Shown: piece after piece, positions 1 through 64,000 of the stretch | Position numbering within the stretch: the first letter of the stretch is position 1 | Layout of the letters: every line of letters starts with the position of its first letter | Source: Leptonemataceae bacterium | GTDB lineage: Bacteria; Spirochaetota; Leptospiria; Leptospirales; Leptonemataceae | Length of the DNA: 64,000 nt | Reading direction: 5' to 3' | Assembly (NCBI GenBank): GCA_965227295.1 | Contig: OZ245742.1 | Span: 5,088,001-5,152,000 of the forward strand | The notes under the pieces: generated by a model | The model's input: the letters and a program-made list of their open reading frames with translations, nothing else | The model's database searches: none | What the model was told of the DNA's origin: nothing | Translations under genes and position numbers: made by a program

Positions 1-3000
1 GAGAGTGGCGGGCCGTTGGCAACGCGATTCAAGATGCCGCCGATCGAAGTGCGCCACTCGACTTCGTGTTTCACCCGCGAAGCAGTCGAATAGTCCGCTC
101 GAATGGTTTTTTCCGTTCTGTCCGCGAGACCGAAAAGATCAAGGGTCCACCCGGTGATGGTTCCTTCCGACCCGACCCCGCCGAGCAGGCCCGCACCCAG
201 GCCGTAGAAACTACCGGTCGGTCCACCTTCGAATTCGTGATTGCCCGTCGTAACGTTGTAGGCGTAATCCACCCGACCACCGAACGGCCCGCGAGACGCA
301 CCAATGCCGCCGAATTGTTCGATCTCGGTCTGCCCTTCCGAATTGACATAGTAGCGCACACCGCCGGTCAGACCGCCGGCCCAGTTCGGGTTGATGTCGC
401 CGTTCATGCCGGCGAGACCGTCAACTTCAATGCCGTTCCATACTGTCTTGCTGTACAGGGGAGCGATGCGCCAGTTCTCTTCTTGATTGAGGACCAGGTC
501 CATGGGCGGCAGGAGACGATCAGGGGAATACAGATGTAGCAGATTCGAGTTCGGGGGAAGCAGCAACACCTGGCCGTCGGGCCCCTTCAAGGGTTCGCCG
601 TCCGGGCCCACGATCGTCTCATAGAGCTGTCCGTCCTTCTCCACCAGAAATATGCCTTCCTTCTCACGCAGGCGTCTGCGTCGTTCCGCCTCGGCCCTGG
701 TTCTCAGTACGTGATCGGTCTTGCGGATGGTCAGGGTGATGGGATTGCCCCTGTCTTCTTGAGGATAATTATGCACGAGCACGTCCACATCACTCACAAA
801 GTATGTGTGCGTGTCTTCGACTTCGATGTTGTACACGACATCATCGCGCCACTCCCGGCTCACACTGGCAATCTCCGCGGCGCTGCTGCCCGTGGCGCTC
901 GCCAGCATGGATCCGTCGACCGCCGAAGACGCACTGTAGGAAAGTTGCCCGGCCTGCAGTTCGCGCACTTCGGTCCAACCCCGGCCCGCGATGTAGAACG
1001 GATGATTGAACGTGGTCTCGATCACCGGGCCGCCGTCGTCGTAGGCGACCGTGTAGATGAGATTCGTTCGGTGCACGAAGGTCTCGGTCACGGTTTTGTA
1101 CGATACACGCTGCGTCTGCTCGTCCCAGCTTAAGACACGATCGCCGACACTTACGTCTTCGATCTTTTTGTACCACTTGCCGTCCAGTTGAAACGCGCCT
1201 TCGGCATTCGGAGCCGTGCGCACCAGGGTGCCCGCAACGAAACACGTGTTGTATACGAACTCACCGTTCTGCGTATCCAGCATGCCGTCGGCCGTGCTGT
1301 AGGTTCCGCCGATCCACTTCACGGCGTCGCCGATGGCTCCGGTGAACTTATCCCAGGTCGTCTCCCGGGACTCGCCGGAGTCCCCGCTCGCCAGAAGGTT
1401 CTTCGCGTAAGTCGCCGTATGCCAGAGCGACGGATCTTCCCGCAGCAACTCAGCCTGCTCCGGCGTCAGCTTGCCCTGATGTACCATGCGATCGATATAG
1501 CGATCCTGCGCAATGGCGCGGTTTTCCTTACTGTTCCGATCCCGGAGTCGATAGAACTCTTCCAGTTCTTCCTGAGTGGCCTCTTCGGGACGATTCAGGA
1601 ACTTGTCCTCCAGGAATGCCAGACGATCCGCCATGGCCTGTTCCTTTTCACTCTGCGTTTGAAAATCGAAATCCAGGCTGATGTCGTTCGAATGCCCGGA
1701 ATACTGGCCGTTCGCGTCGACGTTTACCGTGAGCGTATTGCCCGCCGAGTAGCTGTTCAGCCCGATGCCGTACTTATCTTCCTCGCCCACCGAGTTGATG
1801 AACTGCGCGCTCTTGCTGCCGTCGGAGTTCAACGTCAACCCGAGACCGGCCGTATGCGTGGCCGAAGCGCCTTCAACCTGTTTGCCGTCCCGATAGCGAT
1901 CCACCTTCGTTTTGTACGTAAGCTGCGCGCTGATGCTGTTGTTCCCGTCCGGCGAAAAGTTCGCGCTCATGCTGCCGCCGAAGCCGCTGTCCGTGTTGTA
2001 CGATGCGCTCAGCGATCCGCCGGTGTAGCCGCCGTCCGCGCCGAAATTCATGCTTGCGTTGAGACCGTAGCCGTCGTCGCTTTGCAGGCCCGCGTTGACG
2101 CTGGCGCCGGTATAGCCCTGGCCTTCTTGAAAGTTCAGACTGCCGCCGAGGCTGAGTCCCGGCACCGGCGCCCCCGCAATCGGGATGCTACCGCTGATCG
2201 AACCGCCGAAGCCGGTATCGGAATCGTACGAAAGATTCACGCTGACGCCGGCCTTCGACGTGTAATGGTTGATCACCGACGACACGCCCGAAGCCGCCGC
2301 GGCCTTCAAAATATCTTCGCTGCTGTCACCTTTTAGATAGCCCTTGTAACCCTGTTTCGCCGCCATGTAACCGGCGAACGCGGCCGTGCCCCAGCCGGTG
2401 CCCACCGCCGCGGCCCCGGCCACGGTCTCGCCGGCCTGCACGGCCATGGCGAGCTCCGGATTGTGATCGGCGTTGCGCCACACGTAGGTAGCGCCGCCGG
2501 TCGCGAAGTCTTCCGGCTTCGGCTGCGCCGCTTCCTTCGCGGCTAACTTCTTGTTTTTGTCGGCGATGGTCGTGCGCTTGAGGAAACCGGCGAGCCCCGG
2601 AATGCCCGTGGCCTCTTCCATCTTCTCGGCCATGAGTTCGTCGGTGTAGGATTGAAACGCGGCCTTCATGCTGTCGCCGCCGAAGTCGACCTTGCCGCCG
2701 GAGACCATACCGCTGATGAAACCCGCCGGCAGCCCCGTGGCCTTGACGATCCCCTGAGTTATGACGTTGTCCGTTTCGGTCTTGATGTAATCCTTGACGG
2801 CCTCCTGCGCGGTCATGCCGCCCATGATCGAAGTAAAGATGCCCGCCGGAAAACCGGTGACCTCGGCGACGTGCGCGGCGGCCTGATTCTGTACTTCCTG
2901 CGCGACGGCCTCCTGAAAAGAAATGCCGCCGGAGAACATGGCCGTTGCCAGGGACTGCAAGAGTGAGCCGAACTTCTTCTTGCGTTTCTTCGCGGCAATC

Positions 3001-5699
3001 TTATCGCCCACGTCTTTTTGGTACGCGTGGTAGTTGTCGACGGCAGTTTGATTGGCCGCCTCGAGCTGTTGCAGCACGCCTTCGAACTTCGCATCCAGCA
3101 GCGCCTGGTTTTCTTCGCGGTTCTTTTCGTGCTCGGCCAGGACCTCGTCGGTATCCCAAAAGTCGAAGATGCTGCCCGTGTCCACGAGCTTCGCGGGCGG
3201 CGGCGGTGCGATGTTCAGCGACTGATCCGCATACTCGGCCTCGTAGTCCTGTCTCGACAGACCACCGGTACCGGCGATCTGCCGCGCCTTGCCGCTGTAA
3301 ATGCTACGCGCGGCGTTGATCATCCCGTCGGCGCCGATCTCCGCCTGGAAGCCGTCGATGGAAATGTAGTCATCGCCTTCGACGCGGGATTGATTCTGCG
3401 AAAGCAAGTCAATGATGCGCTCGCTGTTCTGCCGGCGTTCTTCGATTACGCGATTGTTCAGTTCGGATTGCAAGCCCAGTTGCGCGATGCCGCGGCCGGC
3501 GTTTTCGAAACTCTTCGCCACGCCGGACAATAACGAAAAGTCCGGGACGTCGCTTTCGCGATTCAGCAGATCAACGGTTTTCTCCAGTTCCTGTCCGAAA
3601 CTGCCGCCGGCCGCCGCGGCAATTTCCAGGGCAGCGGCGTTCTTACCGGAGAGCGAGGCCGGTGCCGGCGCTTCGGCCTTGCCCTGGACCACGGCCTGCC
3701 ATTGCGTGCGACCGTCGCGGTACTCGTCCTGCATGCCGGCGTACCACTTGCTGCGTTGTTGAATGATTTCCGAGACGGCTTTGTCGTACGTGACCTGCGC
3801 CGCGGCCTGTTGGTGCGCGGCCTCCGCCTGCCACGCCGCGTAGTCCGCTTCGAAGACGGCGACCTGGGTTTCCCAGGTCTGGATCGCCGGCAGAATGTCA
3901 TCCAGCCAATGCGATACGACGGGATCCAAATCGTTAACGTACCCCTGCCAGATGTCAGCGTTATGCCGGGCGTTGGCGTCCTCCCACTGGTAGCTGAACG
4001 TGATCGTGAGCAGGCGTTCGAGAACATTGTACGTGATTTCACCTTCCGACTCGTGTTCGTTCAGACAGTCCTCACCGCCGCAGGACCAGGTGTAGTACGC
4101 GTACGTATGATCCACGATAAATGCCAGGTCGCCCATACTGGCATAGTGGGCATGACCGTGTTCCTCTCGAACCCCGGTGTTGCGGCAATAATCATCAATC
4201 GGCGCCTGTGGACTGCATCCGCCGATGCCGTAGTACGGGCCGTAGGTTTGGACCAGGCTGCCGACTCCGATGATGTCGGCGGACAGAATGCCCGTGATAT
4301 CGTGCTGCGGATTGCCGAGGGACGCCTGAAAGGAATCCGCGATGGCATTCAGCTCGGGAGCGCTCTGACCCGCGAGAAATCGAACCACCGCATTGACCGT
4401 ACCGGTCTGCTTCAGGACCGCGATGACCGCGTTCGTCGCGGCATTAATGCCGGCCGGCGTAATGCCGAGGACGTCCCGGGGAGCCGCAAGCCCTTTGTTG
4501 GGCGCTTCGGCGTCGTGCACCCCGGCCATTTCATACGGGTCCGCGGTTTTGCGCCAGTCGTCGAAAGATAACTGCAAGTAATTCGGTGTTGCGTCATCGT
4601 ACGCTTGATACGCTGCGGCCAGGTACGTGTTCAGCGCCGCATCCGTAGACATGTTCGTCGAGTAACTGTTCGTCCCCGTACTCTGATTCACCCAGTTCTG
4701 ATACTGCTGCTGCGCGTACGTGCGGCGCTGATCGAGGGCCGTGTACATCGTACTTGCGAGCACCGACAGCGGCTGGTCCTGGTCGAGGCCGTCGTTAAGT
4801 TGGTCGATGATGGCCTGCATGTCCGTCGCCGCCGCGGTGGGACTGCCGTAATCAATGGAGCAGTTGTTCTGGCCGTCGCAGTTCCACTGATAGAAGACGC
4901 CCGACGTATCCAGGTAATTCTGCATGAAGTCCGTCGCGGTGCGAATGCCTGCGCGCACCGTGTTTTCGTAGGCGTCGATCTGCGCCTGGATCGCCGCAAA
5001 CTCGGCTTCCCTCTCCGCGAGCGCGCCGTTCGCCGCGTCATACTGTCCCTGCAATTGCGCGAGCGCGGTCTGAAACTGATACATGCCGTCGGAGAACGTA
5101 GCCTGGAAATCCTGTTCCCAGGCCTGGTACTCGCGTTCGATGTCCTGGGCCGTCGTATCTTCCCGGTTCGCCTCCGCGCGCCCGGCCGCGACGCTATCCT
5201 CGGATTCCTCGGCCGCCGCGCGTTCCTTCTCTTCGCTGAGGTCCGTTAAGAACGCCACACGCTGCTGATCGATTTCCAGGTTGGCCGCGGCCTCCCACAC
5301 CGCGAACTGCGACTGCTTCTGCAATTGCAGCTCACCCCTTAAGTAATCACGATATTCAGCTACGGTGTTGAAGTGATCGGACTGCCCCACCGCGCCGACG
5401 TAGGCCTCGATCTCCGCGTCGATGCTCGCTTCCCATCCCGCGGCGAGGACGAACTTGCCCTGCTTGATGATGTACTCCCAATCCGCCTGGGAACGAGAAG
5501 CCCCGGCGTAGTTGAAGTAAGGGTCCAGTGCGCCCGATTCGTAAGAGTAGGATCCGCTGAGAGTGGGAACGGATACCGGCTGAGCGTGGACCGGAACATA
5601 GGGGCCGACGAAGGCGGCGAGCAACGCAGCAACGAGTACGGCCCCCGTCACCTTTGTTACAATTTCGTGTCTGATGCATTTCCAGCGCAACGTTCTCAT
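1..5699 (-). CDS. Giant TIGR04388-like secreted protein with Hint domain (paralog 1); 3' end outside window
   Basis: Not in ORF track (no stop in window). Manual translation from ATG at 5699 (GAGGTG RBS upstream) gives MRTLRWKCIRHEIVTKVTGAVLVAALLAAFVGPYVPVHA|QPVSVP...LDPYFNYAGASRSQADWEYIIKQGKF, closely similar to 9948..17828. Hint CFVAGTLV...LVHN at 768..1244; same frame still open at position 3. Confidence 0.9.
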   Translation of the reverse strand, partial: MRTLRWKCIRHEIVTKVTGAVLVAALLAAFVGPYVPVHAQPVSVPTLSGSYSYESGALDPYFNYAGASRSQADWEYIIKQGKFVLAAGWEASIDAEIEAYVGAVGQSDHFNTVAEYRDYLRGELQLQKQSQFAVWEAAANLEIDQQRVAFLTDLSEEKERAAAEESEDSVAAGRAEANREDTTAQDIEREYQAWEQDFQATFSDGMYQFQTALAQLQGQYDAANGALAEREAEFAAIQAQIDAYENTVRAGIRTATDFMQNYLDTSGVFYQWNCDGQNNCSIDYGSPTAAATDMQAIIDQLNDGLDQDQPLSVLASTMYTALDQRRTYAQQQYQNWVNQSTGTNSYSTNMSTDAALNTYLAAAYQAYDDATPNYLQLSFDDWRKTADPYEMAGVHDAEAPNKGLAAPRDVLGITPAGINAATNAVIAVLKQTGTVNAVVRFLAGQSAPELNAIADSFQASLGNPQHDITGILSADIIGVGSLVQTYGPYYGIGGCSPQAPIDDYCRNTGVREEHGHAHYASMGDLAFIVDHTYAYYTWSCGGEDCLNEHESEGEITYNVLERLLTITFSYQWEDANARHNADIWQGYVNDLDPVVSHWLDDILPAIQTWETQVAVFEADYAAWQAEAAHQQAAAQVTYDKAVSEIIQQRSKWYAGMQDEYRDGRTQWQAVVQGKAEAPAPASLSGKNAAALEIAAAAGGSFGQELEKTVDLLNRESDVPDFSLLSGVAKSFENAGRGIAQLGLQSELNNRVIEERRQNSERIIDLLSQNQSRVEGDDYISIDGFQAEIGADGMINAARSIYSGKARQIAGTGGLSRQDYEAEYADQSLNIAPPPPAKLVDTGSIFDFWDTDEVLAEHEKNREENQALLDAKFEGVLQQLEAANQTAVDNYHAYQKDVGDKIAAKKRKKKFGSLLQSLATAMFSGGISFQEAVAQEVQNQAAAHVAEVTGFPAGIFTSIMGGMTAQEAVKDYIKTETDNVITQGIVKATGLPAGFISGMVSGGKVDFGGDSMKAAFQSYTDELMAEKMEEATGIPGLAGFLKRTTIADKNKKLAAKEAAQPKPEDFATGGATYVWRNADHNPELAMAVQAGETVAGAAAVGTGWGTAAFAGYMAAKQGYKGYLKGDSSEDILKAAAASGVSSVINHYTSKAGVSVNLSYDSDTGFGGSISGSIPIAGAPVPGLSLGGSLNFQEGQGYTGASVNAGLQSDDGYGLNASMNFGADGGYTGGSLSASYNTDSGFGGSMSANFSPDGNNSISAQLTYKTKVDRYRDGKQVEGASATHTAGLGLTLNSDGSKSAQFINSVGEEDKYGIGLNSYSAGNTLTVNVDANGQYSGHSNDISLDFDFQTQSEKEQAMADRLAFLEDKFLNRPEEATQEELEEFYRLRDRNSKENRAIAQDRYIDRMVHQGKLTPEQAELLREDPSLWHTATYAKNLLASGDSGESRETTWDKFTGAIGDAVKWIGGTYSTADGMLDTQNGEFVYNTCFVAGTLVRTAPNAEGAFQLDGKWYKKIEDVSVGDRVLSWDEQTQRVSYKTVTETFVHRTNLIYTVAYDDGGPVIETTFNHPFYIAGRGWTEVRELQAGQLSYSASSAVDGSMLASATGSSAAEIASVSREWRDDVVYNIEVEDTHTYFVSDVDVLVHNYPQEDRGNPITLTIRKTDHVLRTRAEAERRRRLREKEGIFLVEKDGQLYETIVGPDGEPLKGPDGQVLLLPPNSNLLHLYSPDRLLPPMDLVLNQEENWRIAPLYSKTVWNGIEVDGLAGMNGDINPNWAGGLTGGVRYYVNSEGQTEIEQFGGIGASRGPFGGRVDYAYNVTTGNHEFEGGPTGSFYGLGAGLLGGVGSEGTITGWTLDLFGLADRTEKTIRADYSTASRVKHEVEWRTSIGGILNRVANGPPL
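768..1244 (-). other. Hint (intein-like/pretoxin) domain of paralog 1
   Basis: CFVAGTLVRT...KKIEDVSVGDRVLSWDE...TTFNHPFY...VYNIEVEDTHTYFVSDVDVLVHN|Y. Confidence 0.9.
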
Positions 5700-5807
5700 T
5701 CGCCCACCTCGATCATACTCGCCTTAGCGTTTACGTGGTGACTGTATATTATATTTAGTTTACGGATCTACCATCTGGATCCAAATGGAATAGAATATCG
5801 ACGGTGA

Positions 5808-7460
5808 GTGGAAGATTTTGGAGTGAGAGGATATGCCAGTATCTTCGCGCCGGCCTTGCTGCCGGCCCTGTGCGCTTCGTGCGGTCCCGACCTGTTCGCC
5901 TCGTACCCTCCCGTCATCGACGCCTCCGGAGAGATTGCCGGCGTTCGCACGGAATACATCGCCTATATTGAAGATCCCGCCGACGAACTGACGCTGGAAC
6001 GGGTGCGCGGGACGCCGACAGCCTGGCGGCCGCTTGCCAACGAAACACCGACGTTCGGCTACAGCTCCTCGTCCTACTGGTTGCGCTTCCTGCTTGAAAA
6101 TCGGAGCGACGTCGAACGCGACGTAATCCTGCTGTTGAACAACGAGTACATCGATCACTTTGATCTGTACGGCATCGAGTCTTCTCCGAACACGAAAGAG
6201 GAGCCCGTGTTTCATAAATCAGGCGGCCGAGAGCATCCCTTCGCGGCCCGCGGCCTTTTACACAGAAAATACGCCTATCCGCTGACCGTTCCGCCCCGCA
6301 CGCGCTACGACGTGTACCTGCACCTGCGCTCCAGGAACAGCCTGAATATTCCGCTCTTCGTTCTGTCCCGCTCCGATTACGAAGAAATGCGCGGGCACGA
6401 AAATCTGCGCATGGGCATCTACGGCGGACTGTTCATGCTCTTGCTCATCGTCACCACGGTGGTTTATTTTTTACTGGGGCAGAGCAGTTTTTTATACTAC
6501 ATCGGCTACCTGCTGTTCAGCTTCGCCTACCAGTTCTCTCTCCAGGGTTACGCATATAAGTATCTGTGGCCGAATCATCCGGTGTGGGCCGGCATGGTGA
6601 ACACCCTGGCGTTTTCCGCCGCCGCCGCCATGGCCGCTCTCTTCGCGCGCGAATTCCTGGAAACGCGAACGCGACATCCGCGTACAAATGCCGCGTTACT
6701 CGTCGCGGCCTGTTGCTGGGTTCTGCTGCCCGTCGGCCTGTGCCTCGTTCCCGCCGGCACCCTCGAATACATCATGGCGAAGGCCCTCGCCCCCGCGACG
6801 ATCGCGATCTTCTACTTCAGCGGCTGGCAGGCCTACGTCGGCGGTTACCGGCCGGCGCGGTTCTACGTACTGGCCTGGACCGCGTACCTGCCCTTCGCGT
6901 TTTTTTATCTCTTACAGGTGAACGGCGTCGTCTCCAACGGCATTACCGGCGTGGACATGCTCGAAAACCTGGCCATCGGCATTTCCCTGGAAATGCTCAT
7001 TTTTCCCTTCGCCATCGGTGATCGCATGCGTCTGGCGCTGGATGAGGGCGAGCACTTCGGCCGACGAAATCGCGCGAAGCAGAGATCGAGCAGCGCCTCG
7101 CGGTCCTCGCGGCTGGATCATGCCGATGTGGAACGACGGCTGCATGAAGCACTGGATGTTCGTAAGATTTATCAGAATGATATTAAACTGAGCGAGCTGG
7201 CCGGCGAAATCGATCTGAACGAAAAGGATCTTTCCAGTTATCTCAACAACGTCACGGGCAAGAGCTTTTACGCTTTGATCAATGAATATCGTGTCGCCGA
7301 AGCGAAAGAACTGTTACTGGAGCAACCGGACGAAAAGATCATCACGATTGCTCACGCCGTGGGCTTCCAGTCCCTGTCCACGTTTCACAGCGCCTTCCAA
7401 AAGGCCACCGGCATGAGCCCGCGGGAGTTTCGCAAACAAAACGGCGCCGGTTCGGCGTAG
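5808..7460 (+). CDS. 7TM-DISMED2 + 7TM-DISM membrane sensor fused to AraC-family HTH
   Basis: PTFGYSSSSYWLRF (DISMED2), several TM segments with GYRPARFYVLAW, C-terminal AraC motif (FYALINEYRVAEAKELL...IAHAVGFQSLSTFHSAFQKATGMSPREFR). Start uncertain. Confidence 0.85.
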   Translation: MEDFGVRGYASIFAPALLPALCASCGPDLFASYPPVIDASGEIAGVRTEYIAYIEDPADELTLERVRGTPTAWRPLANETPTFGYSSSSYWLRFLLENRSDVERDVILLLNNEYIDHFDLYGIESSPNTKEEPVFHKSGGREHPFAARGLLHRKYAYPLTVPPRTRYDVYLHLRSRNSLNIPLFVLSRSDYEEMRGHENLRMGIYGGLFMLLLIVTTVVYFLLGQSSFLYYIGYLLFSFAYQFSLQGYAYKYLWPNHPVWAGMVNTLAFSAAAAMAALFAREFLETRTRHPRTNAALLVAACCWVLLPVGLCLVPAGTLEYIMAKALAPATIAIFYFSGWQAYVGGYRPARFYVLAWTAYLPFAFFYLLQVNGVVSNGITGVDMLENLAIGISLEMLIFPFAIGDRMRLALDEGEHFGRRNRAKQRSSSASRSSRLDHADVERRLHEALDVRKIYQNDIKLSELAGEIDLNEKDLSSYLNNVTGKSFYALINEYRVAEAKELLLEQPDEKIITIAHAVGFQSLSTFHSAFQKATGMSPREFRKQNGAGSA

Positions 7461-7471
7461 TCCGCGGTGCT

Positions 7472-8353
7472 TTAGCGGCCGCGCATTTCCCGCAATCGCC
7501 CCTGCGCGTCCTGAATCTGCTGCGTCATCTTCGGCGGCACGCGGCGCAGAAACTCTTCGAGGTTCGCCACGGCGGCGCCTTTCTTCGCTAACTTCTGCTG
7601 AACGATTCCTAAGTTGAGATAGGCCTCGAAACGATCCGGCGTGAGCCGAATGACGCGCTGATAATCCTGCTCCGCGAGTCCCAGGGCCCCCGTCTGTTGA
7701 TGCACGACGCCCAGGTTGTAATGCGCGTTGGCGTAGTTCGGATCGATCTGCAACGCGCGGCGCAACGTTCGCTCCGCCGCTTCGCGATCTCCGAGCCCGA
7801 GGTACGCCGTGGCCAGGTTCGTTTCAATGTCCGCGTTCTCTTTCAAGGCCGCAGCGTTTTCAAAGTGGCGCGCCGCCTCTTCGTAACGGCCGGCGTTGTA
7901 GTAAATGAGGCCGGCGTAAGCCTGGGCGTCGAAGTAGTCTTTGTTGATGCTGATCGCTTTGAGGAACGCCGCAAGGGCCGGCTCGTAATCGCTCGCCGAG
8001 TAAAACGCGAGGCCCATATTGTAATGATACATCGCTTCGCCCGGGCGCAACTCTACGGCCTTCTGAAAAAACTCCACCGCCTTCGGGATCTCCCCCATGC
8101 GCAGATAACTCATGCCGATGTTGTTCGGATACTCCGCGTTTTCCGGGTCGACCTCGTGGGCTTCGAGAAAGTGCGGCAACGAACGCACGAAGGCGGCCTG
8201 TTGAAAATGCGCGAGGCCGGTTTCGTTTGCGGCTTCGGCCCGAGCGCGGGCCGTGTCCGAGACCGTGGGGGAGCAGGCTGCGAGGGTCGACAGCGAAACG
8301 GACAGCAGGATCGCGAGAATTTTTTTGCGGGGTGCCATGCTCATATCCTTCAA
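7472..8353 (-). CDS. TPR-repeat lipoprotein
   Basis: Lipobox-like LAAC; repeated TPR motifs (YNMGLAFY, AHYNLGVV, AYLNLGIV); overlaps the upstream MORN gene stop. Confidence 0.85.
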   Translation of the reverse strand: MKDMSMAPRKKILAILLSVSLSTLAACSPTVSDTARARAEAANETGLAHFQQAAFVRSLPHFLEAHEVDPENAEYPNNIGMSYLRMGEIPKAVEFFQKAVELRPGEAMYHYNMGLAFYSASDYEPALAAFLKAISINKDYFDAQAYAGLIYYNAGRYEEAARHFENAAALKENADIETNLATAYLGLGDREAAERTLRRALQIDPNYANAHYNLGVVHQQTGALGLAEQDYQRVIRLTPDRFEAYLNLGIVQQKLAKKGAAVANLEEFLRRVPPKMTQQIQDAQGRLREMRGR

Positions 8354-9345
8354 GGAGTCGAGCGTTCTTCGCCCTCGATCAGCGAACCGTTTTGAAACGT
8401 TCCCGACTTTTGCGTTCCGTCCTTGAACGTCAACGTGCCGCTGCCGTGGAACTCGCCGTTCTGGAATTCGCCTTCGTAGCGCAGATAACTTACGAATTCG
8501 GACGGATATAGCATGATGCCGGAACCGGTCTGTTCTCCTTCGACGAACGTTCCGACGTACTTGCGGCCGTCGCTGTAGATGTAGGTACCCTCACCGTGCG
8601 GAATACCGTCTGCCAGGCGGCCGATGTAAACGTCCCCGCGATTAAACTGCTCGTCGCCGTACGCTAAGACGCCGTCATACATCGCACCGTCGCGCCATTC
8701 GCCGACGAAGCGTTGCCCGTCGCGCCAGACCATCATTCCACGACCGTGCATCTGGTTGTTCTTGAATTCGCCGGAGTACCGGAACTCGAACGGATCTTCG
8801 GATCCTTCCAGTGCACGTTCGTAAAAGCCGTAGCCCTCGAATCGATTTTCGCGCATCTGTCCCAGGTAATAACGCCCGTCGCCCGGATGCCGGAACTCGC
8901 CGTAGCCGTGGCGCTGACTGCCCTGCCATTCGCCGATGTAGTACTGGCCGGTATTCGCGCCGCCGAATTCGTAGCGCCCGAAGCCCTCGGACTGGTTGTC
9001 CTGGAACTGGCCGGTGTACGTACTCTGCGTGGCCGCCTGGCTTTGTTCGCCGTAGCCGTCCTTGTAACCGCCGGAAAACTCGCCGGTGTAGATGTCCTTC
9101 TCGGCGTCGATGTATCGGCCGTAGTACATCTCGCCGTCCACGAAGGTGCCGTGGAACTTCTGCCCGCCGCGGAAATCCATGTCGCCCACGCCGTTTTCGC
9201 AGTTGCCGGCGGTGCAGCGGCCGGGGGCCGGGGAGCAGTGGGAGACGGCGAGCAGCGTGCAGAAGGCACGGCAAAGCAGGCCCAGCCCGTCCCGATTCAC
9301 CCGACGATTAAGCAAGATGGACCCGCCGATCAAACCGTTGCTCAT
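8350..9345 (-). CDS. MORN-repeat protein (exported or lipoprotein)
   Basis: Many YxGxF/WxxGxxHGxG repeats; N-terminal CTAGNCENGVG. True start may be GTG at 9300. Confidence 0.85.
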   Translation of the reverse strand: MSNGLIGGSILLNRRVNRDGLGLLCRAFCTLLAVSHCSPAPGRCTAGNCENGVGDMDFRGGQKFHGTFVDGEMYYGRYIDAEKDIYTGEFSGGYKDGYGEQSQAATQSTYTGQFQDNQSEGFGRYEFGGANTGQYYIGEWQGSQRHGYGEFRHPGDGRYYLGQMRENRFEGYGFYERALEGSEDPFEFRYSGEFKNNQMHGRGMMVWRDGQRFVGEWRDGAMYDGVLAYGDEQFNRGDVYIGRLADGIPHGEGTYIYSDGRKYVGTFVEGEQTGSGIMLYPSEFVSYLRYEGEFQNGEFHGSGTLTFKDGTQKSGTFQNGSLIEGEERSTP

Positions 9346-9940
9346 TCAGATTATCGTTGTCAAAGATAGGCAATCCGCCTGCCCCGTATTCCGGCGTGAT
9401 GTGTAATTCCAGATTCGGCGCCACCGCAAACATGGTCCCGGTGTCCAAGCGCGGACATATGCCAATCACACGCGATGGGCCACCCACAGCACGATCCTTT
9501 AAAAGAACCTCAAATCCGACAAAGGTAGACCCGATAATTCCTTGAACGATAGCGTCCGCATATTCCGGACTGGATACGGCAGAAACACTGACCCAGTTCC
9601 AATCGTCAAAGTCCCCACCGAGAGTCGTCGGATCATCGGGAGGTGGCGGGCCGATACTTCCCATCAACTGCTCGTTGATCTTATCCCCCGCGATGCAAAA
9701 ATAGGAGCCGTCGCCTCCCAACTGAAACGAAAGGAAACCGACGCCGCGGGCAATAAGAGCCCCGGCAGGAAAGCCGTAGCCGTCTTCCTGGTATTTCTTT
9801 ACAATTTCCGCAGGCACGGCAGGGCCGACCGTGCGTATATGTCTCACAACGTCCACGATGGTCCTGCCGACGAGGCTTCCCGGGGAAGGGCGCAACTCAC
9901 TCAGGGGAGTCCATGTAAATTTCGACGGTTGAACACTCAT
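9308..9940 (-). CDS. Putative immunity protein for paralog 2
   Basis: ATG at 9940, 7 nt after the giant-gene stop; distantly alignable by eye to 30971..31624. Function inferred from position. Confidence 0.6.
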   Translation of the reverse strand: MSVQPSKFTWTPLSELRPSPGSLVGRTIVDVVRHIRTVGPAVPAEIVKKYQEDGYGFPAGALIARGVGFLSFQLGGDGSYFCIAGDKINEQLMGSIGPPPPDDPTTLGGDFDDWNWVSVSAVSSPEYADAIVQGIIGSTFVGFEVLLKDRAVGGPSRVIGICPRLDTGTMFAVAPNLELHITPEYGAGGLPIFDNDNLNEQRFDRRVHLA

Positions 9941-9947
9941 ACGCCCG

Positions 9948-12900
9948 CTACTTGCTCGACGGAATTGCATTAATGAGACGCTGGATTTGCTCCAATGCGT
10001 CGCTGTTTTTGACACCCTCGTCTACCGTCGAAGGATCGATGAGTGTCACGCTTCCGGTCTTTACGTCGACCATAATCTGCGGATCCCCCACGCTGATCGG
10101 TGGGATACCGTTATCAGGATCTCCGCGCAGAAACTTGTGCAATTCCTTCAGTTTTTTCCGGGTCTTGTCGCGCATGGCGGGCGGCGCATCCGGAGCTTCC
10201 TTCTTGATCTTCGAGAAATCGGTCTTACAGTTGTGTCCCTTCAGCTTACGCATGAGCACACCGTAACCCTCCTCTCCTCTGCCGATGTTTTCCATTCGAC
10301 GAACTTCACTCGCGTCGACAATATCAACCTTCGCCCCCCGGGCCGCCTTGAGATTCTGGAGTTCCTTGAGTCTCCTCACCATCCCACGTAAGGCGTCCGG
10401 GTTGCGCGGATCCAGCGGTCGGGCGAGGACGACATCGTTTATGGGCTTGCCCGTCTTACGATCGAACAGGTCGTAGATCTGTTTTTCGTCGCCTTTCGCA
10501 CCATTGCGTGCCTCGCGTTTAATATCATGGGTCTCAAGTTTATCCCACGTTTTTTGGAAGCGGCGAAGGTACGACTTTAGACCGCATGCGAGACAGTCAT
10601 CCGCATCGTTGTCATTGTGCACCAACCACGCCGCGTCACCCGCGAAGTAGTTATGATCGCCCTCGACCTCGATGTTGAAGATCGGCTCGCTGCGTTTTAG
10701 TTGCCGCGTTTCAATACTCGTAATCGCCGCGAGTTCACCGTCCACCGGACGCAGGCGATCGCCGACCTTCAGGTCTTTCGCCGCGACCCACTCCCCGCGC
10801 TCCTCGATCCAGAACGGGTGGTTGTCGGTAGCGGTGATGGAGTCCTGGCCGACACGAATGTCGTACCAAACGATAGTGATGTCCCGGAAAAGCTGCGTAA
10901 CCTTGCGTTCGGTCGCTTTACCGGTCGCGGTATCGAAGGCGAGCACTGAATCACCGATGGCCAGATCTTCAATGTTTACCCGACCATCCGGCGTGAGTAC
11001 CGGCGTTCCGGAGGGCAGACATTTGGTACAGACGGAACATGCTGCCAGGCCGATCTTATCGAGTTTGTCTTTGCTCTTGCGTGACGCCCCGGCGACCAAC
11101 TTATCCAGGGCCTTCTTGCTCTGCTTCCCGATCATGTCGCCGACTTTCGTGCCGCTTGCCAGGTCAAAACCCGCAAGAGCGATGCCCAGGTAGTCGGGCT
11201 TACGAACGGCAACGATAAGGTCCGCCGCGGCGATAAAACGACCGAGCCCCGGCACAAAGCTGGCCACGGTTCCCATCGCCGGGTCTCCGCCGGCCTCGGA
11301 AATCGCCTCGGCAAACTTAAAAAACTCCTCTATGTGAAAGTCGCCGGTAACCAGAGCAACGGCCGCCTCTTTCACATTCGAGAGCTTATCACCCGCCTCA
11401 TTGATGAGACCCAGGGCGATCTCTCTGGCAGTGTCGAGGTACTGATCAAGCAGGCCCTGTTCCCGATCTTCGTCATTCGTATGTTCCAGGCCGGGCTGTT
11501 CTTTTTTCATGGCGGCTTCGAGTTCCGCCGCGTAACGTTGTTTGATTATCTCCTTCGCCGCCTTGCGCCGCATCAGCGCGGCCTGGGCGCGTTTCTCCTG
11601 GGCGTCGCGGTACTCCTTGCCGGACTCATACTCCGTCAGCCACTCGGACACCCACTCGTCCGGCGTCTTCGCCTCACCGTTCGCAGTGACCCACTTCGTA
11701 GGTTTACCGGGAACGACCTTTAGAATGCTCTCGGGCGATTGAGACGAGGGTCGACCGCTCAGTTCCACTCGCAGTGCGTTCAGCGCACGATTGTAGACGG
11801 CGTCGTTGTAGTCGCGCTTACCCGCATCGAGGCCTTCTTCCAGGGCCTTCGCGGAACCACCGTTGAGATTCAGCTCCGGATCCGGGATCCCATCCAGGCA
11901 CTGGACCTGCGATTCGCCTGTAAGATTAATGCATTTGTCGATCGCCGCTTTACGTTCGCTGCGGCTGTCGCCGGTGAGCTTTGCCTGCTCGGATACGAAC
12001 TGCTGACCGACCGGAGAATTCGCCATCCAGTAACCGACGAACTCTTCTTTGGTCAGCTTGAGCATGCCGCCCGTGTCGCCTCCCCCCAGGTCGATCGGCT
12101 TGATATTCTCGCAGACGATGTAATCGCCTTCCGCGTAGACCTTCCTGTTGTCGCTGTTCAGAGCCGATCCCGTCTTTTCCCAGGGAATCTGCTTCTCTAC
12201 ATTCGATAGTTCCCCATCGAACACAACGTTGTACATCGCCTCGGTAAACGAACCGTCGCGATTTACGTAAGCCGGATCCGCGATGGGAAAGGTAACGCGT
12301 TTCTCGCTCGTGCGATCCCATCCCGAGGCTACTCCCGGGGGATCCCAGATCGAAGCCGTGCCTCCCATATCTCGCGAACGCGCGCTATCGAGGTTGCCCG
12401 TGAGCAGACTGAGCGTATCCTGTTCGCCCATAACGGAATTCAGTAACGCCGGATCGAGTTCGATGCCGGTCAGGTCACCGATTTCCTCTGCAATAGAGGC
12501 GAGTAATTCTTCCTCGTTGATATCGTAGGTAAAACCGTCTTCGTCCAGGCCGGCGGTAATGCCGTGTCCGGACAGCCCCGCACCGAAGCCGTTCTCGGTA
12601 TCGTAACCGCCGCTCAGATCGAAGCCGTTCACGCTGCCGCTGGTACCGATCGAGGCGTTGCCGTTGGAATCGGCGCCGGCGTTAACATTCACACCGTCGA
12701 TGTTACCGCTGACGTCACCGGAGACGGTGCCGTTGCCGTCCACACCCGCGTTGACATTGACGCCGTCGATATTCCCGCTGACGCCGCCGGACACGTTGCC
12801 GTTCGAATCCACGCCGGCATTCACGTCGATCGCATTGCCGTCCGGATCTTCTCCCGAAATGCTCGTGGAAACATTGCCATTGGAATCGCCGCTGACACTC

Positions 12901-15900
12901 ACATCGGTGCCGTCGATGGAACCGGACACCCCGCCGCTGATCGTTCCATCGGGTCCGATGCCGGTCGTCAGCCCAACGCCGTCGATATGCGTCGTAACAC
13001 CGCCGGTGACGTTGCCGTTCTCGTCGACACCCGCATTAACGTCCGTGCCGTTGATGTTACCCGCGACGCCGCCGGTGACGTTGCCGTTCTCGTCCACGCC
13101 CGCGTTCACATCCGTTCCGTTGATATTACCTGACACACCACCGGTGACGTTGCCGTTCTCGTCCACGCCCGCGTTCACATCCGTGCCGTTAATATTACCC
13201 GCGACGCCGCCGGTGACGTTGCCGTCCTCGTCCACGCCCGCGTTCACATCCGTGCCGTTGATGTTACCCGCGACGCCGCCGGTGACGTTGCCGTTCTCGT
13301 CCACGCCCGCATTCACATCCGTTCCGTTGATATTACCTGACACACCACCGGTGACGTTGCCGTTCTCGTCCACGCCCGCATTGACGTCCGTTCCGTTGAT
13401 GTTACCTGACACACCACCGGTGACGTTGCCGTTCTCGTCCACGCCCGCATTAACGTCCGTTCCGTTGATGTTACCCGAGACATTGCCGGTTACGTTGCCG
13501 TTCTCGTCGACACCCGCGTTCACATCCGTGCCGTTGAGATTGCCCGCGACGCCGCCCGTTACGTTGCCGTCGCCGTCGACGTCCGCGTTGACATCCACAT
13601 CACCGATCGTACCCGCAACACCGCCCGTTACGTTCCCATTCTCATCGATACCCAGGTTCAAATCCAGGTCGTCGATGCTGCCCGTGACGCCGCCCGTTAC
13701 GTTGCCGTTTTCGTCGCTGCCCGCATTTACATCGACGTCGTCGATGTTGCCGGCCAGAAATCCCGTCCAGCCGTCGGGACCGAGGGCAAAACCGCCGTCC
13801 AGGTCCCCATTTGAATAACCGCCGGAAGCAGTGAGCCCCGTGGAGGGGTTGTATGCCAGATCCGCGAAGCCGTCTTCGCCGTCCCAGTCCACCGATGCGG
13901 AGAATCCGGTCGCAGGATCGTACAGGACACCGCCGGACAACGTGTTCTCGTCGTCGACGAGCGAGGCTTGAAGAGTCGCGGCTTCGAGATTGCCGGATGC
14001 ATCGAAGTACAGACCGCCCGTCGCGCCCAGACCGTTCCCGGCATCATCGAAGTCCTCATAGCCCGCCACGACCGCGGCGCCCGTGAATCCGGACCGATCA
14101 AACTCCATGGCTCCGGCGGCGGAAAAACCGTCATCGTTCGAGTAACCGCCATCGAGTCTTCCGCCGGTAACTCCTGTTCGATCAAAGTTAAGGCCCGCCG
14201 TCAGTCCCAGGCCGTCCTCCCCGTAGCCGACCGTAAGGCTCCCGCCGGTAACACCCTGGCCTTCTTGAAACGAAAGACTGCCGCCGACCGTGAAGCCGGT
14301 GTCGCCGAGCGGCAGCGCCCCGCCGATGGAACCGCCGAAGCCGTTCTCCGGATCGTACGTCAGGCTGACGCTACCGCCGACCTGCTGGGCAAAAAGATTT
14401 GCGTAGGCTCCCACACCGGAGGCCGCGGCCTGCTTTAAGATCGTATCCGTATCTTCGCCGGCAAGATAACCTTTATAGGCACCCTTCGCCGCCATGTATC
14501 CGGCAAACGCCGCCGAGCCCCAACCGCTGCCGACGGCCGCGGCGCCGGCCACTTTTTCACCGGCCTGCACGGCCGTTCCCAGGGCCGGATTGTGATCGGC
14601 GTTTCGCCAGACGTAGGTCGTACCGAGCGTCGCCACGTCCTCGGGCTTCGGCTGTGCCGCTTCCTGCGCGGCCTTCTTTTTGTTTTTGTCGGCGATGGTC
14701 GTGCGCTTCAGGAAACCGGCGAGGCCGGGAATGCCCGTCGCCTCTTCCAGTTTTTCCGCGACGAGTTCATCGGTGTAGGCCTGGAAGGCGGCCGTCATGT
14801 TTTCGCCGCTGAAGTCGACACCGCCGCCCGAAACGAGCCCGCTCACGAATCCCGCCGGCAGACCCGTCGCATCGACGATCGCCTGGGCGATGAGATTATC
14901 CGTTTCCGTTTCCACGTAATCACGGACGGCGTCCTGCGCCGACATGCCGCCCATCATCGACGTGAAGATGCCGGCCGGGAACCCGGTGACCTCGGCGACA
15001 TGCGCGGCCACCTGATTCTGCATATGATTCGTGACGGCCTGTTGCAGGGAAATGCCGCCGGAGAACATCGCCGTGGCGATGGACTGCAACTGCGACATGA
15101 AGCCTTTCTTCTTTTTCTTGCGTTTAATCTGAGCCTGGATGTCGTTTTGAAAATTCTGAAAGTTGTCGACGGCAGTCTGATTGGCGGCCTGGAGAATGCT
15201 CTGCACACCCTTGAACTTCGCTTCGAGTAATTCCTGATTCTCCGCGACGTTGTCCTGATACTCATCGATGACCGCGGATCGATCCCACTGCTCGAAGACG
15301 TTGCCGGTATCCACCATCTTCACCGGCGGCGGCGGAGCGATGTTCAAAGCCTGCTCGGTGAATTCGGCGTCGTAGTCATCCGCGGAGAGACCGGATCCGC
15401 GGTTATGAACGGCGCGACCGCTGTGAATTTGTCGGGTGGCGCTGATCGAGCCGTCGGCGTTGATGGTAGTTTCGAAACCCTCCACGCCGATGCCGCTGAT
15501 GTCCTGGCCCTGCGCCACCGCGGCGATCCGATTCGTCGCCTGTTCGCGCTGCTCGTGTATGCGACGGTTCAGCTCCGATGCCAGGGTCAGCTGGGCGACA
15601 CCGCGCGCGCTCTGATTAAAACTCTGCGCGACCCCGTTCAACAGTGAGAAGTCGGGGGCGTTCCCGCCGCGTTCCAGCAGCGCATCCGTCCCCGCCACGC
15701 TGCGTTCGAAGACATCGCCTGCCGCGGCCACCACGGCCAGCGCCCGCTTCGTCGCGTTTTCATCGAGGGGGGCCGGCGCCGCGGCCTTGCCTGCGACCAC
15801 CGCGCGCCACTGATTGCGGCCGTTGCGATACTCGGTGAGCATGCCCGCGTACCAACGATTGCGCTCCCCGACGATCTGCCCCACCGCGGCTTCGTAGGCC

Positions 15901-17828
15901 GCCTTCGCGCTGGCACGTTGTTGATCCGCTTCGGCCTGCCAGGCCGCGTAGTCCGCCTGAAACGTGGCGACCTGGGCCTCCCAGTTTTGAATCGCGGGAA
16001 GGATGTCGTCGCGCCAGTGGGCCACGACGGGATCCAAATCATTAACATAACCCTGCCAGATGTTAGCGTTGTGCCGGGCGTTCGCATCCTCCCAGGTGTA
16101 GTTCACCATGGTATAGTAGGTGATCGAGGGTAAATGATACGTGTAAGTCCAGTTGGTTGAGACCACGTTCCCGGGACTACCGACGCAACGGCCTATCGAA
16201 CGCGGATTCGTGCTGATTGTACCGTCGCACCAGCTCTGGCTGCCGTTCCTGGATATGATGACCCGGAAGGTATTGTCCCCGGCCTGGCCCAGGTGGGGAT
16301 GAACGGGGCCGGAATTGTACACGGCGTCCCCGCCCCCCACTGCGCCGGAGTAGCGCTGACCGCAGGAAACACCGCCCGCGTTCGTCGCCGGTCCGGAAGT
16401 ACAATTGCCGCGAGACTCCCAGGGAACCGACAGCGTACTGTGAGTCACCTCGACGTACGAATTGTACAGCTCCGCAAACTGCACGGACACGATGTCGTGC
16501 TGAGGATTGCCGAGCGCGGCCTGGTAAGCGTCGGCGTAACTCATCACCGCGGTGGAATTGCCGCTACGGTGCGCCAGGATCGCGGCGACATGTGGCTGTG
16601 CTTTAATCGCCGCGATGGCCGCGTTCGTATGGGCTTCCATCTGGCTGACGTACGAAAAACCAGGCGAGATATACGTGTTCGCCGGATCTTCCATATAGTT
16701 CAGCGTATCCTGATAACTATATGGATTGACCGGCAGCGTTCCCATAAGCGAGGCGTAGTTCAGTCCGATCGACCAGGTATTCGTCCCCGTGCTCTGGGCC
16801 AGCCAGTTGTTGTACTCCGTCTGCGCAAACGTGCGCTGCGCATCCAGCGCGGTGTACATCGTGTTCGCAAGTACGGACAGCGGTTGATCATTCGCCAGAC
16901 CGTCGTTCAAATCATCGATGAGGGTCTGCATCGTGGACGCCGCCGCGGTGGGACTGCCGTAATCAATGGAGCAGTTGTTTTCGCTATCGCAGTTCCAATC
17001 GTAAAACACACCCGACGTGTTCAGATAGTTTTGCATGAACGCCGTCGCCGTGCTGATGCCCTGGCGCACGGTTTCTTCGTAGGCGTCGATGCGTGCCTGG
17101 GTCGCAAGGAACTCGGCTTCTTTTTCCGCCAGCGCGCCGTTCGCCGTATCGTACTGCGCCTGGAGTTTGGCCAGGGCCGTTTGAAATTGGTAGAGGCCGT
17201 CCGCGAAATTTTTCTGAAAGTCCCGTTCCCACTCCTGGTAGTCACGTTCGATGTCTTCGGTGGTCGACTCTTCCTGAGCCGCCTCCGCGCGACCGGCCGA
17301 CACGCTGTCGTCGGATTCCTCGGCCGCCGCGCGTTCTTTCTCCTCCGCAAGTTCCGAGAGAAAGGCCACACGCTGTTGATCGATTTCCAGATTCGCCGCG
17401 GATTCCCAGGCCGCGAACTGCGACTGCTTCTGCAACAGCAACTCGCCCCTTAAGTACTCCCGATATTCAGCTACGGTATTGAAGTGATCGGACTGAGCAA
17501 CGGCATTCACGTAACCTTCGATTTCGGCGTCGATGCTCGTTTCCCAGGTGGCCGCGAGCACGTACTTGCCCTGCTCAACGATGTACTCCCAGTCCGCCTG
17601 GGAGCGCGAGGACTCCGCGTAATTGAAGTAGGGATCAAGATCCCCGGAGCCGTAGGTGGGCGTGCTGCCCAGCGCCGGCACCGGAACGGGCTGGGCCTGA
17701 AGCGAGACATAAGGCTGCGTGAATAGAAAGAGGGACGTGAGGACCAAAGCCGCGCTCACCAGGCGCGTCGGCAGACTGTATCGCCTCCGCGATCGAGCTC
17801 GATGGTAAACGGCGTACGATTCGTGCAT
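9948..17828 (-). CDS. Giant TIGR04388-like polymorphic toxin (paralog 2, 2626 aa): signal peptide, coiled coils, beta-repeat stalk, Hint, kinase-like C-terminus
   Basis: Signal peptide ending SLQA|QPVPVP; Hint CLPSGTPVLTPDG...LVHN at 10614..11021; 221-aa C-terminal domain. Confidence 0.85.
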   Translation of the reverse strand: MHESYAVYHRARSRRRYSLPTRLVSAALVLTSLFLFTQPYVSLQAQPVPVPALGSTPTYGSGDLDPYFNYAESSRSQADWEYIVEQGKYVLAATWETSIDAEIEGYVNAVAQSDHFNTVAEYREYLRGELLLQKQSQFAAWESAANLEIDQQRVAFLSELAEEKERAAAEESDDSVSAGRAEAAQEESTTEDIERDYQEWERDFQKNFADGLYQFQTALAKLQAQYDTANGALAEKEAEFLATQARIDAYEETVRQGISTATAFMQNYLNTSGVFYDWNCDSENNCSIDYGSPTAAASTMQTLIDDLNDGLANDQPLSVLANTMYTALDAQRTFAQTEYNNWLAQSTGTNTWSIGLNYASLMGTLPVNPYSYQDTLNYMEDPANTYISPGFSYVSQMEAHTNAAIAAIKAQPHVAAILAHRSGNSTAVMSYADAYQAALGNPQHDIVSVQFAELYNSYVEVTHSTLSVPWESRGNCTSGPATNAGGVSCGQRYSGAVGGGDAVYNSGPVHPHLGQAGDNTFRVIISRNGSQSWCDGTISTNPRSIGRCVGSPGNVVSTNWTYTYHLPSITYYTMVNYTWEDANARHNANIWQGYVNDLDPVVAHWRDDILPAIQNWEAQVATFQADYAAWQAEADQQRASAKAAYEAAVGQIVGERNRWYAGMLTEYRNGRNQWRAVVAGKAAAPAPLDENATKRALAVVAAAGDVFERSVAGTDALLERGGNAPDFSLLNGVAQSFNQSARGVAQLTLASELNRRIHEQREQATNRIAAVAQGQDISGIGVEGFETTINADGSISATRQIHSGRAVHNRGSGLSADDYDAEFTEQALNIAPPPPVKMVDTGNVFEQWDRSAVIDEYQDNVAENQELLEAKFKGVQSILQAANQTAVDNFQNFQNDIQAQIKRKKKKKGFMSQLQSIATAMFSGGISLQQAVTNHMQNQVAAHVAEVTGFPAGIFTSMMGGMSAQDAVRDYVETETDNLIAQAIVDATGLPAGFVSGLVSGGGVDFSGENMTAAFQAYTDELVAEKLEEATGIPGLAGFLKRTTIADKNKKKAAQEAAQPKPEDVATLGTTYVWRNADHNPALGTAVQAGEKVAGAAAVGSGWGSAAFAGYMAAKGAYKGYLAGEDTDTILKQAAASGVGAYANLFAQQVGGSVSLTYDPENGFGGSIGGALPLGDTGFTVGGSLSFQEGQGVTGGSLTVGYGEDGLGLTAGLNFDRTGVTGGRLDGGYSNDDGFSAAGAMEFDRSGFTGAAVVAGYEDFDDAGNGLGATGGLYFDASGNLEAATLQASLVDDENTLSGGVLYDPATGFSASVDWDGEDGFADLAYNPSTGLTASGGYSNGDLDGGFALGPDGWTGFLAGNIDDVDVNAGSDENGNVTGGVTGSIDDLDLNLGIDENGNVTGGVAGTIGDVDVNADVDGDGNVTGGVAGNLNGTDVNAGVDENGNVTGNVSGNINGTDVNAGVDENGNVTGGVSGNINGTDVNAGVDENGNVTGGVSGNINGTDVNAGVDENGNVTGGVAGNINGTDVNAGVDEDGNVTGGVAGNINGTDVNAGVDENGNVTGGVSGNINGTDVNAGVDENGNVTGGVAGNINGTDVNAGVDENGNVTGGVTTHIDGVGLTTGIGPDGTISGGVSGSIDGTDVSVSGDSNGNVSTSISGEDPDGNAIDVNAGVDSNGNVSGGVSGNIDGVNVNAGVDGNGTVSGDVSGNIDGVNVNAGADSNGNASIGTSGSVNGFDLSGGYDTENGFGAGLSGHGITAGLDEDGFTYDINEEELLASIAEEIGDLTGIELDPALLNSVMGEQDTLSLLTGNLDSARSRDMGGTASIWDPPGVASGWDRTSEKRVTFPIADPAYVNRDGSFTEAMYNVVFDGELSNVEKQIPWEKTGSALNSDNRKVYAEGDYIVCENIKPIDLGGGDTGGMLKLTKEEFVGYWMANSPVGQQFVSEQAKLTGDSRSERKAAIDKCINLTGESQVQCLDGIPDPELNLNGGSAKALEEGLDAGKRDYNDAVYNRALNALRVELSGRPSSQSPESILKVVPGKPTKWVTANGEAKTPDEWVSEWLTEYESGKEYRDAQEKRAQAALMRRKAAKEIIKQRYAAELEAAMKKEQPGLEHTNDEDREQGLLDQYLDTAREIALGLINEAGDKLSNVKEAAVALVTGDFHIEEFFKFAEAISEAGGDPAMGTVASFVPGLGRFIAAADLIVAVRKPDYLGIALAGFDLASGTKVGDMIGKQSKKALDKLVAGASRKSKDKLDKIGLAACSVCTKCLPSGTPVLTPDGRVNIEDLAIGDSVLAFDTATGKATERKVTQLFRDITIVWYDIRVGQDSITATDNHPFWIEERGEWVAAKDLKVGDRLRPVDGELAAITSIETRQLKRSEPIFNIEVEGDHNYFAGDAAWLVHNDNDADDCLACGLKSYLRRFQKTWDKLETHDIKREARNGAKGDEKQIYDLFDRKTGKPINDVVLARPLDPRNPDALRGMVRRLKELQNLKAARGAKVDIVDASEVRRMENIGRGEEGYGVLMRKLKGHNCKTDFSKIKKEAPDAPPAMRDKTRKKLKELHKFLRGDPDNGIPPISVGDPQIMVDVKTGSVTLIDPSTVDEGVKNSDALEQIQRLINAIPSSK
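10614..11021 (-). other. Hint domain of paralog 2
   Basis: CLPSGTPV...IEDLAIGDSV...TATDNHPFW...FNIEVEGDHNYFAG...LVHN|D. Confidence 0.9.
13003..13761. repeat. Intragenic 69-bp (23-aa) tandem repeat, 11 units plus degenerate flanking units
   Basis: ccggtgacgttgccgttctcgtcc recurs at 69-bp spacing (e.g. 13072, 13141, 13279, 13348, 13417); protein unit GNINGTDVNAGVDENGNVTGGVS/A. Confidence 0.95.
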
Positions 17829-17987
17829 GGCTTTGCTCCCATGCGAACAAGCTGCGTTGGCGATTGTTTGTAAAGGCCGTTTCTCTAAACAATACTTTGC
17901 AAACTGTTAATAAGACCTATAATACGGGCAGTTTCGGCCCGATTCCGACGAAAATCATCAATTTTATGTAACAATCCTGGCTCCGCC

Positions 17988-20900
17988 TCAGCGTAATTTT
18001 CCCATGCGCCGGCGTATCCATTGAAACATCTCCATCGACCAGGCCTGAATCATCCGCAGCCGCAACAGCTCCGACACCGGAATGCGCGCCGTCACGGCCA
18101 CGAGCAGCGGCGTCGCCAGCGTCGATGCCGCGAGACCGGCGATCACTGAAATGGAAATGCCGCGTAGAAACTCGCCGCCGTCGCCGGTGACCACGGTGAA
18201 CGGCAAATAAAACACCGCCGTGGCGCAGGCCGCGAGAAAGAGCTTCGCCATGGCCCGGCGGTCCTGCTGCATGGCGGCGAGCTCCGGCGTGCGCAATAAC
18301 ATCGCCTGAAGCGCCACCCAGGCGGCCAGAATCAAAAAGCCGATCAGGATCGTAATCGAAAGCGGAATGCGAAAGATAAACAACGCCGTGGCCGCCGCGA
18401 TGATCGGCAACGGCAACGGCACGAGCAACAGGAACGGCCGACGTAGCGACTCGAAGTAGGCGGCAAGAATCATGTACACGAGCAAAACCGAGAGCGCGAT
18501 GACCCGGTAAAAACGCTGACGGCTTTCCAGGGCAATGCGCAGCTCGCGTCCGAATTCAATGCGGTAGTTCGCCGGCAACTCCGCGGCCTGGAGTTCGTCC
18601 AGACGCGGGGTGAGCGTTTCGTAACCGGCATCGCCGAGTTGCAGGGAAAACGAGTAGGTACGTTTTTTATTTTTGCGATAGATCTTTACCGGCACCGTGC
18701 CCTCTTCCTGGCGGACGAGTTCCAGCATGGGTACAAACCTGCCCTCACCGGCTTTTAAGAAATAGTCCGCCAGTTGCTCCAGGCTGCGGCGAAACTTCTC
18801 GTCGTAGCGAATGCGCACGTCGATCTCGCGGTTCTCTTCGATAAACTTCGTCGCCACGCCGCCCTGAATGGCGAAGCGTACGTTCTGGCCGAAGTCCGCG
18901 GCGGTGAGGCCCACGCGCTGCGCCTTCACGCGATCGATCCACAGGCGCAGCTCCGGCCGCGGAGACTTGTACCGCAACACGACCTCGTTCACGCCCTCGT
19001 AGGTCTTCGCAAGATTCGCCATGTTCTTCGTGAGTTTGTCGAGGGTCTCCAGGTCTTCACCGAGGACGTGAATCGTGATCTCCCGCAGGGCGCCGGCGTC
19101 GGCTTCCGTGCTGAAGAAAACAAAGGCCGGCTCGTTGTTGCCCGCGGCCTCTTTCAACGTTTCAATGTAAGCCGGCGAAGCGTCCTGTCCGTCCTCTAAG
19201 GTAAGCCGCAGAGTGCTGCGCCCCGCCTCCACGCGGCTGCTGATCTCTTTCACCCCTTCCACTTTCAGAAGTTTCTCTTCGACCTTCTTCGAAGTTCCGT
19301 TTGTCGGACCGAAGGCGGTGCCCGAGGGAAACTCGATGAACGAATTCACGCGATTTTTTTCGAAAGAACTGCCCAGCTGTTGTTTCGAAAACGAAAAGAC
19401 CACGGCGCCCAGAACGAGAATCACGAAGTACGCCGCCACGCCGCGCCAGCCGGTGCGTTGCAAAGCGATGAACCAACCACGAATGCGATTCGGATACGCG
19501 CGATAGGCCGCGCCGTCGAAGCGTTGTTTCCACTTCCAGAGGCTCCGACGCAACGTATCCGCGCCCTTGCGAAACGGCGCGAACTGGTAACGCCGAAACT
19601 CGCGGCGACCGAGCAACACCGGCACGATCGTAAAACACAGCAGCAACGTCACCGCGGCGGGCACCGCCACGGCCACGGCAAAACCGCCGTAGAGAATCTT
19701 CAGCTCTTCGCCGGAAAACAACACCGGCACGAAGATCGCTCCCAGCACGAGCACGCCGGCGATCAGCTCCTGGCCCACCCGTTCCCCGGCCGCGGTGGGA
19801 CCGAAGCGGCGAATCGCCAGCACCGTCACGGTCAACAGCGTCAACGATACGCCGGCGCTCAGGATAAATCCCGAGATGGTCATTAAGTTGTACTCGAATC
19901 CGACTAAGAAAATCGCGAACGAGGAGATCAAAAACGAGACCGGCAGCGCCCCGAGCACCACGAGCGAAATACGCAACGAAAAGAAGGCGAAGTACAACAG
20001 CAACGCGGCGAAAAGCAGCCCCACCGCCCCGGCTATCAAGAGATTGCCCACGGCCGAACGAATCGTATCGGCCTGATCGTAGATCATCCGAAAGTCCACG
20101 TCGTCGCGGTGCACTTCTTGCATCGCCCGGCGCAGCTCGTCCGAGAGCACGAGCAGGTTCGCCTCGGAACCCTTATGCACGTAAATGCTGATGCGTTCCT
20201 CGCCGTTCCAGCGGGACGCCGTGTCCTGATCGCGGTAGGAGTACTTTACCTCGGCGACGTCGCGCAGCAGGATGGGACGGTTGTCCTCGGTGGTTTCCAG
20301 AATGAGATTGCGGATTTCTTCCAGGCTTTGAAAGCGCCCGCGACCGTAGACCGAGTAGCGCCCGCCGTTCGTATGCATGCGACCGAGGGCGACGTCGAAG
20401 TTGTTCGATTGCAGATCGCGCAGGATCTCCTGCATGGAAATGCCGCGGCTCTGCAACAAACCGGCATCACAGGATACCAGGACTTCGCGCACCTGACCGC
20501 CGGCGACGATGATCTCACTCACCCCGTCCACGCGCTCGAAGGCTTTTTTCACGCGGCGGTCCGCGAACTCGCGCTGCTGAAATAGATCCAGGGCCTCGCT
20601 TTCGAGGGCGACAATGAACACCGGACGTTTTTCCGGATCGTAGCGCAGTACCGTGGGCGGTTGCACCTCGCGCGGGAACGTCGCCGCCACCGGATCGATG
20701 CGTTCTCTAACTTCCAGTGCCTTGCGGTTAACATCCAGGCCCCGCGTGAACTCGATGTCGATGCGGGCCTTGCCTTCTTCGGAGACGGAGCGCAGTTCTT
20801 CGATGCCGCCCACCGACGACACCGCCTCTTCCATGGGGATCGTAATCTGCTCTTCGATCTTCTCCGGGCCCACGCCGCCGTAGTTGACCTCGACGGTGAG

Positions 20901-21035
20901 TCCCGGGAAGGCCGTGGACGGCATGAGCCCCACCGGCACCGAAAAAAAAGCCACGAAGCCCAGCAAAGCCGGACCGCTGACGAACATGATCGTCGTGATG
21001 GGATGCGCGAGACAGAAACGGCTGAGGGCGTTCAC
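17988..21035 (-). CDS. AcrB/AcrD/AcrF-family RND permease, degenerate transmembrane domain
   Basis: RND porter motifs (IEEQITIPMEEAV, AYFESLRRPF) present, but TM4 and TM10 regions lack the usual charged residues. Confidence 0.85.
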   Translation of the reverse strand: MNALSRFCLAHPITTIMFVSGPALLGFVAFFSVPVGLMPSTAFPGLTVEVNYGGVGPEKIEEQITIPMEEAVSSVGGIEELRSVSEEGKARIDIEFTRGLDVNRKALEVRERIDPVAATFPREVQPPTVLRYDPEKRPVFIVALESEALDLFQQREFADRRVKKAFERVDGVSEIIVAGGQVREVLVSCDAGLLQSRGISMQEILRDLQSNNFDVALGRMHTNGGRYSVYGRGRFQSLEEIRNLILETTEDNRPILLRDVAEVKYSYRDQDTASRWNGEERISIYVHKGSEANLLVLSDELRRAMQEVHRDDVDFRMIYDQADTIRSAVGNLLIAGAVGLLFAALLLYFAFFSLRISLVVLGALPVSFLISSFAIFLVGFEYNLMTISGFILSAGVSLTLLTVTVLAIRRFGPTAAGERVGQELIAGVLVLGAIFVPVLFSGEELKILYGGFAVAVAVPAAVTLLLCFTIVPVLLGRREFRRYQFAPFRKGADTLRRSLWKWKQRFDGAAYRAYPNRIRGWFIALQRTGWRGVAAYFVILVLGAVVFSFSKQQLGSSFEKNRVNSFIEFPSGTAFGPTNGTSKKVEEKLLKVEGVKEISSRVEAGRSTLRLTLEDGQDASPAYIETLKEAAGNNEPAFVFFSTEADAGALREITIHVLGEDLETLDKLTKNMANLAKTYEGVNEVVLRYKSPRPELRLWIDRVKAQRVGLTAADFGQNVRFAIQGGVATKFIEENREIDVRIRYDEKFRRSLEQLADYFLKAGEGRFVPMLELVRQEEGTVPVKIYRKNKKRTYSFSLQLGDAGYETLTPRLDELQAAELPANYRIEFGRELRIALESRQRFYRVIALSVLLVYMILAAYFESLRRPFLLLVPLPLPIIAAATALFIFRIPLSITILIGFLILAAWVALQAMLLRTPELAAMQQDRRAMAKLFLAACATAVFYLPFTVVTGDGGEFLRGISISVIAGLAASTLATPLLVAVTARIPVSELLRLRMIQAWSMEMFQWIRRRMGKLR

Positions 21036-24000
21036 AGCGCCTCCGCTTCCACTTCCGGAACACCGCCGGTCGTCGTGGCGAAGGGCCGTTGTTTCGGCGC
21101 GCTTCCGAAGGTCGGCCCGGAACGACTGCGCATTACGTAATAAAAGACCGTGGGAATCACGAAGAGCGAGAGAAAGACCGAAGCAATGAGTCCGGAGATG
21201 ACCGCGATGGCCATGGGCGCCTGGAATTCGGTACCCTCGCCCAGTTGTAAGGCCACGGGTAGCAAACCCAGGAGCGTCGTGGAGTTGTTCATGATCACCG
21301 GACGCAGGACGATCTTGCCGCTTTCCTGAATGGCCTCGCGCAGTTCTTTGCCTTCCTCGCGCAGGATGTGCACGTACTCGTAAAAGAGGGCGGCGTTATC
21401 GACGACGATGCCGATCAAGAGAATGACGCCGGTGAAAGAGCTTACGTTCAGACTACTGGAAGTTAAGTACAGGGCCGGAAACACCCCGATCACAATCAGC
21501 GGTATCGCCAGCAACATGTAGACGGGATACCGAATGGATTCGAACTGAGCGGCGAGGATCATGTACACGAGGACCGCCGCGAGCAAAAATGCGAAGACCA
21601 GTTCCTGGAAGGCCCGGCCCAGGTTTTCGCGCTCACCGCCGAAACTCACGCTGTAGCCTTCCGGCAGACGCAGCCCGTCCACGTAGTCGGCGATGCTGCC
21701 GTAAACGGCGTTGCGATCCGCGCCCTCGGCGAGGTCCGCCGTGATTCTGTTGATGCGCGTGGGGCCGTTACGCAGGATCGAGGTATAGCCCTCTTCGTTT
21801 TTTACTTTGATGATTTGCGAGATGGGTACGTTCTCCCCCACCTCGGACTTCACGCGCAGTTCGCCGAGCCCCTCCAATGAGTTCCGATCCTCCTCGCGCA
21901 GTTGCACGCGAATGTCGATCTCCTCGTCGCCCACACGCAGCCGGGTCACCACGCTCCCGTCGATGGCGGTCCGCAAATAGCGCGACAGGTATTCCCGGCT
22001 CATGTTCGCCACGGCTAATCGCAGATCATCGTATCTTACGTGATATTCCCGGGAGCGGTCCTGCATCGAAGACTGCACGTCCACCACACCTTCGATTTCG
22101 CCCAGGTGCTCGCGCACGCGGCCGCCCACTTCCGTGAGCATGGTGAGATCGTCTCCGGCGACCTCGAGCATCACGGCCTTCGCATCCGGCGAAAGAATCT
22201 CCGAAAGCACGTCGCCGCTCACACCGAAGCTCACCTCAACGTCGTCGCGCAGCTTCATCCCGCGGCGGATTTCGTCCGCCACTTCCCGGGCCGTGCCCGA
22301 ACGATTGCGTCGCAACACCACCCGGACCTGCGCACGGTGCGTGCCCACGTCGCCGCCGCGCCGCGAAAGCAGTTGGTCCGGATCGTAACCGGCGAAGGTG
22401 ATGGCGTGTTCCACGTCCGGATGTTCGCGCAGCGCCGCCTCGACCTCTTCGGCCAGGGAGCGCGTAGATTCCAGGGACGCGCCGCGCACGTTTTCGACTT
22501 CCACGCTGAATTCACCGGTGTCCACCCGCGGCAGAAACTCTCGTTGCACGAACGGAAAGATCAACCAGGCCACGGTCAACAACGCGAGCACGGTAAAAAT
22601 GAAACCCCGCGGATTATCCAGGATGCCCGCAAGGCGTCGTTCGTACCTGCGTTCCAGTCGATCTTCAAAGGCTGCGGCCGTGCGGACCACCGGATACTTC
22701 GAAAGATCCTTCTGAAAAAACGCCGGCCAGCGTAGAGACGAAAGCATAGGGATCAACGTCAGCGAAACGGCGAGGCTTACTAAGAGTGAATAGGTGATGG
22801 TTAAGGCCATCTCGGCGAAGACCACGCCGACGACGCTCTGCAAAAACACGATGGGCAAAAACACCGTCACCGTCGTAAAGACCGCCGCCGAAATCGAGCC
22901 GCTCACGTCCCCGGCGCCGCGCAGGGCGGCCTCTTTGCGTGCGAGGCCCTCACGACTGTAACGTTCGATCGAGGACAGCACCACGTTGCCGGCGTCGAAC
23001 AACATGCCGATGCCGAGGGCCATGCCGCCGAGGGACATGAGGTTCAGCGAGATGCCCTGGGTGTACATCAACAGAAAGGTTGCAAGCACCGAAATGGGCA
23101 ACACGGTTAAGAGAATGACGGGGCTCCGCAGGTTGCGTAAAATCAAAACGAGAATCAAAAACGCGAGCAACCCGCCGATGATCAGCGCCTGAGCGATGTT
23201 CCAGATGGACTGACGCACGAAACGCGACTCGTCGTAGACGACGGCCAGGTCCACCTCGTCGCCGAAGGTTTCGCGCACCACCTCGATCTCTTTGCGCGCG
23301 TCCGCCGCCACCTGCACGGTGTTCTTGCCGGCTTCTTTGCGCAGCGAAACGACGACGCACTCCCGGCCGTTATAGAGGGCCAGGCCGGTACGTTCTTCGT
23401 AACCGTCCCGCACGTCGGCCAGGTCGCCCAGACGCACCGGCACCCCCTGCTCGTTTTTGCCGACGACGGCCTGGCGAATGTCGTCGATATTCTGAAACTC
23501 GCCTAAGGTTCGAATGAGAACATCTTTGTCGCCGACGGTGATCGAGCCGGCGGGACTGTTCAGGTTCGAGGCCGCCATGGCGCCGCCGATCTCGTTCAGC
23601 GAGAGGCCGTAGCCGTTCATGAGCGGGGCGTCCACCTCCACCTGGATCTCTTTTTTGTAGCCGCCGGAAAACTCCACCTGGGCCACCCCGTCCACGCGGT
23701 CCAGATAGACCTTCACCTCGCTTTCGAGAAAATGACGCAGGTCTTTATCGTTGGGCAGGGAGTTCGCGAAGAAGACCACTTCCATGAACGGATCGGCGGA
23801 AGGGTCGAAGCGGCTGATGATGGACCGACCGGCGTCCTCGGGAAGCACGCCCCGGACCAGGTCTAACTTCTCTCGAACTTCCATTACGGCGAAATCCACG
23901 TTGGTGCCCCAACTGAATTGCAACGTAACGAACGAAACGCCTTCTAAGGATTCGCTGGTAACCTTATCCAGGCCGCCCACGGAGCTGGCGGCCTCGGCCA

Positions 24001-24202
24001 GGGGTTTCGTCACCAGGTTTTCGATTTCTTCCGGGGCCGCGTTTTCGTAAGCGGTGACGACGGTAATGCGCGGCAACTCCAGGTTCGGCAGGAGGTTCAC
24101 TTCCAGATCCGAAAGCGCGAGCACGCCCAGGAGGACGACGCCCAGATAGAACATGGCGGTGGCGACCGGGCGGCCGATGGCGAGACGCTGAAGACTGCGC
24201 AT
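21032..24202 (-). CDS. AcrB/AcrD/AcrF-family RND permease
   Basis: RPVATAM, LEVNLLPNLELP, IENLVTKPLAE, SLGGMALGIGMLFD, AAQFES, LRPVIM, FQAPMAIAVISGL. Confidence 0.92.
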   Translation of the reverse strand: MRSLQRLAIGRPVATAMFYLGVVLLGVLALSDLEVNLLPNLELPRITVVTAYENAAPEEIENLVTKPLAEAASSVGGLDKVTSESLEGVSFVTLQFSWGTNVDFAVMEVREKLDLVRGVLPEDAGRSIISRFDPSADPFMEVVFFANSLPNDKDLRHFLESEVKVYLDRVDGVAQVEFSGGYKKEIQVEVDAPLMNGYGLSLNEIGGAMAASNLNSPAGSITVGDKDVLIRTLGEFQNIDDIRQAVVGKNEQGVPVRLGDLADVRDGYEERTGLALYNGRECVVVSLRKEAGKNTVQVAADARKEIEVVRETFGDEVDLAVVYDESRFVRQSIWNIAQALIIGGLLAFLILVLILRNLRSPVILLTVLPISVLATFLLMYTQGISLNLMSLGGMALGIGMLFDAGNVVLSSIERYSREGLARKEAALRGAGDVSGSISAAVFTTVTVFLPIVFLQSVVGVVFAEMALTITYSLLVSLAVSLTLIPMLSSLRWPAFFQKDLSKYPVVRTAAAFEDRLERRYERRLAGILDNPRGFIFTVLALLTVAWLIFPFVQREFLPRVDTGEFSVEVENVRGASLESTRSLAEEVEAALREHPDVEHAITFAGYDPDQLLSRRGGDVGTHRAQVRVVLRRNRSGTAREVADEIRRGMKLRDDVEVSFGVSGDVLSEILSPDAKAVMLEVAGDDLTMLTEVGGRVREHLGEIEGVVDVQSSMQDRSREYHVRYDDLRLAVANMSREYLSRYLRTAIDGSVVTRLRVGDEEIDIRVQLREEDRNSLEGLGELRVKSEVGENVPISQIIKVKNEEGYTSILRNGPTRINRITADLAEGADRNAVYGSIADYVDGLRLPEGYSVSFGGERENLGRAFQELVFAFLLAAVLVYMILAAQFESIRYPVYMLLAIPLIVIGVFPALYLTSSSLNVSSFTGVILLIGIVVDNAALFYEYVHILREEGKELREAIQESGKIVLRPVIMNNSTTLLGLLPVALQLGEGTEFQAPMAIAVISGLIASVFLSLFVIPTVFYYVMRSRSGPTFGSAPKQRPFATTTGGVPEVEAEAL

Positions 24203-24205
24203 CGA

Positions 24206-25708
24206 TTATTCCTGCGACGTTTGCTCCGATTGCGTTGCGTTGTTCTCGCTCCTTTCGACCAGGGCTTCCACCTGCATGCCGTCGCGCAGCAGCGAGAATT
24301 TTTCCACGGCGATCACATCACCCTCTTGCAGACCTTCCGTAACTTCCACTTTTTCATCGCGGCGTTCGCCGGTCTTCACTTCCACACGATACACGCGATT
24401 GTCGCGAATGACGAAGGCCGCCGCCGCGCCGCTGTCGCCGGGTTGCAGGGCTTTTTCCGGAACCATCAATGCAATGCGGTCCTCGCCGGTGACGATCTGT
24501 CCGCGCAAGAACATGCCCGGGCGAAATTTGAGGCCGGGGTTGTCGAGCAACGCGCGGACACCGACGGTGTGCGTCTTCGTATCCACGAGCGGATCGATGA
24601 GTTCGACGACGGCCTTAAACCTTTCGTCGGGGAACGTATCCACGGTGAAGCGAAACTCCATGCCGGGTTGTACATCTTTGGCGCGGGATTCTTTGACGTT
24701 CACCTGGGCGTAGACCTGATCGATGTCCACGAGAACCATGATGGCCTCTTGCGGAGTGGCAACGCTGCCCTGGCGTACTTCTTCGCCGGGGGATTTGTTC
24801 CGCGCGGCCACGATGCCGGTGATGGGCGAGCGGATCGTCGCCTCGTTGAGCAAAGTGTACGTGTTCTGCAATTCGGCCGCGGCGGCGCGCACCCGGGCTT
24901 CCTGAACCCGCACCTCGGCCTTCTGTTCGCGGGTGTTCAGATCCAGGTACATGCGATAACGCGCGTCGTCATTTTGCGGAACGCTGAGTCCGGCCTGCCT
25001 TAAGTCTTTCTCACGGAAACCTACGCTCAGGATTTCCAGATCCCGCTTCGCGCCCAGGTAATCGGCCTCGCGGGAAATCAACGTAACCCGCGCGGTCTCG
25101 TACTCTTCGCGGCTGATGCCGCCGGCGTTGTACAAGGCCTCGCGCCCCTTGAACGAAGAGCGTTCTCGTTCGAGCAGGGCCTTGAGCTCCCGGGCCTGGG
25201 TCCGCTGGCGTTCGATCTGATTCCAGCGGCGCTCAATGTCCCGGCGCGCGTTTTCGTAACGTTCTTTGACGAGGGCGAGCTGCGCTTCTTCGCCGTCCAG
25301 GGCCGCCTTCTGTTGCGCGGCCTGAAGTTCCAGCGGCAAACGTTCGATCTGCACGAGCTTCTGGCCGACCCGCACGGTCTCGCCTTTCTGCGCATAGATC
25401 TCGTCGATGCGGCCGGAGGACTTCGACACCACGTCGATCTTTTCGAAGTATTCAATGACACCCGAGGCTTCGATGGCCGGAGTCATCTCCACGCCCTCGA
25501 CTTCCACGGCCTTTACCTTAACAACGACGCCCTCGACGCTTTCTTCTTCGCCGCCGCCACCGCCTATATAATAGAAGGGAGCGAAGGCCGTGCGCGTAAC
25601 CGCGGATTCCGGCGCCAGCCAGCGTGCGAGAAAAAATGCCAGCACGTAGAGGAGGATCACCGCCGCGACAATGAAGAGCGGGCGTTTGTTCAATTTCAAA
25701 AACCACAT
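24206..25708 (-). CDS. RND periplasmic adaptor (MFP) with long alpha-hairpin
   Basis: N-terminal TM; SGRIDEIYAQKGETVRVGQ and TIRSPITGIV lipoyl halves; FRPGMF; VEVTEGLQEGD; long coiled coil. Confidence 0.9.
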   Translation of the reverse strand: MWFLKLNKRPLFIVAAVILLYVLAFFLARWLAPESAVTRTAFAPFYYIGGGGGEEESVEGVVVKVKAVEVEGVEMTPAIEASGVIEYFEKIDVVSKSSGRIDEIYAQKGETVRVGQKLVQIERLPLELQAAQQKAALDGEEAQLALVKERYENARRDIERRWNQIERQRTQARELKALLERERSSFKGREALYNAGGISREEYETARVTLISREADYLGAKRDLEILSVGFREKDLRQAGLSVPQNDDARYRMYLDLNTREQKAEVRVQEARVRAAAAELQNTYTLLNEATIRSPITGIVAARNKSPGEEVRQGSVATPQEAIMVLVDIDQVYAQVNVKESRAKDVQPGMEFRFTVDTFPDERFKAVVELIDPLVDTKTHTVGVRALLDNPGLKFRPGMFLRGQIVTGEDRIALMVPEKALQPGDSGAAAAFVIRDNRVYRVEVKTGERRDEKVEVTEGLQEGDVIAVEKFSLLRDGMQVEALVERSENNATQSEQTSQE

Positions 25709-25882
25709 ACGAACAACCGTGGCCTCCGAGCATAGCGGGGGCCGGGTGAGTCTTTGTCCTATTATCGGGGGGCCGCAAGGCGAAATCGAGGCGCGAGGCG
25801 AAAGTTTAGAAAATATAGGATGATGGGCGGATCGTCAATTCAGGGTAGGAGGAGATTGCGGCGGCCAACGTGTTCGTGTGAA

Positions 25883-26614
25883 CTACCGAAGCGTTTTTGA
25901 TTCATCGCCGGCATCATCCTGCGCACCATCATCCTGCGCGCCGCCCGTGCCGCGCTGCATGAAATCCGCCTGCTCGCCACGTTCGTCGTTTTCCCAGCGG
26001 CCGGCCCAGATCAAACCGCCGTGGTCGTCCAGCATCACACCGACGCCGTTTCGTTTGCCGTCCTTCCACTGACCAATGTAACGCTTGCCGTCGTCGTAGA
26101 TGTAAATGCCAGCGCCCTCAACGACGATACCGTTTTCGTACGTGCCTTCGAGACGCGTGCCGTCCGTAAGTTCGACGGCACCGTCGCCGTGGGGCTCGCC
26201 CTCGTTCCAGCGACCGGTGTACTTCGTGCCGTCACTCCAGGTATACGAACCGAAGCCGTGCTTTACGTTATGATGAAACTCCCCGGAGTACTTGCCGCCG
26301 CCCGGATACACATAGACGCCGTAGCCGTGTTTTTCGCCCTGCACCCAGGCGCCCTCGTAACGGTCCCCGCGCGGATTGACGAACGTACCGAAACCGTGGC
26401 TCTCTCCGTCCTGAAACTGGCCGGAGTAACGCGTGCCGTTTTCGTAGACCAGAATGCCCGTGCCGTTCTCACAATCGCCCTGAATGCACTCGGACGGCAT
26501 CTCGTAAATGAAACGATAGTACACGAAGAAAGCAGCGAAGAGTACGATCAGCACGGCGGCCAGGCTGCCGAGACCGATGGTAAGATATTTCAACCAGGGG
26601 CGTGAAGCGAACAT
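25883..26614 (-). CDS. Membrane-anchored MORN-repeat protein
   Basis: TM anchor, then CIQGDCENGTG and MORN repeats; start placed at MFASRP. Confidence 0.85.
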   Translation of the reverse strand: MFASRPWLKYLTIGLGSLAAVLIVLFAAFFVYYRFIYEMPSECIQGDCENGTGILVYENGTRYSGQFQDGESHGFGTFVNPRGDRYEGAWVQGEKHGYGVYVYPGGGKYSGEFHHNVKHGFGSYTWSDGTKYTGRWNEGEPHGDGAVELTDGTRLEGTYENGIVVEGAGIYIYDDGKRYIGQWKDGKRNGVGVMLDDHGGLIWAGRWENDERGEQADFMQRGTGGAQDDGAQDDAGDESKTLR

Positions 26615-26717
26615 GAGGACAATGGATTGCACAGGGAAACGTGATGGCAAGCGATGTTCTGCCCGGAACGACGCGGATTCGGTTGACGGGAATAAGCAGC
26701 CGTTGTCTGCTCCGCTC

Positions 26718-27656
26718 ATGGAATGGAAACGCGGTGCTTGTATTCTGATCTCCGGCGGAGTAGCCGTGATTCTGGCTGTGACCGGCCTCTCCGCACAAAC
26801 CGTCGGCGACTACGTCAAAACGAACCGGGACGACATCGTCAACGGAACTCCGATCAAAGAGCCCTACAAGGTCGAAGGCGAGACGGCGGACGAGATCCGG
26901 AAGAGCGAAAAGAAGAACTCGCCCCATCCGGACGGCCACATCGGCAACACCAAATGGAACTTCGTCGACAACGAGATGTTGGGAGCCGGCATCGTCGCCG
27001 AAAAGAAGTGCCATGACGGCAAACATACGGTCATCGTACACTACGAACCGTCCACGGTGGGTCTGCTGATCATCGTGCAGTTGCCGGAATGGACGAAGAT
27101 CAAGGACAGCCCGGCGCGGCTCTGGTGGCCGCGGCACATCCTGGAACTGGAAGTCCACGAAGACGGCCACGTGCAGATCGCGAAAACGGGACACGAGTTC
27201 GCGCACAAAAATCACCTCGTGCTCCGCGGCATGGCGACGGCGGACACGCTGAAAGCCGCGCGACAACAGGCGGTGGAAGAGCTGCGCCGGCAGAAAGATG
27301 AGCTCCTGAACACGTATCTACAACGAACGAAGTCCTACCAGGCCGCGTACGACAAGGCCACCAGACACGGAAAAGCCGCCGCCTTTCAGAACGATCAAAA
27401 GGTAGCGGCGGAACTCGTGGAAAAAATGAAAACCGAGTTCAGTGAAACACTGAAAACCTCCGCTGCCGCCGCGGCGAAGACCCGCAAACGCTTTGCCGGC
27501 CTTCGAGAAGGCAACTGCGAACTGGAACACTCAAAAGAAGACCTCAATCCCGATACCGCCGAAGAAGAAATGCGCGAGAGCAAAGAGCAACCGCGCGAAG
27601 ATGAATCGACACCGTTAGAAGGACAACGAGAGTCGAAATTCAAGCGGGGTCGCTGA
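26718..27656 (+). CDS. Secreted DUF922-like putative Zn-peptidase
   Basis: Signal peptide; YKVEGETADEI...HIGNTKWNF; LEVHEDGHVQIA (HExxH). Start placed at MEWKRG. Confidence 0.6.
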   Translation: MEWKRGACILISGGVAVILAVTGLSAQTVGDYVKTNRDDIVNGTPIKEPYKVEGETADEIRKSEKKNSPHPDGHIGNTKWNFVDNEMLGAGIVAEKKCHDGKHTVIVHYEPSTVGLLIIVQLPEWTKIKDSPARLWWPRHILELEVHEDGHVQIAKTGHEFAHKNHLVLRGMATADTLKAARQQAVEELRRQKDELLNTYLQRTKSYQAAYDKATRHGKAAAFQNDQKVAAELVEKMKTEFSETLKTSAAAAAKTRKRFAGLREGNCELEHSKEDLNPDTAEEEMRESKEQPREDESTPLEGQRESKFKRGR

Positions 27657-27669
27657 GGACACCCGCGCC

Positions 27670-28341
27670 TCAATAACCGAAAAAGAACGTGAGATAACAC
27701 ATGCACATGAGGCCGAAGTACGGCAGGATCGCCGTTAAGAAGGCCCGGCCCGCGTTCTGCGCATACCGCGCCCGGTAGCCCTGATACGCCGCGATGTTTT
27801 CCCAGCATAACGCCGAGACACTGAGCACCGCCGCGGCCATCCCGCGCACGATCTGCGCCGTACTGATTTGATCCGCCGGACCGGGGACGAGCGGGTAATA
27901 CAACAACGACACCTGGACCAGGAAACCGGACAACACCAGGGGCAGCACGCTCAACGCCGAGAGCGCGACAACGAGCGGCCAGGCTACGCCCTCTTCTCCA
28001 AACACGCGCAACAACAGATAACGCACGCTACCGAATCCGAAAATCCACAGAAGCCAGTAGAGCGGATACCAGAGATACGCCGTCGGCGCCTGGTTGCGAA
28101 ACGCGAGCGTTACGCCGGGATCCATGTTCGCGCGACGCAACACCGCCTCGCTGAGTTCGCGCAGCATGGCCTGGTTCCACCAGGCGGAGAAAAAGAGAAT
28201 CAACGCGCTGCCCGCGAGCACGACGGTCGTGACGATCACGGCGACACGCAAAACTTCGGCCGGTTCACTTTCGCGCTGAAAAAACCCCGGCAAAAAGACG
28301 GCGCGCAGGATTTGCTGGATCGACACGTCCTGGTTCATCAT
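27670..28341 (-). CDS. Multi-pass membrane protein (Yip1-like)
   Basis: About five hydrophobic segments; co-oriented with upstream genes. Confidence 0.55.
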   Translation of the reverse strand: MMNQDVSIQQILRAVFLPGFFQRESEPAEVLRVAVIVTTVVLAGSALILFFSAWWNQAMLRELSEAVLRRANMDPGVTLAFRNQAPTAYLWYPLYWLLWIFGFGSVRYLLLRVFGEEGVAWPLVVALSALSVLPLVLSGFLVQVSLLYYPLVPGPADQISTAQIVRGMAAAVLSVSALCWENIAAYQGYRARYAQNAGRAFLTAILPYFGLMCMCYLTFFFGY

Positions 28342-28355
28342 GCCGGACCCGATTG

Positions 28356-29048
28356 TTAGTTACGTGAGCCGCGACGCCGGGGCTGCGGGAGGTCCGCATC
28401 GCATGCTTCGAAGAGCGCGCGGTGCGCATACACGGCGACGGAAGTGGCCGGCAGAACGCCGACGACCAGGAGCAACAGGCCGACGATCAACAGCAACGCC
28501 GTGAGCAACAGCACGGCCAGGATCGGCCAGAAACGACCGGCACTCGCGCGCCAGGAATTTTGCATGGCGTCGAAGGGATCCTGCTTCCGCGCAATCACGT
28601 ACCAGGGCGACAACGCCAATCGTACGAGCACGTAAAACGCCGCGGGCAGTGCCAGGACAAAGCAGATTGCTCCGATGATCGTCCGCGGGAACGCGGACAT
28701 CATACCCAGGCCGGGCAGTGCGAACAGGAAGAGGATCACCCCGAACGCGATTTGCAGTACGAGGTACGCGCCCAGACGTCGCCGGCCGCGAAAGCACAGG
28801 CCGGGCCTGCGCTCGTCGCCGTCCGCGAGATGGTAATGCAGGAGGCCGAGCTGCCAGTAGGCGTTGACGACGAACACCAACAGACTCATCAACAGTGCGT
28901 AGAACAGCCCATCCCCAAAATTCGCGATGCCGCGTAAGATGATGTTGCTGATCATTAAGCAGACGAAGTAGATCAACACCGCGACGGCCGACAGGATCGG
29001 CGTGTTGCGGTAGTATGTGTATGCGTTGCGGAAGACTGTGGTGATCAT
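28356..29048 (-). CDS. Multi-pass membrane protein of unknown function
   Basis: Hydrophobic, with VRLALSPWYVI...DAMQNSWRASAGRFW and LLLLVVGVLP; overlaps upstream MORN gene stop. Confidence 0.7.
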   Translation of the reverse strand: MITTVFRNAYTYYRNTPILSAVAVLIYFVCLMISNIILRGIANFGDGLFYALLMSLLVFVVNAYWQLGLLHYHLADGDERRPGLCFRGRRRLGAYLVLQIAFGVILFLFALPGLGMMSAFPRTIIGAICFVLALPAAFYVLVRLALSPWYVIARKQDPFDAMQNSWRASAGRFWPILAVLLLTALLLIVGLLLLVVGVLPATSVAVYAHRALFEACDADLPQPRRRGSRN

Positions 29049-29890
29049 GGGGCTGTGGGAACGGGAACGTCGGATTCGATGTTCCGTCGTGTTCCGTCAC
29101 TGTCTACCATTATACCGTCGTGGGGTTCGCCGTTCTGAAACGTACCTTCGAAGCGGCGGCCGTCACTGTAGTACAGCGTGCCGGAACCGTGCGGTACCAT
29201 TTCGGAAAATTCGCCGTGATAGTGGTTCGCCGGCACCGACAACGGCGCAGGCGATCGCATGACACCGTAGAGGAGCTCGCCGTCCAGCCACTCGCCGAGA
29301 GCGATCTTACCCGTCGGCCAGATCGCCATCCCGTGTCCGTGCGCTTTGCCGTAGCGAAAGCCGCCGTGGTAATGATAACCATCCGGCCGATCTTCCGTGA
29401 GCAATCCGACATAGCCCGTGCCGTCGAAGGTGTCCCGCTGAAAGTGACCGATGTAAAAACGATCCGCCGCGCGCTGGTACCCCAGGCCGGCGCGCTCGCC
29501 CTGGTTCCACTGCCCCGCATACAACGACGCGCCCGCATCGTAACGCAGGACCCCGAAGCCGTGATACTCATCGCGGCCGAAGTGTCCGGAGTACACGCGG
29601 CCTTCGGCATCGCGCAGGTAACCGTAGCCGTGTTTGTCACCGTCGTCGAACGATCCTTCGTAACGATCGCCGTGCGCGGTAACTTTCGTTCCGAAGCCGT
29701 AGGGCATTCCGTTCTCGAACGTGCCGGCGTAGAGTGATCCGTCCTCGTAGAGATATTCACCGATGCCGTCGATGCAGTTGCCGGTGGTGCACGTTCCGCC
29801 CGGTTGCGGGGTGCAGCCGGCGTTTGTCAGCAGGGCGGTCAGGATGGCGTACGCGGCGGCAAGATGGAGTGATGGGCGGTGGTGGGTCAT
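29045..29890 (-). CDS. MORN-repeat lipoprotein
   Basis: Lipobox-like NAGC, CTTGNCIDGIG, MORN repeats; start placed at MTHHRP. Confidence 0.85.
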   Translation of the reverse strand: MTHHRPSLHLAAAYAILTALLTNAGCTPQPGGTCTTGNCIDGIGEYLYEDGSLYAGTFENGMPYGFGTKVTAHGDRYEGSFDDGDKHGYGYLRDAEGRVYSGHFGRDEYHGFGVLRYDAGASLYAGQWNQGERAGLGYQRAADRFYIGHFQRDTFDGTGYVGLLTEDRPDGYHYHGGFRYGKAHGHGMAIWPTGKIALGEWLDGELLYGVMRSPAPLSVPANHYHGEFSEMVPHGSGTLYYSDGRRFEGTFQNGEPHDGIMVDSDGTRRNIESDVPVPTAP

Positions 29891-29978
29891 GGACGATGCA
29901 TGATTCCAGGTGGTTCGCCAGCGGATCAATCACGAATCGTGGGGGCTTGCGAATGTTACGGCGAAGGCGGGGCGGAAG

Positions 29979-30974
29979 TCATGGGGAGGCGGAGACGGGA
30001 ACGCCGGATTCGATTTTCATTTGCTCGCCGCCGCTGTCCACGATGATGCCGTCGTGTTGCTCGCCGTTTTGAAACGTACCTTCGAAACGACGACCGTCGG
30101 CGTAGTAGAGGGTACCGGGGCCGGAGAAGACGTCGTCCGCAAAGGAACCCTCGTAGCGCAGGAAGTCCGGGTCGTCGCCGCGGTAGTGCATAACGCCCTG
30201 GCCTTCGAACTTACCGTACACGAACTCGCCGACGTAGCGTCGACCGTCCGCGAATAGATACGTGCCCTTGCCGTGAAACTTGCCTTCTACGATGGGCCCG
30301 ATGTACTTTTCGCCGATCAAACCTTCGAGGCGCTGGTACGAGTGCACGCCGTACACGCGCTCACCTTCTTTGAACTCGCCCATAAACGTATCCCCTTCCG
30401 GCCAGAGTAAGACGCCTTTGCCGTGGAACTTGCCGTTCTTGAATTCGCCGAAGTACTTGTATTGAAACTCTTTACCGGTGCTTTCCACGACACGCTCCGC
30501 GTATCCGTAACCGTTGAGATCGTCGTCGATGTGTTCGGCGATGTACGTGCGGCCGTCGGGTATCGTCAGCACGCCAAGGCCGATGCGATCGTCCTCTTTC
30601 CACTCGCCGGTGTACTGTTGCCCTTTGAACTGCCCGCCGGTGTAGGTGTACGTGCCGTGACCGTCGTAGTGACCGTTGTCGAAGTTGCCGGTGTAGCGGC
30701 CGTTTTCAATTTCGTACGTCCCCTGGCCGTGGCGGCGGTCGTAGAGCCACTGACCTTTGTAGTAGGCGCCGTCTTTATAGCGCATCTCGCCGAAGCCGCT
30801 GCGCTCGCCGTTCAGGAACTGCCCTGTGTAGGTGCCCGTGAGGAGTTTCATCGTGCCGGTGCCGTTCGTGCACTTTCCGGACGTGCAGACGCCGGGGGTG
30901 AGTTCGGGGGCGGGCGTGCAGGTGAGGAGGGTGAGGGTGAGTGCTATGAATGATGGAACAAGGGATTGGCTCAT
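29979..30974 (-). CDS. MORN-repeat lipoprotein
   Basis: MSQSLV...LLTC, CTSGKCTNGTG, MORN repeats; ATGA overlap with the stop of 30971..31624. Confidence 0.85.
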   Translation of the reverse strand: MSQSLVPSFIALTLTLLTCTPAPELTPGVCTSGKCTNGTGTMKLLTGTYTGQFLNGERSGFGEMRYKDGAYYKGQWLYDRRHGQGTYEIENGRYTGNFDNGHYDGHGTYTYTGGQFKGQQYTGEWKEDDRIGLGVLTIPDGRTYIAEHIDDDLNGYGYAERVVESTGKEFQYKYFGEFKNGKFHGKGVLLWPEGDTFMGEFKEGERVYGVHSYQRLEGLIGEKYIGPIVEGKFHGKGTYLFADGRRYVGEFVYGKFEGQGVMHYRGDDPDFLRYEGSFADDVFSGPGTLYYADGRRFEGTFQNGEQHDGIIVDSGGEQMKIESGVPVSASP

Positions 30975-31624
30975 AGTTCGATGACTTCTTCGATAATGGA
31001 GGTGTCGAGGCGGGAGGAGTCGATGAGGTAGAAATTCGTCCCCACCGATTCCTGGTCGTTGTTCATGGCGAAGCCGATGACAATCGAGTGCCCGTGCTCG
31101 AATTCTAATTGTACGCCCCCCCAGCGATCCGGGCGGCCAGTGTATTTCTTGATTCGCTGAGTTCGCAGCAATCTTCCATACAGGACTCTCTTCCCGACGC
31201 ACCTCTGGACCACGTCATTCGAAAGATCTGGATGCTCCCGTGTGTCTATGCAAAGATAGTTACCGCGGTCATTACGGAAATCACTTACAAAAGACTGACC
31301 CGCGTCGTGTACAAAGACATCGCCAAATTCACATCCATACGCAAAAGCAAGACCGGAATCATCCGATGCCGTGAGTATAATAATCCCCCCACTTTCGGCA
31401 ATCAGACTACTGACATCAAGACTCTGCCCGTAGAGACTTTGCTTGATGTCACGACTATACTCTATGAGTTCCTCAATAGTCAGATGGCCGCATGCCACAA
31501 AAGGCGCCACACGCACAACGCTTGTCACGACCTTCCCCTTAAATTCACGAATCAAATCAGAGGCACTCGCCGCGTCCCTCCAGTGGGGGCTGGCCAGAGT
31601 GCGATATCTTCGGCTCACGATCAT
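30971..31624 (-). CDS. Putative immunity protein for paralog 3
   Basis: 4-nt overlap with the toxin stop; visibly lower GC; alignable to 9308..9940. Function inferred from position. Confidence 0.65.
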   Translation of the reverse strand: MIVSRRYRTLASPHWRDAASASDLIREFKGKVVTSVVRVAPFVACGHLTIEELIEYSRDIKQSLYGQSLDVSSLIAESGGIIILTASDDSGLAFAYGCEFGDVFVHDAGQSFVSDFRNDRGNYLCIDTREHPDLSNDVVQRCVGKRVLYGRLLRTQRIKKYTGRPDRWGGVQLEFEHGHSIVIGFAMNNDQESVGTNFYLIDSSRLDTSIIEEVIEL

Positions 31625-34600
31625 TGGCTATCCTTCAGCGTGATCCCCTGTGCCTCTGCCGCAGCGAGCACCTGCCTGATCATTGAATTTAGCTCTTCTA
31701 AGGACTTCTCCTTTCCCCCAGGTGTTTTAACCAATCCGTCGATATCATCAAGGTAAAAGTCGCCAGTCTTATAGTCAACGATACCTTCAAGATCTTCAAG
31801 ACCACCATGCTTCTCAATGAATAGCTTCAAGTCATCTAGTTGGTTCTTGAGGTTTTGCAGTTGCGTTTCTTTCATCTTGGTTAACAGCGTATGATAAAAC
31901 GTTCCCGCGCTTTCATCGAAGAAGCCCGCATCGCCGATGGCATCGGTGGATACCGCATTGGGAACCTTCTTTTTCAGAAACGCGATACAGTCTCCTGTCG
32001 CCCCCGCATCGCCCTGACACGGAATTCGCATCGGCGCAACATCAGTCCATACAACCTTGAATCGCAGGTTTTTCATAAGAGGGTTCTTATTCTGTGCGTT
32101 CCGAGCTCTCCTGACCACAAATTGATCCGCGATTTGCTTCTGCACTTTGGCCATGGTCAAGGCCGATTCATTTGTAACCATAGCGAGAATAACATTGGGA
32201 TGACCTTTCACATCGAAAATCACCTTATCTTTTCCTCCGACCTGCTTCCCTTTTGAATTCGTGATCTTAACCAGCTTGTTCGGGTTCTTCCGCAGATCCT
32301 TCGGAAGGATACGTTGAAAAAGCGGAGCTCGATTTTTCGGAGCAATATTATCCAGAGGACTGTAGCAGTTATGAACAAGAATCTTCTGCTTACCGGCGAA
32401 GAAGTTATGATGTTCCTCAACATCGATATCGTAACGCAGCGCGGGCTCGGCCAGAGGCTCTTCCCGAATCGCCCGGACAGGGATATCGCTGCCGTCCGCC
32501 GAACGCAGTTGCATACCGACCCGAAGATTCTCTACGCGAATCCACGTTTCGTTCTCCGGAACCCAGAAGCGGTGATTTCCAGTCACGACCAGAGTTTCAT
32601 CACCAACTGTCAGATGGAACCAGTGTAAGGTTTCTAGTTCATAAGCCTGAACAACCGATCGAGAGTATTGGCGACTCCGGAACGGATCGAAAGCAACCAC
32701 CGCCTCACCGGCTTCAATGGCTTCAATGGTCCTAAAACCGTCCGGCGTTAAGACTACCGTTCCCGCTGCAAAACAACTCCTGGTCGGGCAAGGATCGTAA
32801 CCGTTCCCATCCTCATCCTGCGCCTTACGCTTCGCCTTCTCATTGGCAATGGCTTTCTCCTGCTCCGCCTTACTGTACTCGCCCGGTTTTTTCCGCGGCG
32901 CCTCAATCTCACCACGCTTCAACGCCTTTTTGGCCTTTGTAACTTTGTCGGCCCCGATCCGAAAGAGCGCCTTGAACGGCCGCGCAAACATACTGGCCAC
33001 ACCGGTACCGATCGTCAGTGCGGCCGCAAGGTTCTCGCCGGCGTATATTTGCTTCGTCGCTTCAAAGAAAGTCTGCACATCGCCGACGACCGGAATCACG
33101 CCGAGAGCCAGGTTATCAATGAACGCGATGCCGGGATCCGAAACCGCGAACTCATTGATCGCGTCCATGCCGCCGCCCTTCAGCGCCTCGCCGATAGCCG
33201 CGAGCGCGCCTTCCAGCGAAGCCACGGTTTCCCGCGAGTACTCACTCGCCAGGTTCTGCGCATTTTCCAGGCCTTTGCGTAAATCGTGGAGCAGGTCGCG
33301 ATCAATAGCCTTCGTACCCAGCGGCTCTCGCAGATAAGCCTGGAAATCGTCGGTCTCTTTCCAGCGATCAATGAGGTCTTCCGAAGTCCGCGCGTTTTCC
33401 GGTTGCATTCCGTAACAAACGGAACGACTCGCGGTGCAGTAACGCACGCGATCCCGGCGCGGACCGCGGAGGTCCGCTTTATACTCTTCGCGCTTGAGGC
33501 CCAGCGCCGCAGCGGCGCGATCCCGATACTCTTCGATCGCCGCGAGGTCGTCGGTATCGACCTCGGTCTGCATGATCGTCTCTTCTTCTTTCTTGATTCC
33601 CCAGTACTCGTTGAACTCCGCCTGTTCTTTCGCGTTCAACTGCTGCGCCCAGACACCCAGCTCTTTGCCGTCGGCGTCCCAAAATTTCGTATGCGGAACA
33701 TCTACGAGTTGGGTGATGATCCGACCATTGCGTGAGGACTTGACCTTACGATATTCTTTGCGAAAAATCTGCTGTTTGACGACACCGTTGCTCTGGAACG
33801 TCAGCGTCTGACGCTGGCCGTCAACATAGCGTTCAAAGTACGTGGACTCCCCCAAAAGGCTGGACTTCTTCTTCCAGACGTTGCCCGCGGGATCGGTGTA
33901 CGTGGACTGAATATTGATCTCGGCGGTTTGCATCCGCTTGAAAAGCTTCGGGGCGCCGCCGCCTTTGATGTAATAACCGTGGCGGACAATGTTGCCGTTC
34001 GCGTCCCAGATTTTCGCACCGGCATAGTCTCCATTGGAGTGCCAGATGTCCTGGCGCAGCAGTCCCTCGTCCGTATAGATCAGCCTGTGCCGACGGCCGT
34101 CATCAAAGGTGGCCGCGAAGTATACCTGGCCGGAAGCCCGGTCGGTATGGCGACGCCAATAAGCACCCTCTTCGCCCAGCGCGGGTTGCCTGGGGATTCC
34201 GCTCTTGACTCCGGCATTAATATCGCGCGTGAGGCTTTGTGAAAAGAGCTTAGCCGGCTTCGGTTTGGAAGATGCCGCCGGTGCAGCCGCGATGGGCTTC
34301 GGGCGATTCGCGTCGTCGTTGTTGTTATTCGGCGGCGGTGCATTCGCAATCGGCTCCGAGTCCTCGTCATCCGTCGCTACGGTGTTCGTGGAATCGTCAG
34401 TCGGCCGTTCGTCCTCGGGCGGCGGGACCTCCCCATTGCGGTCGCCCGTAATGCTCTCAATGATCGAAGCAATGTCGCCGCTGCTGCTTTCGCTATCGGA
34501 GTTATCTACGTCATCGTCAGATCCGAAGACGTCCGGGAACATCTCGCCGAGATCCGGAGCATTCGAGAAAGGATCGTCTCCAAAAGGATTCAGGTCTACG

Positions 34601-37600
34601 TAGTCGCCTGGATTATTGAGCAGATCCTCCGCAGCGGCGACCTGACTTTCAATATCGTCGAGGTTCGAAATCGTTTCGAACTGTTCCGTCAAATCATCCT
34701 GCAAACCCTGCGCGTATGGACTGGTAAGCCCGTCCTGCTCGTTGTATGCGAGTAGATCGTCTCCCGCCCCGCCCAACGCCGCGGTAAATCCGTTCTCACT
34801 ATCATACCCAAAATCCAGATCACCGGCGGACCAATCGCCTCCGAAACTCAGTCCATCTTCGTCCTGGCTGAAGTCCATTCCGTACCCGGCACCGTCGACA
34901 CTCCAGCCATCCGCGCTGTCGTATGAAAACGACCCGGTTACCCCGCCGACATCATAAGAGATATCACCGGTATTATAACCGAAGCCGTTTTCCGAATCGT
35001 AGGTAAGATTGCCGAGGCCTGAATCCAGAGACCCATACGCCTCCCCGGTCGTAAGATTGTACCCGGCCTCCCAGTCATCGCCGCCGGTGCCGATCGTTAA
35101 TCCATCTTCACCGTAACCTAAGTCGAGGCCGTAACCCTCGCCGTCCATCTCCAGACCGGTGGCGGTGTTGTACGAAACATCCCCGGTAAAACCGCCGATG
35201 TCGTAGCTGATCGACGGCGTGGAGTAACTGAAGCCGTTGTCCGAGTCGTAGACTAAGTTCCCGTACTCCGAAGTTAGCGCCGCGCCGATGCCGTTCCCAT
35301 CGGAGACGTTCAGGCCGAAGCCCATATCGTCGGTTCCGAAGCTGAGGTTGCCGGCCAGGTTCCCGTCCGCGCCCACGGCGAAACCCGCGTTCCAGGTATC
35401 GCCGGACAGGCCGGCGCCGTACGAGGTAATGCCCTCGCCTTCCTGAAAGTTCATGTTCAGCCCGAGCTGCGGACCGCCCTCGCCCAGCGGGATGCCGACG
35501 CCCACCGAACCGCCGTAGCCGTCTTCAAAAGAATAGCTGAGACCGACGTTCACACCGTACTGCGACGTGAACGCATTGAGCGCACCGGACGCCGAGCCGA
35601 CGAACGCACCGGTCGTCCCGCCGTTCAGAGAACCCAGGTACGTTTGCTTCGCCGAATTGTAAGCCATCCAGATCGCCGTGCCGAGACCGGGGATGATGTT
35701 CCCCACGGAGTTCAACAAAATGCCCGCCGCCGTTTCACCGATGGTCATGGCCGTGTTTAAATCACTATGATATTGCTGATTGCGCCAGGCGTAGGTCAGC
35801 GCACCGCCGAGCATGTCCTCCGGCTGAAAGCGCGCGGCCTCACGACGATCCTGACGATACTGAGCCTTGGCAATCTCGGAGCTGACCCACATGCTGACGA
35901 GCTGCGTGACATCGTCCGAAAGATTAAACGTGTTCTGCACGTTATCCCAGAACACCGACTCGGCCCACGAACCCAGGGCCTCACCGACGTCGGCGCCGCC
36001 GAGTAAGGCCGAAAGAAACGTCGCCGGAACGCCGGTCATCTCTTCCAGTTGCGATGCGAATTGCCCGCGCACGTGACTTTCCAGCGCGCCGCCGAAGGCC
36101 GCGTGAAAGGACGCGCCGCCGAGCATGCCGAGGATCGCGGACTTCATGAGTTTTTTCATGAGCGTCACGCGCGCGGCGGCATCTTGCGCGTTTTCGAAGT
36201 AGCGGTCCCAACCGCTCTGAGCGATGCGGTTCGCCTCGACGACGTTCTCCTGAACGCCGGCGAGCTGTTCCTTAAACTGCTGCTGATTTTCTTCTAAGCC
36301 GTCGTAGAATGATCCGACGACCTCGCCCGTATCCCAGACGTCGAACAGGTCCGGCGTGGACACAAGTTGCACGGCGGAGGGCGCGGCAATGACGACGGAT
36401 TGATTGTAAGTGGCCGCCACGTAGTCGTTCACCGAAGAACCGTCGCCGCCGATCTGAATCAGCTCGCCGTTTGCAATCGCACGGTTCGCGACGATCTGAC
36501 CGCCCTGATCTTCAATCGTGAACTGAAACCGTTTCGCGGCGTCCTTGCGGTCCTTCTTGTCCTGCAACGCCTCGATTTCTTCGCCGTGGACGTCTTCCAG
36601 GGCCTCGTTTGCGTCGACGAGCCCTTCGAGGTACTCGAGGCGCGCCTTATCCTCCGCCGAGAACGGGCGCAGGTCCTCCTCCGAATACGGATTCAGCACG
36701 GACGAGATCGCCTCAAACTGCTTTTGTCTAATATCTAATGCCTGAGAGTTTAGCGTATCCGCCACCGCGAAGTTCAGCGACCCCTGCAGCGACTGCTGAA
36801 TGCCCTGTTCGAACTTCGCCAGGTTCTCCAGGTCCGGCCGGTTGCCCCGCCCGCGATTCAGAAACTCCGCCGAAAGCCGCGGCGCCGCCGCCGCGCTGGC
36901 CGCCGCAATGCCGTCCCGCTCTTTTTCGAAGGTCTTTGTGATCTGCGCCCAGTCGCCCTCGCCGGAACGATACTCTTCTTCCATGCGCGCGAGCCAGCGA
37001 TTGCGGGACTGCACGAGATCGGCCTGGCCGCCCTGAAACGCCGCGGCGGCCGTCGCCCGCTGCACGTCGGCCTCGGCCTGCCATGCCGCGTAATCGGCCC
37101 TGTACGTCGCGACCTGGGATTCCCAGTTCTGAATGGCCGGCAACAACTCGTCGCGCCAGCGGGTGAGCATGCCGCTCAGGGCGTTGTTGTAATTGCTCCA
37201 GATGTCCCGGTTGTTCTCGGCGTTGGGATCGTGCCAGTCGTAATTGACGACGATTCGGAAATAGGATTCGGGAATATGGCGCGTCCAATTTCCGCCGCTG
37301 GTAGTTGTTATAGAGTTACCCGGTTTCTGAGTTGGATTCGACGTTTTAATGACTGAGTAATCAATATCCTGACTCCTGAGAAAAACGGATGTTCCTTCAG
37401 TAGAATATGCGCCTTGCGAATTCAGAATATCTTCGGCCGTTTTTCTTTTTTTTATACTACTTCCGTACGCGCCCGTATTGGACAAATTATAGTAAACCGT
37501 ATGGGCCAGGGGATTAAGAGCTGTAGCCCCAAATATATCAACACCGTTTAGCGAGGAAATGTTTCGGAACTCACTGAATGCGGTCCGCAATGTAGATAAA

Positions 37601-38799
37601 CTCCCATGATCATGGTAGTCCGAGACTGCTTGCACATGGCCCAGAGTCATAATAGAGGCAACAAAGGCATTTTGGTTGGTCGGGAGGGTTCGATCAGGGC
37701 AGCTTGCACTGGTGCAACCGTAGTAATCATTCGTTGGCAACCGCCAACCTGTGTCTATGATCTGATCATAGTTCACTGTCCCGTTAATCAACCCATTCCA
37801 GTACGTCGTCCGCGCCGCCGCCTCCGCCTGGCGCCGTTGCATGTAGTCCGTCATCTGGACGGCAATCGCCGACAGGGGCGCGTCGTTTGCTAAGTCCTGT
37901 TTAATTGAAGCTAAAAGATTCTGCAACTCGGTGCCGGCGGCGTTCAGTTGATTCATGTCCGTCGAGCAATTCGAGCCGTGCGGGCCGCCGCAGGTTTCCT
38001 GGTAGAAGAAGCCGTTGTTCTGCAAGAGCGATTCGAGATTCGCAACGGTGGACTGAATGCCGTCGCGCACGCGCTGTTCGTAGGCGTCGATCTGTTCCAG
38101 GCTGCTCTGGAATTCCGCGTCTTTCAGCGCGAGTTCGTTCAGCAGCGACGTGTACTCCTGCTGCAACGCACCGAGGGCGAGCTGATACTCCGCGAAACCG
38201 GACTGCATGCTCTGCTGAAATTCTTCGTCCCACGCCTCGCGGTCGCCTTCCATCTCGGCGCTTGTGCTGTTTGGATCGGTGGCCGTCGTGCGCCCGCTAT
38301 CGATCGCGTCGTCGGAATCTTCCTGCGCCTCCTGCAACCGGCGATCCGAAAGATCGCTGAGAAACGCCAAACGCTCGCCTTCGATCTCCGCGTCGAGGGC
38401 CAGCTCCCAATCCGCAAAGGCCTCTTGCTTTTGTACGAGCAGTTCTTTGCGCAGATAGTCGCGATACTCCTGGGGCGAATTGAAATGATCGCTTTGCGTA
38501 ATACTGGAGAGATGACCTTCGATCTCCGTATTGACCGCGGCTTCCCACTGCGCCGCCAGCGTGAACTTGCCCTGAGAGATGACGTACTCCCACGTCTGCG
38601 CCGACTGACTGTTCGTCGCGATGTTGAAAACAGGATCCAGGGTGCCCGCCGAGTGCGCCGGCGCATTCAGATTCGGCACGGGCGCCGGTTGCGCCAGAAC
38701 CACGCCGGGGGCCACGGTCCAGACGATCATGGACGCGGCCAGAACGGCGGCCGTCCAGCGCGCGAAGAGATTGTATCGTTTTCGACGGTAAAGAATCAT
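31621..38799 (-). CDS. Giant TIGR04388-like polymorphic toxin (paralog 3, 2392 aa) with Hint and kinase-like C-terminus
   Basis: Signal peptide VLA|QPAPVP; shared motifs WEYVISQGKF, QSDHFN, LPAIQNWE; Hint CFAAGT...LVHN at 32368..32775; 248-aa C-terminus. Confidence 0.85.
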   Translation of the reverse strand: MILYRRKRYNLFARWTAAVLAASMIVWTVAPGVVLAQPAPVPNLNAPAHSAGTLDPVFNIATNSQSAQTWEYVISQGKFTLAAQWEAAVNTEIEGHLSSITQSDHFNSPQEYRDYLRKELLVQKQEAFADWELALDAEIEGERLAFLSDLSDRRLQEAQEDSDDAIDSGRTTATDPNSTSAEMEGDREAWDEEFQQSMQSGFAEYQLALGALQQEYTSLLNELALKDAEFQSSLEQIDAYEQRVRDGIQSTVANLESLLQNNGFFYQETCGGPHGSNCSTDMNQLNAAGTELQNLLASIKQDLANDAPLSAIAVQMTDYMQRRQAEAAARTTYWNGLINGTVNYDQIIDTGWRLPTNDYYGCTSASCPDRTLPTNQNAFVASIMTLGHVQAVSDYHDHGSLSTLRTAFSEFRNISSLNGVDIFGATALNPLAHTVYYNLSNTGAYGSSIKKRKTAEDILNSQGAYSTEGTSVFLRSQDIDYSVIKTSNPTQKPGNSITTTSGGNWTRHIPESYFRIVVNYDWHDPNAENNRDIWSNYNNALSGMLTRWRDELLPAIQNWESQVATYRADYAAWQAEADVQRATAAAAFQGGQADLVQSRNRWLARMEEEYRSGEGDWAQITKTFEKERDGIAAASAAAAPRLSAEFLNRGRGNRPDLENLAKFEQGIQQSLQGSLNFAVADTLNSQALDIRQKQFEAISSVLNPYSEEDLRPFSAEDKARLEYLEGLVDANEALEDVHGEEIEALQDKKDRKDAAKRFQFTIEDQGGQIVANRAIANGELIQIGGDGSSVNDYVAATYNQSVVIAAPSAVQLVSTPDLFDVWDTGEVVGSFYDGLEENQQQFKEQLAGVQENVVEANRIAQSGWDRYFENAQDAAARVTLMKKLMKSAILGMLGGASFHAAFGGALESHVRGQFASQLEEMTGVPATFLSALLGGADVGEALGSWAESVFWDNVQNTFNLSDDVTQLVSMWVSSEIAKAQYRQDRREAARFQPEDMLGGALTYAWRNQQYHSDLNTAMTIGETAAGILLNSVGNIIPGLGTAIWMAYNSAKQTYLGSLNGGTTGAFVGSASGALNAFTSQYGVNVGLSYSFEDGYGGSVGVGIPLGEGGPQLGLNMNFQEGEGITSYGAGLSGDTWNAGFAVGADGNLAGNLSFGTDDMGFGLNVSDGNGIGAALTSEYGNLVYDSDNGFSYSTPSISYDIGGFTGDVSYNTATGLEMDGEGYGLDLGYGEDGLTIGTGGDDWEAGYNLTTGEAYGSLDSGLGNLTYDSENGFGYNTGDISYDVGGVTGSFSYDSADGWSVDGAGYGMDFSQDEDGLSFGGDWSAGDLDFGYDSENGFTAALGGAGDDLLAYNEQDGLTSPYAQGLQDDLTEQFETISNLDDIESQVAAAEDLLNNPGDYVDLNPFGDDPFSNAPDLGEMFPDVFGSDDDVDNSDSESSSGDIASIIESITGDRNGEVPPPEDERPTDDSTNTVATDDEDSEPIANAPPPNNNNDDANRPKPIAAAPAASSKPKPAKLFSQSLTRDINAGVKSGIPRQPALGEEGAYWRRHTDRASGQVYFAATFDDGRRHRLIYTDEGLLRQDIWHSNGDYAGAKIWDANGNIVRHGYYIKGGGAPKLFKRMQTAEINIQSTYTDPAGNVWKKKSSLLGESTYFERYVDGQRQTLTFQSNGVVKQQIFRKEYRKVKSSRNGRIITQLVDVPHTKFWDADGKELGVWAQQLNAKEQAEFNEYWGIKKEEETIMQTEVDTDDLAAIEEYRDRAAAALGLKREEYKADLRGPRRDRVRYCTASRSVCYGMQPENARTSEDLIDRWKETDDFQAYLREPLGTKAIDRDLLHDLRKGLENAQNLASEYSRETVASLEGALAAIGEALKGGGMDAINEFAVSDPGIAFIDNLALGVIPVVGDVQTFFEATKQIYAGENLAAALTIGTGVASMFARPFKALFRIGADKVTKAKKALKRGEIEAPRKKPGEYSKAEQEKAIANEKAKRKAQDEDGNGYDPCPTRSCFAAGTVVLTPDGFRTIEAIEAGEAVVAFDPFRSRQYSRSVVQAYELETLHWFHLTVGDETLVVTGNHRFWVPENETWIRVENLRVGMQLRSADGSDIPVRAIREEPLAEPALRYDIDVEEHHNFFAGKQKILVHNCYSPLDNIAPKNRAPLFQRILPKDLRKNPNKLVKITNSKGKQVGGKDKVIFDVKGHPNVILAMVTNESALTMAKVQKQIADQFVVRRARNAQNKNPLMKNLRFKVVWTDVAPMRIPCQGDAGATGDCIAFLKKKVPNAVSTDAIGDAGFFDESAGTFYHTLLTKMKETQLQNLKNQLDDLKLFIEKHGGLEDLEGIVDYKTGDFYLDDIDGLVKTPGGKEKSLEELNSMIRQVLAAAEAQGITLKDSQ
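32368..32775 (-). other. Hint domain of paralog 3
   Basis: CFAAGTVVLTPDG...VTGNHRFW...YDIDVEEHHNFFAG...LVHN|C. Confidence 0.9.
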
Positions 38800-38951
38800 C
38801 CTGTCACCCGGAGCGCCGGTCAGGCTAAACTGTGGATACTAATGATACTTTACCACATTGCGGAAATTCCGCTGCGATGGCAAGGACCTCCTCGAAGGTG
38901 AGGATTAGAAAACGGTAAGCAGCGAAAGCAGGGTGGGCCGGTACAAGAAAT

Positions 38952-38989
38952 TGCGGATTGGCTCAAACGGCAGCTTGAGCCAATCCGCA
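38952..38989. terminator. 15-bp perfect inverted repeat (terminator-like)
   Basis: tgcggattggctcaa-N8-ttgagccaatccgca between the porin gene 3' end and the paralog 3 start. Confidence 0.55.
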
Positions 38990-39035
38990 TCTATAGGGAG
39001 GAAACAATCACGAGTGCAGACAACGGGGGGTGAAT

Positions 39036-39063
39036 TCGGAGGGGGCGAAAATGCCCCCTCCGA
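39036..39063. terminator. GC-rich hairpin downstream of porin gene
   Basis: tcggagggggc-gaaaat-gccccctccga. Confidence 0.5.
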
Positions 39064-39090
39064 TGTGTTGTGCGTCACACACCCATTGAC

Positions 39091-40221
39091 TTAGATGCTG
39101 AAGCTGTATCCTACGCTGAGCCACCACAGGGTCCGCGGCATTTTCTGACGCGGAGTGTAGCTGTAGGTGCGTCCCGACGTACCCATAGTGGTAGCGTTCA
39201 GGAAGTTACCGATCGCGCCATTCACTGCGGCGTTCAGCACACCGTTGTTCAGTGACGGATCCGCTACGAGACCGTCGCCGTAGGTTGATTCACCATCAAT
39301 CCACGCGGGAACGGCTTCGCCGTAAGAGTCCTCACCGAGCAGTTGCTCGTGGAAGGCAATGTTCGGGCGAACAGCAAAGTTATACGCCAGGTAAAAACCA
39401 TATGCGCTAATACCAATGCTACCCGTTACGTCCTGGACACCTTTGAGGTTTTCCCAGACGCCGTAGCCGACACCAACACCGTAGTCCAGAGAGATACCGT
39501 CTGCGATGTCGAAGCTGGAACCATAAGAAAGGTTATAGTACTGCTCCGAGCTGTCGGTCTCACTGTACATCGTCAGCGAAAGATCCGGGAGAAACGGCAG
39601 CGCATAGCTTACGAAGATTTCCGTAAGTGCGAAGCCGGATTTTGCCCGGGTGTTCGGCTGCATGTAGTTTACGATACCGAAACCCATGTAGCCGACCGTC
39701 GTGTCCGCTTCATAACCGATGGTCATGTCCACTTCGTCGAGGCGATCCAGACCGTTTTCTTCCCGATAGTAACCGGGGAAAGCGCCCAGATCGTCCAGCG
39801 GCGTCGTAAGCGACGGGAATGCAGCGTTCGTCCACACTTCCGTCGGCTCAATGGAATCGCCACTGGGACCGGTTTGGAGCAATCCATCCGTATCCTGGTC
39901 GCTGCGTCCTTCCATGGCGAACGAGCCCCAGATGTTGAAGTACAGACCCTCTACCGGCGTATTGAAGTTAATCGAGGGCTGAAACGCCCATGCGCCGGTG
40001 TGGGCTCCGTAGCTTTCACCCTTTTGCGAGGCTCGGTTCGTGAAGAAATCGGTTCCACGGAACACATAATTAGATACAAACGCCAGATCGACGTCAACGC
40101 TACCTTCCGGCAGTGCGTCATCATCCGCGGCGGGCGCAGGATCGATATCGTCCTGTGCAAATACCGGGAATGAGACCAGTGCCAGAAGTAAGCTAAATAC
40201 TGTGACTTTTTTTATCATCAA
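39091..40221 (-). CDS. Outer-membrane beta-barrel protein (TorF/TIGR02001-like)
   Basis: Signal peptide; VDLAFVSNYVFRG; FNIWGS; EVDMTIGY; C-terminal SVGYSFSI beta-signal. Confidence 0.7.
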   Translation of the reverse strand: MMIKKVTVFSLLLALVSFPVFAQDDIDPAPAADDDALPEGSVDVDLAFVSNYVFRGTDFFTNRASQKGESYGAHTGAWAFQPSINFNTPVEGLYFNIWGSFAMEGRSDQDTDGLLQTGPSGDSIEPTEVWTNAAFPSLTTPLDDLGAFPGYYREENGLDRLDEVDMTIGYEADTTVGYMGFGIVNYMQPNTRAKSGFALTEIFVSYALPFLPDLSLTMYSETDSSEQYYNLSYGSSFDIADGISLDYGVGVGYGVWENLKGVQDVTGSIGISAYGFYLAYNFAVRPNIAFHEQLLGEDSYGEAVPAWIDGESTYGDGLVADPSLNNGVLNAAVNGAIGNFLNATTMGTSGRTYSYTPRQKMPRTLWWLSVGYSFSI

Positions 40222-40254
40222 CTCACTTCCTCCGTTGTGCAGTTAACTGTGCTA

Positions 40255-40270
40255 TGCACTAATCATACCA
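40255..40270 (-). promoter_or_regulatory. Sigma54-type -24/-12 promoter candidate
   Basis: Minus strand TGGTATGATTAGTGCA (GG-N10-GC), about 35 nt upstream of the porin start. Confidence 0.5.
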
Positions 40271-40648
40271 GGCCGTATGTCAAACGAATGCAGCCTGATT
40301 CTGCACAATTCATAGTCAGATTGACCGATTGTCAAAGCGAATGATGCAGTACGCTTAAATATTTTGCACTTTTTTTGTGTGAATTGCCCGGAATGCGGGC
40401 AGGCGTGGCGAACGCGAACTAATGAAACCTCTATTATGTCGCGGGACGGCCGGAGCTATTTTTTACGCATTTTCCGAAAAAAGGAGGCATTTTCACGAAA
40501 ACGGGCCCTGTGCACCGCAAAACTGCCTGGCGCGGCGCATTACGTCGCATCTTTCCTGGACGACTGTTCATCAATTTTGTTGCAGCAAAGACCGATTTTA
40601 CAGATACGCGGAATACAGCACCTTCGCTCTCCCGGACACAACCACATT

Positions 40649-41848
40649 ATGGAACACATTGTAGATCACGACCGCGATCTCGAGATCGTCTACGAGACCG
40701 AGAAGATCAATTACCTGCTCAAGCGGCACCTGGCCAATCGCACCATGTACGTGAAAGGCTTCGATCCGCCCTATCCCGTTAAGGTTGCCGGTTTCAACGA
40801 TCTCAACGTGCTCTCCGTGGACATGGGCGGGCACTGTGAACCGGACAAAGACGAAGAGATCGTGCTCTTTCGCATTCTCGGGCGTTACCTGCATCTGAGC
40901 TGCCTGGTTCTCGGGCCGACGGGCCAGGGCAATCTCTACACCCTCACCGTACAATCCGCCGGCATTGCGCGCACGGAACGCAAGAACCTGCGCATCCCCG
41001 TAAACAACGACGAATGTCACATTACGAACATTCGCACCAGCAAACATACGATCGACGCAACCTTGTTCAACGTGCCGACTTCCGTGAAGGTCGCCTTCTC
41101 CACGTTCGAACAGCAACTGCGCGCGCAGGAGGCCGGCGCCGAAATCAAGATCGACGTCTTCGGCAAACGCGGCACGATCCTCGACGAGGTCCGCAAGCAC
41201 GGCAAGGCCCTGCTCATTTCGGATACCCAGGATGCGAACGCCTACGGCAACGAAGGCCGCGAGGACCACTACATCGACTACGCCGAATACCTGGACGACG
41301 AGCTGCGGGAAAAGATGATCGAGTACCAGCGGCAGAAGATCGTCTCCGAGGTGATCGTGCCGATCAATTACATCACCCACGACATGTCCTCGATTCCGCT
41401 GGGGTTCATCCAGCTGACCTCGCAGAAGGAACACTACGACGAAACGAAGGTCGCGCAACTCATGTCCATCGCGAACCAGCTCGTCAAACGCATTCGGGAC
41501 TCGAACACCGTCGTCATTCAGGAGCGCCAGGAGGTCGTGAATCTTTCCCAGGGCGGCCTCAAGGTCCGCATCCAGCACGAGGAACTGAAAGATTATCTCA
41601 TGCGCCAGCAGGGTTTCACGTTTGATCTCTACTTTAAGATGCAGGCGCCCATCACCCTGCACGCCATGATTCGCTCGGCCTACTTCGCCCCGTCCGGCGA
41701 TCTGACATTGGGCCTGCAAATTTCCGGCACGGGCTCCGGCAAAGAGATGCTCAAACGTTTCGCCCACAACCTGGCGGGCATGGAAGCGAAGCTGCGGGAC
41801 AACCTGGCGAAACGCCAGGCCGCGAACAAGGGCGGCGGGTCGTCGTAG
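40649..41848 (+). CDS. DUF1577-like protein (GAF-like middle, PilZ-like C-terminus)
   Basis: SEVIVPINY...PLGFIQL and VNLSQGGLKV motifs; start placed at MEHIVD. Confidence 0.7.
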   Translation: MEHIVDHDRDLEIVYETEKINYLLKRHLANRTMYVKGFDPPYPVKVAGFNDLNVLSVDMGGHCEPDKDEEIVLFRILGRYLHLSCLVLGPTGQGNLYTLTVQSAGIARTERKNLRIPVNNDECHITNIRTSKHTIDATLFNVPTSVKVAFSTFEQQLRAQEAGAEIKIDVFGKRGTILDEVRKHGKALLISDTQDANAYGNEGREDHYIDYAEYLDDELREKMIEYQRQKIVSEVIVPINYITHDMSSIPLGFIQLTSQKEHYDETKVAQLMSIANQLVKRIRDSNTVVIQERQEVVNLSQGGLKVRIQHEELKDYLMRQQGFTFDLYFKMQAPITLHAMIRSAYFAPSGDLTLGLQISGTGSGKEMLKRFAHNLAGMEAKLRDNLAKRQAANKGGGSS

Positions 41849-41856
41849 ATCTTACT

Positions 41857-42441
41857 TCACGAATCGACGAAGTCGCTTTTCGTAAACAGCGAGTGCAACG
41901 TCACCCCGTGCTGCGCCAGGTTTTCACGCCCGCCCTCCTCGCGATCCACGATGCAGATGCCGTGCTCTAACTTGAGGCCGGCAAACCTTAAGGCCTCCAC
42001 CGCTTTCAGCGAGGCGCCGCCGGTGGTGACCACATCGTCGATGAGCAGGACCTCGCCGCCGGTGAAGGCGTCCAGCTCGCCCTCAATGCGCCGACCGGTG
42101 CCGTGTTGCTTCTGCTCTTTGCGCACGACGATGGGATAGACCGTCGTACCTTTTTCGCGATAGGCCAGGGACAGGGCAAAGGCGATGGGATCCGAACCCA
42201 GGGTCAAACCGCCGACGCCGGCGGGCGGGACGGCGGCGAAGGCGGAGATTCCGGGAATGAGCTCGTCACGCATGGCCGCGGCCATGCGCGCCAGATACTC
42301 CGGATGCATGGTAATTTTCTTGCAATTGAAGTAATGATGCGACGTTTTCCCGGAGGACAACGTAAACGGTTCTTCGCTATAGCGATAGATGCGATCTTTC
42401 GTGTCGGCGTAGAGTTGCTGCGTGATGGTGCCTGAAATCAT
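41857..42441 (-). CDS. pyrE: Orotate phosphoribosyltransferase
   Basis: FTLSSGKTSHHYFNCK, VRKEQKQHGTGRRIEG, PRPP motif LLIDDVVTTGGA, IVDREEGG. Start uncertain. Confidence 0.92.
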   Translation of the reverse strand: MISGTITQQLYADTKDRIYRYSEEPFTLSSGKTSHHYFNCKKITMHPEYLARMAAAMRDELIPGISAFAAVPPAGVGGLTLGSDPIAFALSLAYREKGTTVYPIVVRKEQKQHGTGRRIEGELDAFTGGEVLLIDDVVTTGGASLKAVEALRFAGLKLEHGICIVDREEGGRENLAQHGVTLHSLFTKSDFVDS

Positions 42442-44188
42442 GTCGTCGTTCCTGAAAAACTTGAGAGCTGCCTGGTCGTTGGAGGAGCCCGCGCCGCGTC
42501 CCGGCGCCGGAGCGCTGATCGGCCTCGCGGCCGTAAGCGGCGCGCTGGGCATGTTCGGCATGGCCCCGTTTCCGGAAATGCTGCGCCCCGTGGCCGCGGT
42601 GTTGCATTTGTGGCCGCTCTTTTACTTTGCCGAACGTCTCCGGGACTCCCTTCCTCGATTGCTCGTCGCGGGCCTGCTGTCTTCTTTTTTTTGCTCGCTG
42701 TTCGCCTTTCACTGGTTCACGTTCACAATCCGCAGCTTCGGCGATCTGCCGCTGCCCGCGGCCTTCGCGATCTTTCTCGTCATCGCCTTCTTCTTTCAAC
42801 TGAAGTTCCCGATGTTCGTCGTACTCTTCGGCCTGGCCCGGCGCGACTTCGGCCGCCGCCGGCTGCGGCCGGCCTGGTTCGTAGCCGGCCTGCTCTGTGC
42901 CCTGGTCGATCTTTCCGTGCCGCAGCTCTTTCCCTGGTACTGGGGCAATCTATTGGCCGGCAGCAAGGCCTTCGCCCAGCTCGCCGAGTACGGCGGCGCG
43001 AGCGGCCTGTCGTTCCTGCTCGGCGCCGGTTCGTACTGGAGCTATCGCTGCGTCGAAGATTTGCGGCTCGGGCGCGCTCCTTTAAGTTTATCCGTTCGGA
43101 CATTAGCGTTTCCCGTCGCCCTGCTCATCCTCTTCGTACTCGGCGAGGTTCGTTACTACGGTTATCAGGCTTATCAGAAAAACCTGCCCACCGTCACCGT
43201 GGCCGTGCTGCAACCGCTGGCTCCGCTGGAGCTCCAGCCCATCACCCCCCGACGCGAACGGGCGGCGCTCACTTTAATAGAAGAAATCATACCGGAACTT
43301 GCAAACCAGACGGCCGGCCATGCTCCGCGGCTTATCGTCCTGCCGGAATCCGGCGTGCCCTACTACACCACGAACGACTTTTATCTGAACCGCCGCCGGG
43401 ACGTCTATCGACCGGAGTACCGGCGCATGGCGGAAGAGATTGCCGCGGAGCACAACGCGGCGCTCATTCTCAACGAAGTCAACTTTCGCGTCGGCGAGGC
43501 CGGTGACACGATCCGCGCGGAGGCCATGAACTCGGCGGCCCTGTTTCGACCGCGAGCGCAGGACGACGAGATCCGCGGCGAACGCGCGGCGGAGTATCAC
43601 AAAAGACGCCTGCTGGCCTTCGGCGAGTACGTGCCCGGCGAGGCCTGGTGGCAGGCCCTGGGACTCACCCCGTTCCTGCCGTCGTTTTTGCAACGGTCGC
43701 GCTTTTACCCGGGGCCGGAAGCACATACTTTACAATACCGCGAAGCCGGCGAAACCGGCAGCGGCAAACTGTTACCGACAATATGTTACGAGATCATCTT
43801 TCCCGATTACGTGCGTCGTTTTGATCAGGCAACCCGCGACGCCGAGTTGCTCGTGAATCTAACCCAGGACGGTTGGTACGGGAATACCTTCGAAACCTAT
43901 CAGCACCTGGAACTGGGACGCCTGCGGGCCATCGAACTGCGCCGGTCGCTCGTGCGCGCGAACAACAACGGCGTCAGTGTTTTCATCGACATGACCGGAC
44001 AACCTATCGAACCCCGGCTCGGCCCGCGCCGAAGTTCGTTTGGGGAACGCGCCGTCATGGTGGCGCGGGTTCCGGTGCACGTCCCGGCGCCGACGCTGTA
44101 TGCGCGCCTGGGTGATTGGTGGCTGGCGGGAGCGGTGGTGGTGTTGATTTTTCTTGTGTTAATCGGAATATTTCGATCGCGCAATTAA
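42440..44188 (+). CDS. lnt: Apolipoprotein N-acyltransferase
   Basis: N-terminal TMs, PQLFPW, LPES, YHKRRLLAFGEYVP, ICYEIIF, NLTQDGWYG, RANNNGVS. Confidence 0.92.
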   Translation: MSSFLKNLRAAWSLEEPAPRPGAGALIGLAAVSGALGMFGMAPFPEMLRPVAAVLHLWPLFYFAERLRDSLPRLLVAGLLSSFFCSLFAFHWFTFTIRSFGDLPLPAAFAIFLVIAFFFQLKFPMFVVLFGLARRDFGRRRLRPAWFVAGLLCALVDLSVPQLFPWYWGNLLAGSKAFAQLAEYGGASGLSFLLGAGSYWSYRCVEDLRLGRAPLSLSVRTLAFPVALLILFVLGEVRYYGYQAYQKNLPTVTVAVLQPLAPLELQPITPRRERAALTLIEEIIPELANQTAGHAPRLIVLPESGVPYYTTNDFYLNRRRDVYRPEYRRMAEEIAAEHNAALILNEVNFRVGEAGDTIRAEAMNSAALFRPRAQDDEIRGERAAEYHKRRLLAFGEYVPGEAWWQALGLTPFLPSFLQRSRFYPGPEAHTLQYREAGETGSGKLLPTICYEIIFPDYVRRFDQATRDAELLVNLTQDGWYGNTFETYQHLELGRLRAIELRRSLVRANNNGVSVFIDMTGQPIEPRLGPRRSSFGERAVMVARVPVHVPAPTLYARLGDWWLAGAVVVLIFLVLIGIFRSRN

Positions 44189-44205
44189 TGTCGCCGTGAA
44201 CGAAG

Positions 44206-44529
44206 TCAGGAACTGCTGAAATCTGATTTCCGAGGCCGGCTCTTCATAGTTACCGTCGCACCACTATCCCGAGAGCTTGTCAGCAAGCAGGTGGCATGCA
44301 GCGTGGCTTTTCCTGCGTGGATGACCGCATCTTTAAGTCCACTACGGTGCGTTACTTCCGTAAATAAATCGACGAAGCCATTCATCTGCTTTCCGCCGGT
44401 TACCGCTGCGCGTTGGCCGTAATCCTTTTTGCCGCGTCTCTTTCCCTGGTGCTTGCCCTGGTCCAGCCGGGTCGCCCAAAACTGACTGATTGCTCGACGT
44501 AAGGCTTCTTCCTCCCGCTCCATAAACAA
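44206..44529 (-). pseudogene. PaeR7I/XhoI-family type II restriction endonuclease, N-terminal fragment
   Basis: AISQFWATR...DYGQRAAVTGGKQMNGFVDL...SGL; resemblance stops after about 75 aa. Confidence 0.7.
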
Positions 44530-44535
44530 AAACTT

Positions 44536-44742
44536 TCAGGCTGAGAGCTCGATAACGAGATAACACTGAGGAGCCGCATGCAAGGGGACGACGGTATGCT
44601 CGCCCTTGTTCTTGCGACGCGAGAGGCAAACATCGCCAACAACACAAATCAGACGGCCTCCGGGAACGAGCGCATTATAGCAGTTCGCCCAAACCCGGTC
44701 GAGCTGATCAAGGAAGTCATCCCGTATCCGACATAATGTCAT
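44536..44742 (-). pseudogene. N4/N6 DNA methyltransferase, internal fragment
   Basis: DDFLDQLDRVWANCYNALVPGGRLICVVGDVCLSRR...HTVVPLHA; catalytic and SAM-binding motifs absent. Confidence 0.75.
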
Positions 44743-44873
44743 GCTATCGATTTGTGTAGGGTATTCAACTCATTTCCGTAGATATCCCGCGTAATATGCC
44801 CGGCAGCACGCCGTAATCAGGTTCGCGCTCGCCATAACACATCAGATGACTTATCTTCCATTTACACCATTCC

Positions 44874-47105
44874 ATGCCCCAAACACCCTCACGCCGTAGG
44901 CCGTCACCGCAAGGACTCGGCACCGCCCCCGTTTTCTTCGCCGCCATCGGCACCATCCTCGGCGCCATCATGTTTCTGCGCATGGGTTACTCGGTGGCCC
45001 ACGTCGGTCTTCTGGGAACCTTCGGCATTTTAATTCTTGGCCATCTCGTTACGATTCCCACGGCCATGGCCATTGCCGAAATTGCGACGAACGAAAAAGT
45101 CGAAGGTGGCGGCGAGTACTACATCATCTCACGATCCTTCGGACTGTCCATCGGCGCGGCCATCGGCGTCGGCCTGTATGCGTCCCAGGCCATCAGTGTT
45201 GCGTTCTATCTCATTGCGTTTGCGCAGGTCTTCGAACCGGTCTTTGCCGTGCTGCGCGAGAGTACCGGACTGCCGATCCACGACCTGCGCTTTGTCAGCA
45301 TTCCCTCGCTCATCATCCTGTCGCTGATCATGTTCACCCGCGGCGCGGACATGGGCACCACCATGCTCTACGGCATCGTCGGTATGCTCAGTGTCGCGAT
45401 CGTTTTGTTTTTCCTGGGCAGCACGGAGTACGAAGCGGGCAATCAGTACTACCTGCAAACCGTGGAGGAGCCCGACGACTTCTTTCAGGTTTTCGCCGTC
45501 ATCTTTCCCGCCTTTACCGGTATGACCATGGGCGTGGGGCTCTCCGGCGACCTGGCCCGGCCGCGACGTTCCATTCCCCTGGGAACCCTGGGCGCAACGC
45601 TCACCGGCCTGTTGGTCTACGGTTTCATCGCCTATAAGCTCGCCGTTTCTGCGGACCCGCAAACTCTCGATGCAAAGCAGTTAGTAATGAGCGACATCGC
45701 CCTCTGGGGGCCCGCCATCTTAATCGGACTCGGTTGCGCGGCGATGTCCTCGGCCCTGAGTTCGTTGATGGTGGCCCCGCGGACGCTCCAGGCCCTGGCG
45801 AAAGACCGTGTGCTGTTTACCGGCCGCGCCGGACGTTTCCTGCGTCGCACGAACTCCGACAGCGACGAGCCCCGGGGCGCGCTCCTGCCCACCGTGCTGA
45901 TCGCCTTCGCCTTCGTCAGCCTGGGCGACGTTAACATCGTCGCAGGCATTATTACGATGTTCTTTATGGTGATCTACGGGACGCTGTGCATCATTTCGTT
46001 TTTGCATCACTTCGCCTCGGATCCTTCGTATCGTCCGGCCTTTCGATCGCGCTGGTACATCTCGCTGCTCGGCGCCGTGTGCTGCGTTTATTTCATGTTT
46101 CGCATCAACGCAGTCTACGCCGGCCTGTCCGTCGCGGCGATGGTGCTGATCTACATCCTGGTGCGCAAAGCGGAGGATGAACGCGGCCTCGCGGCGCTCT
46201 TTGAAGGCGCCCTGCAACAAACGGTCAACCTGTTGCAGATTCGCATTCAAAAGGCCGGCCGGCGGCGCCGAAGTCGGTGGCGCCCGGCTGTGATCTGTCT
46301 GTCTTCGCGCAGCTTTCAGAGCTACGACGCCCTCGATCTCTTGCGCTGGACGGCTCATCGCCACGGCTTCGCGACCTACATTCATTTGATTCAGGGTTAT
46401 CTTTCGAAGGCCAACGCGCGCAAAGCGGACCAGTCCACCGAACGCCTGGTGGATATGGGCAATCAGAGCCGCAGCAACGTGTACTTCACTTCGATGGTCA
46501 GCCCTTCGTATACGTCGGCCCTCGCCCAGGTCCTGCAAATCCCGGGCATCTCCGGGCGACCGAACAACACGATCCTCTTCGATTTTGACCGCGAAGACGC
46601 CGGGGAACTACCGGTCCTGGCCGAGAACTTTAATTTGATCAAAACGCGCGGCTTCGACGTTTTGATGTTAGGTTGCACGCAGCGAAAGTTTGGATACCGT
46701 CGCGAAATAGACGTGTGGATCACGGACAAAGACGATCACAACGTGGAGCTCATGATCCTGCTCGCCTACGTTATTCTCGGCCACCCGGAATGGATGCGCG
46801 GTCGCATTCACATCAAAACGATCTGCCAGGCCAGCGAACAGCAGAGCCGACGCGAACAACTGGAAAACATGATCGAATCCGGGCGCCTGCCGATCTCGCC
46901 GCGCCACCTTAACGTCATTGAAAAAAAGAAAGGCGTCCCGCTCCAGGACATCATCAACGCCCACTCGGCCAGGGCGGATCTGACGATCCTCGGCTTTCGC
47001 GGCGCGCGCTTTCTGCACGAGGACAACTTCGAGTACTTCCGCGGTTATCCCGACGTCGGCAACATGCTCTTCGTGAATACGATGCAACGCAAGGCCCTGG
47101 GCTGA
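44874..47105 (+). CDS. APC-superfamily, cation-chloride cotransporter (SLC12)-like permease
   Basis: ILGAIMFLR, GGGEYYIISRSFG, FAVIFPAFTG...SGDL, APRTLQALAKD, YRPAF; cytoplasmic C-terminal domain. Confidence 0.88.
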   Translation: MPQTPSRRRPSPQGLGTAPVFFAAIGTILGAIMFLRMGYSVAHVGLLGTFGILILGHLVTIPTAMAIAEIATNEKVEGGGEYYIISRSFGLSIGAAIGVGLYASQAISVAFYLIAFAQVFEPVFAVLRESTGLPIHDLRFVSIPSLIILSLIMFTRGADMGTTMLYGIVGMLSVAIVLFFLGSTEYEAGNQYYLQTVEEPDDFFQVFAVIFPAFTGMTMGVGLSGDLARPRRSIPLGTLGATLTGLLVYGFIAYKLAVSADPQTLDAKQLVMSDIALWGPAILIGLGCAAMSSALSSLMVAPRTLQALAKDRVLFTGRAGRFLRRTNSDSDEPRGALLPTVLIAFAFVSLGDVNIVAGIITMFFMVIYGTLCIISFLHHFASDPSYRPAFRSRWYISLLGAVCCVYFMFRINAVYAGLSVAAMVLIYILVRKAEDERGLAALFEGALQQTVNLLQIRIQKAGRRRRSRWRPAVICLSSRSFQSYDALDLLRWTAHRHGFATYIHLIQGYLSKANARKADQSTERLVDMGNQSRSNVYFTSMVSPSYTSALAQVLQIPGISGRPNNTILFDFDREDAGELPVLAENFNLIKTRGFDVLMLGCTQRKFGYRREIDVWITDKDDHNVELMILLAYVILGHPEWMRGRIHIKTICQASEQQSRREQLENMIESGRLPISPRHLNVIEKKKGVPLQDIINAHSARADLTILGFRGARFLHEDNFEYFRGYPDVGNMLFVNTMQRKALG

Positions 47106-47193
47106 GCGGCGCGTCGCCGGACAACGACGCGTCGTTCATTGAAAATTCCGCGCTTGACCGCGCTACCGACGCCGCGCATTTTTTGCAATCCCC

Positions 47194-48009
47194 ATGGCTG
47201 CATCGCGCGATCTTCCCGACTACGAACGTTTCGAGTTTTATTATAACGACACCGCGTATCCCGTCTATCGCGGCGGCGACGGCCCCGCGGTGATCGTCAT
47301 CCACGAACTGCCGGGCTTGATGCCGGAGACCGTAGCGCTGGCGGAGCGTCTACGCGCGGCGGGTTACGCTGTCTACCTGCCGCTCTTCTTCGGCCGGCCC
47401 GGCAAGTCGTTCTCCGGTCCGTCGACCGCCGCTTACACTCTGCGACTGTGCATCAGCCGGGAGTTCTACATGCTGAAACGCCGGCGCACGAGTCCGGTGG
47501 TGGACTGGTTGCGTGCGCTATGCCGCCACGCCCACGATGCCTGCGGCGGACGCGGCGTGGGGGCCATCGGTATGTGTCTCAGCGGCGGCTTCGTTATTCC
47601 CATGATGCTGGAGCCGGCCCTGCTTGCCCCGGTGGTTTCCCAGCCGTCGTTGCCTGGCTGTGTCCTTCCGGGAGATCGGCTGTCGTGCGCACGGTCGTTG
47701 GATTGTTCGCCGGAAGATTTGCTGCATGTCAAAGAACGATTGCGCCAGGAAGATCTTACAATCCTGGGCTTTAAGTTCTCCCATGATCGCCTCTCTCCGA
47801 ACGAACGCTTCGACCGCCTGCGCGACGAGTTCGGCGAGGCCTTCGTTCCCATGGTCATCGACTCCGGGCCGGACAACGAACACGGCTATCCGGAATCCCA
47901 CCACGCCGTGCTGACGGTCCACTACGACGACAGCCCCGGCACACCCACACGAGACGCCATGGATCGCGTGTTAGAGTTTTTTCAGAAGCGATTAGTGCTT
48001 AAGGATTAG
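47194..48009 (+). CDS. Dienelactone hydrolase family protein
   Basis: GPAVIVIHELPG, GAIGMCLSGG (Cys nucleophile elbow), HAVLT. Confidence 0.85.
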   Translation: MAASRDLPDYERFEFYYNDTAYPVYRGGDGPAVIVIHELPGLMPETVALAERLRAAGYAVYLPLFFGRPGKSFSGPSTAAYTLRLCISREFYMLKRRRTSPVVDWLRALCRHAHDACGGRGVGAIGMCLSGGFVIPMMLEPALLAPVVSQPSLPGCVLPGDRLSCARSLDCSPEDLLHVKERLRQEDLTILGFKFSHDRLSPNERFDRLRDEFGEAFVPMVIDSGPDNEHGYPESHHAVLTVHYDDSPGTPTRDAMDRVLEFFQKRLVLKD

Positions 48010-48161
48010 CAATCCAGCCTGCCATTAGCGAGCATCCGCCCCGGGTCTTTGCGGGGTCGCGCGGGCTAACACAATTCTCACGGCCGCCGTTAAGTTATTC
48101 TGTAAGATTATTAAGCGGCAAGTCGTCGAATGCAATTGCCGTGTTTCGACGGCGCCCCGCA

Positions 48162-48593
48162 ATGATCGATCAAAAGATTATCAATAAGTATCTCGATTTC
48201 AGAGACGACTACGGAAGGGCCTGGCATGAGCAGCCGCCCGGTGAAGCGGAGTACTGCAATCGGCCGGCGGAGGTGGCACAAAAAACGCGACAATTGCTTG
48301 AAGACATGCTGAAAGACATCGCGAAGGCCCCGGCCGAATGGCCGGAAGAGCTGGTCAGTCAGATCGAGAAGAATACGGATGCGTACAAGGCTGCGATCAA
48401 CTTCTATGATGTAGGCATTGCAATTATTGATCATGCCCTAAAAAAAGAGAGTCGTCACGAGTATTTTAAGCGTAGTATCCGGTACAAACTGAAAGCGGAT
48501 CACGGATACTACGTCCTGCACGGCGGGTTGCGCTTTTTTTCGCGACAAATATTCACACGACGAACCCCGACCCTGGCGCCGCAAGATCGGTGA
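48162..48593 (+). CDS. Hypothetical protein
   Basis: Plausible helical ORF in a lower-GC segment; no recognised motif. Confidence 0.4.
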   Translation: MIDQKIINKYLDFRDDYGRAWHEQPPGEAEYCNRPAEVAQKTRQLLEDMLKDIAKAPAEWPEELVSQIEKNTDAYKAAINFYDVGIAIIDHALKKESRHEYFKRSIRYKLKADHGYYVLHGGLRFFSRQIFTRRTPTLAPQDR

Positions 48594-48659
48594 CGAACTC
48601 AAAGCCCTCTGCATCCTGCCCGGGATCATTCGCGATTTCTGGTTGCGCGGTTTTTTCAA

Positions 48660-49436
48660 ATGCTTGCGGTGGCTCCAGCAACTCTGGTTTCGTATCTATT
48701 TTTTACGCGGCACTCTGGAAATTCCACGTCGGCGCGAAAAGCGGGCGCCAGCACGGAAATCGCCTCCGGCTATCAGGGGGCGACGCCCATCAGCGCCGAC
48801 TACTTCCAGCGACTTTCATCGTTACGGAACATGGTTAAGCCTTCTTCGGCCCAATTTACGTCCTACACGGAAGCTGATCGCACGCGCCGCATCAAAGAGT
48901 TTCAGGCCAACCTGGAAAACGCCCTGACGTATCTCTTTTCAATTTACATCTTCGCCGGCACTTTCACGTTTGCGCTGTTTCAGCTCGGCAAGAGTCAATC
49001 AGAACTCTTCACGCGTTCCCTGCGTAAGAGCACCTTTGTGCCTTTCGGTTTCGCGTTCTTTATCCTCACCATGACAACGCTTGCGATCATGTGGGCGAGG
49101 ATCCCTCCGGACGAATTCCTCGTTTCGCAAATTCTCTACGGCATTCTGGTGACAATCGGCACGGCAATAGTTGCTTTGCTCTGGTTGGTGAAAGCAGTGC
49201 GCTTTTTCGGCCTCGGGTTACTACTCCGGGAAACAAACCGAGAAATCAGGAGCCATCTGAGCAGATTAAGTTACGTTCAGGGAACTCTGAGTGCCATCTA
49301 TCCGTACGCCCGCCCGAATACCTACGGCGCATTGAGACAACTATATCTACATCCTAACGCGGATTTCTTTCATCATGATGCACGAACTTCGCGAGCAAAA
49401 AGCAACCCGCATTCATTCCAGCAATACGGCCGTTGA
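48660..49436 (+). CDS. Hypothetical membrane protein (possibly fragment)
   Basis: Three hydrophobic segments; overlaps the next ORF, possible frameshift. Confidence 0.4.
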   Translation: MLAVAPATLVSYLFFTRHSGNSTSARKAGASTEIASGYQGATPISADYFQRLSSLRNMVKPSSAQFTSYTEADRTRRIKEFQANLENALTYLFSIYIFAGTFTFALFQLGKSQSELFTRSLRKSTFVPFGFAFFILTMTTLAIMWARIPPDEFLVSQILYGILVTIGTAIVALLWLVKAVRFFGLGLLLRETNREIRSHLSRLSYVQGTLSAIYPYARPNTYGALRQLYLHPNADFFHHDARTSRAKSNPHSFQQYGR

Positions 49437-49875
49437 ACCAGCGCTGTATACGAACTCCTATCGACTGTTGTTGCATACATTGAGCTACGGGCTCCCCCGC
49501 AAATTGGATATGATTCCGGGAATCGTCGGCCACATCCTTGAGGATGTGCGCAAACCGGAAACAAACGGTGACCGGCGCCGACGTCTGTGCATAGCGATCA
49601 GTGAAGAACTGCATAATCCGAACGTTCCGCTTGAGCAGGCCCCCGCGTATCACACGCTTTTGAAAATCATTGCGTGGATACTCGCAGAAGAATTCCCGGG
49701 CGACACGAAGCTTCGCGCCCTCGTCGGCGATCTACCGAACCGCCAGGACATCCACTGCGCTGTGCTTCTCGAAAAGCTGCGCGACATCGCACTCATCGCC
49801 CCTCACCTCGAACGCATCGAACCGCCGAAGGAAGCGAAAAAATCATCGCAACCACGCTGCTGGTTTTCATGTTAA
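49375..49875 (+). CDS. Hypothetical protein (possibly continuation of previous ORF)
   Basis: ORF only. Confidence 0.3.
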   Translation: MMHELREQKATRIHSSNTAVEPALYTNSYRLLLHTLSYGLPRKLDMIPGIVGHILEDVRKPETNGDRRRRLCIAISEELHNPNVPLEQAPAYHTLLKIIAWILAEEFPGDTKLRALVGDLPNRQDIHCAVLLEKLRDIALIAPHLERIEPPKEAKKSSQPRCWFSC

Positions 49876-49881
49876 GACAAT

Positions 49882-50958
49882 ATGCAGCCTACAGTTCGCG
49901 TCTCACCAGCCACCCTGCTCCCGATCATCCTCACCACGTTCGCCGCCTTCCCCGCCTGCACGCCCACGCACGTCCTCCCCGGCGAAACACATCTCCGCAA
50001 CATCCGCCAGCTCACCCACGGCGGACAGAACGCCGAGGCCTATCTTTCCTTCGACGAACGCCGGCTCGTCTACCAGGCGCAGCGCGGCGACATGCAGTGC
50101 GATCAAATCTACGTCATGGACCTGGACGGCAAGAACCGGCAGCGCGTGTCTTCCGGCGAAGGTGCCACGACCTGCGCGTACTTTTTACCGGCGCCGCAAG
50201 CAGACGGCGCAAAACAACGTGTGGTCTACGCGTCGACGCACCTGGCCGGTCAAGATTGCCCGCCGCCCCCGGATCGTTCGCAGGGCTACGTGTGGCAATT
50301 GTACGATAGCTACGATATTTTCTCGGCGAACGCCGACGGCAGCGGGGATGTGCGGCGACTCACCGACGCGCCCGGTTACGACGCCGAAGCCACGCTGTCA
50401 CCGCGCGGGGACCGCATCGTCTTCACGTCCACGCGCGACGGCGATCCGGAACTCTACACCATGAACCTGGACGGCAGCGATCAGCGCAGACTTACGTTCA
50501 GCAGAGGTTACGACGGCGGCGCTTTCTTCTCCGCGGACGGCAGTGAGATCGTCTGGCGCGCGTCGCGGCCGAACGGCCCGCAGGAAGAAGCGGCGTATCG
50601 TGAGTTGATCGAAAAAGACTACGTGCGTCCGACGGCGCTGGAGGTCTTCGTCATGAACGCCGACGGCACGAACATCCGCCAGGTCACGGACTTCGGCAAG
50701 GCCTCGTTCGCGCCGTTCTTTCATCCGGACGCCGAGCGCATCATCTTCTCTTCGAACTTAAAGAGCGAGTCGGGCCGCGACTTTGATCTATTCATGATTC
50801 GTAAAAACGGCAGCGACCTGGAACAGATCACCCACAACCCCACGTTCGACGGATTCCCCATGTTCACGCGCGACGGCCGAACGCTGGTATTCGCATCGAA
50901 TCGTTCGAATGCGGAGCGCGGCGAGACGAACATCTTCGTGGCGGACTGGGTCGATTGA
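49882..50958 (+). CDS. TolB-like PD40 beta-propeller lipoprotein
   Basis: NAEAYLSFD, GYDAEATLSPRGDRIVFTSTRDGDPELY, FDGFPMFTRDGRTLVFASNR. Confidence 0.88.
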   Translation: MQPTVRVSPATLLPIILTTFAAFPACTPTHVLPGETHLRNIRQLTHGGQNAEAYLSFDERRLVYQAQRGDMQCDQIYVMDLDGKNRQRVSSGEGATTCAYFLPAPQADGAKQRVVYASTHLAGQDCPPPPDRSQGYVWQLYDSYDIFSANADGSGDVRRLTDAPGYDAEATLSPRGDRIVFTSTRDGDPELYTMNLDGSDQRRLTFSRGYDGGAFFSADGSEIVWRASRPNGPQEEAAYRELIEKDYVRPTALEVFVMNADGTNIRQVTDFGKASFAPFFHPDAERIIFSSNLKSESGRDFDLFMIRKNGSDLEQITHNPTFDGFPMFTRDGRTLVFASNRSNAERGETNIFVADWVD

Positions 50959-50961
50959 GCA

Positions 50962-53157
50962 TCACTCAATCGTATCGAGATAACGCCCGCGTTCCAGTTC
51001 CGGGGTAATGCGATTGTCCGCCGACGCGCTGCCTTCGTACGTCGCGCGCAGGCCGAAGTAGAAGAACCGCGGCCGGATGGGGTTGATCTCCGGATCGTAC
51101 TCGTCGAGCATGTTGTCGACGCCGGCAAAAAGTTCGTAGTTCTCCATCACGCGCTTGAAGACGCGCACCCCGAGCAGATGATACGGATTGCGGTAGTCGA
51201 AGCCCTGCTGCGGAAAGTCCGGGTTAAGTTCCACCAGACCAAAGCTACGGTCCTGGGCGATCGCACGCAACGGCGCCTCGAAATCCTGATCGAACGTAAA
51301 CGTGGAACGATCGAACGTAAACACGGCCTCTTCGGTGTAATAGTACGCCTGCGGACCGTAGACGGAACCGTTGATCGAAAAACCGAGGCCCCAGGGCAGA
51401 TACTCGTATTGCAGGCGATACGTGCCGCGGTGTTCGGCCCGCCCTTCGAGCGGAATCTTCTGCTCACGATCCCAGGTCTGCGTAAACGTATAGCCCACAC
51501 CGAAGCGCAGCGCCCGGGAAATGCGAAAGTCCGCGAAGAGTTCTCCGCCGCGGGTGTAGGCCTTGCTGATGTTGACGGTTTGATAGCGCTGCAGACCCGA
51601 CGTGGTGCGACCGGACACGGCCTGAAAGTCGATGAGGTTCGTGATCGTATTATAAAAACCGTTCACGGATAAGTAGAGCCAATCGATGGGCTCGAACTCG
51701 ATGCCGCCGTTGTAGCTGATGGAACGTTCCGGGTCCAGGTCCTCATTGCCGACGACCTCGTAACCGACGCCGGGATTCTGAAACGTAATGTACAGATCCT
51801 TAAACGCCGGCGCGCGGTAGCCGACACCGACGCTGCCGCGCAAACGCAGATTTTCGAAGGGATCGAGGCGCGTGGCGAACTTCGGCGTGGTCTGCGCGCC
51901 GAACTGCGAGTCCTCGTCGTGGCGGACCCCGGGCACAATCACCCAGTTCGGATCGCCGATCACTTCCCACTCATCCTGCAAGAAGACGCCCACCCGCGTG
52001 CGATTTACGTACTCATCCTCGACGCGCGGCGAGATCAGTTCATCGAAGCCGACGTCCACGCCGGTACTGATGAAATGGTCTTCGAACACACGATAGTCGA
52101 ACTGCACGCGCCCTTCCTGGGTGCGATCGTCCTGGGTCTCGAAGGTATCGAGCTCGTCGGAGTCGCGCTGGTCCCGGTCGAGACGATCGAAGAAACGGTT
52201 CTGCGAGTACGAAAACGAAAGTCGGCCGTCGTTCGCGAGATACAACACGGGATTGAGCACGCCCATGAAATCATGCGTCTCGCTGCGACGATCAATGACG
52301 GCGCGCGGCGGACTGAAGTCCGTGCGCTCCTGATCCAGATAACGGTAGTTCACGAAACTGTTCACGAGAAAGTTTTCGGTCAACACGAACGTCGAGCGGT
52401 TGCCGACGCCGAGATCGCGAAAGGCCGTACCGGTGCTGCCCTGGATCGACGGCGGCAGATCGTTTTCGTCGAGGAACTCGAACGTCTCGTAAGCCTCGCG
52501 CACCTGGCGTTCCCGCGTATCGACGGGAGCCAGGTCGTAGCCGTCACTGCGCGTCCAGCCGGCGACGAACGTAGAACTTAAAAAATCATTCGAAAGACCG
52601 ACGACTCCGCTGGTACTGAGTTCGTGACCGCTGCCGAAGTTCTTTTCGCGACCGGAGCCGTAGCTTGTTTCGAACTCCGCGCGGATCGGCGCGTCGGACT
52701 TACGCGTGATGATGTTGATGACCCCGCCGAGGGCATCCGCTCCGTAAAGTGCCGATGAAGCGCCCTTAACGATTTCAATGCGTTCGATCTCCTCGGCCTT
52801 AAAACGCGTAAGATCGATGGCGCCGTCCACGCGACCGGTGACCCGCTGGCCGTTGACGAGGATCAAGACGTACTCGGGATCCAGGCCCTGCAAACGTACG
52901 AAGCGACCGCGCAGACCCTCACGCACTTCCACGCCGGGATGATTCTCCAGGGCGTCGGCGGCGTTGCGCGCCCCGCTCTGCACAATGTCCTCGCGCCGAA
53001 TGACCTCGGTGGCGGTGACGCTGTCCTGGAGCAGCTTCGCCCGGCGTTCGCCGGTGACGACGATCTCGGTTTCCAGGACCTCGTCGTCGCCCTGGGCCAT
53101 AAGCCCGGTGCAGACGAAGAACAAGGCAACGGCGGCTAAGATTCGATAATGTAACAT
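50962..53157 (-). CDS. TonB-dependent receptor, probable heme receptor
   Basis: Start MLHYRIL; EIVVTG TonB box; IERIEIVKGASSALYGADALGGVINIIT; YRAP and GNEDLDPE (FRAP/NPNL-like); coupled to hmuY. Confidence 0.9.
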   Translation of the reverse strand: MLHYRILAAVALFFVCTGLMAQGDDEVLETEIVVTGERRAKLLQDSVTATEVIRREDIVQSGARNAADALENHPGVEVREGLRGRFVRLQGLDPEYVLILVNGQRVTGRVDGAIDLTRFKAEEIERIEIVKGASSALYGADALGGVINIITRKSDAPIRAEFETSYGSGREKNFGSGHELSTSGVVGLSNDFLSSTFVAGWTRSDGYDLAPVDTRERQVREAYETFEFLDENDLPPSIQGSTGTAFRDLGVGNRSTFVLTENFLVNSFVNYRYLDQERTDFSPPRAVIDRRSETHDFMGVLNPVLYLANDGRLSFSYSQNRFFDRLDRDQRDSDELDTFETQDDRTQEGRVQFDYRVFEDHFISTGVDVGFDELISPRVEDEYVNRTRVGVFLQDEWEVIGDPNWVIVPGVRHDEDSQFGAQTTPKFATRLDPFENLRLRGSVGVGYRAPAFKDLYITFQNPGVGYEVVGNEDLDPERSISYNGGIEFEPIDWLYLSVNGFYNTITNLIDFQAVSGRTTSGLQRYQTVNISKAYTRGGELFADFRISRALRFGVGYTFTQTWDREQKIPLEGRAEHRGTYRLQYEYLPWGLGFSINGSVYGPQAYYYTEEAVFTFDRSTFTFDQDFEAPLRAIAQDRSFGLVELNPDFPQQGFDYRNPYHLLGVRVFKRVMENYELFAGVDNMLDEYDPEINPIRPRFFYFGLRATYEGSASADNRITPELERGRYLDTIE

Positions 53158-53843
53158 TAGTTGAGCGGGATCTCCGCCCAGCGGAGAGAAGGATAGCCGG
53201 ACGTGCCGGCGGAACTGTAGTAGTCGAGCATCTGGATCTTGTAGTACGTGCTGCCGTCGGAGTTGCGGATGATCAGCACGTCGTCTTTGGCCGTAAGCAC
53301 GTGCGTCGTGGTGTTGTAGTTGAACCATTCCTGCAACACGGCGCTGCCGCTGTAGGTGACGTCGCTCGCGCCCCCGGCCCCGCCGGTCGTGGCGGTGAGG
53401 TTCTGGTCGACGGCGAACTGCGGGCACACCCCGCTCGTGGTGCTGCTGAACTGATTCACGCTGAACACGCTGCTGAAGTTCGTGCTGCCGGTGCTGCAGG
53501 CTCCGCCGCCACCGCTGCCGCTCGTCCCGCTGTTGGTTCCAAGACGAAACCGTTGAAACGACATGTCCCAGGCTCCGATCTGCGCCACGGTCCCGCCGTT
53601 GAAGAGATCGCAGTAGATCGTATTGCTGTTCGACGTCGCGTTCACCGTCGCCGTATAGATGGAGCCGCTGAGGCTGGTCGAGCAGGCGCCGGAGAGGGCC
53701 AGCGCGGACGGGTTCGTCGAGGCCTGGGGCGTGAGCAGCGTCACCAGGTCCTCCAGGTCGTCGTTGCCGCCCTGCTCGTAGCGACAGCCCGCCGCCGTAG
53801 TTGCGACGAGCAGGAGAATGATGAAAAAAGAGCGATGTATCAT
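53157..53843 (-). CDS. hmuY: HmuY-family heme-binding lipoprotein
   Basis: AAGC lipobox; WDMSFQRF..GTNSG; WFNYN; YYKIQMLDYY..AGTSGYPSLRW. Confidence 0.88.
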   Translation of the reverse strand: MIHRSFFIILLLVATTAAGCRYEQGGNDDLEDLVTLLTPQASTNPSALALSGACSTSLSGSIYTATVNATSNSNTIYCDLFNGGTVAQIGAWDMSFQRFRLGTNSGTSGSGGGGACSTGSTNFSSVFSVNQFSSTTSGVCPQFAVDQNLTATTGGAGGASDVTYSGSAVLQEWFNYNTTTHVLTAKDDVLIIRNSDGSTYYKIQMLDYYSSAGTSGYPSLRWAEIPLN

Positions 53844-53886
53844 GGCGTGCACGCGGTCCGAAACCGGGTCTAAACTGGACTGCAAA

Positions 53887-53901
53887 TGAGAAGCAATATC
53901 A
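53887..53901. promoter_or_regulatory. Fur-box-like palindrome
   Basis: TGAGA-AGCAA-TATCA upstream of hmuY. Confidence 0.55.
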
Positions 53902-53981
53902 ATTGAACCAGGAATGGCCAACCCGCAAATCTGACAACGGAAAATTCTCCCGGGCAGGCAGTATGTCATGGATATGTGTTT

Positions 53982-53996
53982 TGAGATTGACTCTCA
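53982..53996. promoter_or_regulatory. Fur-box-like palindrome
   Basis: TGAGA-TTGAC-TCTCA upstream of the divergent lipoprotein gene. Confidence 0.6.
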
Positions 53997-54045
53997 TAAT
54001 CACTCTCCGGAGGCTGTCCAAACTCTCAAATTCAGGATTGCTTGC

Positions 54046-54624
54046 ATGAAATTTAAGAAACCCATGACCCTGACCGCGGCCCTGCTGTTCGGTCTTTCCC
54101 TGGCCGCCTGCCAGCAGAGCAGCGGAGACGACGATGATCTCCTCGGGATCTCGCTCCTGGCCGGCGTCGCCGCCGCCTCCAACGTTCCTCAGCTCGAAGG
54201 CTTCTGCCACTTTTCGTTCGGCTCACGCACGGTGTACAACGTGCCCATCACGACGATGGATTCCGCAAAAACGGAGTCGTTGACTTTCACGTCATCCACC
54301 ACGCGGCGCTGGAGTGCCGTGTACGTCCCGGGCGCCGCGGACGGAACGGTTGTCACGTTCGACTTCAACCCGGCCTATCGCCCGCCGTTCGGATACAACG
54401 AGGACATCTCCCTCGTCCACGTCACCGGCGGTTGTCCGCTGGAATCCTCCACGTCGGACTACAACGTTAACTCGAGCTCCACCGCGCCGCAGACGCCGGT
54501 GAACTATTCGTTCGGCAGCAACACGTTTACGTTTAACTCTTCCGCCCAGGGGAAAAACTTTTTCATCATCGCCGCTCCGGAACTGACTCAGACCACCGGC
54601 TCGACGACACGGACGGACCCGTAA
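54046..54624 (+). CDS. Lipoprotein of unknown function in heme locus
   Basis: MKFKK...SLAAC lipobox; followed by a strong hairpin. Confidence 0.75.
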   Translation: MKFKKPMTLTAALLFGLSLAACQQSSGDDDDLLGISLLAGVAAASNVPQLEGFCHFSFGSRTVYNVPITTMDSAKTESLTFTSSTTRRWSAVYVPGAADGTVVTFDFNPAYRPPFGYNEDISLVHVTGGCPLESSTSDYNVNSSSTAPQTPVNYSFGSNTFTFNSSAQGKNFFIIAAPELTQTTGSTTRTDP

Positions 54625-54630
54625 CATAAC

Positions 54631-54684
54631 GCACGCCCCCGAAGTCCCGCCCCGCGATTGGAGCGGGACTTCGGGGGCGTGTGC
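54631..54684 (+). terminator. Long hairpin after lipoprotein gene
   Basis: cacgcccccgaagtcccgc...gcgggacttcgggggcgtg; right arm overlaps the start of the 330-bp repeat. Confidence 0.6.
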
Positions 54685-55370
54685 GAACTACCCGGGCGTT
54701 TCCGGTAGTTCAAGAGCTGTGGTTCGTTGCGTTTACCGTGAGACACACAAGATAAGTTGCGCAATCGTAAAGGGGTTGATTTGGCTACGGCTCGCAGGAG
54801 TTGTGGATTTTCGTTTTGTTAAGATTGTCCGCCTCGACCCGGACGTCGGTTTGTAACTCAGCTACCGTAGTGTTTCTTACGAAGAAGACGCCGTTCCGGT
54901 CCGCCTTACCACGTTCCCCGACATGAACTCCGCGCGTCAGTTGGAACCAGCCGTACCCACAAAAGGCTTAATTTACGTTGGCCGCCACTTACACCACGAT
55001 TCGGGGCGTGTGCGAACGAATAAAACGTTTCCGGTAGTTCAAGAGCTGTGGTTCGTGGCGTTTGCCGTGAGACACACAAGATAAGTTGCGCAATCGTAAA
55101 GGGGTTGATTTGGCTACGGCTCGCAGGAGTTGTGGATTTTCGTTTTGTTAAGATTGTCCGCCTCGACCCGGACGCTGGTTGTGCGGTTCGGATATCGCAG
55201 CGTTTCTTACGAAGAAGACGCCGTTCCGGTCCGCCTTACCACGTTCCCCGGCATAACCTCCGCTCGTGAGCTGGAACCAGCCGTACCCACAAAAGGCTTA
55301 ATTTACGTTGGCCGCCACTTACACCACGATTCGGGGCGGACTCGAATGAAAAAACGTTTCCGGTAGTTCA
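54671..55370. repeat. ~330-bp non-coding tandem repeat, array 1 (2 full units + partial third)
   Basis: Units start tcggggcg at about 54671, 55001 and 55331; long identical blocks such as ggggttgatttggctacggctcgcaggagttgtggattttcgttttgttaagattgtccgcctcgacccggacg. Confidence 0.95.
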
Positions 55371-55386
55371 CAGAACGCGCCTTTGT

Positions 55387-55980
55387 TCATAATCGAAAGT
55401 TCAATCGCAAACGAAACGTGACCTGGTTCTTGCCGACCTGCGCCGGTATTTCCGGGAACGGGGCGGCGCTGTGAACCGCGCGTAAGGCCGCATCGTTCAG
55501 TCCGTCGTGCGGACTCGCACCGACCAGGGCGGCCGATTGCAACACTCCGGATCCGTCAATCATCACCTGCACCGTAACGACACCCTGCTTGCCCGCGTTC
55601 TTCTCACGCGGCGGATAACGTTTCTTGCGCGCCACCATGGCCCGCACACGCGCCAGGTACTTTTCCAGCTCGGACTCGGCCTCCGCCGTGCCGGCGGCAT
55701 CGCTGCTGCCGGACGTCGGCCTGTCCGGATGCGCCTCGCTGTCTCCGATCGCGGCAGACGCGGGCGGCGGCGAGTCTGCCTGCAGGCGCAACTTCACGGA
55801 CGGCAGAATTTCCAGGCTGTCCTTCCGCTGCGAGGCCGACCCGCCGAAGTCCGTGAGCGCTAACATACACACAACGGATATTAAGAGCAGGATCGGATAA
55901 AATCCCCGGCCGTCCTGGGCCGCGGCCACAACCGCGAACCATCGGTGATTCGCCGACTCAACGCCTTGCTTCATGTTCAA
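55387..55980 (-). CDS. tonB: Energy transducer TonB
   Basis: TM anchor; YPPREKNAGKQGVVTVQVMIDGSG; LNDAALRAV..AAPFP. Confidence 0.85.
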   Translation of the reverse strand: MNMKQGVESANHRWFAVVAAAQDGRGFYPILLLISVVCMLALTDFGGSASQRKDSLEILPSVKLRLQADSPPPASAAIGDSEAHPDRPTSGSSDAAGTAEAESELEKYLARVRAMVARKKRYPPREKNAGKQGVVTVQVMIDGSGVLQSAALVGASPHDGLNDAALRAVHSAAPFPEIPAQVGKNQVTFRLRLNFRL

Positions 55981-56359
55981 TGTTCACCGTCGTCGCGCCG
56001 GCCTGGCGGGCCTCGTCCATCACCCGTACAAAATAACGAAACGGGGTCGCGCCGTCCGCGCGCAACAGGACGTCCGTGCGGTTCTTCGCTTCGATGGCCG
56101 CCTTGAGCGCTCCGGGTAGATCATCCGGCGCCACGGAGCCGCCGTCGAGAAAGACGCCGCCGCTCGCGTCGATGGATACGACCACCCCCGAACGATCGGC
56201 GCGATCCGCGGTCTTCGCCTCGGGCAGTTCCAGTTCCACCACCGGCTTTAGAAAACGCGAGCTGATCATAAAAAAGATCAACAGCAGAAAGACAATGTCC
56301 ACCAACGGCGCGATGTCGATGATCGAGCCCCGCCGTTCCCGCTGCGCGAAGCCCTGCAT
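55958..56359 (-). CDS. exbD: Biopolymer transport protein ExbD
   Basis: IDIAPLVDIVFLLLIFFMI; LRAD...VRVMDEARQAG. Confidence 0.92.
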   Translation of the reverse strand: MQGFAQRERRGSIIDIAPLVDIVFLLLIFFMISSRFLKPVVELELPEAKTADRADRSGVVVSIDASGGVFLDGGSVAPDDLPGALKAAIEAKNRTDVLLRADGATPFRYFVRVMDEARQAGATTVNIEHEARR

Positions 56360-57066
56360 CAGCGCGCCTCCATCGAGACCGACACCGGCGTTGCGCGCTC
56401 CGTGCCGGCCGGCAGAACATCGTGACGCCACTCCTCGAGATGATGCAGCACGGCGTTCATCTTCCGAATGCGCGCGTTTAAGATCGAATGCAGGTAACCG
56501 TGGGCCAGGTGGGCCGGGATGGCCGCGGCCAGCCCGAAGGCCGTCGTGATCATGGCCGTCCAGATGCCCCCCGCCAGCTCGGAGATGTCCGCCTGGCCGC
56601 CGGTGGCCGCAATGCGCTCGAAGGAATCCATCATTCCCAGGATCGTACCCAGGAGGCCGATGAGCGGCGCCACCCCGCCGATGACCTGAAGAATGCCGAT
56701 CCGCCGCTCCATGCGATCGATGACCTCGGCACCGGTACGTTCCACCGCCGCGCCCCGGGCCTCATTGGCCTGGCCGAGGCCGCCGACAAAGACCGCGGCC
56801 ATGCGAAAATAGGCGCTGCCCCGGAGTCGGAGTTCCGACAGCGGCAGCCGATCCTCCGGTCGAAGTTCCGACAGTTGCGGCGCCTCGCCGGACGTGCGCG
56901 CGCGTTCGAGGATGCGGCTGAGCCCGGCTTCGAACTGCGTGAACGGCGTATATGTTAGAAAGAAGTAGAGCCCGCGCTCCAAAAACACGGCGGTACCCAC
57001 GATCAGGAAGAGCAGGATCACCCACATCAGGTCCCCGCCCTTTTCGAAAAGTGTCAGATAGTCCAT
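56359..57066 (-). CDS. exbB: MotA/TolQ/ExbB proton channel
   Basis: APLIGLLGTILGMM; LAGGIWTAMITTAFGLAAAIP. Confidence 0.92.
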   Translation of the reverse strand: MDYLTLFEKGGDLMWVILLFLIVGTAVFLERGLYFFLTYTPFTQFEAGLSRILERARTSGEAPQLSELRPEDRLPLSELRLRGSAYFRMAAVFVGGLGQANEARGAAVERTGAEVIDRMERRIGILQVIGGVAPLIGLLGTILGMMDSFERIAATGGQADISELAGGIWTAMITTAFGLAAAIPAHLAHGYLHSILNARIRKMNAVLHHLEEWRHDVLPAGTERATPVSVSMEAR

Positions 57067-57133
57067 TCTGTGCTGTTTTATTCCTTTTTTTCTTGTCGAA
57101 TGCAGAGTTGTCAGAGATATGTCACACCATACA

Positions 57134-57724
57134 ATGAGAATCAATCTCACTTACAAGCGACTTTTTCTTACGACCGCCACTGCCGTGGTCCTGCTCGGCC
57201 AGAGCGCCTGTCAGAGCGGCGGACGTGGCGGGGTGACACCGCTCATTGAAGCGGCACGCACGGATCGCCCGTCCGAACTGCGCGACCTGCTCGCGGCCGG
57301 GGCCGAGGTCAACGCCGTGGAGACCCGGGACGGGAGCGCGTTCAGTACCCCGCTGCTCTACGCCGTCAGCCGCGGGGACCGCTCGTCGGTGGAACTTCTG
57401 CTCGAAAACGGCGCCGATCCGGAACTGCCGGGCTGGCGCGGACTCACGCCCTTCATGGAAGCGGCCCGCATGGGTCATCCGCAGGTGTTGGAGATCCTGC
57501 AGCGCCGCGCGGTTTCGGTGAACGCCGTCGACGAAGACGGTCGCACCGCCCTGATCTGGGCCGCGCTGACCGGACGCCCGCAGTCCGTGCAGTACCTGGT
57601 GCGCATCCCCGATCTCGAACTGGACCTCCGGGACCTGGCAGACCGCTCGGCCCTGGACTACGCCCGGGAAAGCGGCCGCACCGAGATCGTCCGGCTGCTG
57701 GAGAACGCCGGCGCCGGCTCGTGA
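57134..57724 (+). CDS. Ankyrin-repeat protein with lipoprotein-like signal
   Basis: QSAC; TPLIEAA, TPLLYAV, TPFMEAA, GRTALIWAA ankyrin repeats. Confidence 0.85.
   Translation: MRINLTYKRLFLTTATAVVLLGQSACQSGGRGGVTPLIEAARTDRPSELRDLLAAGAEVNAVETRDGSAFSTPLLYAVSRGDRSSVELLLENGADPELPGWRGLTPFMEAARMGHPQVLEILQRRAVSVNAVDEDGRTALIWAALTGRPQSVQYLVRIPDLELDLRDLADRSALDYARESGRTEIVRLLENAGAGS
57135..57149. promoter_or_regulatory. Fur-box-like palindrome
   Basis: TGAGA-ATCAA-TCTCA between divergent exbB and ankyrin/heme oxygenase units. Confidence 0.6.
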
Positions 57725-57764
57725 TTTTAAAACCATACCACAAATAGTTAACAGGAGAAACTTA

Positions 57765-58442
57765 ATGGGACTCGCTCAGGTTTTACGTTCGGGCACCTCG
57801 GAGGTGCATTCCGAAGCGGAGGGTTCGGCCTTCGTACGTTGTTTTATGAAGGGGGTGCTGGACCGCGCGACCTATGCTCGCCACCTCGAAGCGCTGCACG
57901 CCGTCTATTCCGCCATGGAAGACGGCCTCGAACGGCACAAGGATCATCCGATCGTCTCGAAGATCTACTACCCCGAGGTGCATCGTCGCGCGAACCTCGA
58001 AGCCGACCTCGAATTCTTCTACGGCGACGACTGGCAGAGCAAGATGCAGCCGCCCTCGCCCGCGGTCGTCGAGTACGTCGATCACATTCGTAAGATCAGC
58101 GAGGAGAACCCCACGCTGCTCGTCGCTCATTCCTATGTTCGTTACCTGGGCGATCTGTCCGGCGGGCAAATCCTGAAGAAGGTGGCCGGCCAGACCCTGC
58201 AACTGGACGCGGACCACGGCCTCGCGTTCTACGAGTTCGGCGACATCGCCGGCAAGAAGGAATTCAAAGACATGTACCGTAACGCCCTGGACGGCCTGGC
58301 CCTCGACGAGGCACAGCAACAGGCCGTGCTCGAAGAGGCCATTCGCGTGTTTCGTTTCAACGGTGCGGTCTTCAACGATCTAGAGGAAGAGTTGATCAGC
58401 AACCTCGGTCGCGATCGTTACGAGGCTGCCGTCAGCTCCTGA
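57765..58442 (+). CDS. hemO: Biliverdin-producing heme oxygenase
   Basis: LRSGTSEVHSEAE (proximal His); HSYVRYLGDLSGGQIL; FYEF; AGGAG RBS upstream. Confidence 0.95.
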   Translation: MGLAQVLRSGTSEVHSEAEGSAFVRCFMKGVLDRATYARHLEALHAVYSAMEDGLERHKDHPIVSKIYYPEVHRRANLEADLEFFYGDDWQSKMQPPSPAVVEYVDHIRKISEENPTLLVAHSYVRYLGDLSGGQILKKVAGQTLQLDADHGLAFYEFGDIAGKKEFKDMYRNALDGLALDEAQQQAVLEEAIRVFRFNGAVFNDLEEELISNLGRDRYEAAVSS

Positions 58443-58445
58443 AGC

Positions 58446-59678
58446 ATGCAGCGTTCTACCGATCACAGCGCTCGTCTCGTCCTCGTTTTGATCCTCGGCG
58501 TGATGCTGCCGGCCACCATGCCGGTGACGGTCTTTAAGGAGATCGTCAAGGATCGTTTCGCCGCGGGCAGTGAGTCCGTGGCGTACTTCACGAGCATCGC
58601 CATGTTCGGTTCGTTTTTGTTCGCACCGCTCGCCGGTTTCGTATCGGATTACTTTCGCAACCGGCGCGGTTTCATCGCCGCTTTCGCCGCGATCAACGGC
58701 TGCATGTTCTTCGGCATGGCGGAGGCGAACTCGCTCGCGCTGTTGCTCGTGCTGCGCTTCATTGAAGGCGCAACCAGTGTCTTTGTGATCGGCCTTTTGA
58801 TGTCCGCCGTGGCGGACCGCGAGCGCGGTGCGACGGCCCCCGGCTTTCGCCCGGGAACGTTAATGGGCCTCGCCGGCATGTTGCTGGTGTTGGGTGCCTT
58901 CGTCGGCATTCCCATCGGCGGGTTTATCGGTAAAACACAGCCCATGCTGCCGCTCTACGTGTCCGGAACGCTCATGATCGCCAACGCCGGCCTCGCCCTG
59001 TTCTTAAAAGACGCGGACAGTTTTCACGAGGAACAGTCGCTGCGTCCGGGAGACGCCGTTCATCTGTTGCTGGTGGCCCCGTTGCTGCTCGTGCCGCTCA
59101 TGTTCGCGTTTACGGACCGGTTCACCTTCGGGTTTCTGGTAAGTTCGTTTAATTTACACTTAAGAGAAGGCCTGCAACTGGATCCGGCGGCAGCGGGGCT
59201 GTCCATGGGCATCGTCATGCTGCCCATGGCGCTGCTGGCGTATCCGTCCGTACGCCTGGGACGGCGCGTCGGCATGTTGCCGTTACTTCTGGGCGGCTCC
59301 GCGCTGTACGGCCTCGGCCTCGCCGCCGCGGGGACGCAAAGTTCCACGGAAGGATTGTTTACGTTTCTGGGCCTGGCCGGACTCGGCGCAGGCCTCATGT
59401 ACATCCCGTCCTTGCTGATCGCGGCGCGCCTGGCGCCGGCCGGCTGGAACGCCACGGTCATGTCGATGTTCACGGGCGCGGGTTCGCTGGGATTCATGCT
59501 CGGACCGCTGGTTTCGGCCGGGCTGGAACATCTCTATCGAGTGCGCCTGGATCCGCCCCTGGTCATCCCCGTACTCGCATCTTCGTTCGGCCTCCTGGAA
59601 GTCCTGGCCGTGGCGGCGACGATTCCGTTTTACCGGGCGTTACACCGCGCCGTTACGCGCAGCCACGACGCGGCGTAA
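58446..59678 (+). CDS. MFS transporter
   Basis: About 12 TMs; GFVSDYFRNRR motif A; LRFIEG. Confidence 0.9.
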   Translation: MQRSTDHSARLVLVLILGVMLPATMPVTVFKEIVKDRFAAGSESVAYFTSIAMFGSFLFAPLAGFVSDYFRNRRGFIAAFAAINGCMFFGMAEANSLALLLVLRFIEGATSVFVIGLLMSAVADRERGATAPGFRPGTLMGLAGMLLVLGAFVGIPIGGFIGKTQPMLPLYVSGTLMIANAGLALFLKDADSFHEEQSLRPGDAVHLLLVAPLLLVPLMFAFTDRFTFGFLVSSFNLHLREGLQLDPAAAGLSMGIVMLPMALLAYPSVRLGRRVGMLPLLLGGSALYGLGLAAAGTQSSTEGLFTFLGLAGLGAGLMYIPSLLIAARLAPAGWNATVMSMFTGAGSLGFMLGPLVSAGLEHLYRVRLDPPLVIPVLASSFGLLEVLAVAATIPFYRALHRAVTRSHDAA

Positions 59679-59704
59679 TCGCGACCTTCTATGCCGCGGC
59701 CTGG

Positions 59705-60320
59705 CAGGCTGCTGAAAAAGTCATGCGAAAGCGGAATCTGTGAAATTCATTTGGGCGTTGCGCCCGGCCGGGCCGCGCACAAGTCGCGGTCGTAGCGACT
59801 TGTGAACTCGACGACGCGCAAGGCGCGTCGCTCAATTCCGCCGGCCGGGCGCCGGGCTACTCCGGGCTCCGCTTCGCTTCGGTCCTCCGTGCTTCGCACT
59901 CCGGACTGCCGCTGCGCGGCACCCTGCGCATCCCTAACGCTTGTATTTCGCAAGTTAGCATTGGCGATCATGCTGCGGCCTCCTGTAGGTTTCTGATTCG
60001 TAGCAAGTTGTAGACGGCAACAGCGAAGCGGAAAATCCACCCGACACGATCCGGGCCGCGAAAACGCATCTTCCTGCACAATCCGATCGACTTCAGCCAG
60101 CCGAAGATTTCTTCGACGGCTTTGCGACGACGTTGACTTACGGCATAGGCAGGACTGCGAGCGGTGCGGTGATCGACGGCGCTGGAGCGGCTCTTCTGTG
60201 CGATCTGCGCGGCACAATCCGGATTGCCTTACGTTCTTCTACGTAAGTTTTAGCATCGTAGCATTTGTCGGCGCCCAGAGTGATGCGGCGGCGATCGTTG
60301 CTTCGGCGGAGTTCCTTCAT
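59705..60320 (-). mobile_element. IS5-family remnant (frameshifted transposase C-terminus and one end)
   Basis: TLGADKCYD, then in another frame YAVSQRRRKAVEEIFGWLKSIG...RFRGPDRVGWIF...YNLLRIRNL with stop at 59968; candidate end caggctgctgaaaaag at 59705. Confidence 0.8.
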
Positions 60321-60322
60321 GG

Positions 60323-60949
60323 ATGCCGGACTTACAGAACGAAGCCAAATGGTTACATTTGTTTACGAACCCACGGCGCTTCTTTCGACATCTCGAAAAA
60401 TTCCGGAAGCAGAGTGCCATGATATTGCTGGCGATTCTGTTGGTGGGAATGGGCGAAAGCCTCGATCGCATGTCCGATGCGAAAGCCGATGATTTTCCAT
60501 TTCCCGAAATGATCGACAATTGGGCCTACTTCTGGTTGGGAATCGGCGGCATGGGTCTCTTGAACGGTGCGGTGGATTGGCTTATCGGCGGCTGGTTTTT
60601 TCATATGCGCGTGCGTTGGTCCGGTGACCTGCATCGCGATAAAACCGAGGCGCGGCTGATCTACATCTTCACGTCGATGATCATCGCACTACCGACTCTG
60701 GCCATCGGTTTGGTCGAGACCCTCGTGTTCGAAAGCCATCGCGAGACGCGGACAATGGATAAGCTTGTGTGGTGGATGCCCATGTGGGGGCTGGTACTGG
60801 TCTCAATGTTTTACTCGATCTATGCAAGCTACCAGGGGGTGCTGGTTCGCTTTCAGGTGGATCCCGAACAGGCCCGACGCTGGTTTCTCATCTTACCCGG
60901 CATGTTATATGGGCTCTCGTTACTGTTGATCCTGTCCGTTATTTTTTAA
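60323..60949 (+). CDS. Yip1-like membrane protein, copy 1
   Basis: Paralog of the next gene (LHLFTNPRRFFRHL, GAVDWLIGG, RDKTEARLIYIFTS, WFLILPG). Confidence 0.7.
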   Translation: MPDLQNEAKWLHLFTNPRRFFRHLEKFRKQSAMILLAILLVGMGESLDRMSDAKADDFPFPEMIDNWAYFWLGIGGMGLLNGAVDWLIGGWFFHMRVRWSGDLHRDKTEARLIYIFTSMIIALPTLAIGLVETLVFESHRETRTMDKLVWWMPMWGLVLVSMFYSIYASYQGVLVRFQVDPEQARRWFLILPGMLYGLSLLLILSVIF

Positions 60950-61006
60950 CTAAAACTCGACTGCCGGAACTGCTTGCAACTTGACCCCGCGCATTTAATC
61001 AAGCGC

Positions 61007-61708
61007 ATGCCCGAAGAACCACAGTCGCCCAATCCCTACGCTGCGCCGGAAGTGCCGACGCATGTCGCCGTGAACGAGGAGAATTATCCGGACGCGGAGT
61101 GGATGCATCTCATCACCAACCCGCGGCGATTCTTTCAGCATCTCAAGAAGTTTCGGCATCAGAACGGTGTCGTCCTGGTCTTCATCTGGGTCGTGGGCAT
61201 GGCCGGTGTCATCGATCGGCTTTCGGCTCAGACCGCCCGGGGGCGCAGCTTCGATTTTATGATGGATGATTGGGGCGCGTTCTGGTTGGCCGTGAGCGTC
61301 GGCGGTATCGTCGCCGGCGCGGTGGACTGGCTCATCGGCGGGTTCTTGTTTCACATTCGCGTCTCCTGGGCCGGCGATCCGCAGCGCGACAAAACCGACG
61401 CGCGTCTTATTTACATCTTCACCTCGGCGTTGATCGCCGTGCCGACGCTTGCGCTGACCGCCCTGGAAACGGCGACCTATGCAAGCTATCGCGAGTCCTT
61501 CGACTTCGAAGACATCGATGCGATGTATTTGTTGTACCTGTTCGTCTTCGCCGGTATGTTCTATTCACTTTATGTTAGCTACAAGGGTGTGATGGAACGA
61601 TTTCAGGTGAATCCGCGCCTCACGGCGTTGTGGTTTCTGATTCTACCGGGCCTGCTGTACGGAGGTGTGGCCGTTGCCACATTCGCCGTGGCCCTGACGA
61701 TGATGTAA
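61007..61708 (+). CDS. Yip1-like membrane protein, copy 2
   Basis: NPYAAP N-terminus; same motifs as copy 1; start placed at MPEEPQ. Confidence 0.75.
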   Translation: MPEEPQSPNPYAAPEVPTHVAVNEENYPDAEWMHLITNPRRFFQHLKKFRHQNGVVLVFIWVVGMAGVIDRLSAQTARGRSFDFMMDDWGAFWLAVSVGGIVAGAVDWLIGGFLFHIRVSWAGDPQRDKTDARLIYIFTSALIAVPTLALTALETATYASYRESFDFEDIDAMYLLYLFVFAGMFYSLYVSYKGVMERFQVNPRLTALWFLILPGLLYGGVAVATFAVALTMM

Positions 61709-62445
61709 GCGACAGGGCGAACACGGAACCGAGACGAAGACGCCGTTCCGGTGCGCGCCCCACATATCCCCGGCATGACCTCCGACCGTAAGCTGGAACC
61801 AGCTGTACCCACAAAAGTGTTAATCCAAACTGGCCTTAACTTACATCACGATCCGGGGCGTGCTCGAACGAATAAAGATTTCCGGTAGTTCAAGAGCTGT
61901 GGTTCGCGGCGTTTGCCGGGATGAAAATGAAGTAAGTCGCAGTATAGTGAAGGGGATCTTCTGGCTACGGCTGAGCGGGAGTTGTGGTGATTCGTTTTGT
62001 TAAGATTGTCCGCCTCGACCCGGACGTCGATTTGTAACTCAGCTACCGTAGTGTTTCTTGCGAAGAAGACGCCGTTCCGGTGCGCCTTACCACATTCCCC
62101 GGCATGACCTCCGCTCGTTAGCTGGAACCAGCCGTACCCATAAAAGTGTAAATCCAAACTGGCCGCAACGTACACCACGATTCGGGGCGTGTTCGAATGC
62201 ATAAAAAGTTCCCGGTAGTCCAGGAGCTTTGGTTCGCGGCGTTTGCCGTAAGACACAGCAGGTAAGTTGCGCAATGGTTAAGGGTTTGATTTGGCTACGG
62301 CTCGCAGGAGTTGTGGACTTTCGTTTTGTTAAGAATGCTGCATTCGACCCGGACGTTGGTTTGCGACTGCTTTACCGCAGCGTTTCTTCCGACGAAGACG
62401 CCGTTCCAGTGCGCGCCCCACATATCCCCGGCATGACCTCCGTGG

Positions 62446-62487
62446 GTGGGGAACAACTGCCGCGGCCACGACAAGCGTGGCCTTGCC
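62446..62487. repeat. REP-like hairpin inserted in a repeat unit
   Basis: gtggggaacaactgccgc-ggccacg-acaag-cgtggcc-ttgcc; absent from the equivalent position in other units. Confidence 0.75.
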
Positions 62488-62711
62488 CCTGGAACCAGCC
62501 GTACCCATAAGAGGATTAATTTACGTTGGCCGCCACTTACACCACGATTCGGGGCGTGTGCGAATTACCCGAGCGTTTCCGGTAGTTCAAGAGCTGTGGT
62601 TCGCGGCGTTTGCCGTGAGACACACAAGGTAAATTGCTCAATGGTGAGGGGCTTGATTCGGCTACGGCTCGCAGGAGTTGTGGATTTTCGTTTTGCAAAG
62701 ACAGTCCGCCA

Positions 62712-62754
62712 GTGGGGAACCAACTGCCGCGGCCCCAACAAGCGGGGCCTTGCC
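62712..62754. repeat. REP-like hairpin, second copy
   Basis: gtggggaaccaactgccgc-ggcccc-aacaagc-ggggcc-ttgcc, at a different position of the unit. Confidence 0.75.
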
Positions 62755-62881
62755 GACACCGGACGTTGGTCTGTGACTCTGCTATCATAGCGTTTCCCGC
62801 AGCGAGTTTGCGGCTCACAACTGAGTCCGAACGGCCCAACATCGGCGTTGACAGTTTTGCAGATCCGAGCAGAAATTTACC

Positions 62882-63684
62882 ATGCGCCTGAAAGTGGAAC
62901 CGATTGAGATCGATCCAAACGATCCGTTCGAAAAGGACGCTCTGGAACGCAAGAAAAGCGCCGAAATTCTTACCACCTTTGTTCAATCTCTCGATACCAG
63001 CGCCGTACTTGCGATCGACTCGCCGATAGTTAGTGAAGCGCCTGGTGCCGGCCGCGATTAAAGTTGGATCCGCAGGCATCATTGATCTAAATGACAGGGA
63101 TCTTGAAAAGGTGCTGGAAAAAGCCGTCGGTGAAATGGGAGCTGCTTACGCAGAAGAACTCTTCAAAAATTATGAGGAGTCAAAGAAGGCGTTTACACAA
63201 TTCAGGGAATCCCTGGCGAAGTTCGTTCAGGAATTGCAGGGAGATGCCAGGAATGCGGCCCCCTCGTATTCTTCATCGATGAACTGGATCGCTGTCGGCC
63301 GAACTATGCCGCGATTCATCGATTTTGAGTACAGGTTGCATCCGGGGAATCGCATGAACTTCATGACGTTTCTCATGGCACGATACGACCTCGATCGCTA
63401 CATCGGTGAAGACCGAGCCGAAGTTCATACGGGATGCCGTGCAAGGACTCGGTCTCCGATCCAACCTCTGGACGAAAGCAGCCCGTCCGGTATTCGAGCC
63501 CGCCGAACGAAAAGAACTGATCGCTCAACTGTACAAAACCATTGAGTTCGCCGCCCGCTTCACGGACAACAGGAGCACACAGCAGGCCACGGAGAACGAT
63601 TCCACTTTTGAATCACCGTACGCCGGTTATGGCCGCCCCGCCTGGCCGGGTGATATTCCGCCGCAAGACGGCGGTTTACTCTAA
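62882..63684 (+). pseudogene. KAP-family P-loop NTPase pseudogene with internal deletions
   Basis: MRLKVEPIEIDPNDPFEKDALER...VLAIDSP (Walker A missing), out-of-frame PLVFFIDELDRCRPNYA (Walker B), then RFIDFEYRL. Confidence 0.8.
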
Positions 63685-63729
63685 AAAAACTCTGGGCCTT
63701 CTGCGCCTCCGTATTAGAAAGAGTACGCC

Positions 63730-64000
63730 ATGAAATTCGCGAAGTACATCGTCGGCACCCTCCTCGTCATCACCATCGTCCTCACGCTGCTGTACATCCT
63801 GCTCCCCTTCGGTCCACGCGATCCCATGAAGTACGACGATCCCGCGCAAAAGAGCCGGCCGCTCGCCGAGGGCACGGAGTACATGGTCGTCACCGGCATG
63901 CCTTACGCCACGCGCGCGGCAACGGAGGTTCTGGAAAACGGCGGCAACGCCTTCGATGCGGCGGTGGCCGGTTTACTCATGCTGAACGTCGTCTCGGGCG
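63730..64000 (+). CDS. ggt: Gamma-glutamyltransferase family protein (5' part)
   Basis: Manual translation MKFAKYIVGTLLV...MVVTGMPYATRAATEVLENGGNAFDAAVAGLLMLNVV; runs off the window. Confidence 0.85.
   Translation, partial: MKFAKYIVGTLLVITIVLTLLYILLPFGPRDPMKYDDPAQKSRPLAEGTEYMVVTGMPYATRAATEVLENGGNAFDAAVAGLLMLNVVSG

What the first reader, a model, noticed from the sequence alone, without database searches (positions are those of the whole stretch)
1..38799. Candidate spirochaete polymorphic toxin system: three TIGR04388-like Hint proteins with toxin-immunity-MORN modules and an embedded MFP/RND pair
Seen: three giant paralogs share a signal peptide, coiled-coil arms, Gly-rich beta stalk and Hint domain but diverge after the HN motif. 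The two complete ones repeat the same tight gene order: giant gene, ~210-aa ORF, MORN protein. MFP + 2 RND, TPR and further MORN genes are co-oriented. Known: TIGR04388 is described as a Leptospira 'putative large structural protein' with an intein-like segment and variable C-terminus, and Hint + variable tip + small downstream gene is the polymorphic toxin signature. Inference: this is an antagonism system. No TpsB, T6SS, T7SS or YD-repeat components are seen in the window, so the delivery route may be undescribed.
Basis: partly seen in the sequence, partly recalled or inferred. Interest (0 to 1): 0.88.

Follow-up and report, generated by a model that had tools for sequence, protein, structure and literature searches.

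The report
Spirochaete giant Hint-tipped polymorphic toxin locus
Three giant secreted proteins of a Leptospira-like bacterium carry a self-cleaving Hint domain followed by unique, swappable end-pieces with a small partner gene, the hallmark of bacterial warfare toxins, and they sit beside a conserved pump and lipoprotein gene set that may be their still unknown delivery machinery.

Summary
Three minus-strand giants (3-5699, 9948-17828, 31621-38799) match TIGR04388 (273-330 bits, cut-off 45) and PT-HINT (53-62 bits, cut-off 27.7). Giants B and C stop being alike exactly at the Hint's final HN. Both complete giants are followed by a ~210-aa ORF and then a MORN lipoprotein gene.

The polymorphic-toxin reading is supported indirectly:
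- 14 tips from relatives and the window share no similarity apart from one 36-aa linker.
- 16 downstream ORFs share no similarity.
- Two relatives carry known toxin domains, Tox-REase-7 and DUF6883 (BECR-Tox3).
- The tip plus downstream ORF form low-GC3 patches.

The window's own tips and partner ORFs are sequence orphans, so their toxicity and immunity roles are untested.

The MORN genes have host-like composition and a MORN orthologue lies beside giants bearing other tips, so they look like accessories, not part of the swapped cassette. The MFP plus two RND genes are not incidental: orthologues lie within 10 kb of a giant in 6 of 8 genomes, and the other two have short flanks.

The delivery route remains unknown. 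I rate it a new variant of a known kind.

The parts
3..5699 (-). Giant A, a TIGR04388 protein with PT-HINT at residues 1510-1644. The tip starts after VLVHN (window 3-767) and runs off the window. The full protein is 2081 aa (P0006).
5808..7460 (+). 7TMR-DISM sensor fused to an AraC-type HTH regulator, transcribed divergently from giant A. A 53% identical orthologue holds the same position beside the giant of L010.
7472..8353 (-). TPR lipoprotein (lipobox LAAC). Orthologues lie beside giants in L008 (55%), L009 (39%), L002 (35%) and L013 (32%).
8350..9345 (-). MORN1 lipoprotein, a paralogue of MORN3 and MORN4 (34-36% identity). Its GC3 is host-like (0.77).
9308..9940 (-). dB, a 210-aa ORF with no family and no signal peptide. 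It starts 7 nt after the giant B stop and has low GC3 (0.57). Candidate immunity gene.
9948..10613 (-). Tip B, the 221 aa after WLVHN. It is a sequence orphan; GC3 is 0.64.
10614..11021 (-). Hint domain of giant B, with Cys1 (CLPSGT), TxxH and a terminal HN.
9948..17828 (-). Giant B (2626 aa). It has a signal-peptide-like N-terminus, an alpha-rich N-terminal ~1000 aa, a Gly-rich beta region, a 23-residue repeat stalk (69-nt repeat at 12997-13748), a variable pre-Hint region, the Hint domain and the tip.
17988..21035 (-). RND permease 2, the more divergent of the pair. Orthologues: L001 56%, L006 35%, L012 26%.
21032..24202 (-). RND permease 1. Orthologues: L001 68%, L009 66% (partial), L006 51%, L012 35%.
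24206..25708 (-). Membrane fusion (periplasmic adaptor) protein of 500 aa. Orthologues: L001 58%, L009 48%, L006 47%, L011 42%, L012 33%.
25883..26719 (-). MORN2tm, a membrane-anchored MORN protein. This is the MORN conserved across genomes: L001 68%, L006 49%, L013 46%.
27670..28341 (-). Multi-pass membrane protein, 24-27% identical to membrane proteins beside giants in L009 and L008 (these carry a Pfam Yip1 hit) and L001 (no Pfam hit).
28356..29048 (-). Multi-pass membrane protein with a weak GPDPase_memb match below the cut-off.
29045..29929 (-). MORN3 lipoprotein.
29979..30974 (-). MORN4 lipoprotein. Its likely start, ATG at 30974, overlaps the dC stop as ATGA.
30971..31624 (-). dC, a 217-aa ORF with no family and no relatives. 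Its start overlaps the giant C stop as ATGA. GC3 is 0.57. Candidate immunity gene.
31621..32367 (-). Tip C, the 248 aa after ILVHN. It is a sequence orphan; GC3 is 0.53.
32368..32775 (-). Hint domain of giant C (CFAAGT ... ILVHN). It lies inside the low-GC patch at about 31000-32800.
31621..38799 (-). Giant C (2392 aa). Its closest relative is the giant of L001 (45% over the N-terminal 1220 aa).

Best explanation
The three giants are Sec-exported polymorphic toxins of a family restricted, as far as sampled, to Leptospirales-type spirochaetes.

The conserved front part is the delivery scaffold. It comprises a signal peptide, about 1000 residues of very long helices with beta modules, a Gly-rich beta region and a repeat stalk. 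The Hint domain keeps the catalytic Cys1, TxxH and terminal His-Asn, but has no conserved +1 nucleophile. I infer that it cuts itself and releases the C-terminal tip rather than splicing. The tip is the toxic payload. The tightly coupled, signal-less ~210-aa ORF after it (dB, dC) is its cognate immunity protein. The Hint/tip plus immunity unit is exchanged by recombination.

The membrane-anchored MORN protein, the TPR lipoprotein, the Yip1-like membrane proteins and the MFP plus two RND permeases are conserved neighbours of the scaffold. An outer-membrane factor joins them in two relatives. I infer that they help place or export the giant in the spirochaete envelope.

Shown: domains, boundaries, variability, composition and neighbourhood conservation. 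Inferred: cleavage, toxicity, immunity and any role of the accessory genes.
For: Family and Hint:
- TIGR04388 and PT-HINT score above the curated cut-offs in all three giants.
- B/C similarity ends at VHN.
- A Hint with Cys1, TxxH and VHN is present in 16 of 20 giants examined. The residue after HN varies (Y, Q, V, D, S, A, G, K, C).

Variability:
- All-against-all BLAST of 14 tips found only one 36-aa linker match.
- All-against-all BLAST of 16 downstream ORFs found 0 pairs at E<=0.1.
- The tips of relatives include Tox-REase-7 (36.4 bits, cut-off 25) and DUF6883 (55.6 bits, cut-off 27). DUF6883 is described as the BECR-Tox3 RNase toxin family in preprint 10.64898/2026.08.28.747851 (passages read).

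Cassette signals:
- ATGA start/stop overlaps link giant C to dC and dC to MORN4.
- GC3 is 0.53-0.64 in the tips and 0.57 in dB and dC, against 0.69-0.81 in the neighbouring locus genes. The low-GC patch at ~31000-32800 covers the Hint, tip C and dC.

Neighbourhood:
- MFP/RND orthologues lie within 10 kb of a giant in 5 of 14 loci, which is 5 of 7 other genomes, in different orientations. The two genomes without them have only an 8-kb contig (L005) or a 1.5-kb upstream flank (L014).
- TPR genes lie beside giants in 8 of 14 loci.
- A MORN2tm orthologue is present in 3 of 14 loci.

Literature: a large L. interrogans protein (LA_3725) with PT-HINT has been read as polymorphic-toxin-like (PMC4751964, passages). 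A Leptospiraceae-specific polymorphic toxin domain, PT8, was toxic when expressed (bioRxiv 10.1101/2021.10.19.465003, passages).
Against: - None of the three window tips matches any Pfam family below E 0.02 (only tip B gave sub-threshold rows), any PADLOC family, or any PDB chain below E 0.3.
- Tip B has no relative among 1.84 billion representative proteins. Tip C and dC have none in the word-indexed search. No independent sequence evidence therefore says these tips are toxins or that these ORFs are immunity genes.
- Only 2 of the 12 relatives' tips scanned have a named toxin family.
- 4 of 20 giants lack a Hint. One of these is a truncated contig; the others are L009, L014 and P0008. The scaffold therefore has some role without a Hint.
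- In some relatives no small ORF lies between the tip and the next conserved gene: a TPR gene follows directly in L001 and a MORN gene in L006.
- The neighbourhood survey started from giants only. The reverse question, how often this RND operon lies away from giants, was not asked.
- Several loci come from one genome (7 from bin.39). L001 is syntenic with the window, so it is not independent.
Confidence: 0.65

Rival explanations
1. The MFP plus two RND permeases are an ordinary MdtABC-type small-molecule efflux pump. Their nearness to giants is inherited gene order without functional coupling, and the giants reach the surface some other way.
For: - The RND proteins match ACR_tran and generic multidrug RND models.
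- In L006, L009 and L011 the pump has its own upstream regulator-like gene.
- 9 of 14 giant loci have no pump within 10 kb.
- RND pumps are known to move small molecules, not 250-kDa proteins (general knowledge, recalled).
- The central Gly-rich beta region weakly resembles membrane beta-barrels: Foldseek E 0.02-0.4, prob 0.8-0.99, over about 150-190 columns. This would allow self-insertion in the manner of an inverse autotransporter.
Against: - Proximity is kept from the Leptospira genus to high-GC relatives although RND2 identity falls to 26% and the orientation differs (co-oriented upstream, divergent, downstream).
- No terminator-like hairpin was found on the minus strand between RND2 and giant B.
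- The barrel resemblance comes from a model region with pLDDT 50-65, and no Foldseek hit reaches E<=0.001.
Confidence: 0.45
2. The tips are aimed at eukaryotic grazers or fungi, not rival bacteria. They may be small kinase-like effectors, and the downstream ORFs protect the producer only before export.
For: - The language-model look-alikes of both tips at 0.92-0.95 include a SteC effector-kinase fragment, Kinase-PolyVal, T7 kinase and OspG kinase clusters.
- Tip B has a weak Pfam APH hit at E 0.19.
- The Leptospira-specific PT8 domain harmed fungi in lysate assays (bioRxiv 10.1101/2021.10.19.465003, passages).
Against: - The tool itself rates such rows as often chance, and the top three rows have no common family.
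- AF2 of tip B gave pLDDT 40.6, so no fold could be called.
- Tips B and C show no pairwise similarity (z 0.5).
- The named toxin tips in relatives are nucleases, which suit bacterial targets as well.
Confidence: 0.15
3. The giants are structural envelope proteins. The Hint serves maturation or covalent attachment of the large N-terminal fragment, and the variable C-terminus is a discarded pro-piece, not a weapon.
For: - NCBI names the relatives found only 'TIGR04388 family protein', with no functional name.
- 3 complete giants lack a Hint altogether.
- The conserved part is the N-terminal ~1300 residues.
- Hedgehog-type Hint domains transfer the N-fragment to a lipid (recalled knowledge).
Against: - A discarded pro-piece would not be expected to carry Tox-REase-7 or a BECR RNase domain.
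- Nor would it be expected to be unique in each paralogue, with a co-varying and translationally coupled downstream gene and foreign base composition.
Confidence: 0.1
4. The MORN lipoproteins are the periplasmic immunity proteins, comparable to repeat-protein immunity families. The ~210-aa ORFs are chaperones or adaptors for the tips.
For: - A MORN gene follows each complete cassette.
- Repeat proteins serve as immunity proteins in polymorphic toxin systems: Imm-ank and ImmHEAT are listed in Zhang et al. 2012 (PMC3482391, passages). YwqK-type MORN-variant antitoxins are recalled, not checked.
Against: - The MORN genes have host-like GC3 (0.71-0.77), unlike the tips and dB/dC.
- MORN1, 3 and 4 are 34-36% identical paralogues although the tips are unrelated.
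- The MORN2tm orthologue sits beside giants with different tips.
- The MORN proteins give no NCBIfam hit at all, so no YwqK-type model matched, and the only Pfam match at E<=0.01 is PF02493.
Confidence: 0.1

Closest known systems
PT-HINT-bearing polymorphic toxins (Zhang et al. 2012 scheme; Rhs, MafB and filamentous-haemagglutinin types)
   Same: A signal at the N-terminus, a long repetitive or filamentous middle, a PT-HINT pre-toxin domain, a hypervariable C-terminal tip and a small gene directly downstream. The tip and partner have a foreign base composition.
   Different: There are no RHS/YD, haemagglutinin, TPS, PAAR/VgrG, LXG/WXG or MuF parts. The scaffold is the TIGR04388 module. It has no PDB relative by profile and no significant fold match.
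Contact-dependent inhibition CdiB/CdiA (type Vb secretion)
   Same: A very large Sec-exported protein with a stalk, a swappable C-terminal toxin and an adjacent immunity gene. Several paralogues occur per genome.
   Different: There is no TpsB/POTRA partner, no TPS domain and no VENN boundary. The boundary here is a Hint ending in HN. The neighbours are MFP/RND, MORN, TPR and Yip1-like genes.
Leptospira interrogans LA_3725 and the PT8 toxin domain
   Same: LA_3725 is described as a large Leptospira protein with an N-terminal membrane segment and PF07591 near the C-terminus, and is read as polymorphic-toxin-like (PMC4751964, passages). PT8 is a Leptospiraceae-specific polymorphic toxin domain shown to be toxic.
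   Different: I could not check whether LA_3725 or the PT8 carrier is a TIGR04388 member. The preprint's supplements are closed. The window tips are unrelated orphans. Neither paper, in the passages read, mentions the pump, MORN or TPR neighbourhood. No secretion route is assigned to PT8.
MdtABC-type tripartite RND efflux pumps
   Same: One periplasmic adaptor followed by two different RND permeases in one operon. An outer-membrane factor gene lies nearby in L009 and L011.
   Different: Scores are far below the MdtB/MdtC equivalog cut-offs. No outer-membrane factor gene is in the window. The pump is linked to giant toxin genes across genomes.
Inteins and bacterial intein-like domains
   Same: An N-terminal Cys, TxxH and a C-terminal His-Asn. 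The intein_Cterm model TIGR01443 scores above its cut-off in all three giants.
   Different: The residue after HN is not a conserved Cys, Ser or Thr. Protein splicing is therefore not expected; cleavage is.

Membership tests
TIGR04388 (NCBIfam 'Lepto_longest') | Whole-protein HMM score at or above the curated cut-off (45 bits) | tested here: met
   Scores are 318.2, 273.5 and 330.2 bits. The best matched stretches cover only the front of the 1693-position model (positions 5-668, 2-339 and 10-919).
Polymorphic toxin system | Pre-toxin or releasing domain just before the variable end (PT-HINT) | tested here: met
   PF07591 scores 53-62.5 bits against a cut-off of 27.7 in all three giants. Cys1, TxxH and HN are present.
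Polymorphic toxin system | C-terminal domain differs between otherwise related proteins | tested here: met
   B/C similarity ends at HN. 14 tips share no similarity except one 36-aa linker.
Polymorphic toxin system | The C-terminal domain is a toxin | tested here: inconclusive
   The window tips have no Pfam or PADLOC family and no meaningful PDB match. AF2 of tip B was unusable. The tips of two relatives are Tox-REase-7 and DUF6883. Toxicity itself cannot be tested with these tools.
Polymorphic toxin system | Cognate immunity gene directly downstream that co-varies with the tip | tested here: inconclusive
   Coupled ORFs are present. 16 downstream ORFs are all unrelated to one another. No known Imm family was found. 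Binding and protection were not established.
Polymorphic toxin system | N-terminal export signal | tested here: met
   Each giant has a single N-terminal hydrophobic segment after basic residues, followed by a conserved A/S-QPVPVP motif. No dedicated signal-peptide predictor was available, so the cleavage site is inferred.
Splicing intein | Nucleophile (Cys, Ser or Thr) at +1 after the terminal Asn | tested here: not met
   The +1 residue is Y, D and C in the window giants and varies across the 16 Hint-bearing giants.
CDI (CdiA/CdiB) / type Vb | TpsB (POTRA plus barrel) partner, TPS domain, haemagglutinin repeats | tested here: not met
   No such Pfam hit in the giants or in the 42 window ORFs scanned.
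Rhs/YD toxins | RHS/YD repeats forming the shell | tested here: not met
   No RHS_repeat hit in the full-length giants.
Tripartite RND efflux pump | RND permease, periplasmic adaptor and outer-membrane factor | tested here: inconclusive
   ACR_tran scores 472 and 761 bits. RND_mfp (TIGR01730) scores 205.7 bits against a cut-off of 94.9. No OEP gene is in the window; OEP genes are present in L009 and L011. The substrate is unknown.
YwqK-type MORN-variant immunity proteins | Match to the MORN_2/YwqK models | tested here: not met
   The four MORN proteins gave no NCBIfam hit at all. The only Pfam match at E<=0.01 is PF02493. The family link to immunity is recalled, not checked.

The most novel reading that the evidence does not exclude
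The TIGR04388 giants, the membrane-anchored MORN protein, the TPR lipoprotein, the Yip1-like membrane proteins and the MFP-RND-RND pump with its outer-membrane factor together form a previously undescribed, spirochaete-specific toxin delivery system. In this reading a Sec-exported periplasmic giant is anchored in or passed across the outer membrane with the help of an RND-type tripartite machine, possibly combined with a barrel-like central beta region. It then presents a Hint-released payload to neighbouring cells.
Probability: 0.17. Interest if true: 0.88.

Novelty: new variant of a known kind. Interest (0 to 1): 0.62.

Why it matters
Spirochaetes have none of the well-studied toxin-delivery systems assigned to this family. 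In the preprint that validated a Leptospira toxin domain, no secretion route is assigned to it. This locus offers a compact, testable set: three scaffolds, two complete tip/partner pairs and a conserved accessory block. It could show how a diderm with an unusual envelope delivers large toxins. It also adds several payload and partner families with no known relatives. If the pump link is functional, it would extend what RND-type machines are thought to handle.

Tried and rejected
- Complex prediction of tip C with dC returned no verdict (score 0.02, mark 0.34, controls not run). It counts neither for nor against binding.
- AF2 of tip B without an alignment gave mean pLDDT 40.6 and was not searched further.
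- Searches for relatives found only the window's own proteins: tip B against 1.84 billion representatives, and tip C and dC in the word-indexed search.
- Pfam at E<=10, PADLOC and PDB sequence searches of the tips and of dB and dC gave nothing usable.
- The kinase-like lead from the protein atlas could not be confirmed by any other tool.
- A possible dB/dC relationship was examined. Smith-Waterman z was 5.4, with 0 of 500 shuffles reaching the score. It was not confirmed: phmmer found nothing. Against 641 background ORFs, dC was the top hit of dB, but another ORF outscored dB as a hit of dC.
- Tip B against tip C gave z 0.5.
- tblastn with the three Hint domains found only the three known copies, so no orphan cassette is marked by a Hint fragment.
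- A profile of the N-terminal 1200 residues (19 sequences) had 0 PDB hits at E<=1.
- Foldseek of the AF2 model gave 0 hits at E<=0.001. The PrgA and VDAC/porin rows are leads only.
- u376 (39091-40221) was considered as an outer-membrane partner. It has an orthologue only in the syntenic L001 and is separated from giant C by a strong hairpin.
- Literature: 'TIGR04388' is in 0 papers. Searches on Leptospira with RND terms and on MORN with immunity terms gave nothing relevant.
- Not checked: metagenome and viral contig collections (closed), and the bioRxiv supplements that may give the PT8 carrier architecture.
Full report
WHAT IS THERE

The window is about 59% G+C. Its first 39 kb is almost entirely minus-strand genes. 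There are three giant ORFs. Giant A is 3-5699, with its C-terminus beyond the window. Giant B is 9948-17828 (2626 aa). Giant C is 31621-38799 (2392 aa).

All three match NCBIfam TIGR04388 far above its cut-off: 318, 273 and 330 bits against 45. All three match Pfam PT-HINT above its gathering score: 62.5, 54 and 53 bits against 27.7. A and B are 56% identical over their first 1250 residues. C is about 30% identical to both.

Each giant begins with basic residues and one hydrophobic segment, followed by a conserved QPVPVP-type motif. A Gly-rich zone follows further on (17-26% Gly, residues ~1100-1700). Giant B holds about 11 copies of a 69-nt repeat at 12997-13748.

An AlphaFold2 model of giant C residues 37-1236 was built with a 19-sequence alignment. 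Confidence is modest (pLDDT 64.4, pTM 0.34). Its secondary structure shows helices of 66-112 residues, several beta modules, and a beta-hairpin meander from model residue 1047. The 'coiled-coil arms' rest on prediction only.

THE BOUNDARY AND THE CASSETTES

The B/C alignment stops at 'LVHN'. I examined 20 giants: 3 from the window, 15 from related loci, and P0007 and P0008. Of these, 16 have a Hint with an N-terminal Cys (CF[VA]AGT-like), a TxxH and a terminal VHN. The next residue varies: Y, Q, V, D, S, A, G, K or C. This fits a cleaving pre-toxin Hint and not a splicing intein. The four without a Hint are L003 (truncated contig), L009, L014 and P0008.

Fourteen tips compared all-against-all share nothing except a 36-aa linker between L004 and L013. 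Sixteen ORFs directly downstream of giants share nothing at E<=0.1.

In the window, giant C, dC and MORN4 are linked by two ATGA start/stop overlaps. dB starts 7 nt after giant B's stop.

Third-position G+C is 0.69-0.81 in the surrounding locus genes. It is 0.64 in tip B, 0.53 in tip C, and 0.57 in both dB and dC. A low-GC patch at about 31000-32800 covers the Hint of C, tip C and dC, and ends before MORN4. These are the expected marks of an exchanged toxin/immunity cassette.

WHAT THE TIPS ARE

This is the weak point.
- Tip B has no relative among 1.84 billion representative proteins. Tip C and dC have none in the word-indexed search.
- A single-sequence fold of tip B was unusable (pLDDT 40.6).
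- The protein atlas places both tips near unnamed phage and bacterial clusters and, at 0.92-0.95, near small effector or phage kinases. Nothing else supports this, so it is a lead only.

The case that the tips are toxins therefore rests on relatives. The L004 giant ends in Tox-REase-7 (36.4 bits, cut-off 25). One L002 giant ends in DUF6883 (55.6 bits, cut-off 27). A 2026 preprint reassigns DUF6883 to a BECR RNase toxin family (10.64898/2026.08.28.747851, passages read). Only 2 of the 12 relatives' tips scanned have such a name.

THE NEIGHBOURHOOD

A scan of one genome per species found 14 related loci in 7 genomes. These are Leptospirales or Spirochaetales MAGs, one MAG titled only 'bacterium' (bin.39), and two Leptospira species. 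The best hit has 43% identity.

Pfam scans of 165 of the 172 ORFs called there (giants as their last 500 aa; seven short L011 ORFs left out), together with BLAST against the window proteins, show the following.
- Orthologues of the window's MFP, RND1 and RND2 lie within 10 kb of a giant in L001, L006, L009, L011 and L012. Identity to the window proteins is 33-58% for the MFP, 35-68% for RND1 and 26-56% for RND2.
- Their placement varies: upstream and co-oriented, divergent, or downstream.
- L009 and L011 also have an outer-membrane factor gene.
- That is 5 of 7 other genomes. The remaining two offer only an 8-kb contig (L005) or a 1.5-kb upstream flank (L014).
- TPR genes lie beside giants in 8 of 14 loci.
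- The membrane-anchored MORN protein (25883-26719) has orthologues in 3 loci, at 46-68% identity.
- The multi-pass membrane protein at 27670-28341 has distant relatives in 3 loci (two with a Pfam Yip1 hit).
- The AraC/7TMR-DISM regulator has a 53% identical orthologue in the same divergent position in L010.

Caveats apply. Seven loci come from one MAG. L001 is syntenic with the window, so it is not independent. The survey started from giants only.

The three lipoprotein MORN genes that follow the cassettes are 34-36% identical paralogues with host-like composition. I therefore read MORN as a core accessory, not as part of the swapped unit.

DELIVERY

No TpsB, T6SS, T7SS or RHS part appeared among the 42 window ORFs scanned. 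The N-terminal 1200-residue module has no PDB relative by profile. It has no significant fold match: 0 hits at E<=0.001. The best row is the coiled-coil surface protein PrgA at 2.8e-3. The beta meander gives weak rows to VDAC, porins and designed membrane barrels (E 0.02-0.4). This raises, but does not establish, self-insertion in the outer membrane.

No terminator-like hairpin separates RND2 from giant B on the minus strand. A strong one separates u376 from giant C.

The route is therefore open. The conserved pump, MORN, TPR and membrane-protein block is the best candidate for helper machinery. A plain efflux pump kept nearby by inheritance is a serious rival.

KNOWN OR NEW

The general design is the known polymorphic toxin design (Zhang et al. 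2012, PMC3482391, passages read). 'Leptospira' and 'MORN' do not occur in the held text of that paper. A large L. interrogans protein with PT-HINT has been called polymorphic-toxin-like (PMC4751964, passages). A Leptospiraceae-specific toxin domain, PT8, was validated, with no secretion route assigned (bioRxiv 10.1101/2021.10.19.465003, passages). Its supplements are closed, so I could not see the carrier's architecture. 'TIGR04388' occurs in none of the papers searched.

What is new here is the scaffold's conserved accessory neighbourhood, the orphan payload and partner pairs, and the compositional evidence for cassette exchange. I rate it a new variant of a known kind, with interest 0.62.

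Noticed in passing
window 38680-38700, 17690-17710 and 5570-5590 (minus strand), and the N-termini of the giants in L004-L014: Right after the predicted signal peptide nearly every giant begins with a conserved (A/S)-QPVPVP-x-L motif. In alignment A2, Q1 and P6 are at least 90% conserved. It may be a sorting or recognition signal, or a pyroglutamate N-terminus.
   Followed up: partly
window 39091-40221 (-) and hairpin 38989-38952 (-): A 376-aa protein with a signal peptide and a C-terminal '...WWLSVGYSFSI' end looks like an outer-membrane beta-barrel. It lies just upstream of giant C but is separated from it by a 17-bp-stem terminator-like hairpin. Its only orthologue is in the syntenic L001 (56%).
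   Followed up: partly
window 5808-7460 (+); L010:8099-9778: A 7TMR-DISM sensor fused to an AraC DNA-binding domain is transcribed divergently from giant A. A 53% identical orthologue sits in the same position beside the L010 giant. More 7TMR-DISM proteins (AraC and cyclase fusions) flank the giants in L002 and L010. This suggests signal-controlled expression.
   Followed up: partly
window 12997-13748: There are about 11 tandem copies of a 69-nt unit (23 residues, GVDENGNVTGGVxGNINGTDVNA-like) in giant B's stalk, at 81-88% matches. Recombination could vary its length.
   Followed up: no
same contig, outside the window (P0006, P0007): The full giant A is 2081 aa. Its 437-aa tip combines a Gly-rich beta part with a highly charged helical tail. 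A fourth paralogue (P0007, 1843 aa, with PT-HINT and yet another tip) lies elsewhere on the same 5.94-Mb contig.
   Followed up: partly
window 9308-9940 and 30971-31624: dB and dC align end to end with a Smith-Waterman score 5.4 SD above shuffles. phmmer sees nothing, and the score is not clearly above that of unrelated ORFs. Whether they are distant relatives is unresolved.
   Followed up: yes
L006:15875-17548, L008:5256-6155, L007:16221-17174, L012:16117-17451: The tips of relatives show suggestive motifs (HELFH in L006; GGHAFEKH in L008) without any Pfam family. Several downstream genes are lipoproteins (a WD40 protein in L007, two in L012). This hints that some payloads act in the periplasm.
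   Followed up: no
window 50962-58442: A haem-uptake cluster: a TonB-dependent receptor, HmuY, TonB, ExbB, an ankyrin-repeat protein and haem oxygenase. It is unrelated to the finding.
   Followed up: no
window 26577-27656 (+): A DUF922 gene on the opposite strand interrupts the otherwise co-oriented block between the membrane proteins and MORN2tm. The overlapping minus-strand ORF at 26469-27266 has an antisense-like codon-position GC pattern and is probably not a gene.
   Followed up: partly
window 40364-44188; L001:18015-23654: DUF1577, a phosphoribosyltransferase-like gene and Lnt are syntenic with L001 (46-61% identity). The giant gene is inverted relative to them in L001.
   Followed up: partly

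Follow-up and report, generated by a model that had tools for sequence, protein, structure and literature searches.

What does the 221-residue domain at the end of a giant spirochaete protein do, given that a Hint domain would release it, and could it be a kinase? We addressed this question in a window of 64,000 nucleotides from Leptonemataceae bacterium (assembly GCA_965227295.1, contig OZ245742.1, forward-strand positions 5,088,001 to 5,152,000), and all positions below are those of the window. A first-pass annotation, made from the letters alone, had placed a Hint-released atypical kinase toxin with a WNK-like shifted lysine at 9948-10613. The position and the quoted strings were confirmed, but the annotation omitted that the gene lies on the minus strand; the plus-strand translation of 9948-10613 is interrupted by stops.

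The carrier protein and its post-Hint domain

The reading frame that contains this domain and its main parts are as follows.

9948..17828, minus strand: ORF P0001, 2626 aa, a TIGR04388-family polymorphic toxin (NCBIfam TIGR04388 'Lepto_longest', E 3.5e-81)
16710..17723, minus strand: conserved N-terminal region, residues 36-373 of P0001 (best TIGR04388 stretch)
12652..13748, minus strand: tandem 69-bp (23-aa) repeats with a unit of approximately NINGTDVNAGVDENGNVTGGVSG (period 69, up to 10.9 copies, 81-88% matches)
10614..11021, minus strand: PT-HINT self-cleaving domain, residues 2270-2405 of P0001 (PF07591, E 2.8e-14 over 2277-2405)
9951..10613, minus strand: CT1, the 221-aa post-Hint domain, residues 2406-2626 of P0001 (pI 9.33, GC 0.541, GC3 0.63)

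P0001 appears to be a giant, presumably secreted polymorphic toxin built on a spirochaete-type TIGR04388 carrier. We infer that a hydrophobic leader, ending in VSLQA just before QPVPVP, precedes the N-terminal region. This region is 72% and 42% identical to those of two paralogues in the window. The repeat-rich section forms the middle of the protein, between the N-terminal region and the PT-HINT domain.

The Hint domain carries Cys1 in CLPSGT (2270), TDNH (2334-2337) and a terminal LVHN (2402-2405), while the intein N- and C-terminal models scored below or at threshold. As in PT-HINT toxins, this pre-toxin Hint directly abuts the C-terminal domain: the codon following LVHN begins at position 10613, and the P0001 stop codon (TAG) occupies 9948-9950. 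Splicing is not expected, because residue +1 after the Hint domain is Asp2406. Instead, the Hint domain would cleave the chain between Asn2405 and Asp2406, with Asn cyclisation expected, and the cut would free CT1 as a basic domain of approximately 25 kDa, which would poison neighbouring cells.

We searched widely for relatives of CT1. A phmmer search against 1.84 billion representatives returned only CT1 itself, as did a word-indexed search in proteins of 1444-4596 aa (733 candidates), and within 5.8 billion clusters CT1 was a singleton, represented by one protein on one contig. Two species-genome scans, the second with aligned N-termini, matched 144 and 28 pattern stretches, none of which was confirmed. 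Using tblastn, we obtained no plasmid match at E ≤ 10 and a single phage record (E 0.9, 27% of the query) that we took as noise. PADLOC gave no match, and three short-stretch matches in PHROGs (E 0.16-0.43) were likewise taken as noise. As far as these comparisons reach, CT1 has no detectable homologue.

Variable tails and the gene neighbourhood

We compared the Hint regions and tails of 12 TIGR04388-family proteins in all 66 pairs. Median Smith-Waterman scores were 232.5 for the Hint regions (the 140 residues before HN; range 50-474) and 37 for the tails (range 22-56), the latter matching shuffled controls. The remaining two paralogues of the window also carried tails unrelated to CT1. The carrier is thus conserved in this family while the C-terminal domains vary among relatives, the switch lying at the end of the Hint domain, as in PT-HINT toxins. 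Since the 12 members keep the Hint domain and carry unrelated tails, CT1 can be read as a polymorphic-toxin tip. With filters off, phmmer of CT1 against the C-terminal 260-400 residues of 12 sequences (P0002-P0013, P0002 being the window-truncated form of P0004) reached at best 4.1 bits.

Three motifs picked by eye, including VD.KTG...L.D, had seemed to link CT1 to the tail of the paralogue P0003. This likeness was rejected, as shuffle tests placed it at chance (local z 0.34, 180/500 shuffles; end-free global z 1.28, 59/500). The P0003 tail had no relatives among 3273 candidates of 437-2000 aa and no match in Pfam or PDB. The case shows how readily motifs picked by eye appear in tails this charged.

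Downstream of P0001, the same-strand run continues with three genes.

9308..9940, minus strand: candidate immunity gene, 210 aa, ATG at 9940 (pI 4.79, GC3 0.58; ORF only)
8350..9345, minus strand: MORN-repeat protein gene, next downstream (PF02493, E 6.5e-31)
7472..8353, minus strand: TPR-repeat protein gene, last of the run

The ATG of the 210-aa ORF lies 7 nt past the toxin TAG, and its acidic product (pI 4.79) contrasts with the basic CT1 (pI 9.33). This small acidic ORF is a likely antidote gene, whose product would bind CT1 and so protect the producer. It belongs to no family in Pfam, NCBIfam, PADLOC or PHROGs, its best E against PDB was 0.83, and its AF2 model (pLDDT 31.8) was unusable. 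GC3 is 0.63 in CT1 and 0.58 in the 210-aa ORF, compared with 0.71-0.78 in the Hint domain, the N-terminus and the genes for MORN, TPR and AcrB. The MORN ORF overlaps the end of the immunity candidate, and its true start may be later. A terminator-like hairpin follows the TPR gene at 7457-7445, a weak sign because terminators were no more frequent than in shuffles.

The term 'Hint-released toxin' used in the first-pass annotation fits these data: CT1 directly follows a PF07591 domain with Cys1, TDNH and HN, the Hint domain is conserved and the tails differ. Hint adjacency, the unrelated family tails, the acidic ORF 7 nt on and the low GC3 together make this term well supported. We consider it probable that 9948-10613 encodes the exchangeable C-terminal toxin domain of a TIGR04388 polymorphic toxin. 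Against it counts that neither CT1 nor the 210-aa ORF had a homologue in any collection searched, so that toxicity and immunity gain no support from comparison.

Proposed kinase motifs and rival readings of CT1

The following stretches of CT1 bear on its possible activity.

10266..10283, minus strand: GRGEEG, the sole exact GxGxxG of CT1, residues 111-116 (motif scan)
10116..10457, minus strand: sub-threshold stretch of Pfam APH (PF01636), CT1 residues 53-166, profile 17-116 of 239 (E 0.19 and 0.15)
10032..10091, minus strand: VGDPQIMVDVKTGSVTLIDP, CT1 residues 175-194, with the proposed catalytic-loop Asp177 and metal-binding Asp193 (kinase map of the first-pass annotation)

The kinase proposal rested on strings read in kinase order. 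All six were present within CT1 in that order, among them GAKGDEKQIY at residues 38-47 (proposed Gly loop), VVLARP at 61-66, YGVLMRKLKG at 117-126 (proposed hinge), VGDPQIMVD at 175-183 and GSVTLIDP at 187-194. None fits the canonical kinase consensus. CT1 contains neither [VIL]A[VILM]K nor a triple-hydrophobic stretch followed by K, and its proposed beta3 position reads VVLARP. It has no [HY][RG]D-x4-N, the sole D-x4-N being DEGVKN at 198, past the proposed metal-binding Asp, and no D[FLWY]G. GRGEEG, which the proposal did not use, sits just before its 'hinge' rather than at its 'Gly loop'. We also counted patterns in 20,000 shuffles of CT1. The full ordered pattern occurred in 0/20000, which is no test because the pattern was derived from the CT1 sequence itself. 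The relaxed C-terminal pattern GD..hD..hD, written after seeing the sequence, occurred in 632/20000.

Only two Pfam families matched CT1 below threshold. The APH match scored 11.9 and 12.3 bits against a cut-off of 23.2, covered the proposed N-lobe and did not extend to either the proposed catalytic loop or the DFG equivalent. No second APH stretch appeared at E ≤ 10, and the match was lost when residues 30-135 were scanned alone. The other match, to the unrelated eukaryotic family Rpp20 (E 0.023), outscored APH, so weak scores may be inflated for CT1.

The test by AlphaFold and Foldseek proposed with the kinase reading failed because CT1 has no homologue. Without an alignment, AF2 reached pLDDT 40.6 and pTM 0.28, too poor to judge the fold. 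Foldseek of this model against PDB gave 0/154 listed matches at E ≤ 0.001, with TM ≤ 0.26, and the top entries among the matches listed, TAL-effector repeats, were noise. At low confidence, the model draws two helices (72-92 and 145-162) and, further on, a hairpin (179-192, with strands 179-183 and 188-192), with LIDP following at 191-194. These are the places where the kinase reading would expect helix C, helix E and the strands that precede the metal-binding Asp. Against that reading, most of its proposed N-lobe strands are drawn as helices, again at low confidence, and only 28 residues follow Asp193.

We weighed three explanations for CT1. The first-pass reading as a HopBF1-like minimal protein kinase, with a WNK-like Lys44 in the Gly-loop strand, Asp177 as base and Asp193 as metal ligand, would have the toxin kill by phosphorylating a protein of the target cell; we judge it unlikely. 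The quoted strings are real and collinear, their spacing is presumably close to that of classical kinases (PKA numbering), and the APH match over 53-166 (E 0.15-0.19) points the same way. Against this stand the missing VAIK-type Lys, catalytic-loop D-x4-N and DFG, a gap of 16 residues between Asp177 and Asp193 without the usual Asn, and a sole exact GxGxxG at 111-116 that clashes with the proposed lobe map. No other kinase-type Pfam family matched CT1 at E ≤ 10, and the catalytic segment 175-194 was unmatched. A phmmer search of all PDB chain sequences at E ≤ 10 returned a single unrelated 56-residue chain (E 1.4) and no kinase, leaving the suggested HopBF1 resemblance without sequence support; nothing HopBF1-like was found, the HopBF1 structure possibly lying outside the set. 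Kinase-type tips are also rare in polymorphic toxins, with one family, 'Tox-Peptide Kinase', in the excerpted text of PMC3482391.

CT1 might instead be a DNase or RNase toxin of an undescribed family, perhaps in two parts, with a small catalytic module behind an N-terminal segment that would serve for entry or as a linker. This reading is also doubtful, though somewhat less so than the minimal kinase. CT1 is basic, with 44 Lys and Arg (25 Lys and 19 Arg) among 221 residues at pI 9.33, and the top tail-to-tail score linked its residues 39-114 to the last domain of P0010 (Smith-Waterman 52, z 3.0, 4/400 shuffles), a domain with a D...QxK string that we take to be reminiscent of restriction-endonuclease-fold toxins. 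However, the P0010 likeness was the best of 11 comparisons and therefore not significant after correction, reached 4.1 bits in HMMER, and involves a tail that has no Pfam family. CT1 has only three His and no HNH-type motif or HExxH, it lacks (D/E)xK at the aligned position, and no nuclease family matched it in Pfam, NCBIfam, PADLOC or PHROGs. Walker A was absent as well, and two Rx4-6H strings were taken as chance at that frequency. Nucleases are nevertheless the commonest class among polymorphic-toxin tips, according to general field knowledge and the toxin table of PMC3482391.

Least probable of the three, in our estimate, is that the kinase-like strings are coincidental and CT1 is another kind of effector, membrane- or envelope-acting or a non-catalytic binder, or a decaying, inactive tail. 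Its singleton status in 5.8 billion clusters and 1.84 billion representatives and the fall of the three-motif P0003 match to chance are consistent with this. Pfam families were found in 0/12 tails of the TIGR04388 family, which makes unusual activities plausible there. The CT1 frame is intact, however, with coding-type GC by codon position, and no hydrophobic segments suggesting a pore former were seen on reading the sequence. The tightly coupled acidic ORF that follows is what an active toxin would be expected to have.

A kinase-like fold is our best single guess for CT1, yet this guess is more likely wrong than right. Because the sub-threshold APH match is the sole family-level signal, the specific activity that we place first, though only tentatively, is that of a phosphotransferase that uses ATP and has an atypical active site; the odds of an unrecognised nuclease or RNase are much the same. 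Candidate active-site residues are Lys44 or Arg65, Glu84, Asp177, Gln179 or Asp183, and Asp193.

Relation to known systems and significance

WNK kinases carry the catalytic Lys in strand beta2 and are otherwise canonical, with HRD, Asn and DFG-type motifs. The likeness of CT1 to them would be conceptual only, consisting of a Lys near a Gly-rich turn (GAKGDEK) and none at beta3; the HRD, Asn and DFG-type motifs are all absent from CT1. The APH family (PF01636) aligns weakly and collinearly with CT1 from the N-lobe to the first C-lobe helix, whereas its catalytic HGD-x4-N and the following Asp region are unmatched, the Lys and Asn are absent from CT1, and CT1 is approximately 100 residues shorter than usual APH-profile proteins. 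A HopBF1 family of minimal effector kinases was reportedly set out by Lopez et al. in 2019. In the excerpted text of PMC9950578, plant and animal pathogens use HopBF1 as a type III effector whose target is eukaryotic HSP90, and a crystal structure of the Ewingella homologue exists. Like the kinase proposed for CT1, HopBF1 is a stripped-down kinase of approximately 200 residues delivered into another cell (same excerpt); CT1, by contrast, forms the end of a polymorphic toxin of the Hint type and has an immunity-like gene next to it.

The architecture of P0001 resembles that of the PT-HINT polymorphic toxins (PF07591) as the excerpted parts of Zhang et al. 2012 (PMC3482391) present them: a long, repeat-bearing secreted protein in which a Hint protease immediately precedes the variable C-terminal toxin, with a small gene behind it. 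Spirochaetes are among the lineages given there for several polymorphic-toxin systems. Unlike the systems described, CT1 matches no described toxin domain present in Pfam, and its carrier is TIGR04388. The same excerpts offer Tox-Peptide Kinase as an earlier example of a toxin tip of the kinase type. This family resembles lantibiotic synthetases and has the motifs DxH, YKP[KR] and DxHxEN, none of which occurs in CT1; its members come from Firmicutes and rely on a PVC-type metallopeptidase instead of Hint (PMC3482391).

In its boldest form, the kinase reading would make CT1 the founder of a new family of Hint-released inter-bacterial toxins with a kinase fold of approximately 190 residues, lacking the beta3 Lys and the catalytic-loop Asn, with a catalytic loop shorter by approximately three residues (GDPQ-IMVD), neutralised by a dedicated acidic immunity protein, and with a core smaller and odder than that of HopBF1. 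We regard this as quite improbable. Should CT1 prove to be a kinase, it would join the few kinase-type tips of polymorphic toxins and would test how far the kinase core can shrink. If it is not, CT1 would still be a new toxin domain, its activity to be found experimentally. No paper on the TIGR04388 carrier family was found in the literature searched and none of the 12 tails belongs to a Pfam family, so the toxin and immunity pairs of the TIGR04388 family form an untapped resource.

Carrier proteins and their exchangeable tails

CT1 forms the C-terminal 221 residues (2406-2626) of P0001, a protein of 2626 aa encoded by the ORF 9948..17828(-). Nucleotides 9948-9950 are the P0001 stop codon, and 10613 is the first base past the terminal LVHN of the Hint domain. 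The plus-strand translation of 9948-10613 is riddled with stops, and the coding strand is the minus strand. P0001 matched the NCBIfam family TIGR04388 ('Lepto_longest') at E 3.5e-81, with the best stretch at residues 36-373, and carries a pre-toxin Hint domain (PF07591, E 2.8e-14, residues 2277-2405). The Hint landmarks are Cys2270 in CLPSGT, TDNH at 2334-2337 and LVHN at 2402-2405, followed by Asp at +1. In established intein chemistry, Asp at +1 permits cleavage but not splicing, so P0001 would be allowed to cleave and not to splice. The window contains the following features:

12652-13748, minus strand: 69-bp tandem DNA repeats inside P0001, about eleven 23-aa units (NINGTDVNAGVDENGNVTGGVSG)
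9308-9940, minus strand: candidate immunity ORF, 210 aa, starting 7 nt past the toxin TAG
3..5699, minus strand: paralogue P0002, running off the window edge (full form P0004, 2081 aa)
31621..38799, minus strand: paralogue P0003, TIGR04388 / PT-HINT
30971-31624, minus strand: 217-aa ORF without a family, following the P0003 tail
8350-9345, minus strand: MORN-repeat gene (E within 1e-16 to 1e-36)
25883-26719, 29045-29929 and 29979-31202, minus strand: MORN-repeat genes (E within 1e-16 to 1e-36)
17988-25708, minus strand: RND efflux operon, two AcrB-type pumps and a membrane-fusion/OEP protein, directly upstream of the P0001 gene
50962-59678: haem-uptake cluster (TonB-dependent receptor, HmuY, ExbB, ankyrin-repeat protein, haem oxygenase, MFS transporter)
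40364-41848, plus strand: DUF1577 protein (PF07614, E 2.9e-52), a domain linked to Leptospira

P0002 and P0003 each carry PT-HINT and their own distinct tail; three giant TIGR04388 / PT-HINT paralogues thus lie in one 64-kb window with no two tails alike, and the same 5.94-Mb contig holds two more (P0009 and P0013). The repeat array of P0001 is absent from both window paralogues. DUF1577 and TIGR04388 together point to a Leptospira-related lineage, even at a GC of about 59%. The 248-aa P0003 tail (31624-32370, minus strand) has the lowest GC seen, 0.473. P0003 has Cys at +1 after LVHN; its tail matched nothing in Pfam or the PDB, and a search of proteins of 437-2000 aa gave it no relatives. 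The two complete toxin loci are followed on their own strand by MORN-repeat genes, which may have an accessory, immunity or lipoprotein role.

We searched with residues 1-1100 of P0001 and, from 8000 scored candidates, obtained 11 proteins at E≤1e-5 including the query; adding P0003 gave 12 proteins and 66 pairs. Across these pairs, the 140 residues before the HN had a median Smith-Waterman score of 232.5 (range 50-474); for the tails after it the median was 37 (range 22-56), comparable to shuffled controls. A Pfam family was found at E≤0.01 in none of the 12 tails (P0001, P0003 and P0004-P0013), and the entire tail repertoire of this toxin family is therefore uncharted. GC3 was 0.63 in CT1 and 0.58 in the ORF after it, against 0.71-0.78 in the Hint domain, the P0001 N-terminus and the neighbouring MORN, TPR and AcrB genes. 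Such a drop in GC3 relative to neighbours typically marks an exchanged cassette. The 210-aa downstream ORF is acidic (pI 4.79 vs. 9.33 for the basic CT1); it had no family or homologue in Pfam, NCBIfam, PADLOC, PHROGs or PDB sequences, and its AlphaFold2 model (pLDDT 31.8) was unusable. Tail variability, GC3 and the adjoining acidic ORF together support a Hint-released toxin with a candidate immunity gene, as the first-pass annotation had proposed for the toxin: PT-HINT abuts CT1, and among the 12 relatives the Hint is conserved and the tails are unrelated. These sequence features support CT1 as a polymorphic-toxin tip released by Hint, and the downstream ORF may provide immunity to it.

Relatives and predicted structure of CT1

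Searching 1,835,955,588 representative proteins with phmmer (E≤0.001), we recovered P0001 as the sole match to CT1, and a word-indexed search of 733 candidates of 1444-4596 aa gave nothing beyond it. The P0001 cluster has a single member on a single 5.94-Mb contig. Neither of two scans across the species-genome collection confirmed a relative; tblastn gave no match among plasmids (E≤10) and one among phages (E 0.9, 27% coverage). PDB chain sequences yielded one unrelated 56-residue chain (E 1.4) and no kinases, PADLOC nothing, and PHROGs short weak matches only. At the sequence level, CT1 is an orphan in the collections searched.

By eye, the P0003 tail seemed to share G.K..K.I[YF]D, G[KH]P..V[VI]LA and VD.KTG...L.D with CT1; the likeness was at chance (local z 0.34, 180/500 shuffles; end-free global z 1.28, 59/500). 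CT1 39-114 (10272-10499, minus strand) aligned with residues 2272-2339 of another relative, P0010 (Smith-Waterman 52, z 3.0, 4/400 shuffles), which we regard as no more than a lead, since it was the best of 11 tail comparisons and scored 4.1 bits in HMMER. Within its last domain, P0010 carries a D...QxK string reminiscent of toxins with a restriction-endonuclease fold.

Since CT1 has no homologue, AlphaFold2 was run on a one-sequence alignment, giving pLDDT 40.6 and pTM 0.28; no residue exceeded 70. Foldseek with this low-confidence model returned 154 PDB matches at E≤10, of which none reached E≤0.001; TM-scores were ≤0.26 and TAL-effector repeats ranked first. The model places two helices (72-92 and 145-162) and a hairpin (179-183/188-192) at positions that a kinase reading would assign to helix C, helix E and the strands ahead of the metal-binding Asp; at the expected strands beta2, beta4 and beta5, however, it draws helices. 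The prediction neither backs nor refutes a kinase fold.

The kinase reading and its rivals

The first-pass annotation had read CT1 as a minimal kinase resembling HopBF1, with a WNK-like shifted Lys. All six of its strings were present on the minus strand in the order proposed, among them:

CT1 38-47: GAKGDEKQIY, read as Gly loop/beta2
CT1 61-66: VVLARP, read as beta3
CT1 117-126: YGVLMRKLKG, read as hinge
CT1 175-183: VGDPQIMVD, read as holding the catalytic Asp
CT1 187-194: GSVTLIDP, read as holding the DFG-equivalent Asp

The observation is real, though it may not exceed chance; a relaxed C-terminal pattern, devised post hoc, matched 632 of 20000 CT1 shuffles.

At E≤10, Pfam gave two families on CT1: Rpp20 and APH (PF01636). 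APH, which belongs to the kinase-like clan as its aminoglycoside-phosphotransferase branch, was the only kinase-type family. APH covered CT1 53-166 (E 0.19, 11.9 bits, profile positions 17-116 of 239) and persisted without the N-terminal 29 residues (E 0.15). Set against what we take to be the APH consensus, the Lys strand would correspond to VVLARP, helix C to CT1 70-92, the hinge to YGVLMRKLKG, and the helix ahead of the catalytic loop to KELHKF; this pairing would reproduce the proposed layout. The score is half of the curated cut-off (23.2 bits), the match disappeared when CT1 30-135 was scanned alone, and no second APH stretch at E≤10 covered the region proposed as catalytic loop and DFG equivalent. 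Rpp20, a biologically implausible family, outscored APH (E 0.023), so weak scores may be inflated for this charged sequence. CT1 has no beta3 Lys ([VIL]A[VILM]K), no catalytic D-x4-N ([HY][RG]D-x4-N) and no DFG-type motif (D[FLWY]G). Asp177 and Asp193 are 16 residues apart, Asn at +5 is absent and just 28 residues lie beyond Asp193. The only exact GxGxxG, GRGEEG at 111-116 (10266-10283, minus strand), directly precedes the proposed hinge; it sits at the proposed strands beta4-beta5 and fits neither that map nor a classical Rossmann strand-loop-helix.

Of the defining features of the kinase-like superfamily, three were looked for in CT1 and not found (significant similarity, the beta3 Lys and D-x4-N), and membership is not demonstrable from these comparisons. 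As APH belongs to a very large superfamily, the weak match deserves more weight than its E-value by itself would give it; the missing Lys and Asn count heavily against a kinase. We consider a kinase-like fold unlikely, though a serious candidate, and a strict HopBF1/WNK-style kinase somewhat less probable still. An unrecognised nuclease is about as plausible as the kinase-like fold, CT1 being basic and nucleases being the commonest class of polymorphic-toxin tips; other activities take up the remaining probability. CT1 possibly works like a minimal kinase. The annotation held for the Hint-released toxin; its kinase part is unproven.

Relation to known systems

HopBF1 is described as a minimal atypical kinase and as a type III effector that targets eukaryotic HSP90 (PMC9950578; 10.1101/2025.03.20.644192). 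Its supposed resemblance to CT1 had no sequence support, with no kinase matched among PDB chains, and we find no support in sequence for a HopBF1- or WNK-type kinase. Kinase-type tips are rare in polymorphic toxins; PMC3482391 lists the lantibiotic-synthetase-like 'Tox-Peptide Kinase'. Literature on antibacterial kinase-fold effectors, surveyed by title, described no such toxin, and the carrier family TIGR04388 was named in no paper found. The P0001 system corresponds to the PT-HINT polymorphic toxins (Zhang et al. 2012, PMC3482391). CT1 is new as a singleton toxin domain, within a system whose type is already known.

Follow-up and report, generated by a model that had tools for sequence, protein, structure and literature searches.

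The 64-kb window (the whole stretch of DNA analysed here) contains two tandem arrays of a 329-bp repeat, and these are two of about 119 arrays of the same family distributed across the genome. With a probability of roughly 0.6, we read the arrays as a family of non-coding, modular interspersed repeats, akin in general kind to the BIMEs of enterobacteria and the BOX elements of streptococci, that spread and then recombined.

Two arrays of a 329-bp repeat in the window

Tandem Repeats Finder detected two arrays of period 329, at 54697–55370 (2.0 copies, 92% matches) and at 61736–62442 (2.1 copies, 80% matches). Units were placed with a profile built from 65 full-length genomic units, the phase being counted from AGACGCCGTTCCGG. 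The arrays, their units and the palindromic sequences associated with them are as follows:

54674–55370, + strand: array 1 of the 329-bp repeat, 2.1 units (profile search)
54674–54882 (phase 118–327), 54886–55212 (phase 1–327) and 55216–55370 (phase 1–156), + strand: units of array 1 (profile)
61738–62797, + strand: array 2 of the 329-bp repeat, 3.2 units (profile search)
61738–62063, 62067–62392 and 62396–62797 (phase 1–322), + strand: units of array 2, all starting at phase 1 (profile)
62443–62489 (approximate), + strand: palindromic insert X (~47 nt) in the third unit of array 2, stem GGCCACG/CGTGGCC
62711–62754 (approximate), + strand: second X-type insert in the third unit of array 2, stem GGCCCC/GGGGCC
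54630–54684, no strand assigned: long GC-rich hairpin that borders array 1 on its 5′ side and is related to the H module described below

As the preliminary description had stated, the family recurs about 6.4 kb away in the same orientation, both arrays being on the + strand, and in a different phase; the units of both arrays are 78–93% identical over aligned columns. The block variants that it had listed, ccttaccac against cgccccaca and atttacgttggccgccac against atccaaactggcc, are present in the sequence, as is the block ttgtaactcagctaccgtag common to the units at 54851 and 62032. Two palindromic inserts of ~45 nt are nested inside the third unit of array 2 and extend it to 402 nt. The insert at 62443–62489 occupies a loop-like variable block at unit position ~51–55, and that at 62711–62754 lies at unit position ~277, with a stem that is compensatory relative to that of the first. 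The hairpin at the edge of array 1 has a 20-pair stem (54680–54633 in the terminator-like scan), and its 3′ arm enters the unit at phase ~110–123.

Array 1 fills the spacer between two convergent genes, 53968–54624 (+ strand, no Pfam match) and 55387–55980 (− strand, TonB), and array 2 begins 30 nt past the stop codon of a Yip1-domain gene (60974–61708, + strand). As identified by Pfam, the neighbours in the window are heme-uptake genes, encoding a TonB-dependent receptor, HmuY, TonB-ExbBD, heme oxygenase and an MFS transporter, and downstream of these lie two Yip1-domain genes.

Copy number and positions of the arrays in the genome

The host genome (G000) is closed, 5.94 Mb in size, with a G+C content of 59.8%. 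Searching it with nhmmer gave 310 matches to the 329-bp family, located on both strands and covering 69,971 bp (1.18% of the genome), and BLAST with the repeat unit gave 304; with such numbers, the recurrence seen in the window lies well outside chance. The nhmmer matches clustered into 124 groups, which were reduced to 119 arrays of 0.3–7.2 units after removal of small opposite-strand echoes. A protein-coding repeat was ruled out by the stop codons common in all six frames of the unit, by a period (329 bp) that is not divisible by 3, and by the absence of 3-periodic variability, the codon-phase entropies being 0.63, 0.55 and 0.64 and the power at 1/3 ranking 43rd of 164. Rfam 15 gave no covariance-model match in the window at the gathering score, the self-cleaving ribozymes included, and a search of array 1 and the congener loci with E up to 5 returned just chance-level matches to microRNAs and snoRNAs. 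No description of the family was found in the full-text literature that is available without subscription.

Gene positions were taken from a crude purpose-made ORF caller, which yielded 4,527 genes. By these positions, 57 of the 119 arrays lie at convergent, 53 at co-directional and 9 at divergent sites, with 21.7, 75.6 and 21.7 expected, respectively (chi-square p = 3e-16), and array ends are situated ~0–30 nt away from stop codons. The genes of the window are syntenic in the congener G001, where the spacer corresponding to that of array 1 (TonB side) is empty and 23 bp long; therefore, the arrays are insertions into very short 3′ spacers, which largely explains their abutment to stop codons. 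These results show that the family spread within its own lineage into very short spacers behind stop codons, mostly at convergent sites. At co-directional sites 29 arrays are in sense and 24 in antisense orientation, so that no orientation preference is seen there. Placement by GC skew revealed that 74 of the 119 arrays, including 40 of the 57 at convergent sites, are oriented against the leading strand; this bias is a modest signal that could point to a single-strand step in the spread of the family.

Modular organisation of the unit

The unit consists of a module A (unit ~1–140) and a module B (unit ~150–327), the latter containing a core of ~75 nt. Arrays are B-A-B-A strings in which either module may stand at the start or the end: among the 86 arrays of at least 0.9 unit, the start phase is 1–19 in 35 and 40–179 in 48, and the end phase is 120–219 in 53 and 300–327 in 27. 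Both modules also occur alone, as 9 solo A copies (phase 1 to ~140) and 14 solo B copies (~150 to 315). Solo B follows the stop codon of a co-oriented gene in 11 of the 14 cases, the remaining 3 being overlapping opposite-strand matches, and all 9 solo A copies adjoin the stop codon of a gene on the opposite strand. The orientation of each module towards the gene next to it is therefore constant.

Modules A and B have a 20-nt inverted repeat in common (unit 62–82 against 218–238, 17/20 matches), and facing pairs of cores occur near 776 kb and near 1,378 kb, where one and the same copy scores as B when read on one strand and as A when read on the opposite one. Because of this inverted repeat and these two loci, we interpret module A as an inverted copy of B that has diverged, and the unit as a tail-to-tail dimer plus a linker. 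If the B core acts at the RNA level as proposed below, the inverted A module would give a related element to the convergent gene, as REP does in E. coli. The core contains the motifs CTAC(GG) and GACG/CGTC; it is 75 nt long and forms no simple palindrome, the basic unit of a REP being an imperfect palindrome of 20–40 nt with a GTAG or CGTC tag, and inspection of the H, X and Y palindromes (45–62 nt) by eye showed no such tag.

Three palindromic modules were found in addition:

H, 62 nt: 46 loci, all but 2 inside arrays; leads or interrupts many arrays
X, ~45 nt: 32 loci, 26 inside and 6 outside arrays; nested in units
Y, 60 nt: 13 loci, 0 outside arrays; nested in units

The stems of all three carry compensatory variants. 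A strict pattern for H detected 36 copies in the same orientation, 35 of which lie in, or at most 128 nt from, arrays.

Conservation along the unit is block-wise. Of its 327 columns, 88 carry at least 1.8 bits and 72 less than 1.0 bit, and five runs of 8–15 nt are nearly invariant (AGACGCCGTTCCGGT, CTGGAACCAG, GGAGTTGTGG, TCGTTTTG and TCGACCCGGACG). This exceeds what would be predicted for a purely selfish, decaying repeat; neutral decay, which the preliminary description had named as a possible refutation, does not in its plain form account for such a distribution of conserved and variable columns.

Reassortment of the variable blocks

Each variable block is represented by a few discrete alleles, as in block 18–31, whose top variants occur in 39, 13 and 13 copies, and the pairs of columns with the highest mutual information all fall inside blocks. 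Reassortment was scored for five blocks with multi-nucleotide alleles, at unit 20–25, 51–54, 127–135, 236–239 and 270–275. All 66 of the 66 possible pairwise allele combinations were observed, and 8 of the 10 block pairs were unassociated (p > 0.2), even at a spacing of ~35 nt, with two weak exceptions (p = 0.018 and p = 0.0024). In addition, the inter-array distances obtained from four quarters of the unit were uncorrelated among 102 near-full units (r 0.004–0.057). Recombination among many copies, as had been proposed from the two window arrays, is well supported by both the allele combinations and the quarter distances.

The p-distance is 0.155 for adjacent units versus 0.204 overall, and the closest relative of a unit is an array mate in just 31 of 74 units. 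The distance data support a combination of frequent short-tract exchange among dispersed copies with local duplication as the probable process. Unequal crossing-over would lengthen and shorten the arrays, and gene conversion over short tracts would reshuffle, among the ~300 copies, the few alleles available for each variable block; the mosaic blocks noticed earlier in the window are probably the outcome of this reshuffling.

Terminator-like hairpin of the B core and RNA structure

Two hairpins recur in the units of the window:

61964–61988, + strand: B-core hairpin P1, CTACGGC, loop, GAGTTGTGG, three G-U pairs, then ATTTTCGTTTTG
54785–54806, 55114–55135, 62295–62316 and 62662–62683, + strand: other copies of P1 (terminator-like scan)
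62362–62381, + strand: junction hairpin from module B to the next A (unit 296–315), the stem block of the preliminary description
54851–54870, 55182–55199, 62032–62051 and 62771–62790, + strand: other copies of the junction hairpin (sequence reading)

P1 is a 9-pair hairpin, including the three G-U pairs, that is followed by the U-rich ATTTTCGTTTTG; it was found in every unit of both arrays, and the motif of hairpin plus U-tract is present in every B core of the genome. The mean fold of 75 distinct copies is −9.0 kcal/mol on the + strand versus −1.8 kcal/mol on the − strand. This + strand hairpin and the fixed sense of the solo modules suggest a 3′-end role at the RNA level, and the B core may, though at less than even odds, act on its + strand as an RNA-level terminator or 3′-end hairpin for the preceding gene. 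Among sequencing runs, those listed with a 9.2-kb stretch are all of DNA type, as contigs, and none is of RNA. A strand-specific terminator role is weakened by the 29 sense and 24 antisense arrays at co-directional sites and by the congener cores, only 5 of 9 of which follow a co-oriented gene. The congener cores also form the hairpin poorly, with A-C and G-A mismatches, which counts against a 3′-end RNA role. The B core resembles intrinsic (Rho-independent) terminators: on the sense strand it has a 9-pair hairpin that precedes a U-rich tract, and its solo copies are located shortly past stop codons; however, it differs from them in that 75 nt are conserved, far beyond the need of a terminator, in the poor hairpin of the congeners, and in the presence of arrays in both orientations at co-directional sites.

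A wider RNA-level interpretation, which we consider unlikely, takes the repeat for a structured RNA, be it a non-coding RNA in many copies or a 3′UTR element, with the invariant blocks as stems, the variable blocks as loops and linkers, and H, X and Y as tolerated expansion segments. Several observations agree with it. In the RNAalifold consensus of 49 units, 34 pairs lie within invariant blocks and form a closing helix (unit 4–18 with 280–293), two hairpins in A, and P1; the variable blocks 49–54, 237–243 and 301–310 fall in predicted loops, with X and Y inserts in or beside them. Many of the one-sided changes are from G-C to G-U and suit the + strand only, P1 is stable on that strand alone, the nested hairpins change in a compensatory manner (one of them with a C(UUCG)G loop), and the solo modules keep a fixed orientation toward the neighbouring gene. 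However, compensatory covariation is absent from the helices: 2 of the 34 pairs show any double change, the covariation term contributes −0.91 of −24.8 kcal/mol, and observed pairing equals expected pairing at every helix tested.

The junction hairpin is the case in which stem covariation, possibly with selection on structure, had been suggested in the preliminary description. Its stem pairs unit 296–300 with 311–315 at the B-to-A junction, the 5 bp can form in most units, and the three stems quoted earlier are present at 55182–55199, 62362–62381 and 62771–62790. The stem varies solely by one-sided transitions (U-A to U-G and G-C to G-U), and its Watson-Crick counts equal the expectation under independence at 7 of 7 pairs (n = 155–179). 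Swapping arms among 116 distinct units did not weaken the fold (−4.31 native versus −4.37 chimeric, z = +0.52). In 49 of the 79 insert-free full units, 80.6% of cells are paired versus 82.0% after shuffling, the observed pairing being reached by 500 of 500 shuffles and a double change occurring in just 2 cells. Pairing is at the level of chance in all three tests, in stems that are almost invariant and so limit the power to detect covariation, and the suggested selection on structure was not supported.

Other helices gave similar results. Neither P1 nor the second hairpin at 280–293 shows covariation. A long A-B hairpin formed from the 17/20 inverted repeat was rejected, its 67:233 counts fitting independence and showing no covariation and the consensus scoring 25 against its own reverse complement, with shuffles at 21.3 ± 4.2, and so was an alternative core structure of some congeners (UUUUUGC/GCAAAGA, ACGG/YCGU), for which 78.8% of cells were paired, a value reached by 176 of 500 shuffles. 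The sole long-range double change, at pair 249:282 (T:A 183, C:G 10), was regarded as a lineage signal rather than a helix, because it is confined to ancestral-type solo copies and has no neighbouring pairs. Among 21 diverged core copies, two candidate core structures were without covariation, and the 21 most diverged cores have no consensus structure (−0.59 kcal/mol). The whole-unit fold is no better than that of shuffles on either strand (z 0.4 and 1.4). Against a structured RNA stand also the lack of an Rfam family and some H copies with C-A mismatches on the + strand that are G-U on the opposite strand.

Distribution outside the genome

The sole part of the family known beyond the host genome is the ~75-nt B core, GGCTACGGC..GGAG.TG.GG.....CGTTTTG...TCG(A/G)CCCGGACG. 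Exact-pattern searches counted ~107–120 copies in the host genome, depending on the pattern, 6 in G002 and ~4 in G001, the three genomes being of the same genus, and no relationship was seen between the flanks of the different congener copies. The pattern was found 0 times in 400 other genomes sampled from the phylum, and 39 other genomes of the family gave just chance-like matches. When all species representatives were scanned with the ancestral form, just two MAG assemblies came back, and JGI metagenome contigs yielded no further B core. About 10 solo copies in the host genome retain congener-type bases (GCGG, GGCCCGG). By its occurrence in the congeners, the ~75-nt B core would be older than the species.

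Origin and spread of the family

No target-site duplication was defined, because the array ends are ragged, and neither a parent IS nor a dedicated transposase was found in the genome. The host genome gave 0 matches to the Y1/RAYT transposase domain (PF01797), for which the control search was positive in 6 of 14 reference genomes. Nor was the TnpB zinc-ribbon domain found in it; a search for Y2 transposases was uninformative, its control being positive nowhere. The genome has 10 reverse-transcriptase (RVT_1) genes in multi-copy sets, none of which adjoins an array. The 20-nt inverted repeat and the conserved blocks have 0 copies in the genome outside the arrays. A place for the family among MITEs, which have target-site duplications and terminal inverted repeats matching an autonomous IS in the genome, is not supported, given this last result and the ragged ends.

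It is conceivable, but quite improbable in our estimate, that a terminator-like 75-nt 3′-end element of the genus came to propagate itself in one species, where, dimerised with its own inverted copy into a two-faced module serving both genes of a convergent pair, it reached ~120 gene ends, with no RAYT-type enzyme and with its ~300 copies in concerted block-wise exchange. Given the 40:17 bias at convergent sites, such an element would perhaps have spread through single-stranded DNA at the replication fork. If this is true, it would be a new transposase-independent route to mass-produced 3′UTR or insulator elements, and its invariant blocks would be read by a host factor.

We see only a slim chance that the arrays are DNA-level platforms for a nucleoid, topoisomerase or insulator-type protein, with the invariant 10–15-nt blocks as its sites; a role of this type has been proposed for BIMEs. 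The nearly invariant runs amid freely varying blocks would be expected of such platforms; the genus-wide core, which keeps its primary sequence without conserved structure, and the orientation of the arrays against the leading strand are also consistent with them. However, there is no candidate protein, no gene is consistently linked to the arrays, and the 4–6 copies in the congeners are too few for a chromosome-wide role.

Another explanation is that of a satellite that arose from a small circular or self-cleaving RNA, copied by rolling circle or by reverse transcription, and was integrated as permuted multimers. Head-to-tail arrays with varied start and end phases and the presence of 10 reverse-transcriptase genes are in line with this, but the phases are not random and coincide with module borders, the reverse-transcriptase genes are away from the arrays, no known ribozyme family was matched with E up to 5, and the solo half-units and the older solo core account better for the build-up of the arrays, so that we consider such an origin very improbable. 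Finally, although conserved scaffold blocks are interleaved with variable blocks of 5–20 nt, the guide-like role (CRISPR-, bridge-RNA- or omega-RNA-like, on foreign or genomic targets) that had been raised for the variable blocks is scarcely credible, since the alleles are few and common to tens of units instead of unique, blastn of array 2 against 50,697 phage and 72,556 plasmid records gave no match, and no TnpB-type or Y1 gene was found.

Comparison with known interspersed repeats

A non-coding modular interspersed repeat, the reading that we prefer, has known counterparts. The arrays are extragenic, lie downstream of ORFs, and consist of alternating units iterated in tandem, which is the layout of REPs and BIMEs, the latter having an alternating Y/Z arrangement. 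REPs are described as located downstream of ORFs and forming inverted pairs, those of the CGTC type having no dedicated transposase (PMC3733652, in part); REPs have also been described as dual 3′UTR regulators (bioRxiv 10.64898/2026.03.23.713779, in part). The 329-bp family and the BIMEs or REP doublets of Enterobacteria and Pseudomonas are alike in being extragenic mosaics of modules in alternating orientation, with conserved linkers and tandem iteration, in their location downstream of ORFs at co-directional and convergent sites, and in their restriction to a species or genus (PMC3733652, in part); BIMEs and REP doublets are also thought to be terminator or stabiliser elements of 3′UTRs (PMC3733652; bioRxiv 10.64898/2026.03.23.713779). 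They differ in that their units are ~40–100 bp, whereas the unit here is 329 bp, and in having a simple palindrome of 20–40 nt as core, which the core here is not. Furthermore, no RAYT/Y1 is present here, the arms have diverged to one 20-nt inverted repeat, and the alleles of short blocks reassort freely.

Pneumococcal BOX elements (boxA-boxB(n)-boxC) are similarly modular composites in which an inner module is iterated variably, and SPRITE combines a duplex with a U-rich tract near 3′ ends (PMC3049150, in part). According to the same part of that source, BOX, RUP and SPRITE are enriched between convergent genes, as the arrays are, boxB copy number is variable, and all three are considered non-autonomous parasitic elements (PMC3049150). 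BOX has defined end modules, terminal inverted repeats, target-site duplications and a likeness to IS ends (PMC3049150), whereas for the 329-bp family fixed end modules, duplications and a parent IS were not found, and the unit, arranged as (B-A)n at ~119 loci, is several-fold larger. BrickBuilt, a MITE with an internal minisatellite from Porphyromonas gingivalis, shares with the family the intergenic location, the restriction to a species, the non-coding nature and the tandem repeats, with a leader and a tail (PMC4596501, in part); it differs in its 23-nt unit, its 19 copies per genome and its small inverted-repeat ends (PMC4596501), compared with a unit of 329 bp at ~119 loci here.

The 329-bp family seems to add a new relative to the mosaic intergenic repeats already known from bacteria. 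We place it with the BIME/BOX kind and yet regard it as distinct because of its unit size, the lack of a RAYT or parent IS, and the free reassortment of short blocks.

Significance

Modular interspersed repeats are known from few well-studied groups, and how they move without a RAYT or parent IS, and whether they serve the host, are among the questions still asked about them (PMC3733652, in part). The 329-bp family is an unusually rich case: a single closed genome, from an uncultured lineage of which little is known, has ~300 copies of a large unit whose conserved blocks are clearly set apart from the variable ones, and the older solo core in two congeners would represent its starting state. 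For annotation, the ~70 kb of arrays are best masked as repeats rather than called as small ORFs. The near-complete reassortment of short block alleles may make the family a natural system for studying the tract lengths of gene conversion among dispersed repeats.

Orientation and origin of the 329-bp repeat

With replication direction in the host genome taken from GC skew (minimum at 1.18 Mb, maximum at 4.09 Mb), the + strand of the repeat unit was opposite to the leading strand in 74 of the 119 arrays, and at convergent sites in 40 of 57. The orientation of the arrays is thus biased relative to the replication direction inferred in this way. Ten RVT_1 reverse-transcriptase genes were found genome-wide, none of which (0/10) adjoined an array of the repeat. 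They included multi-copy sets of equal score and length (two copies of 624 aa, two of 472 aa and four of 456 aa) and single-copy genes of 561 aa and 341 aa; the genes look like active group-II-intron-type retroelements. Examples on the host contig (C1) were:

C1:40883-41494, RVT_1 gene
C1:765390-766001, RVT_1 gene
C1:32821-33507, RVT_1 gene

Facing pairs of ancestral-type cores were located at two loci:

C1:776230-776640, facing cores (L039)
C1:1378520-1378910, facing cores (L040)

At both, the second core copy was of a type between module B and module A read in reverse complement.

Other features of the window

12652-13748, tandem repeat with a 69-bp period (10.9 copies at most)
50962-59678, heme-uptake cluster
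62883-63545, ORF region directly past array 2

The 69-bp repeat, for which periods of 138 and 207 were also scored, is probably a coding repeat inside a large protein, since its period is a multiple of three. Genes of the heme-uptake cluster encode a TonB-dependent receptor, HmuY, a product of 218 aa that matched no Pfam family, TonB, ExbD and ExbB, as well as a protein with ankyrin repeats, a heme oxygenase and an MFS transporter; the receptor-to-ExbB stretch, which the comparison covered, was syntenic in congener G001. Past array 2, the ORF beginning at 62883 was interrupted by stops (two in the translation of 62883-63050), and the 170-aa ORF next to it (63033-63542) gave no match in a Pfam search; the region may be a decayed gene adjoining the array.

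Ancestry of the unit

The facing cores are likely living relics of a dimer ancestral to the 329-bp unit.
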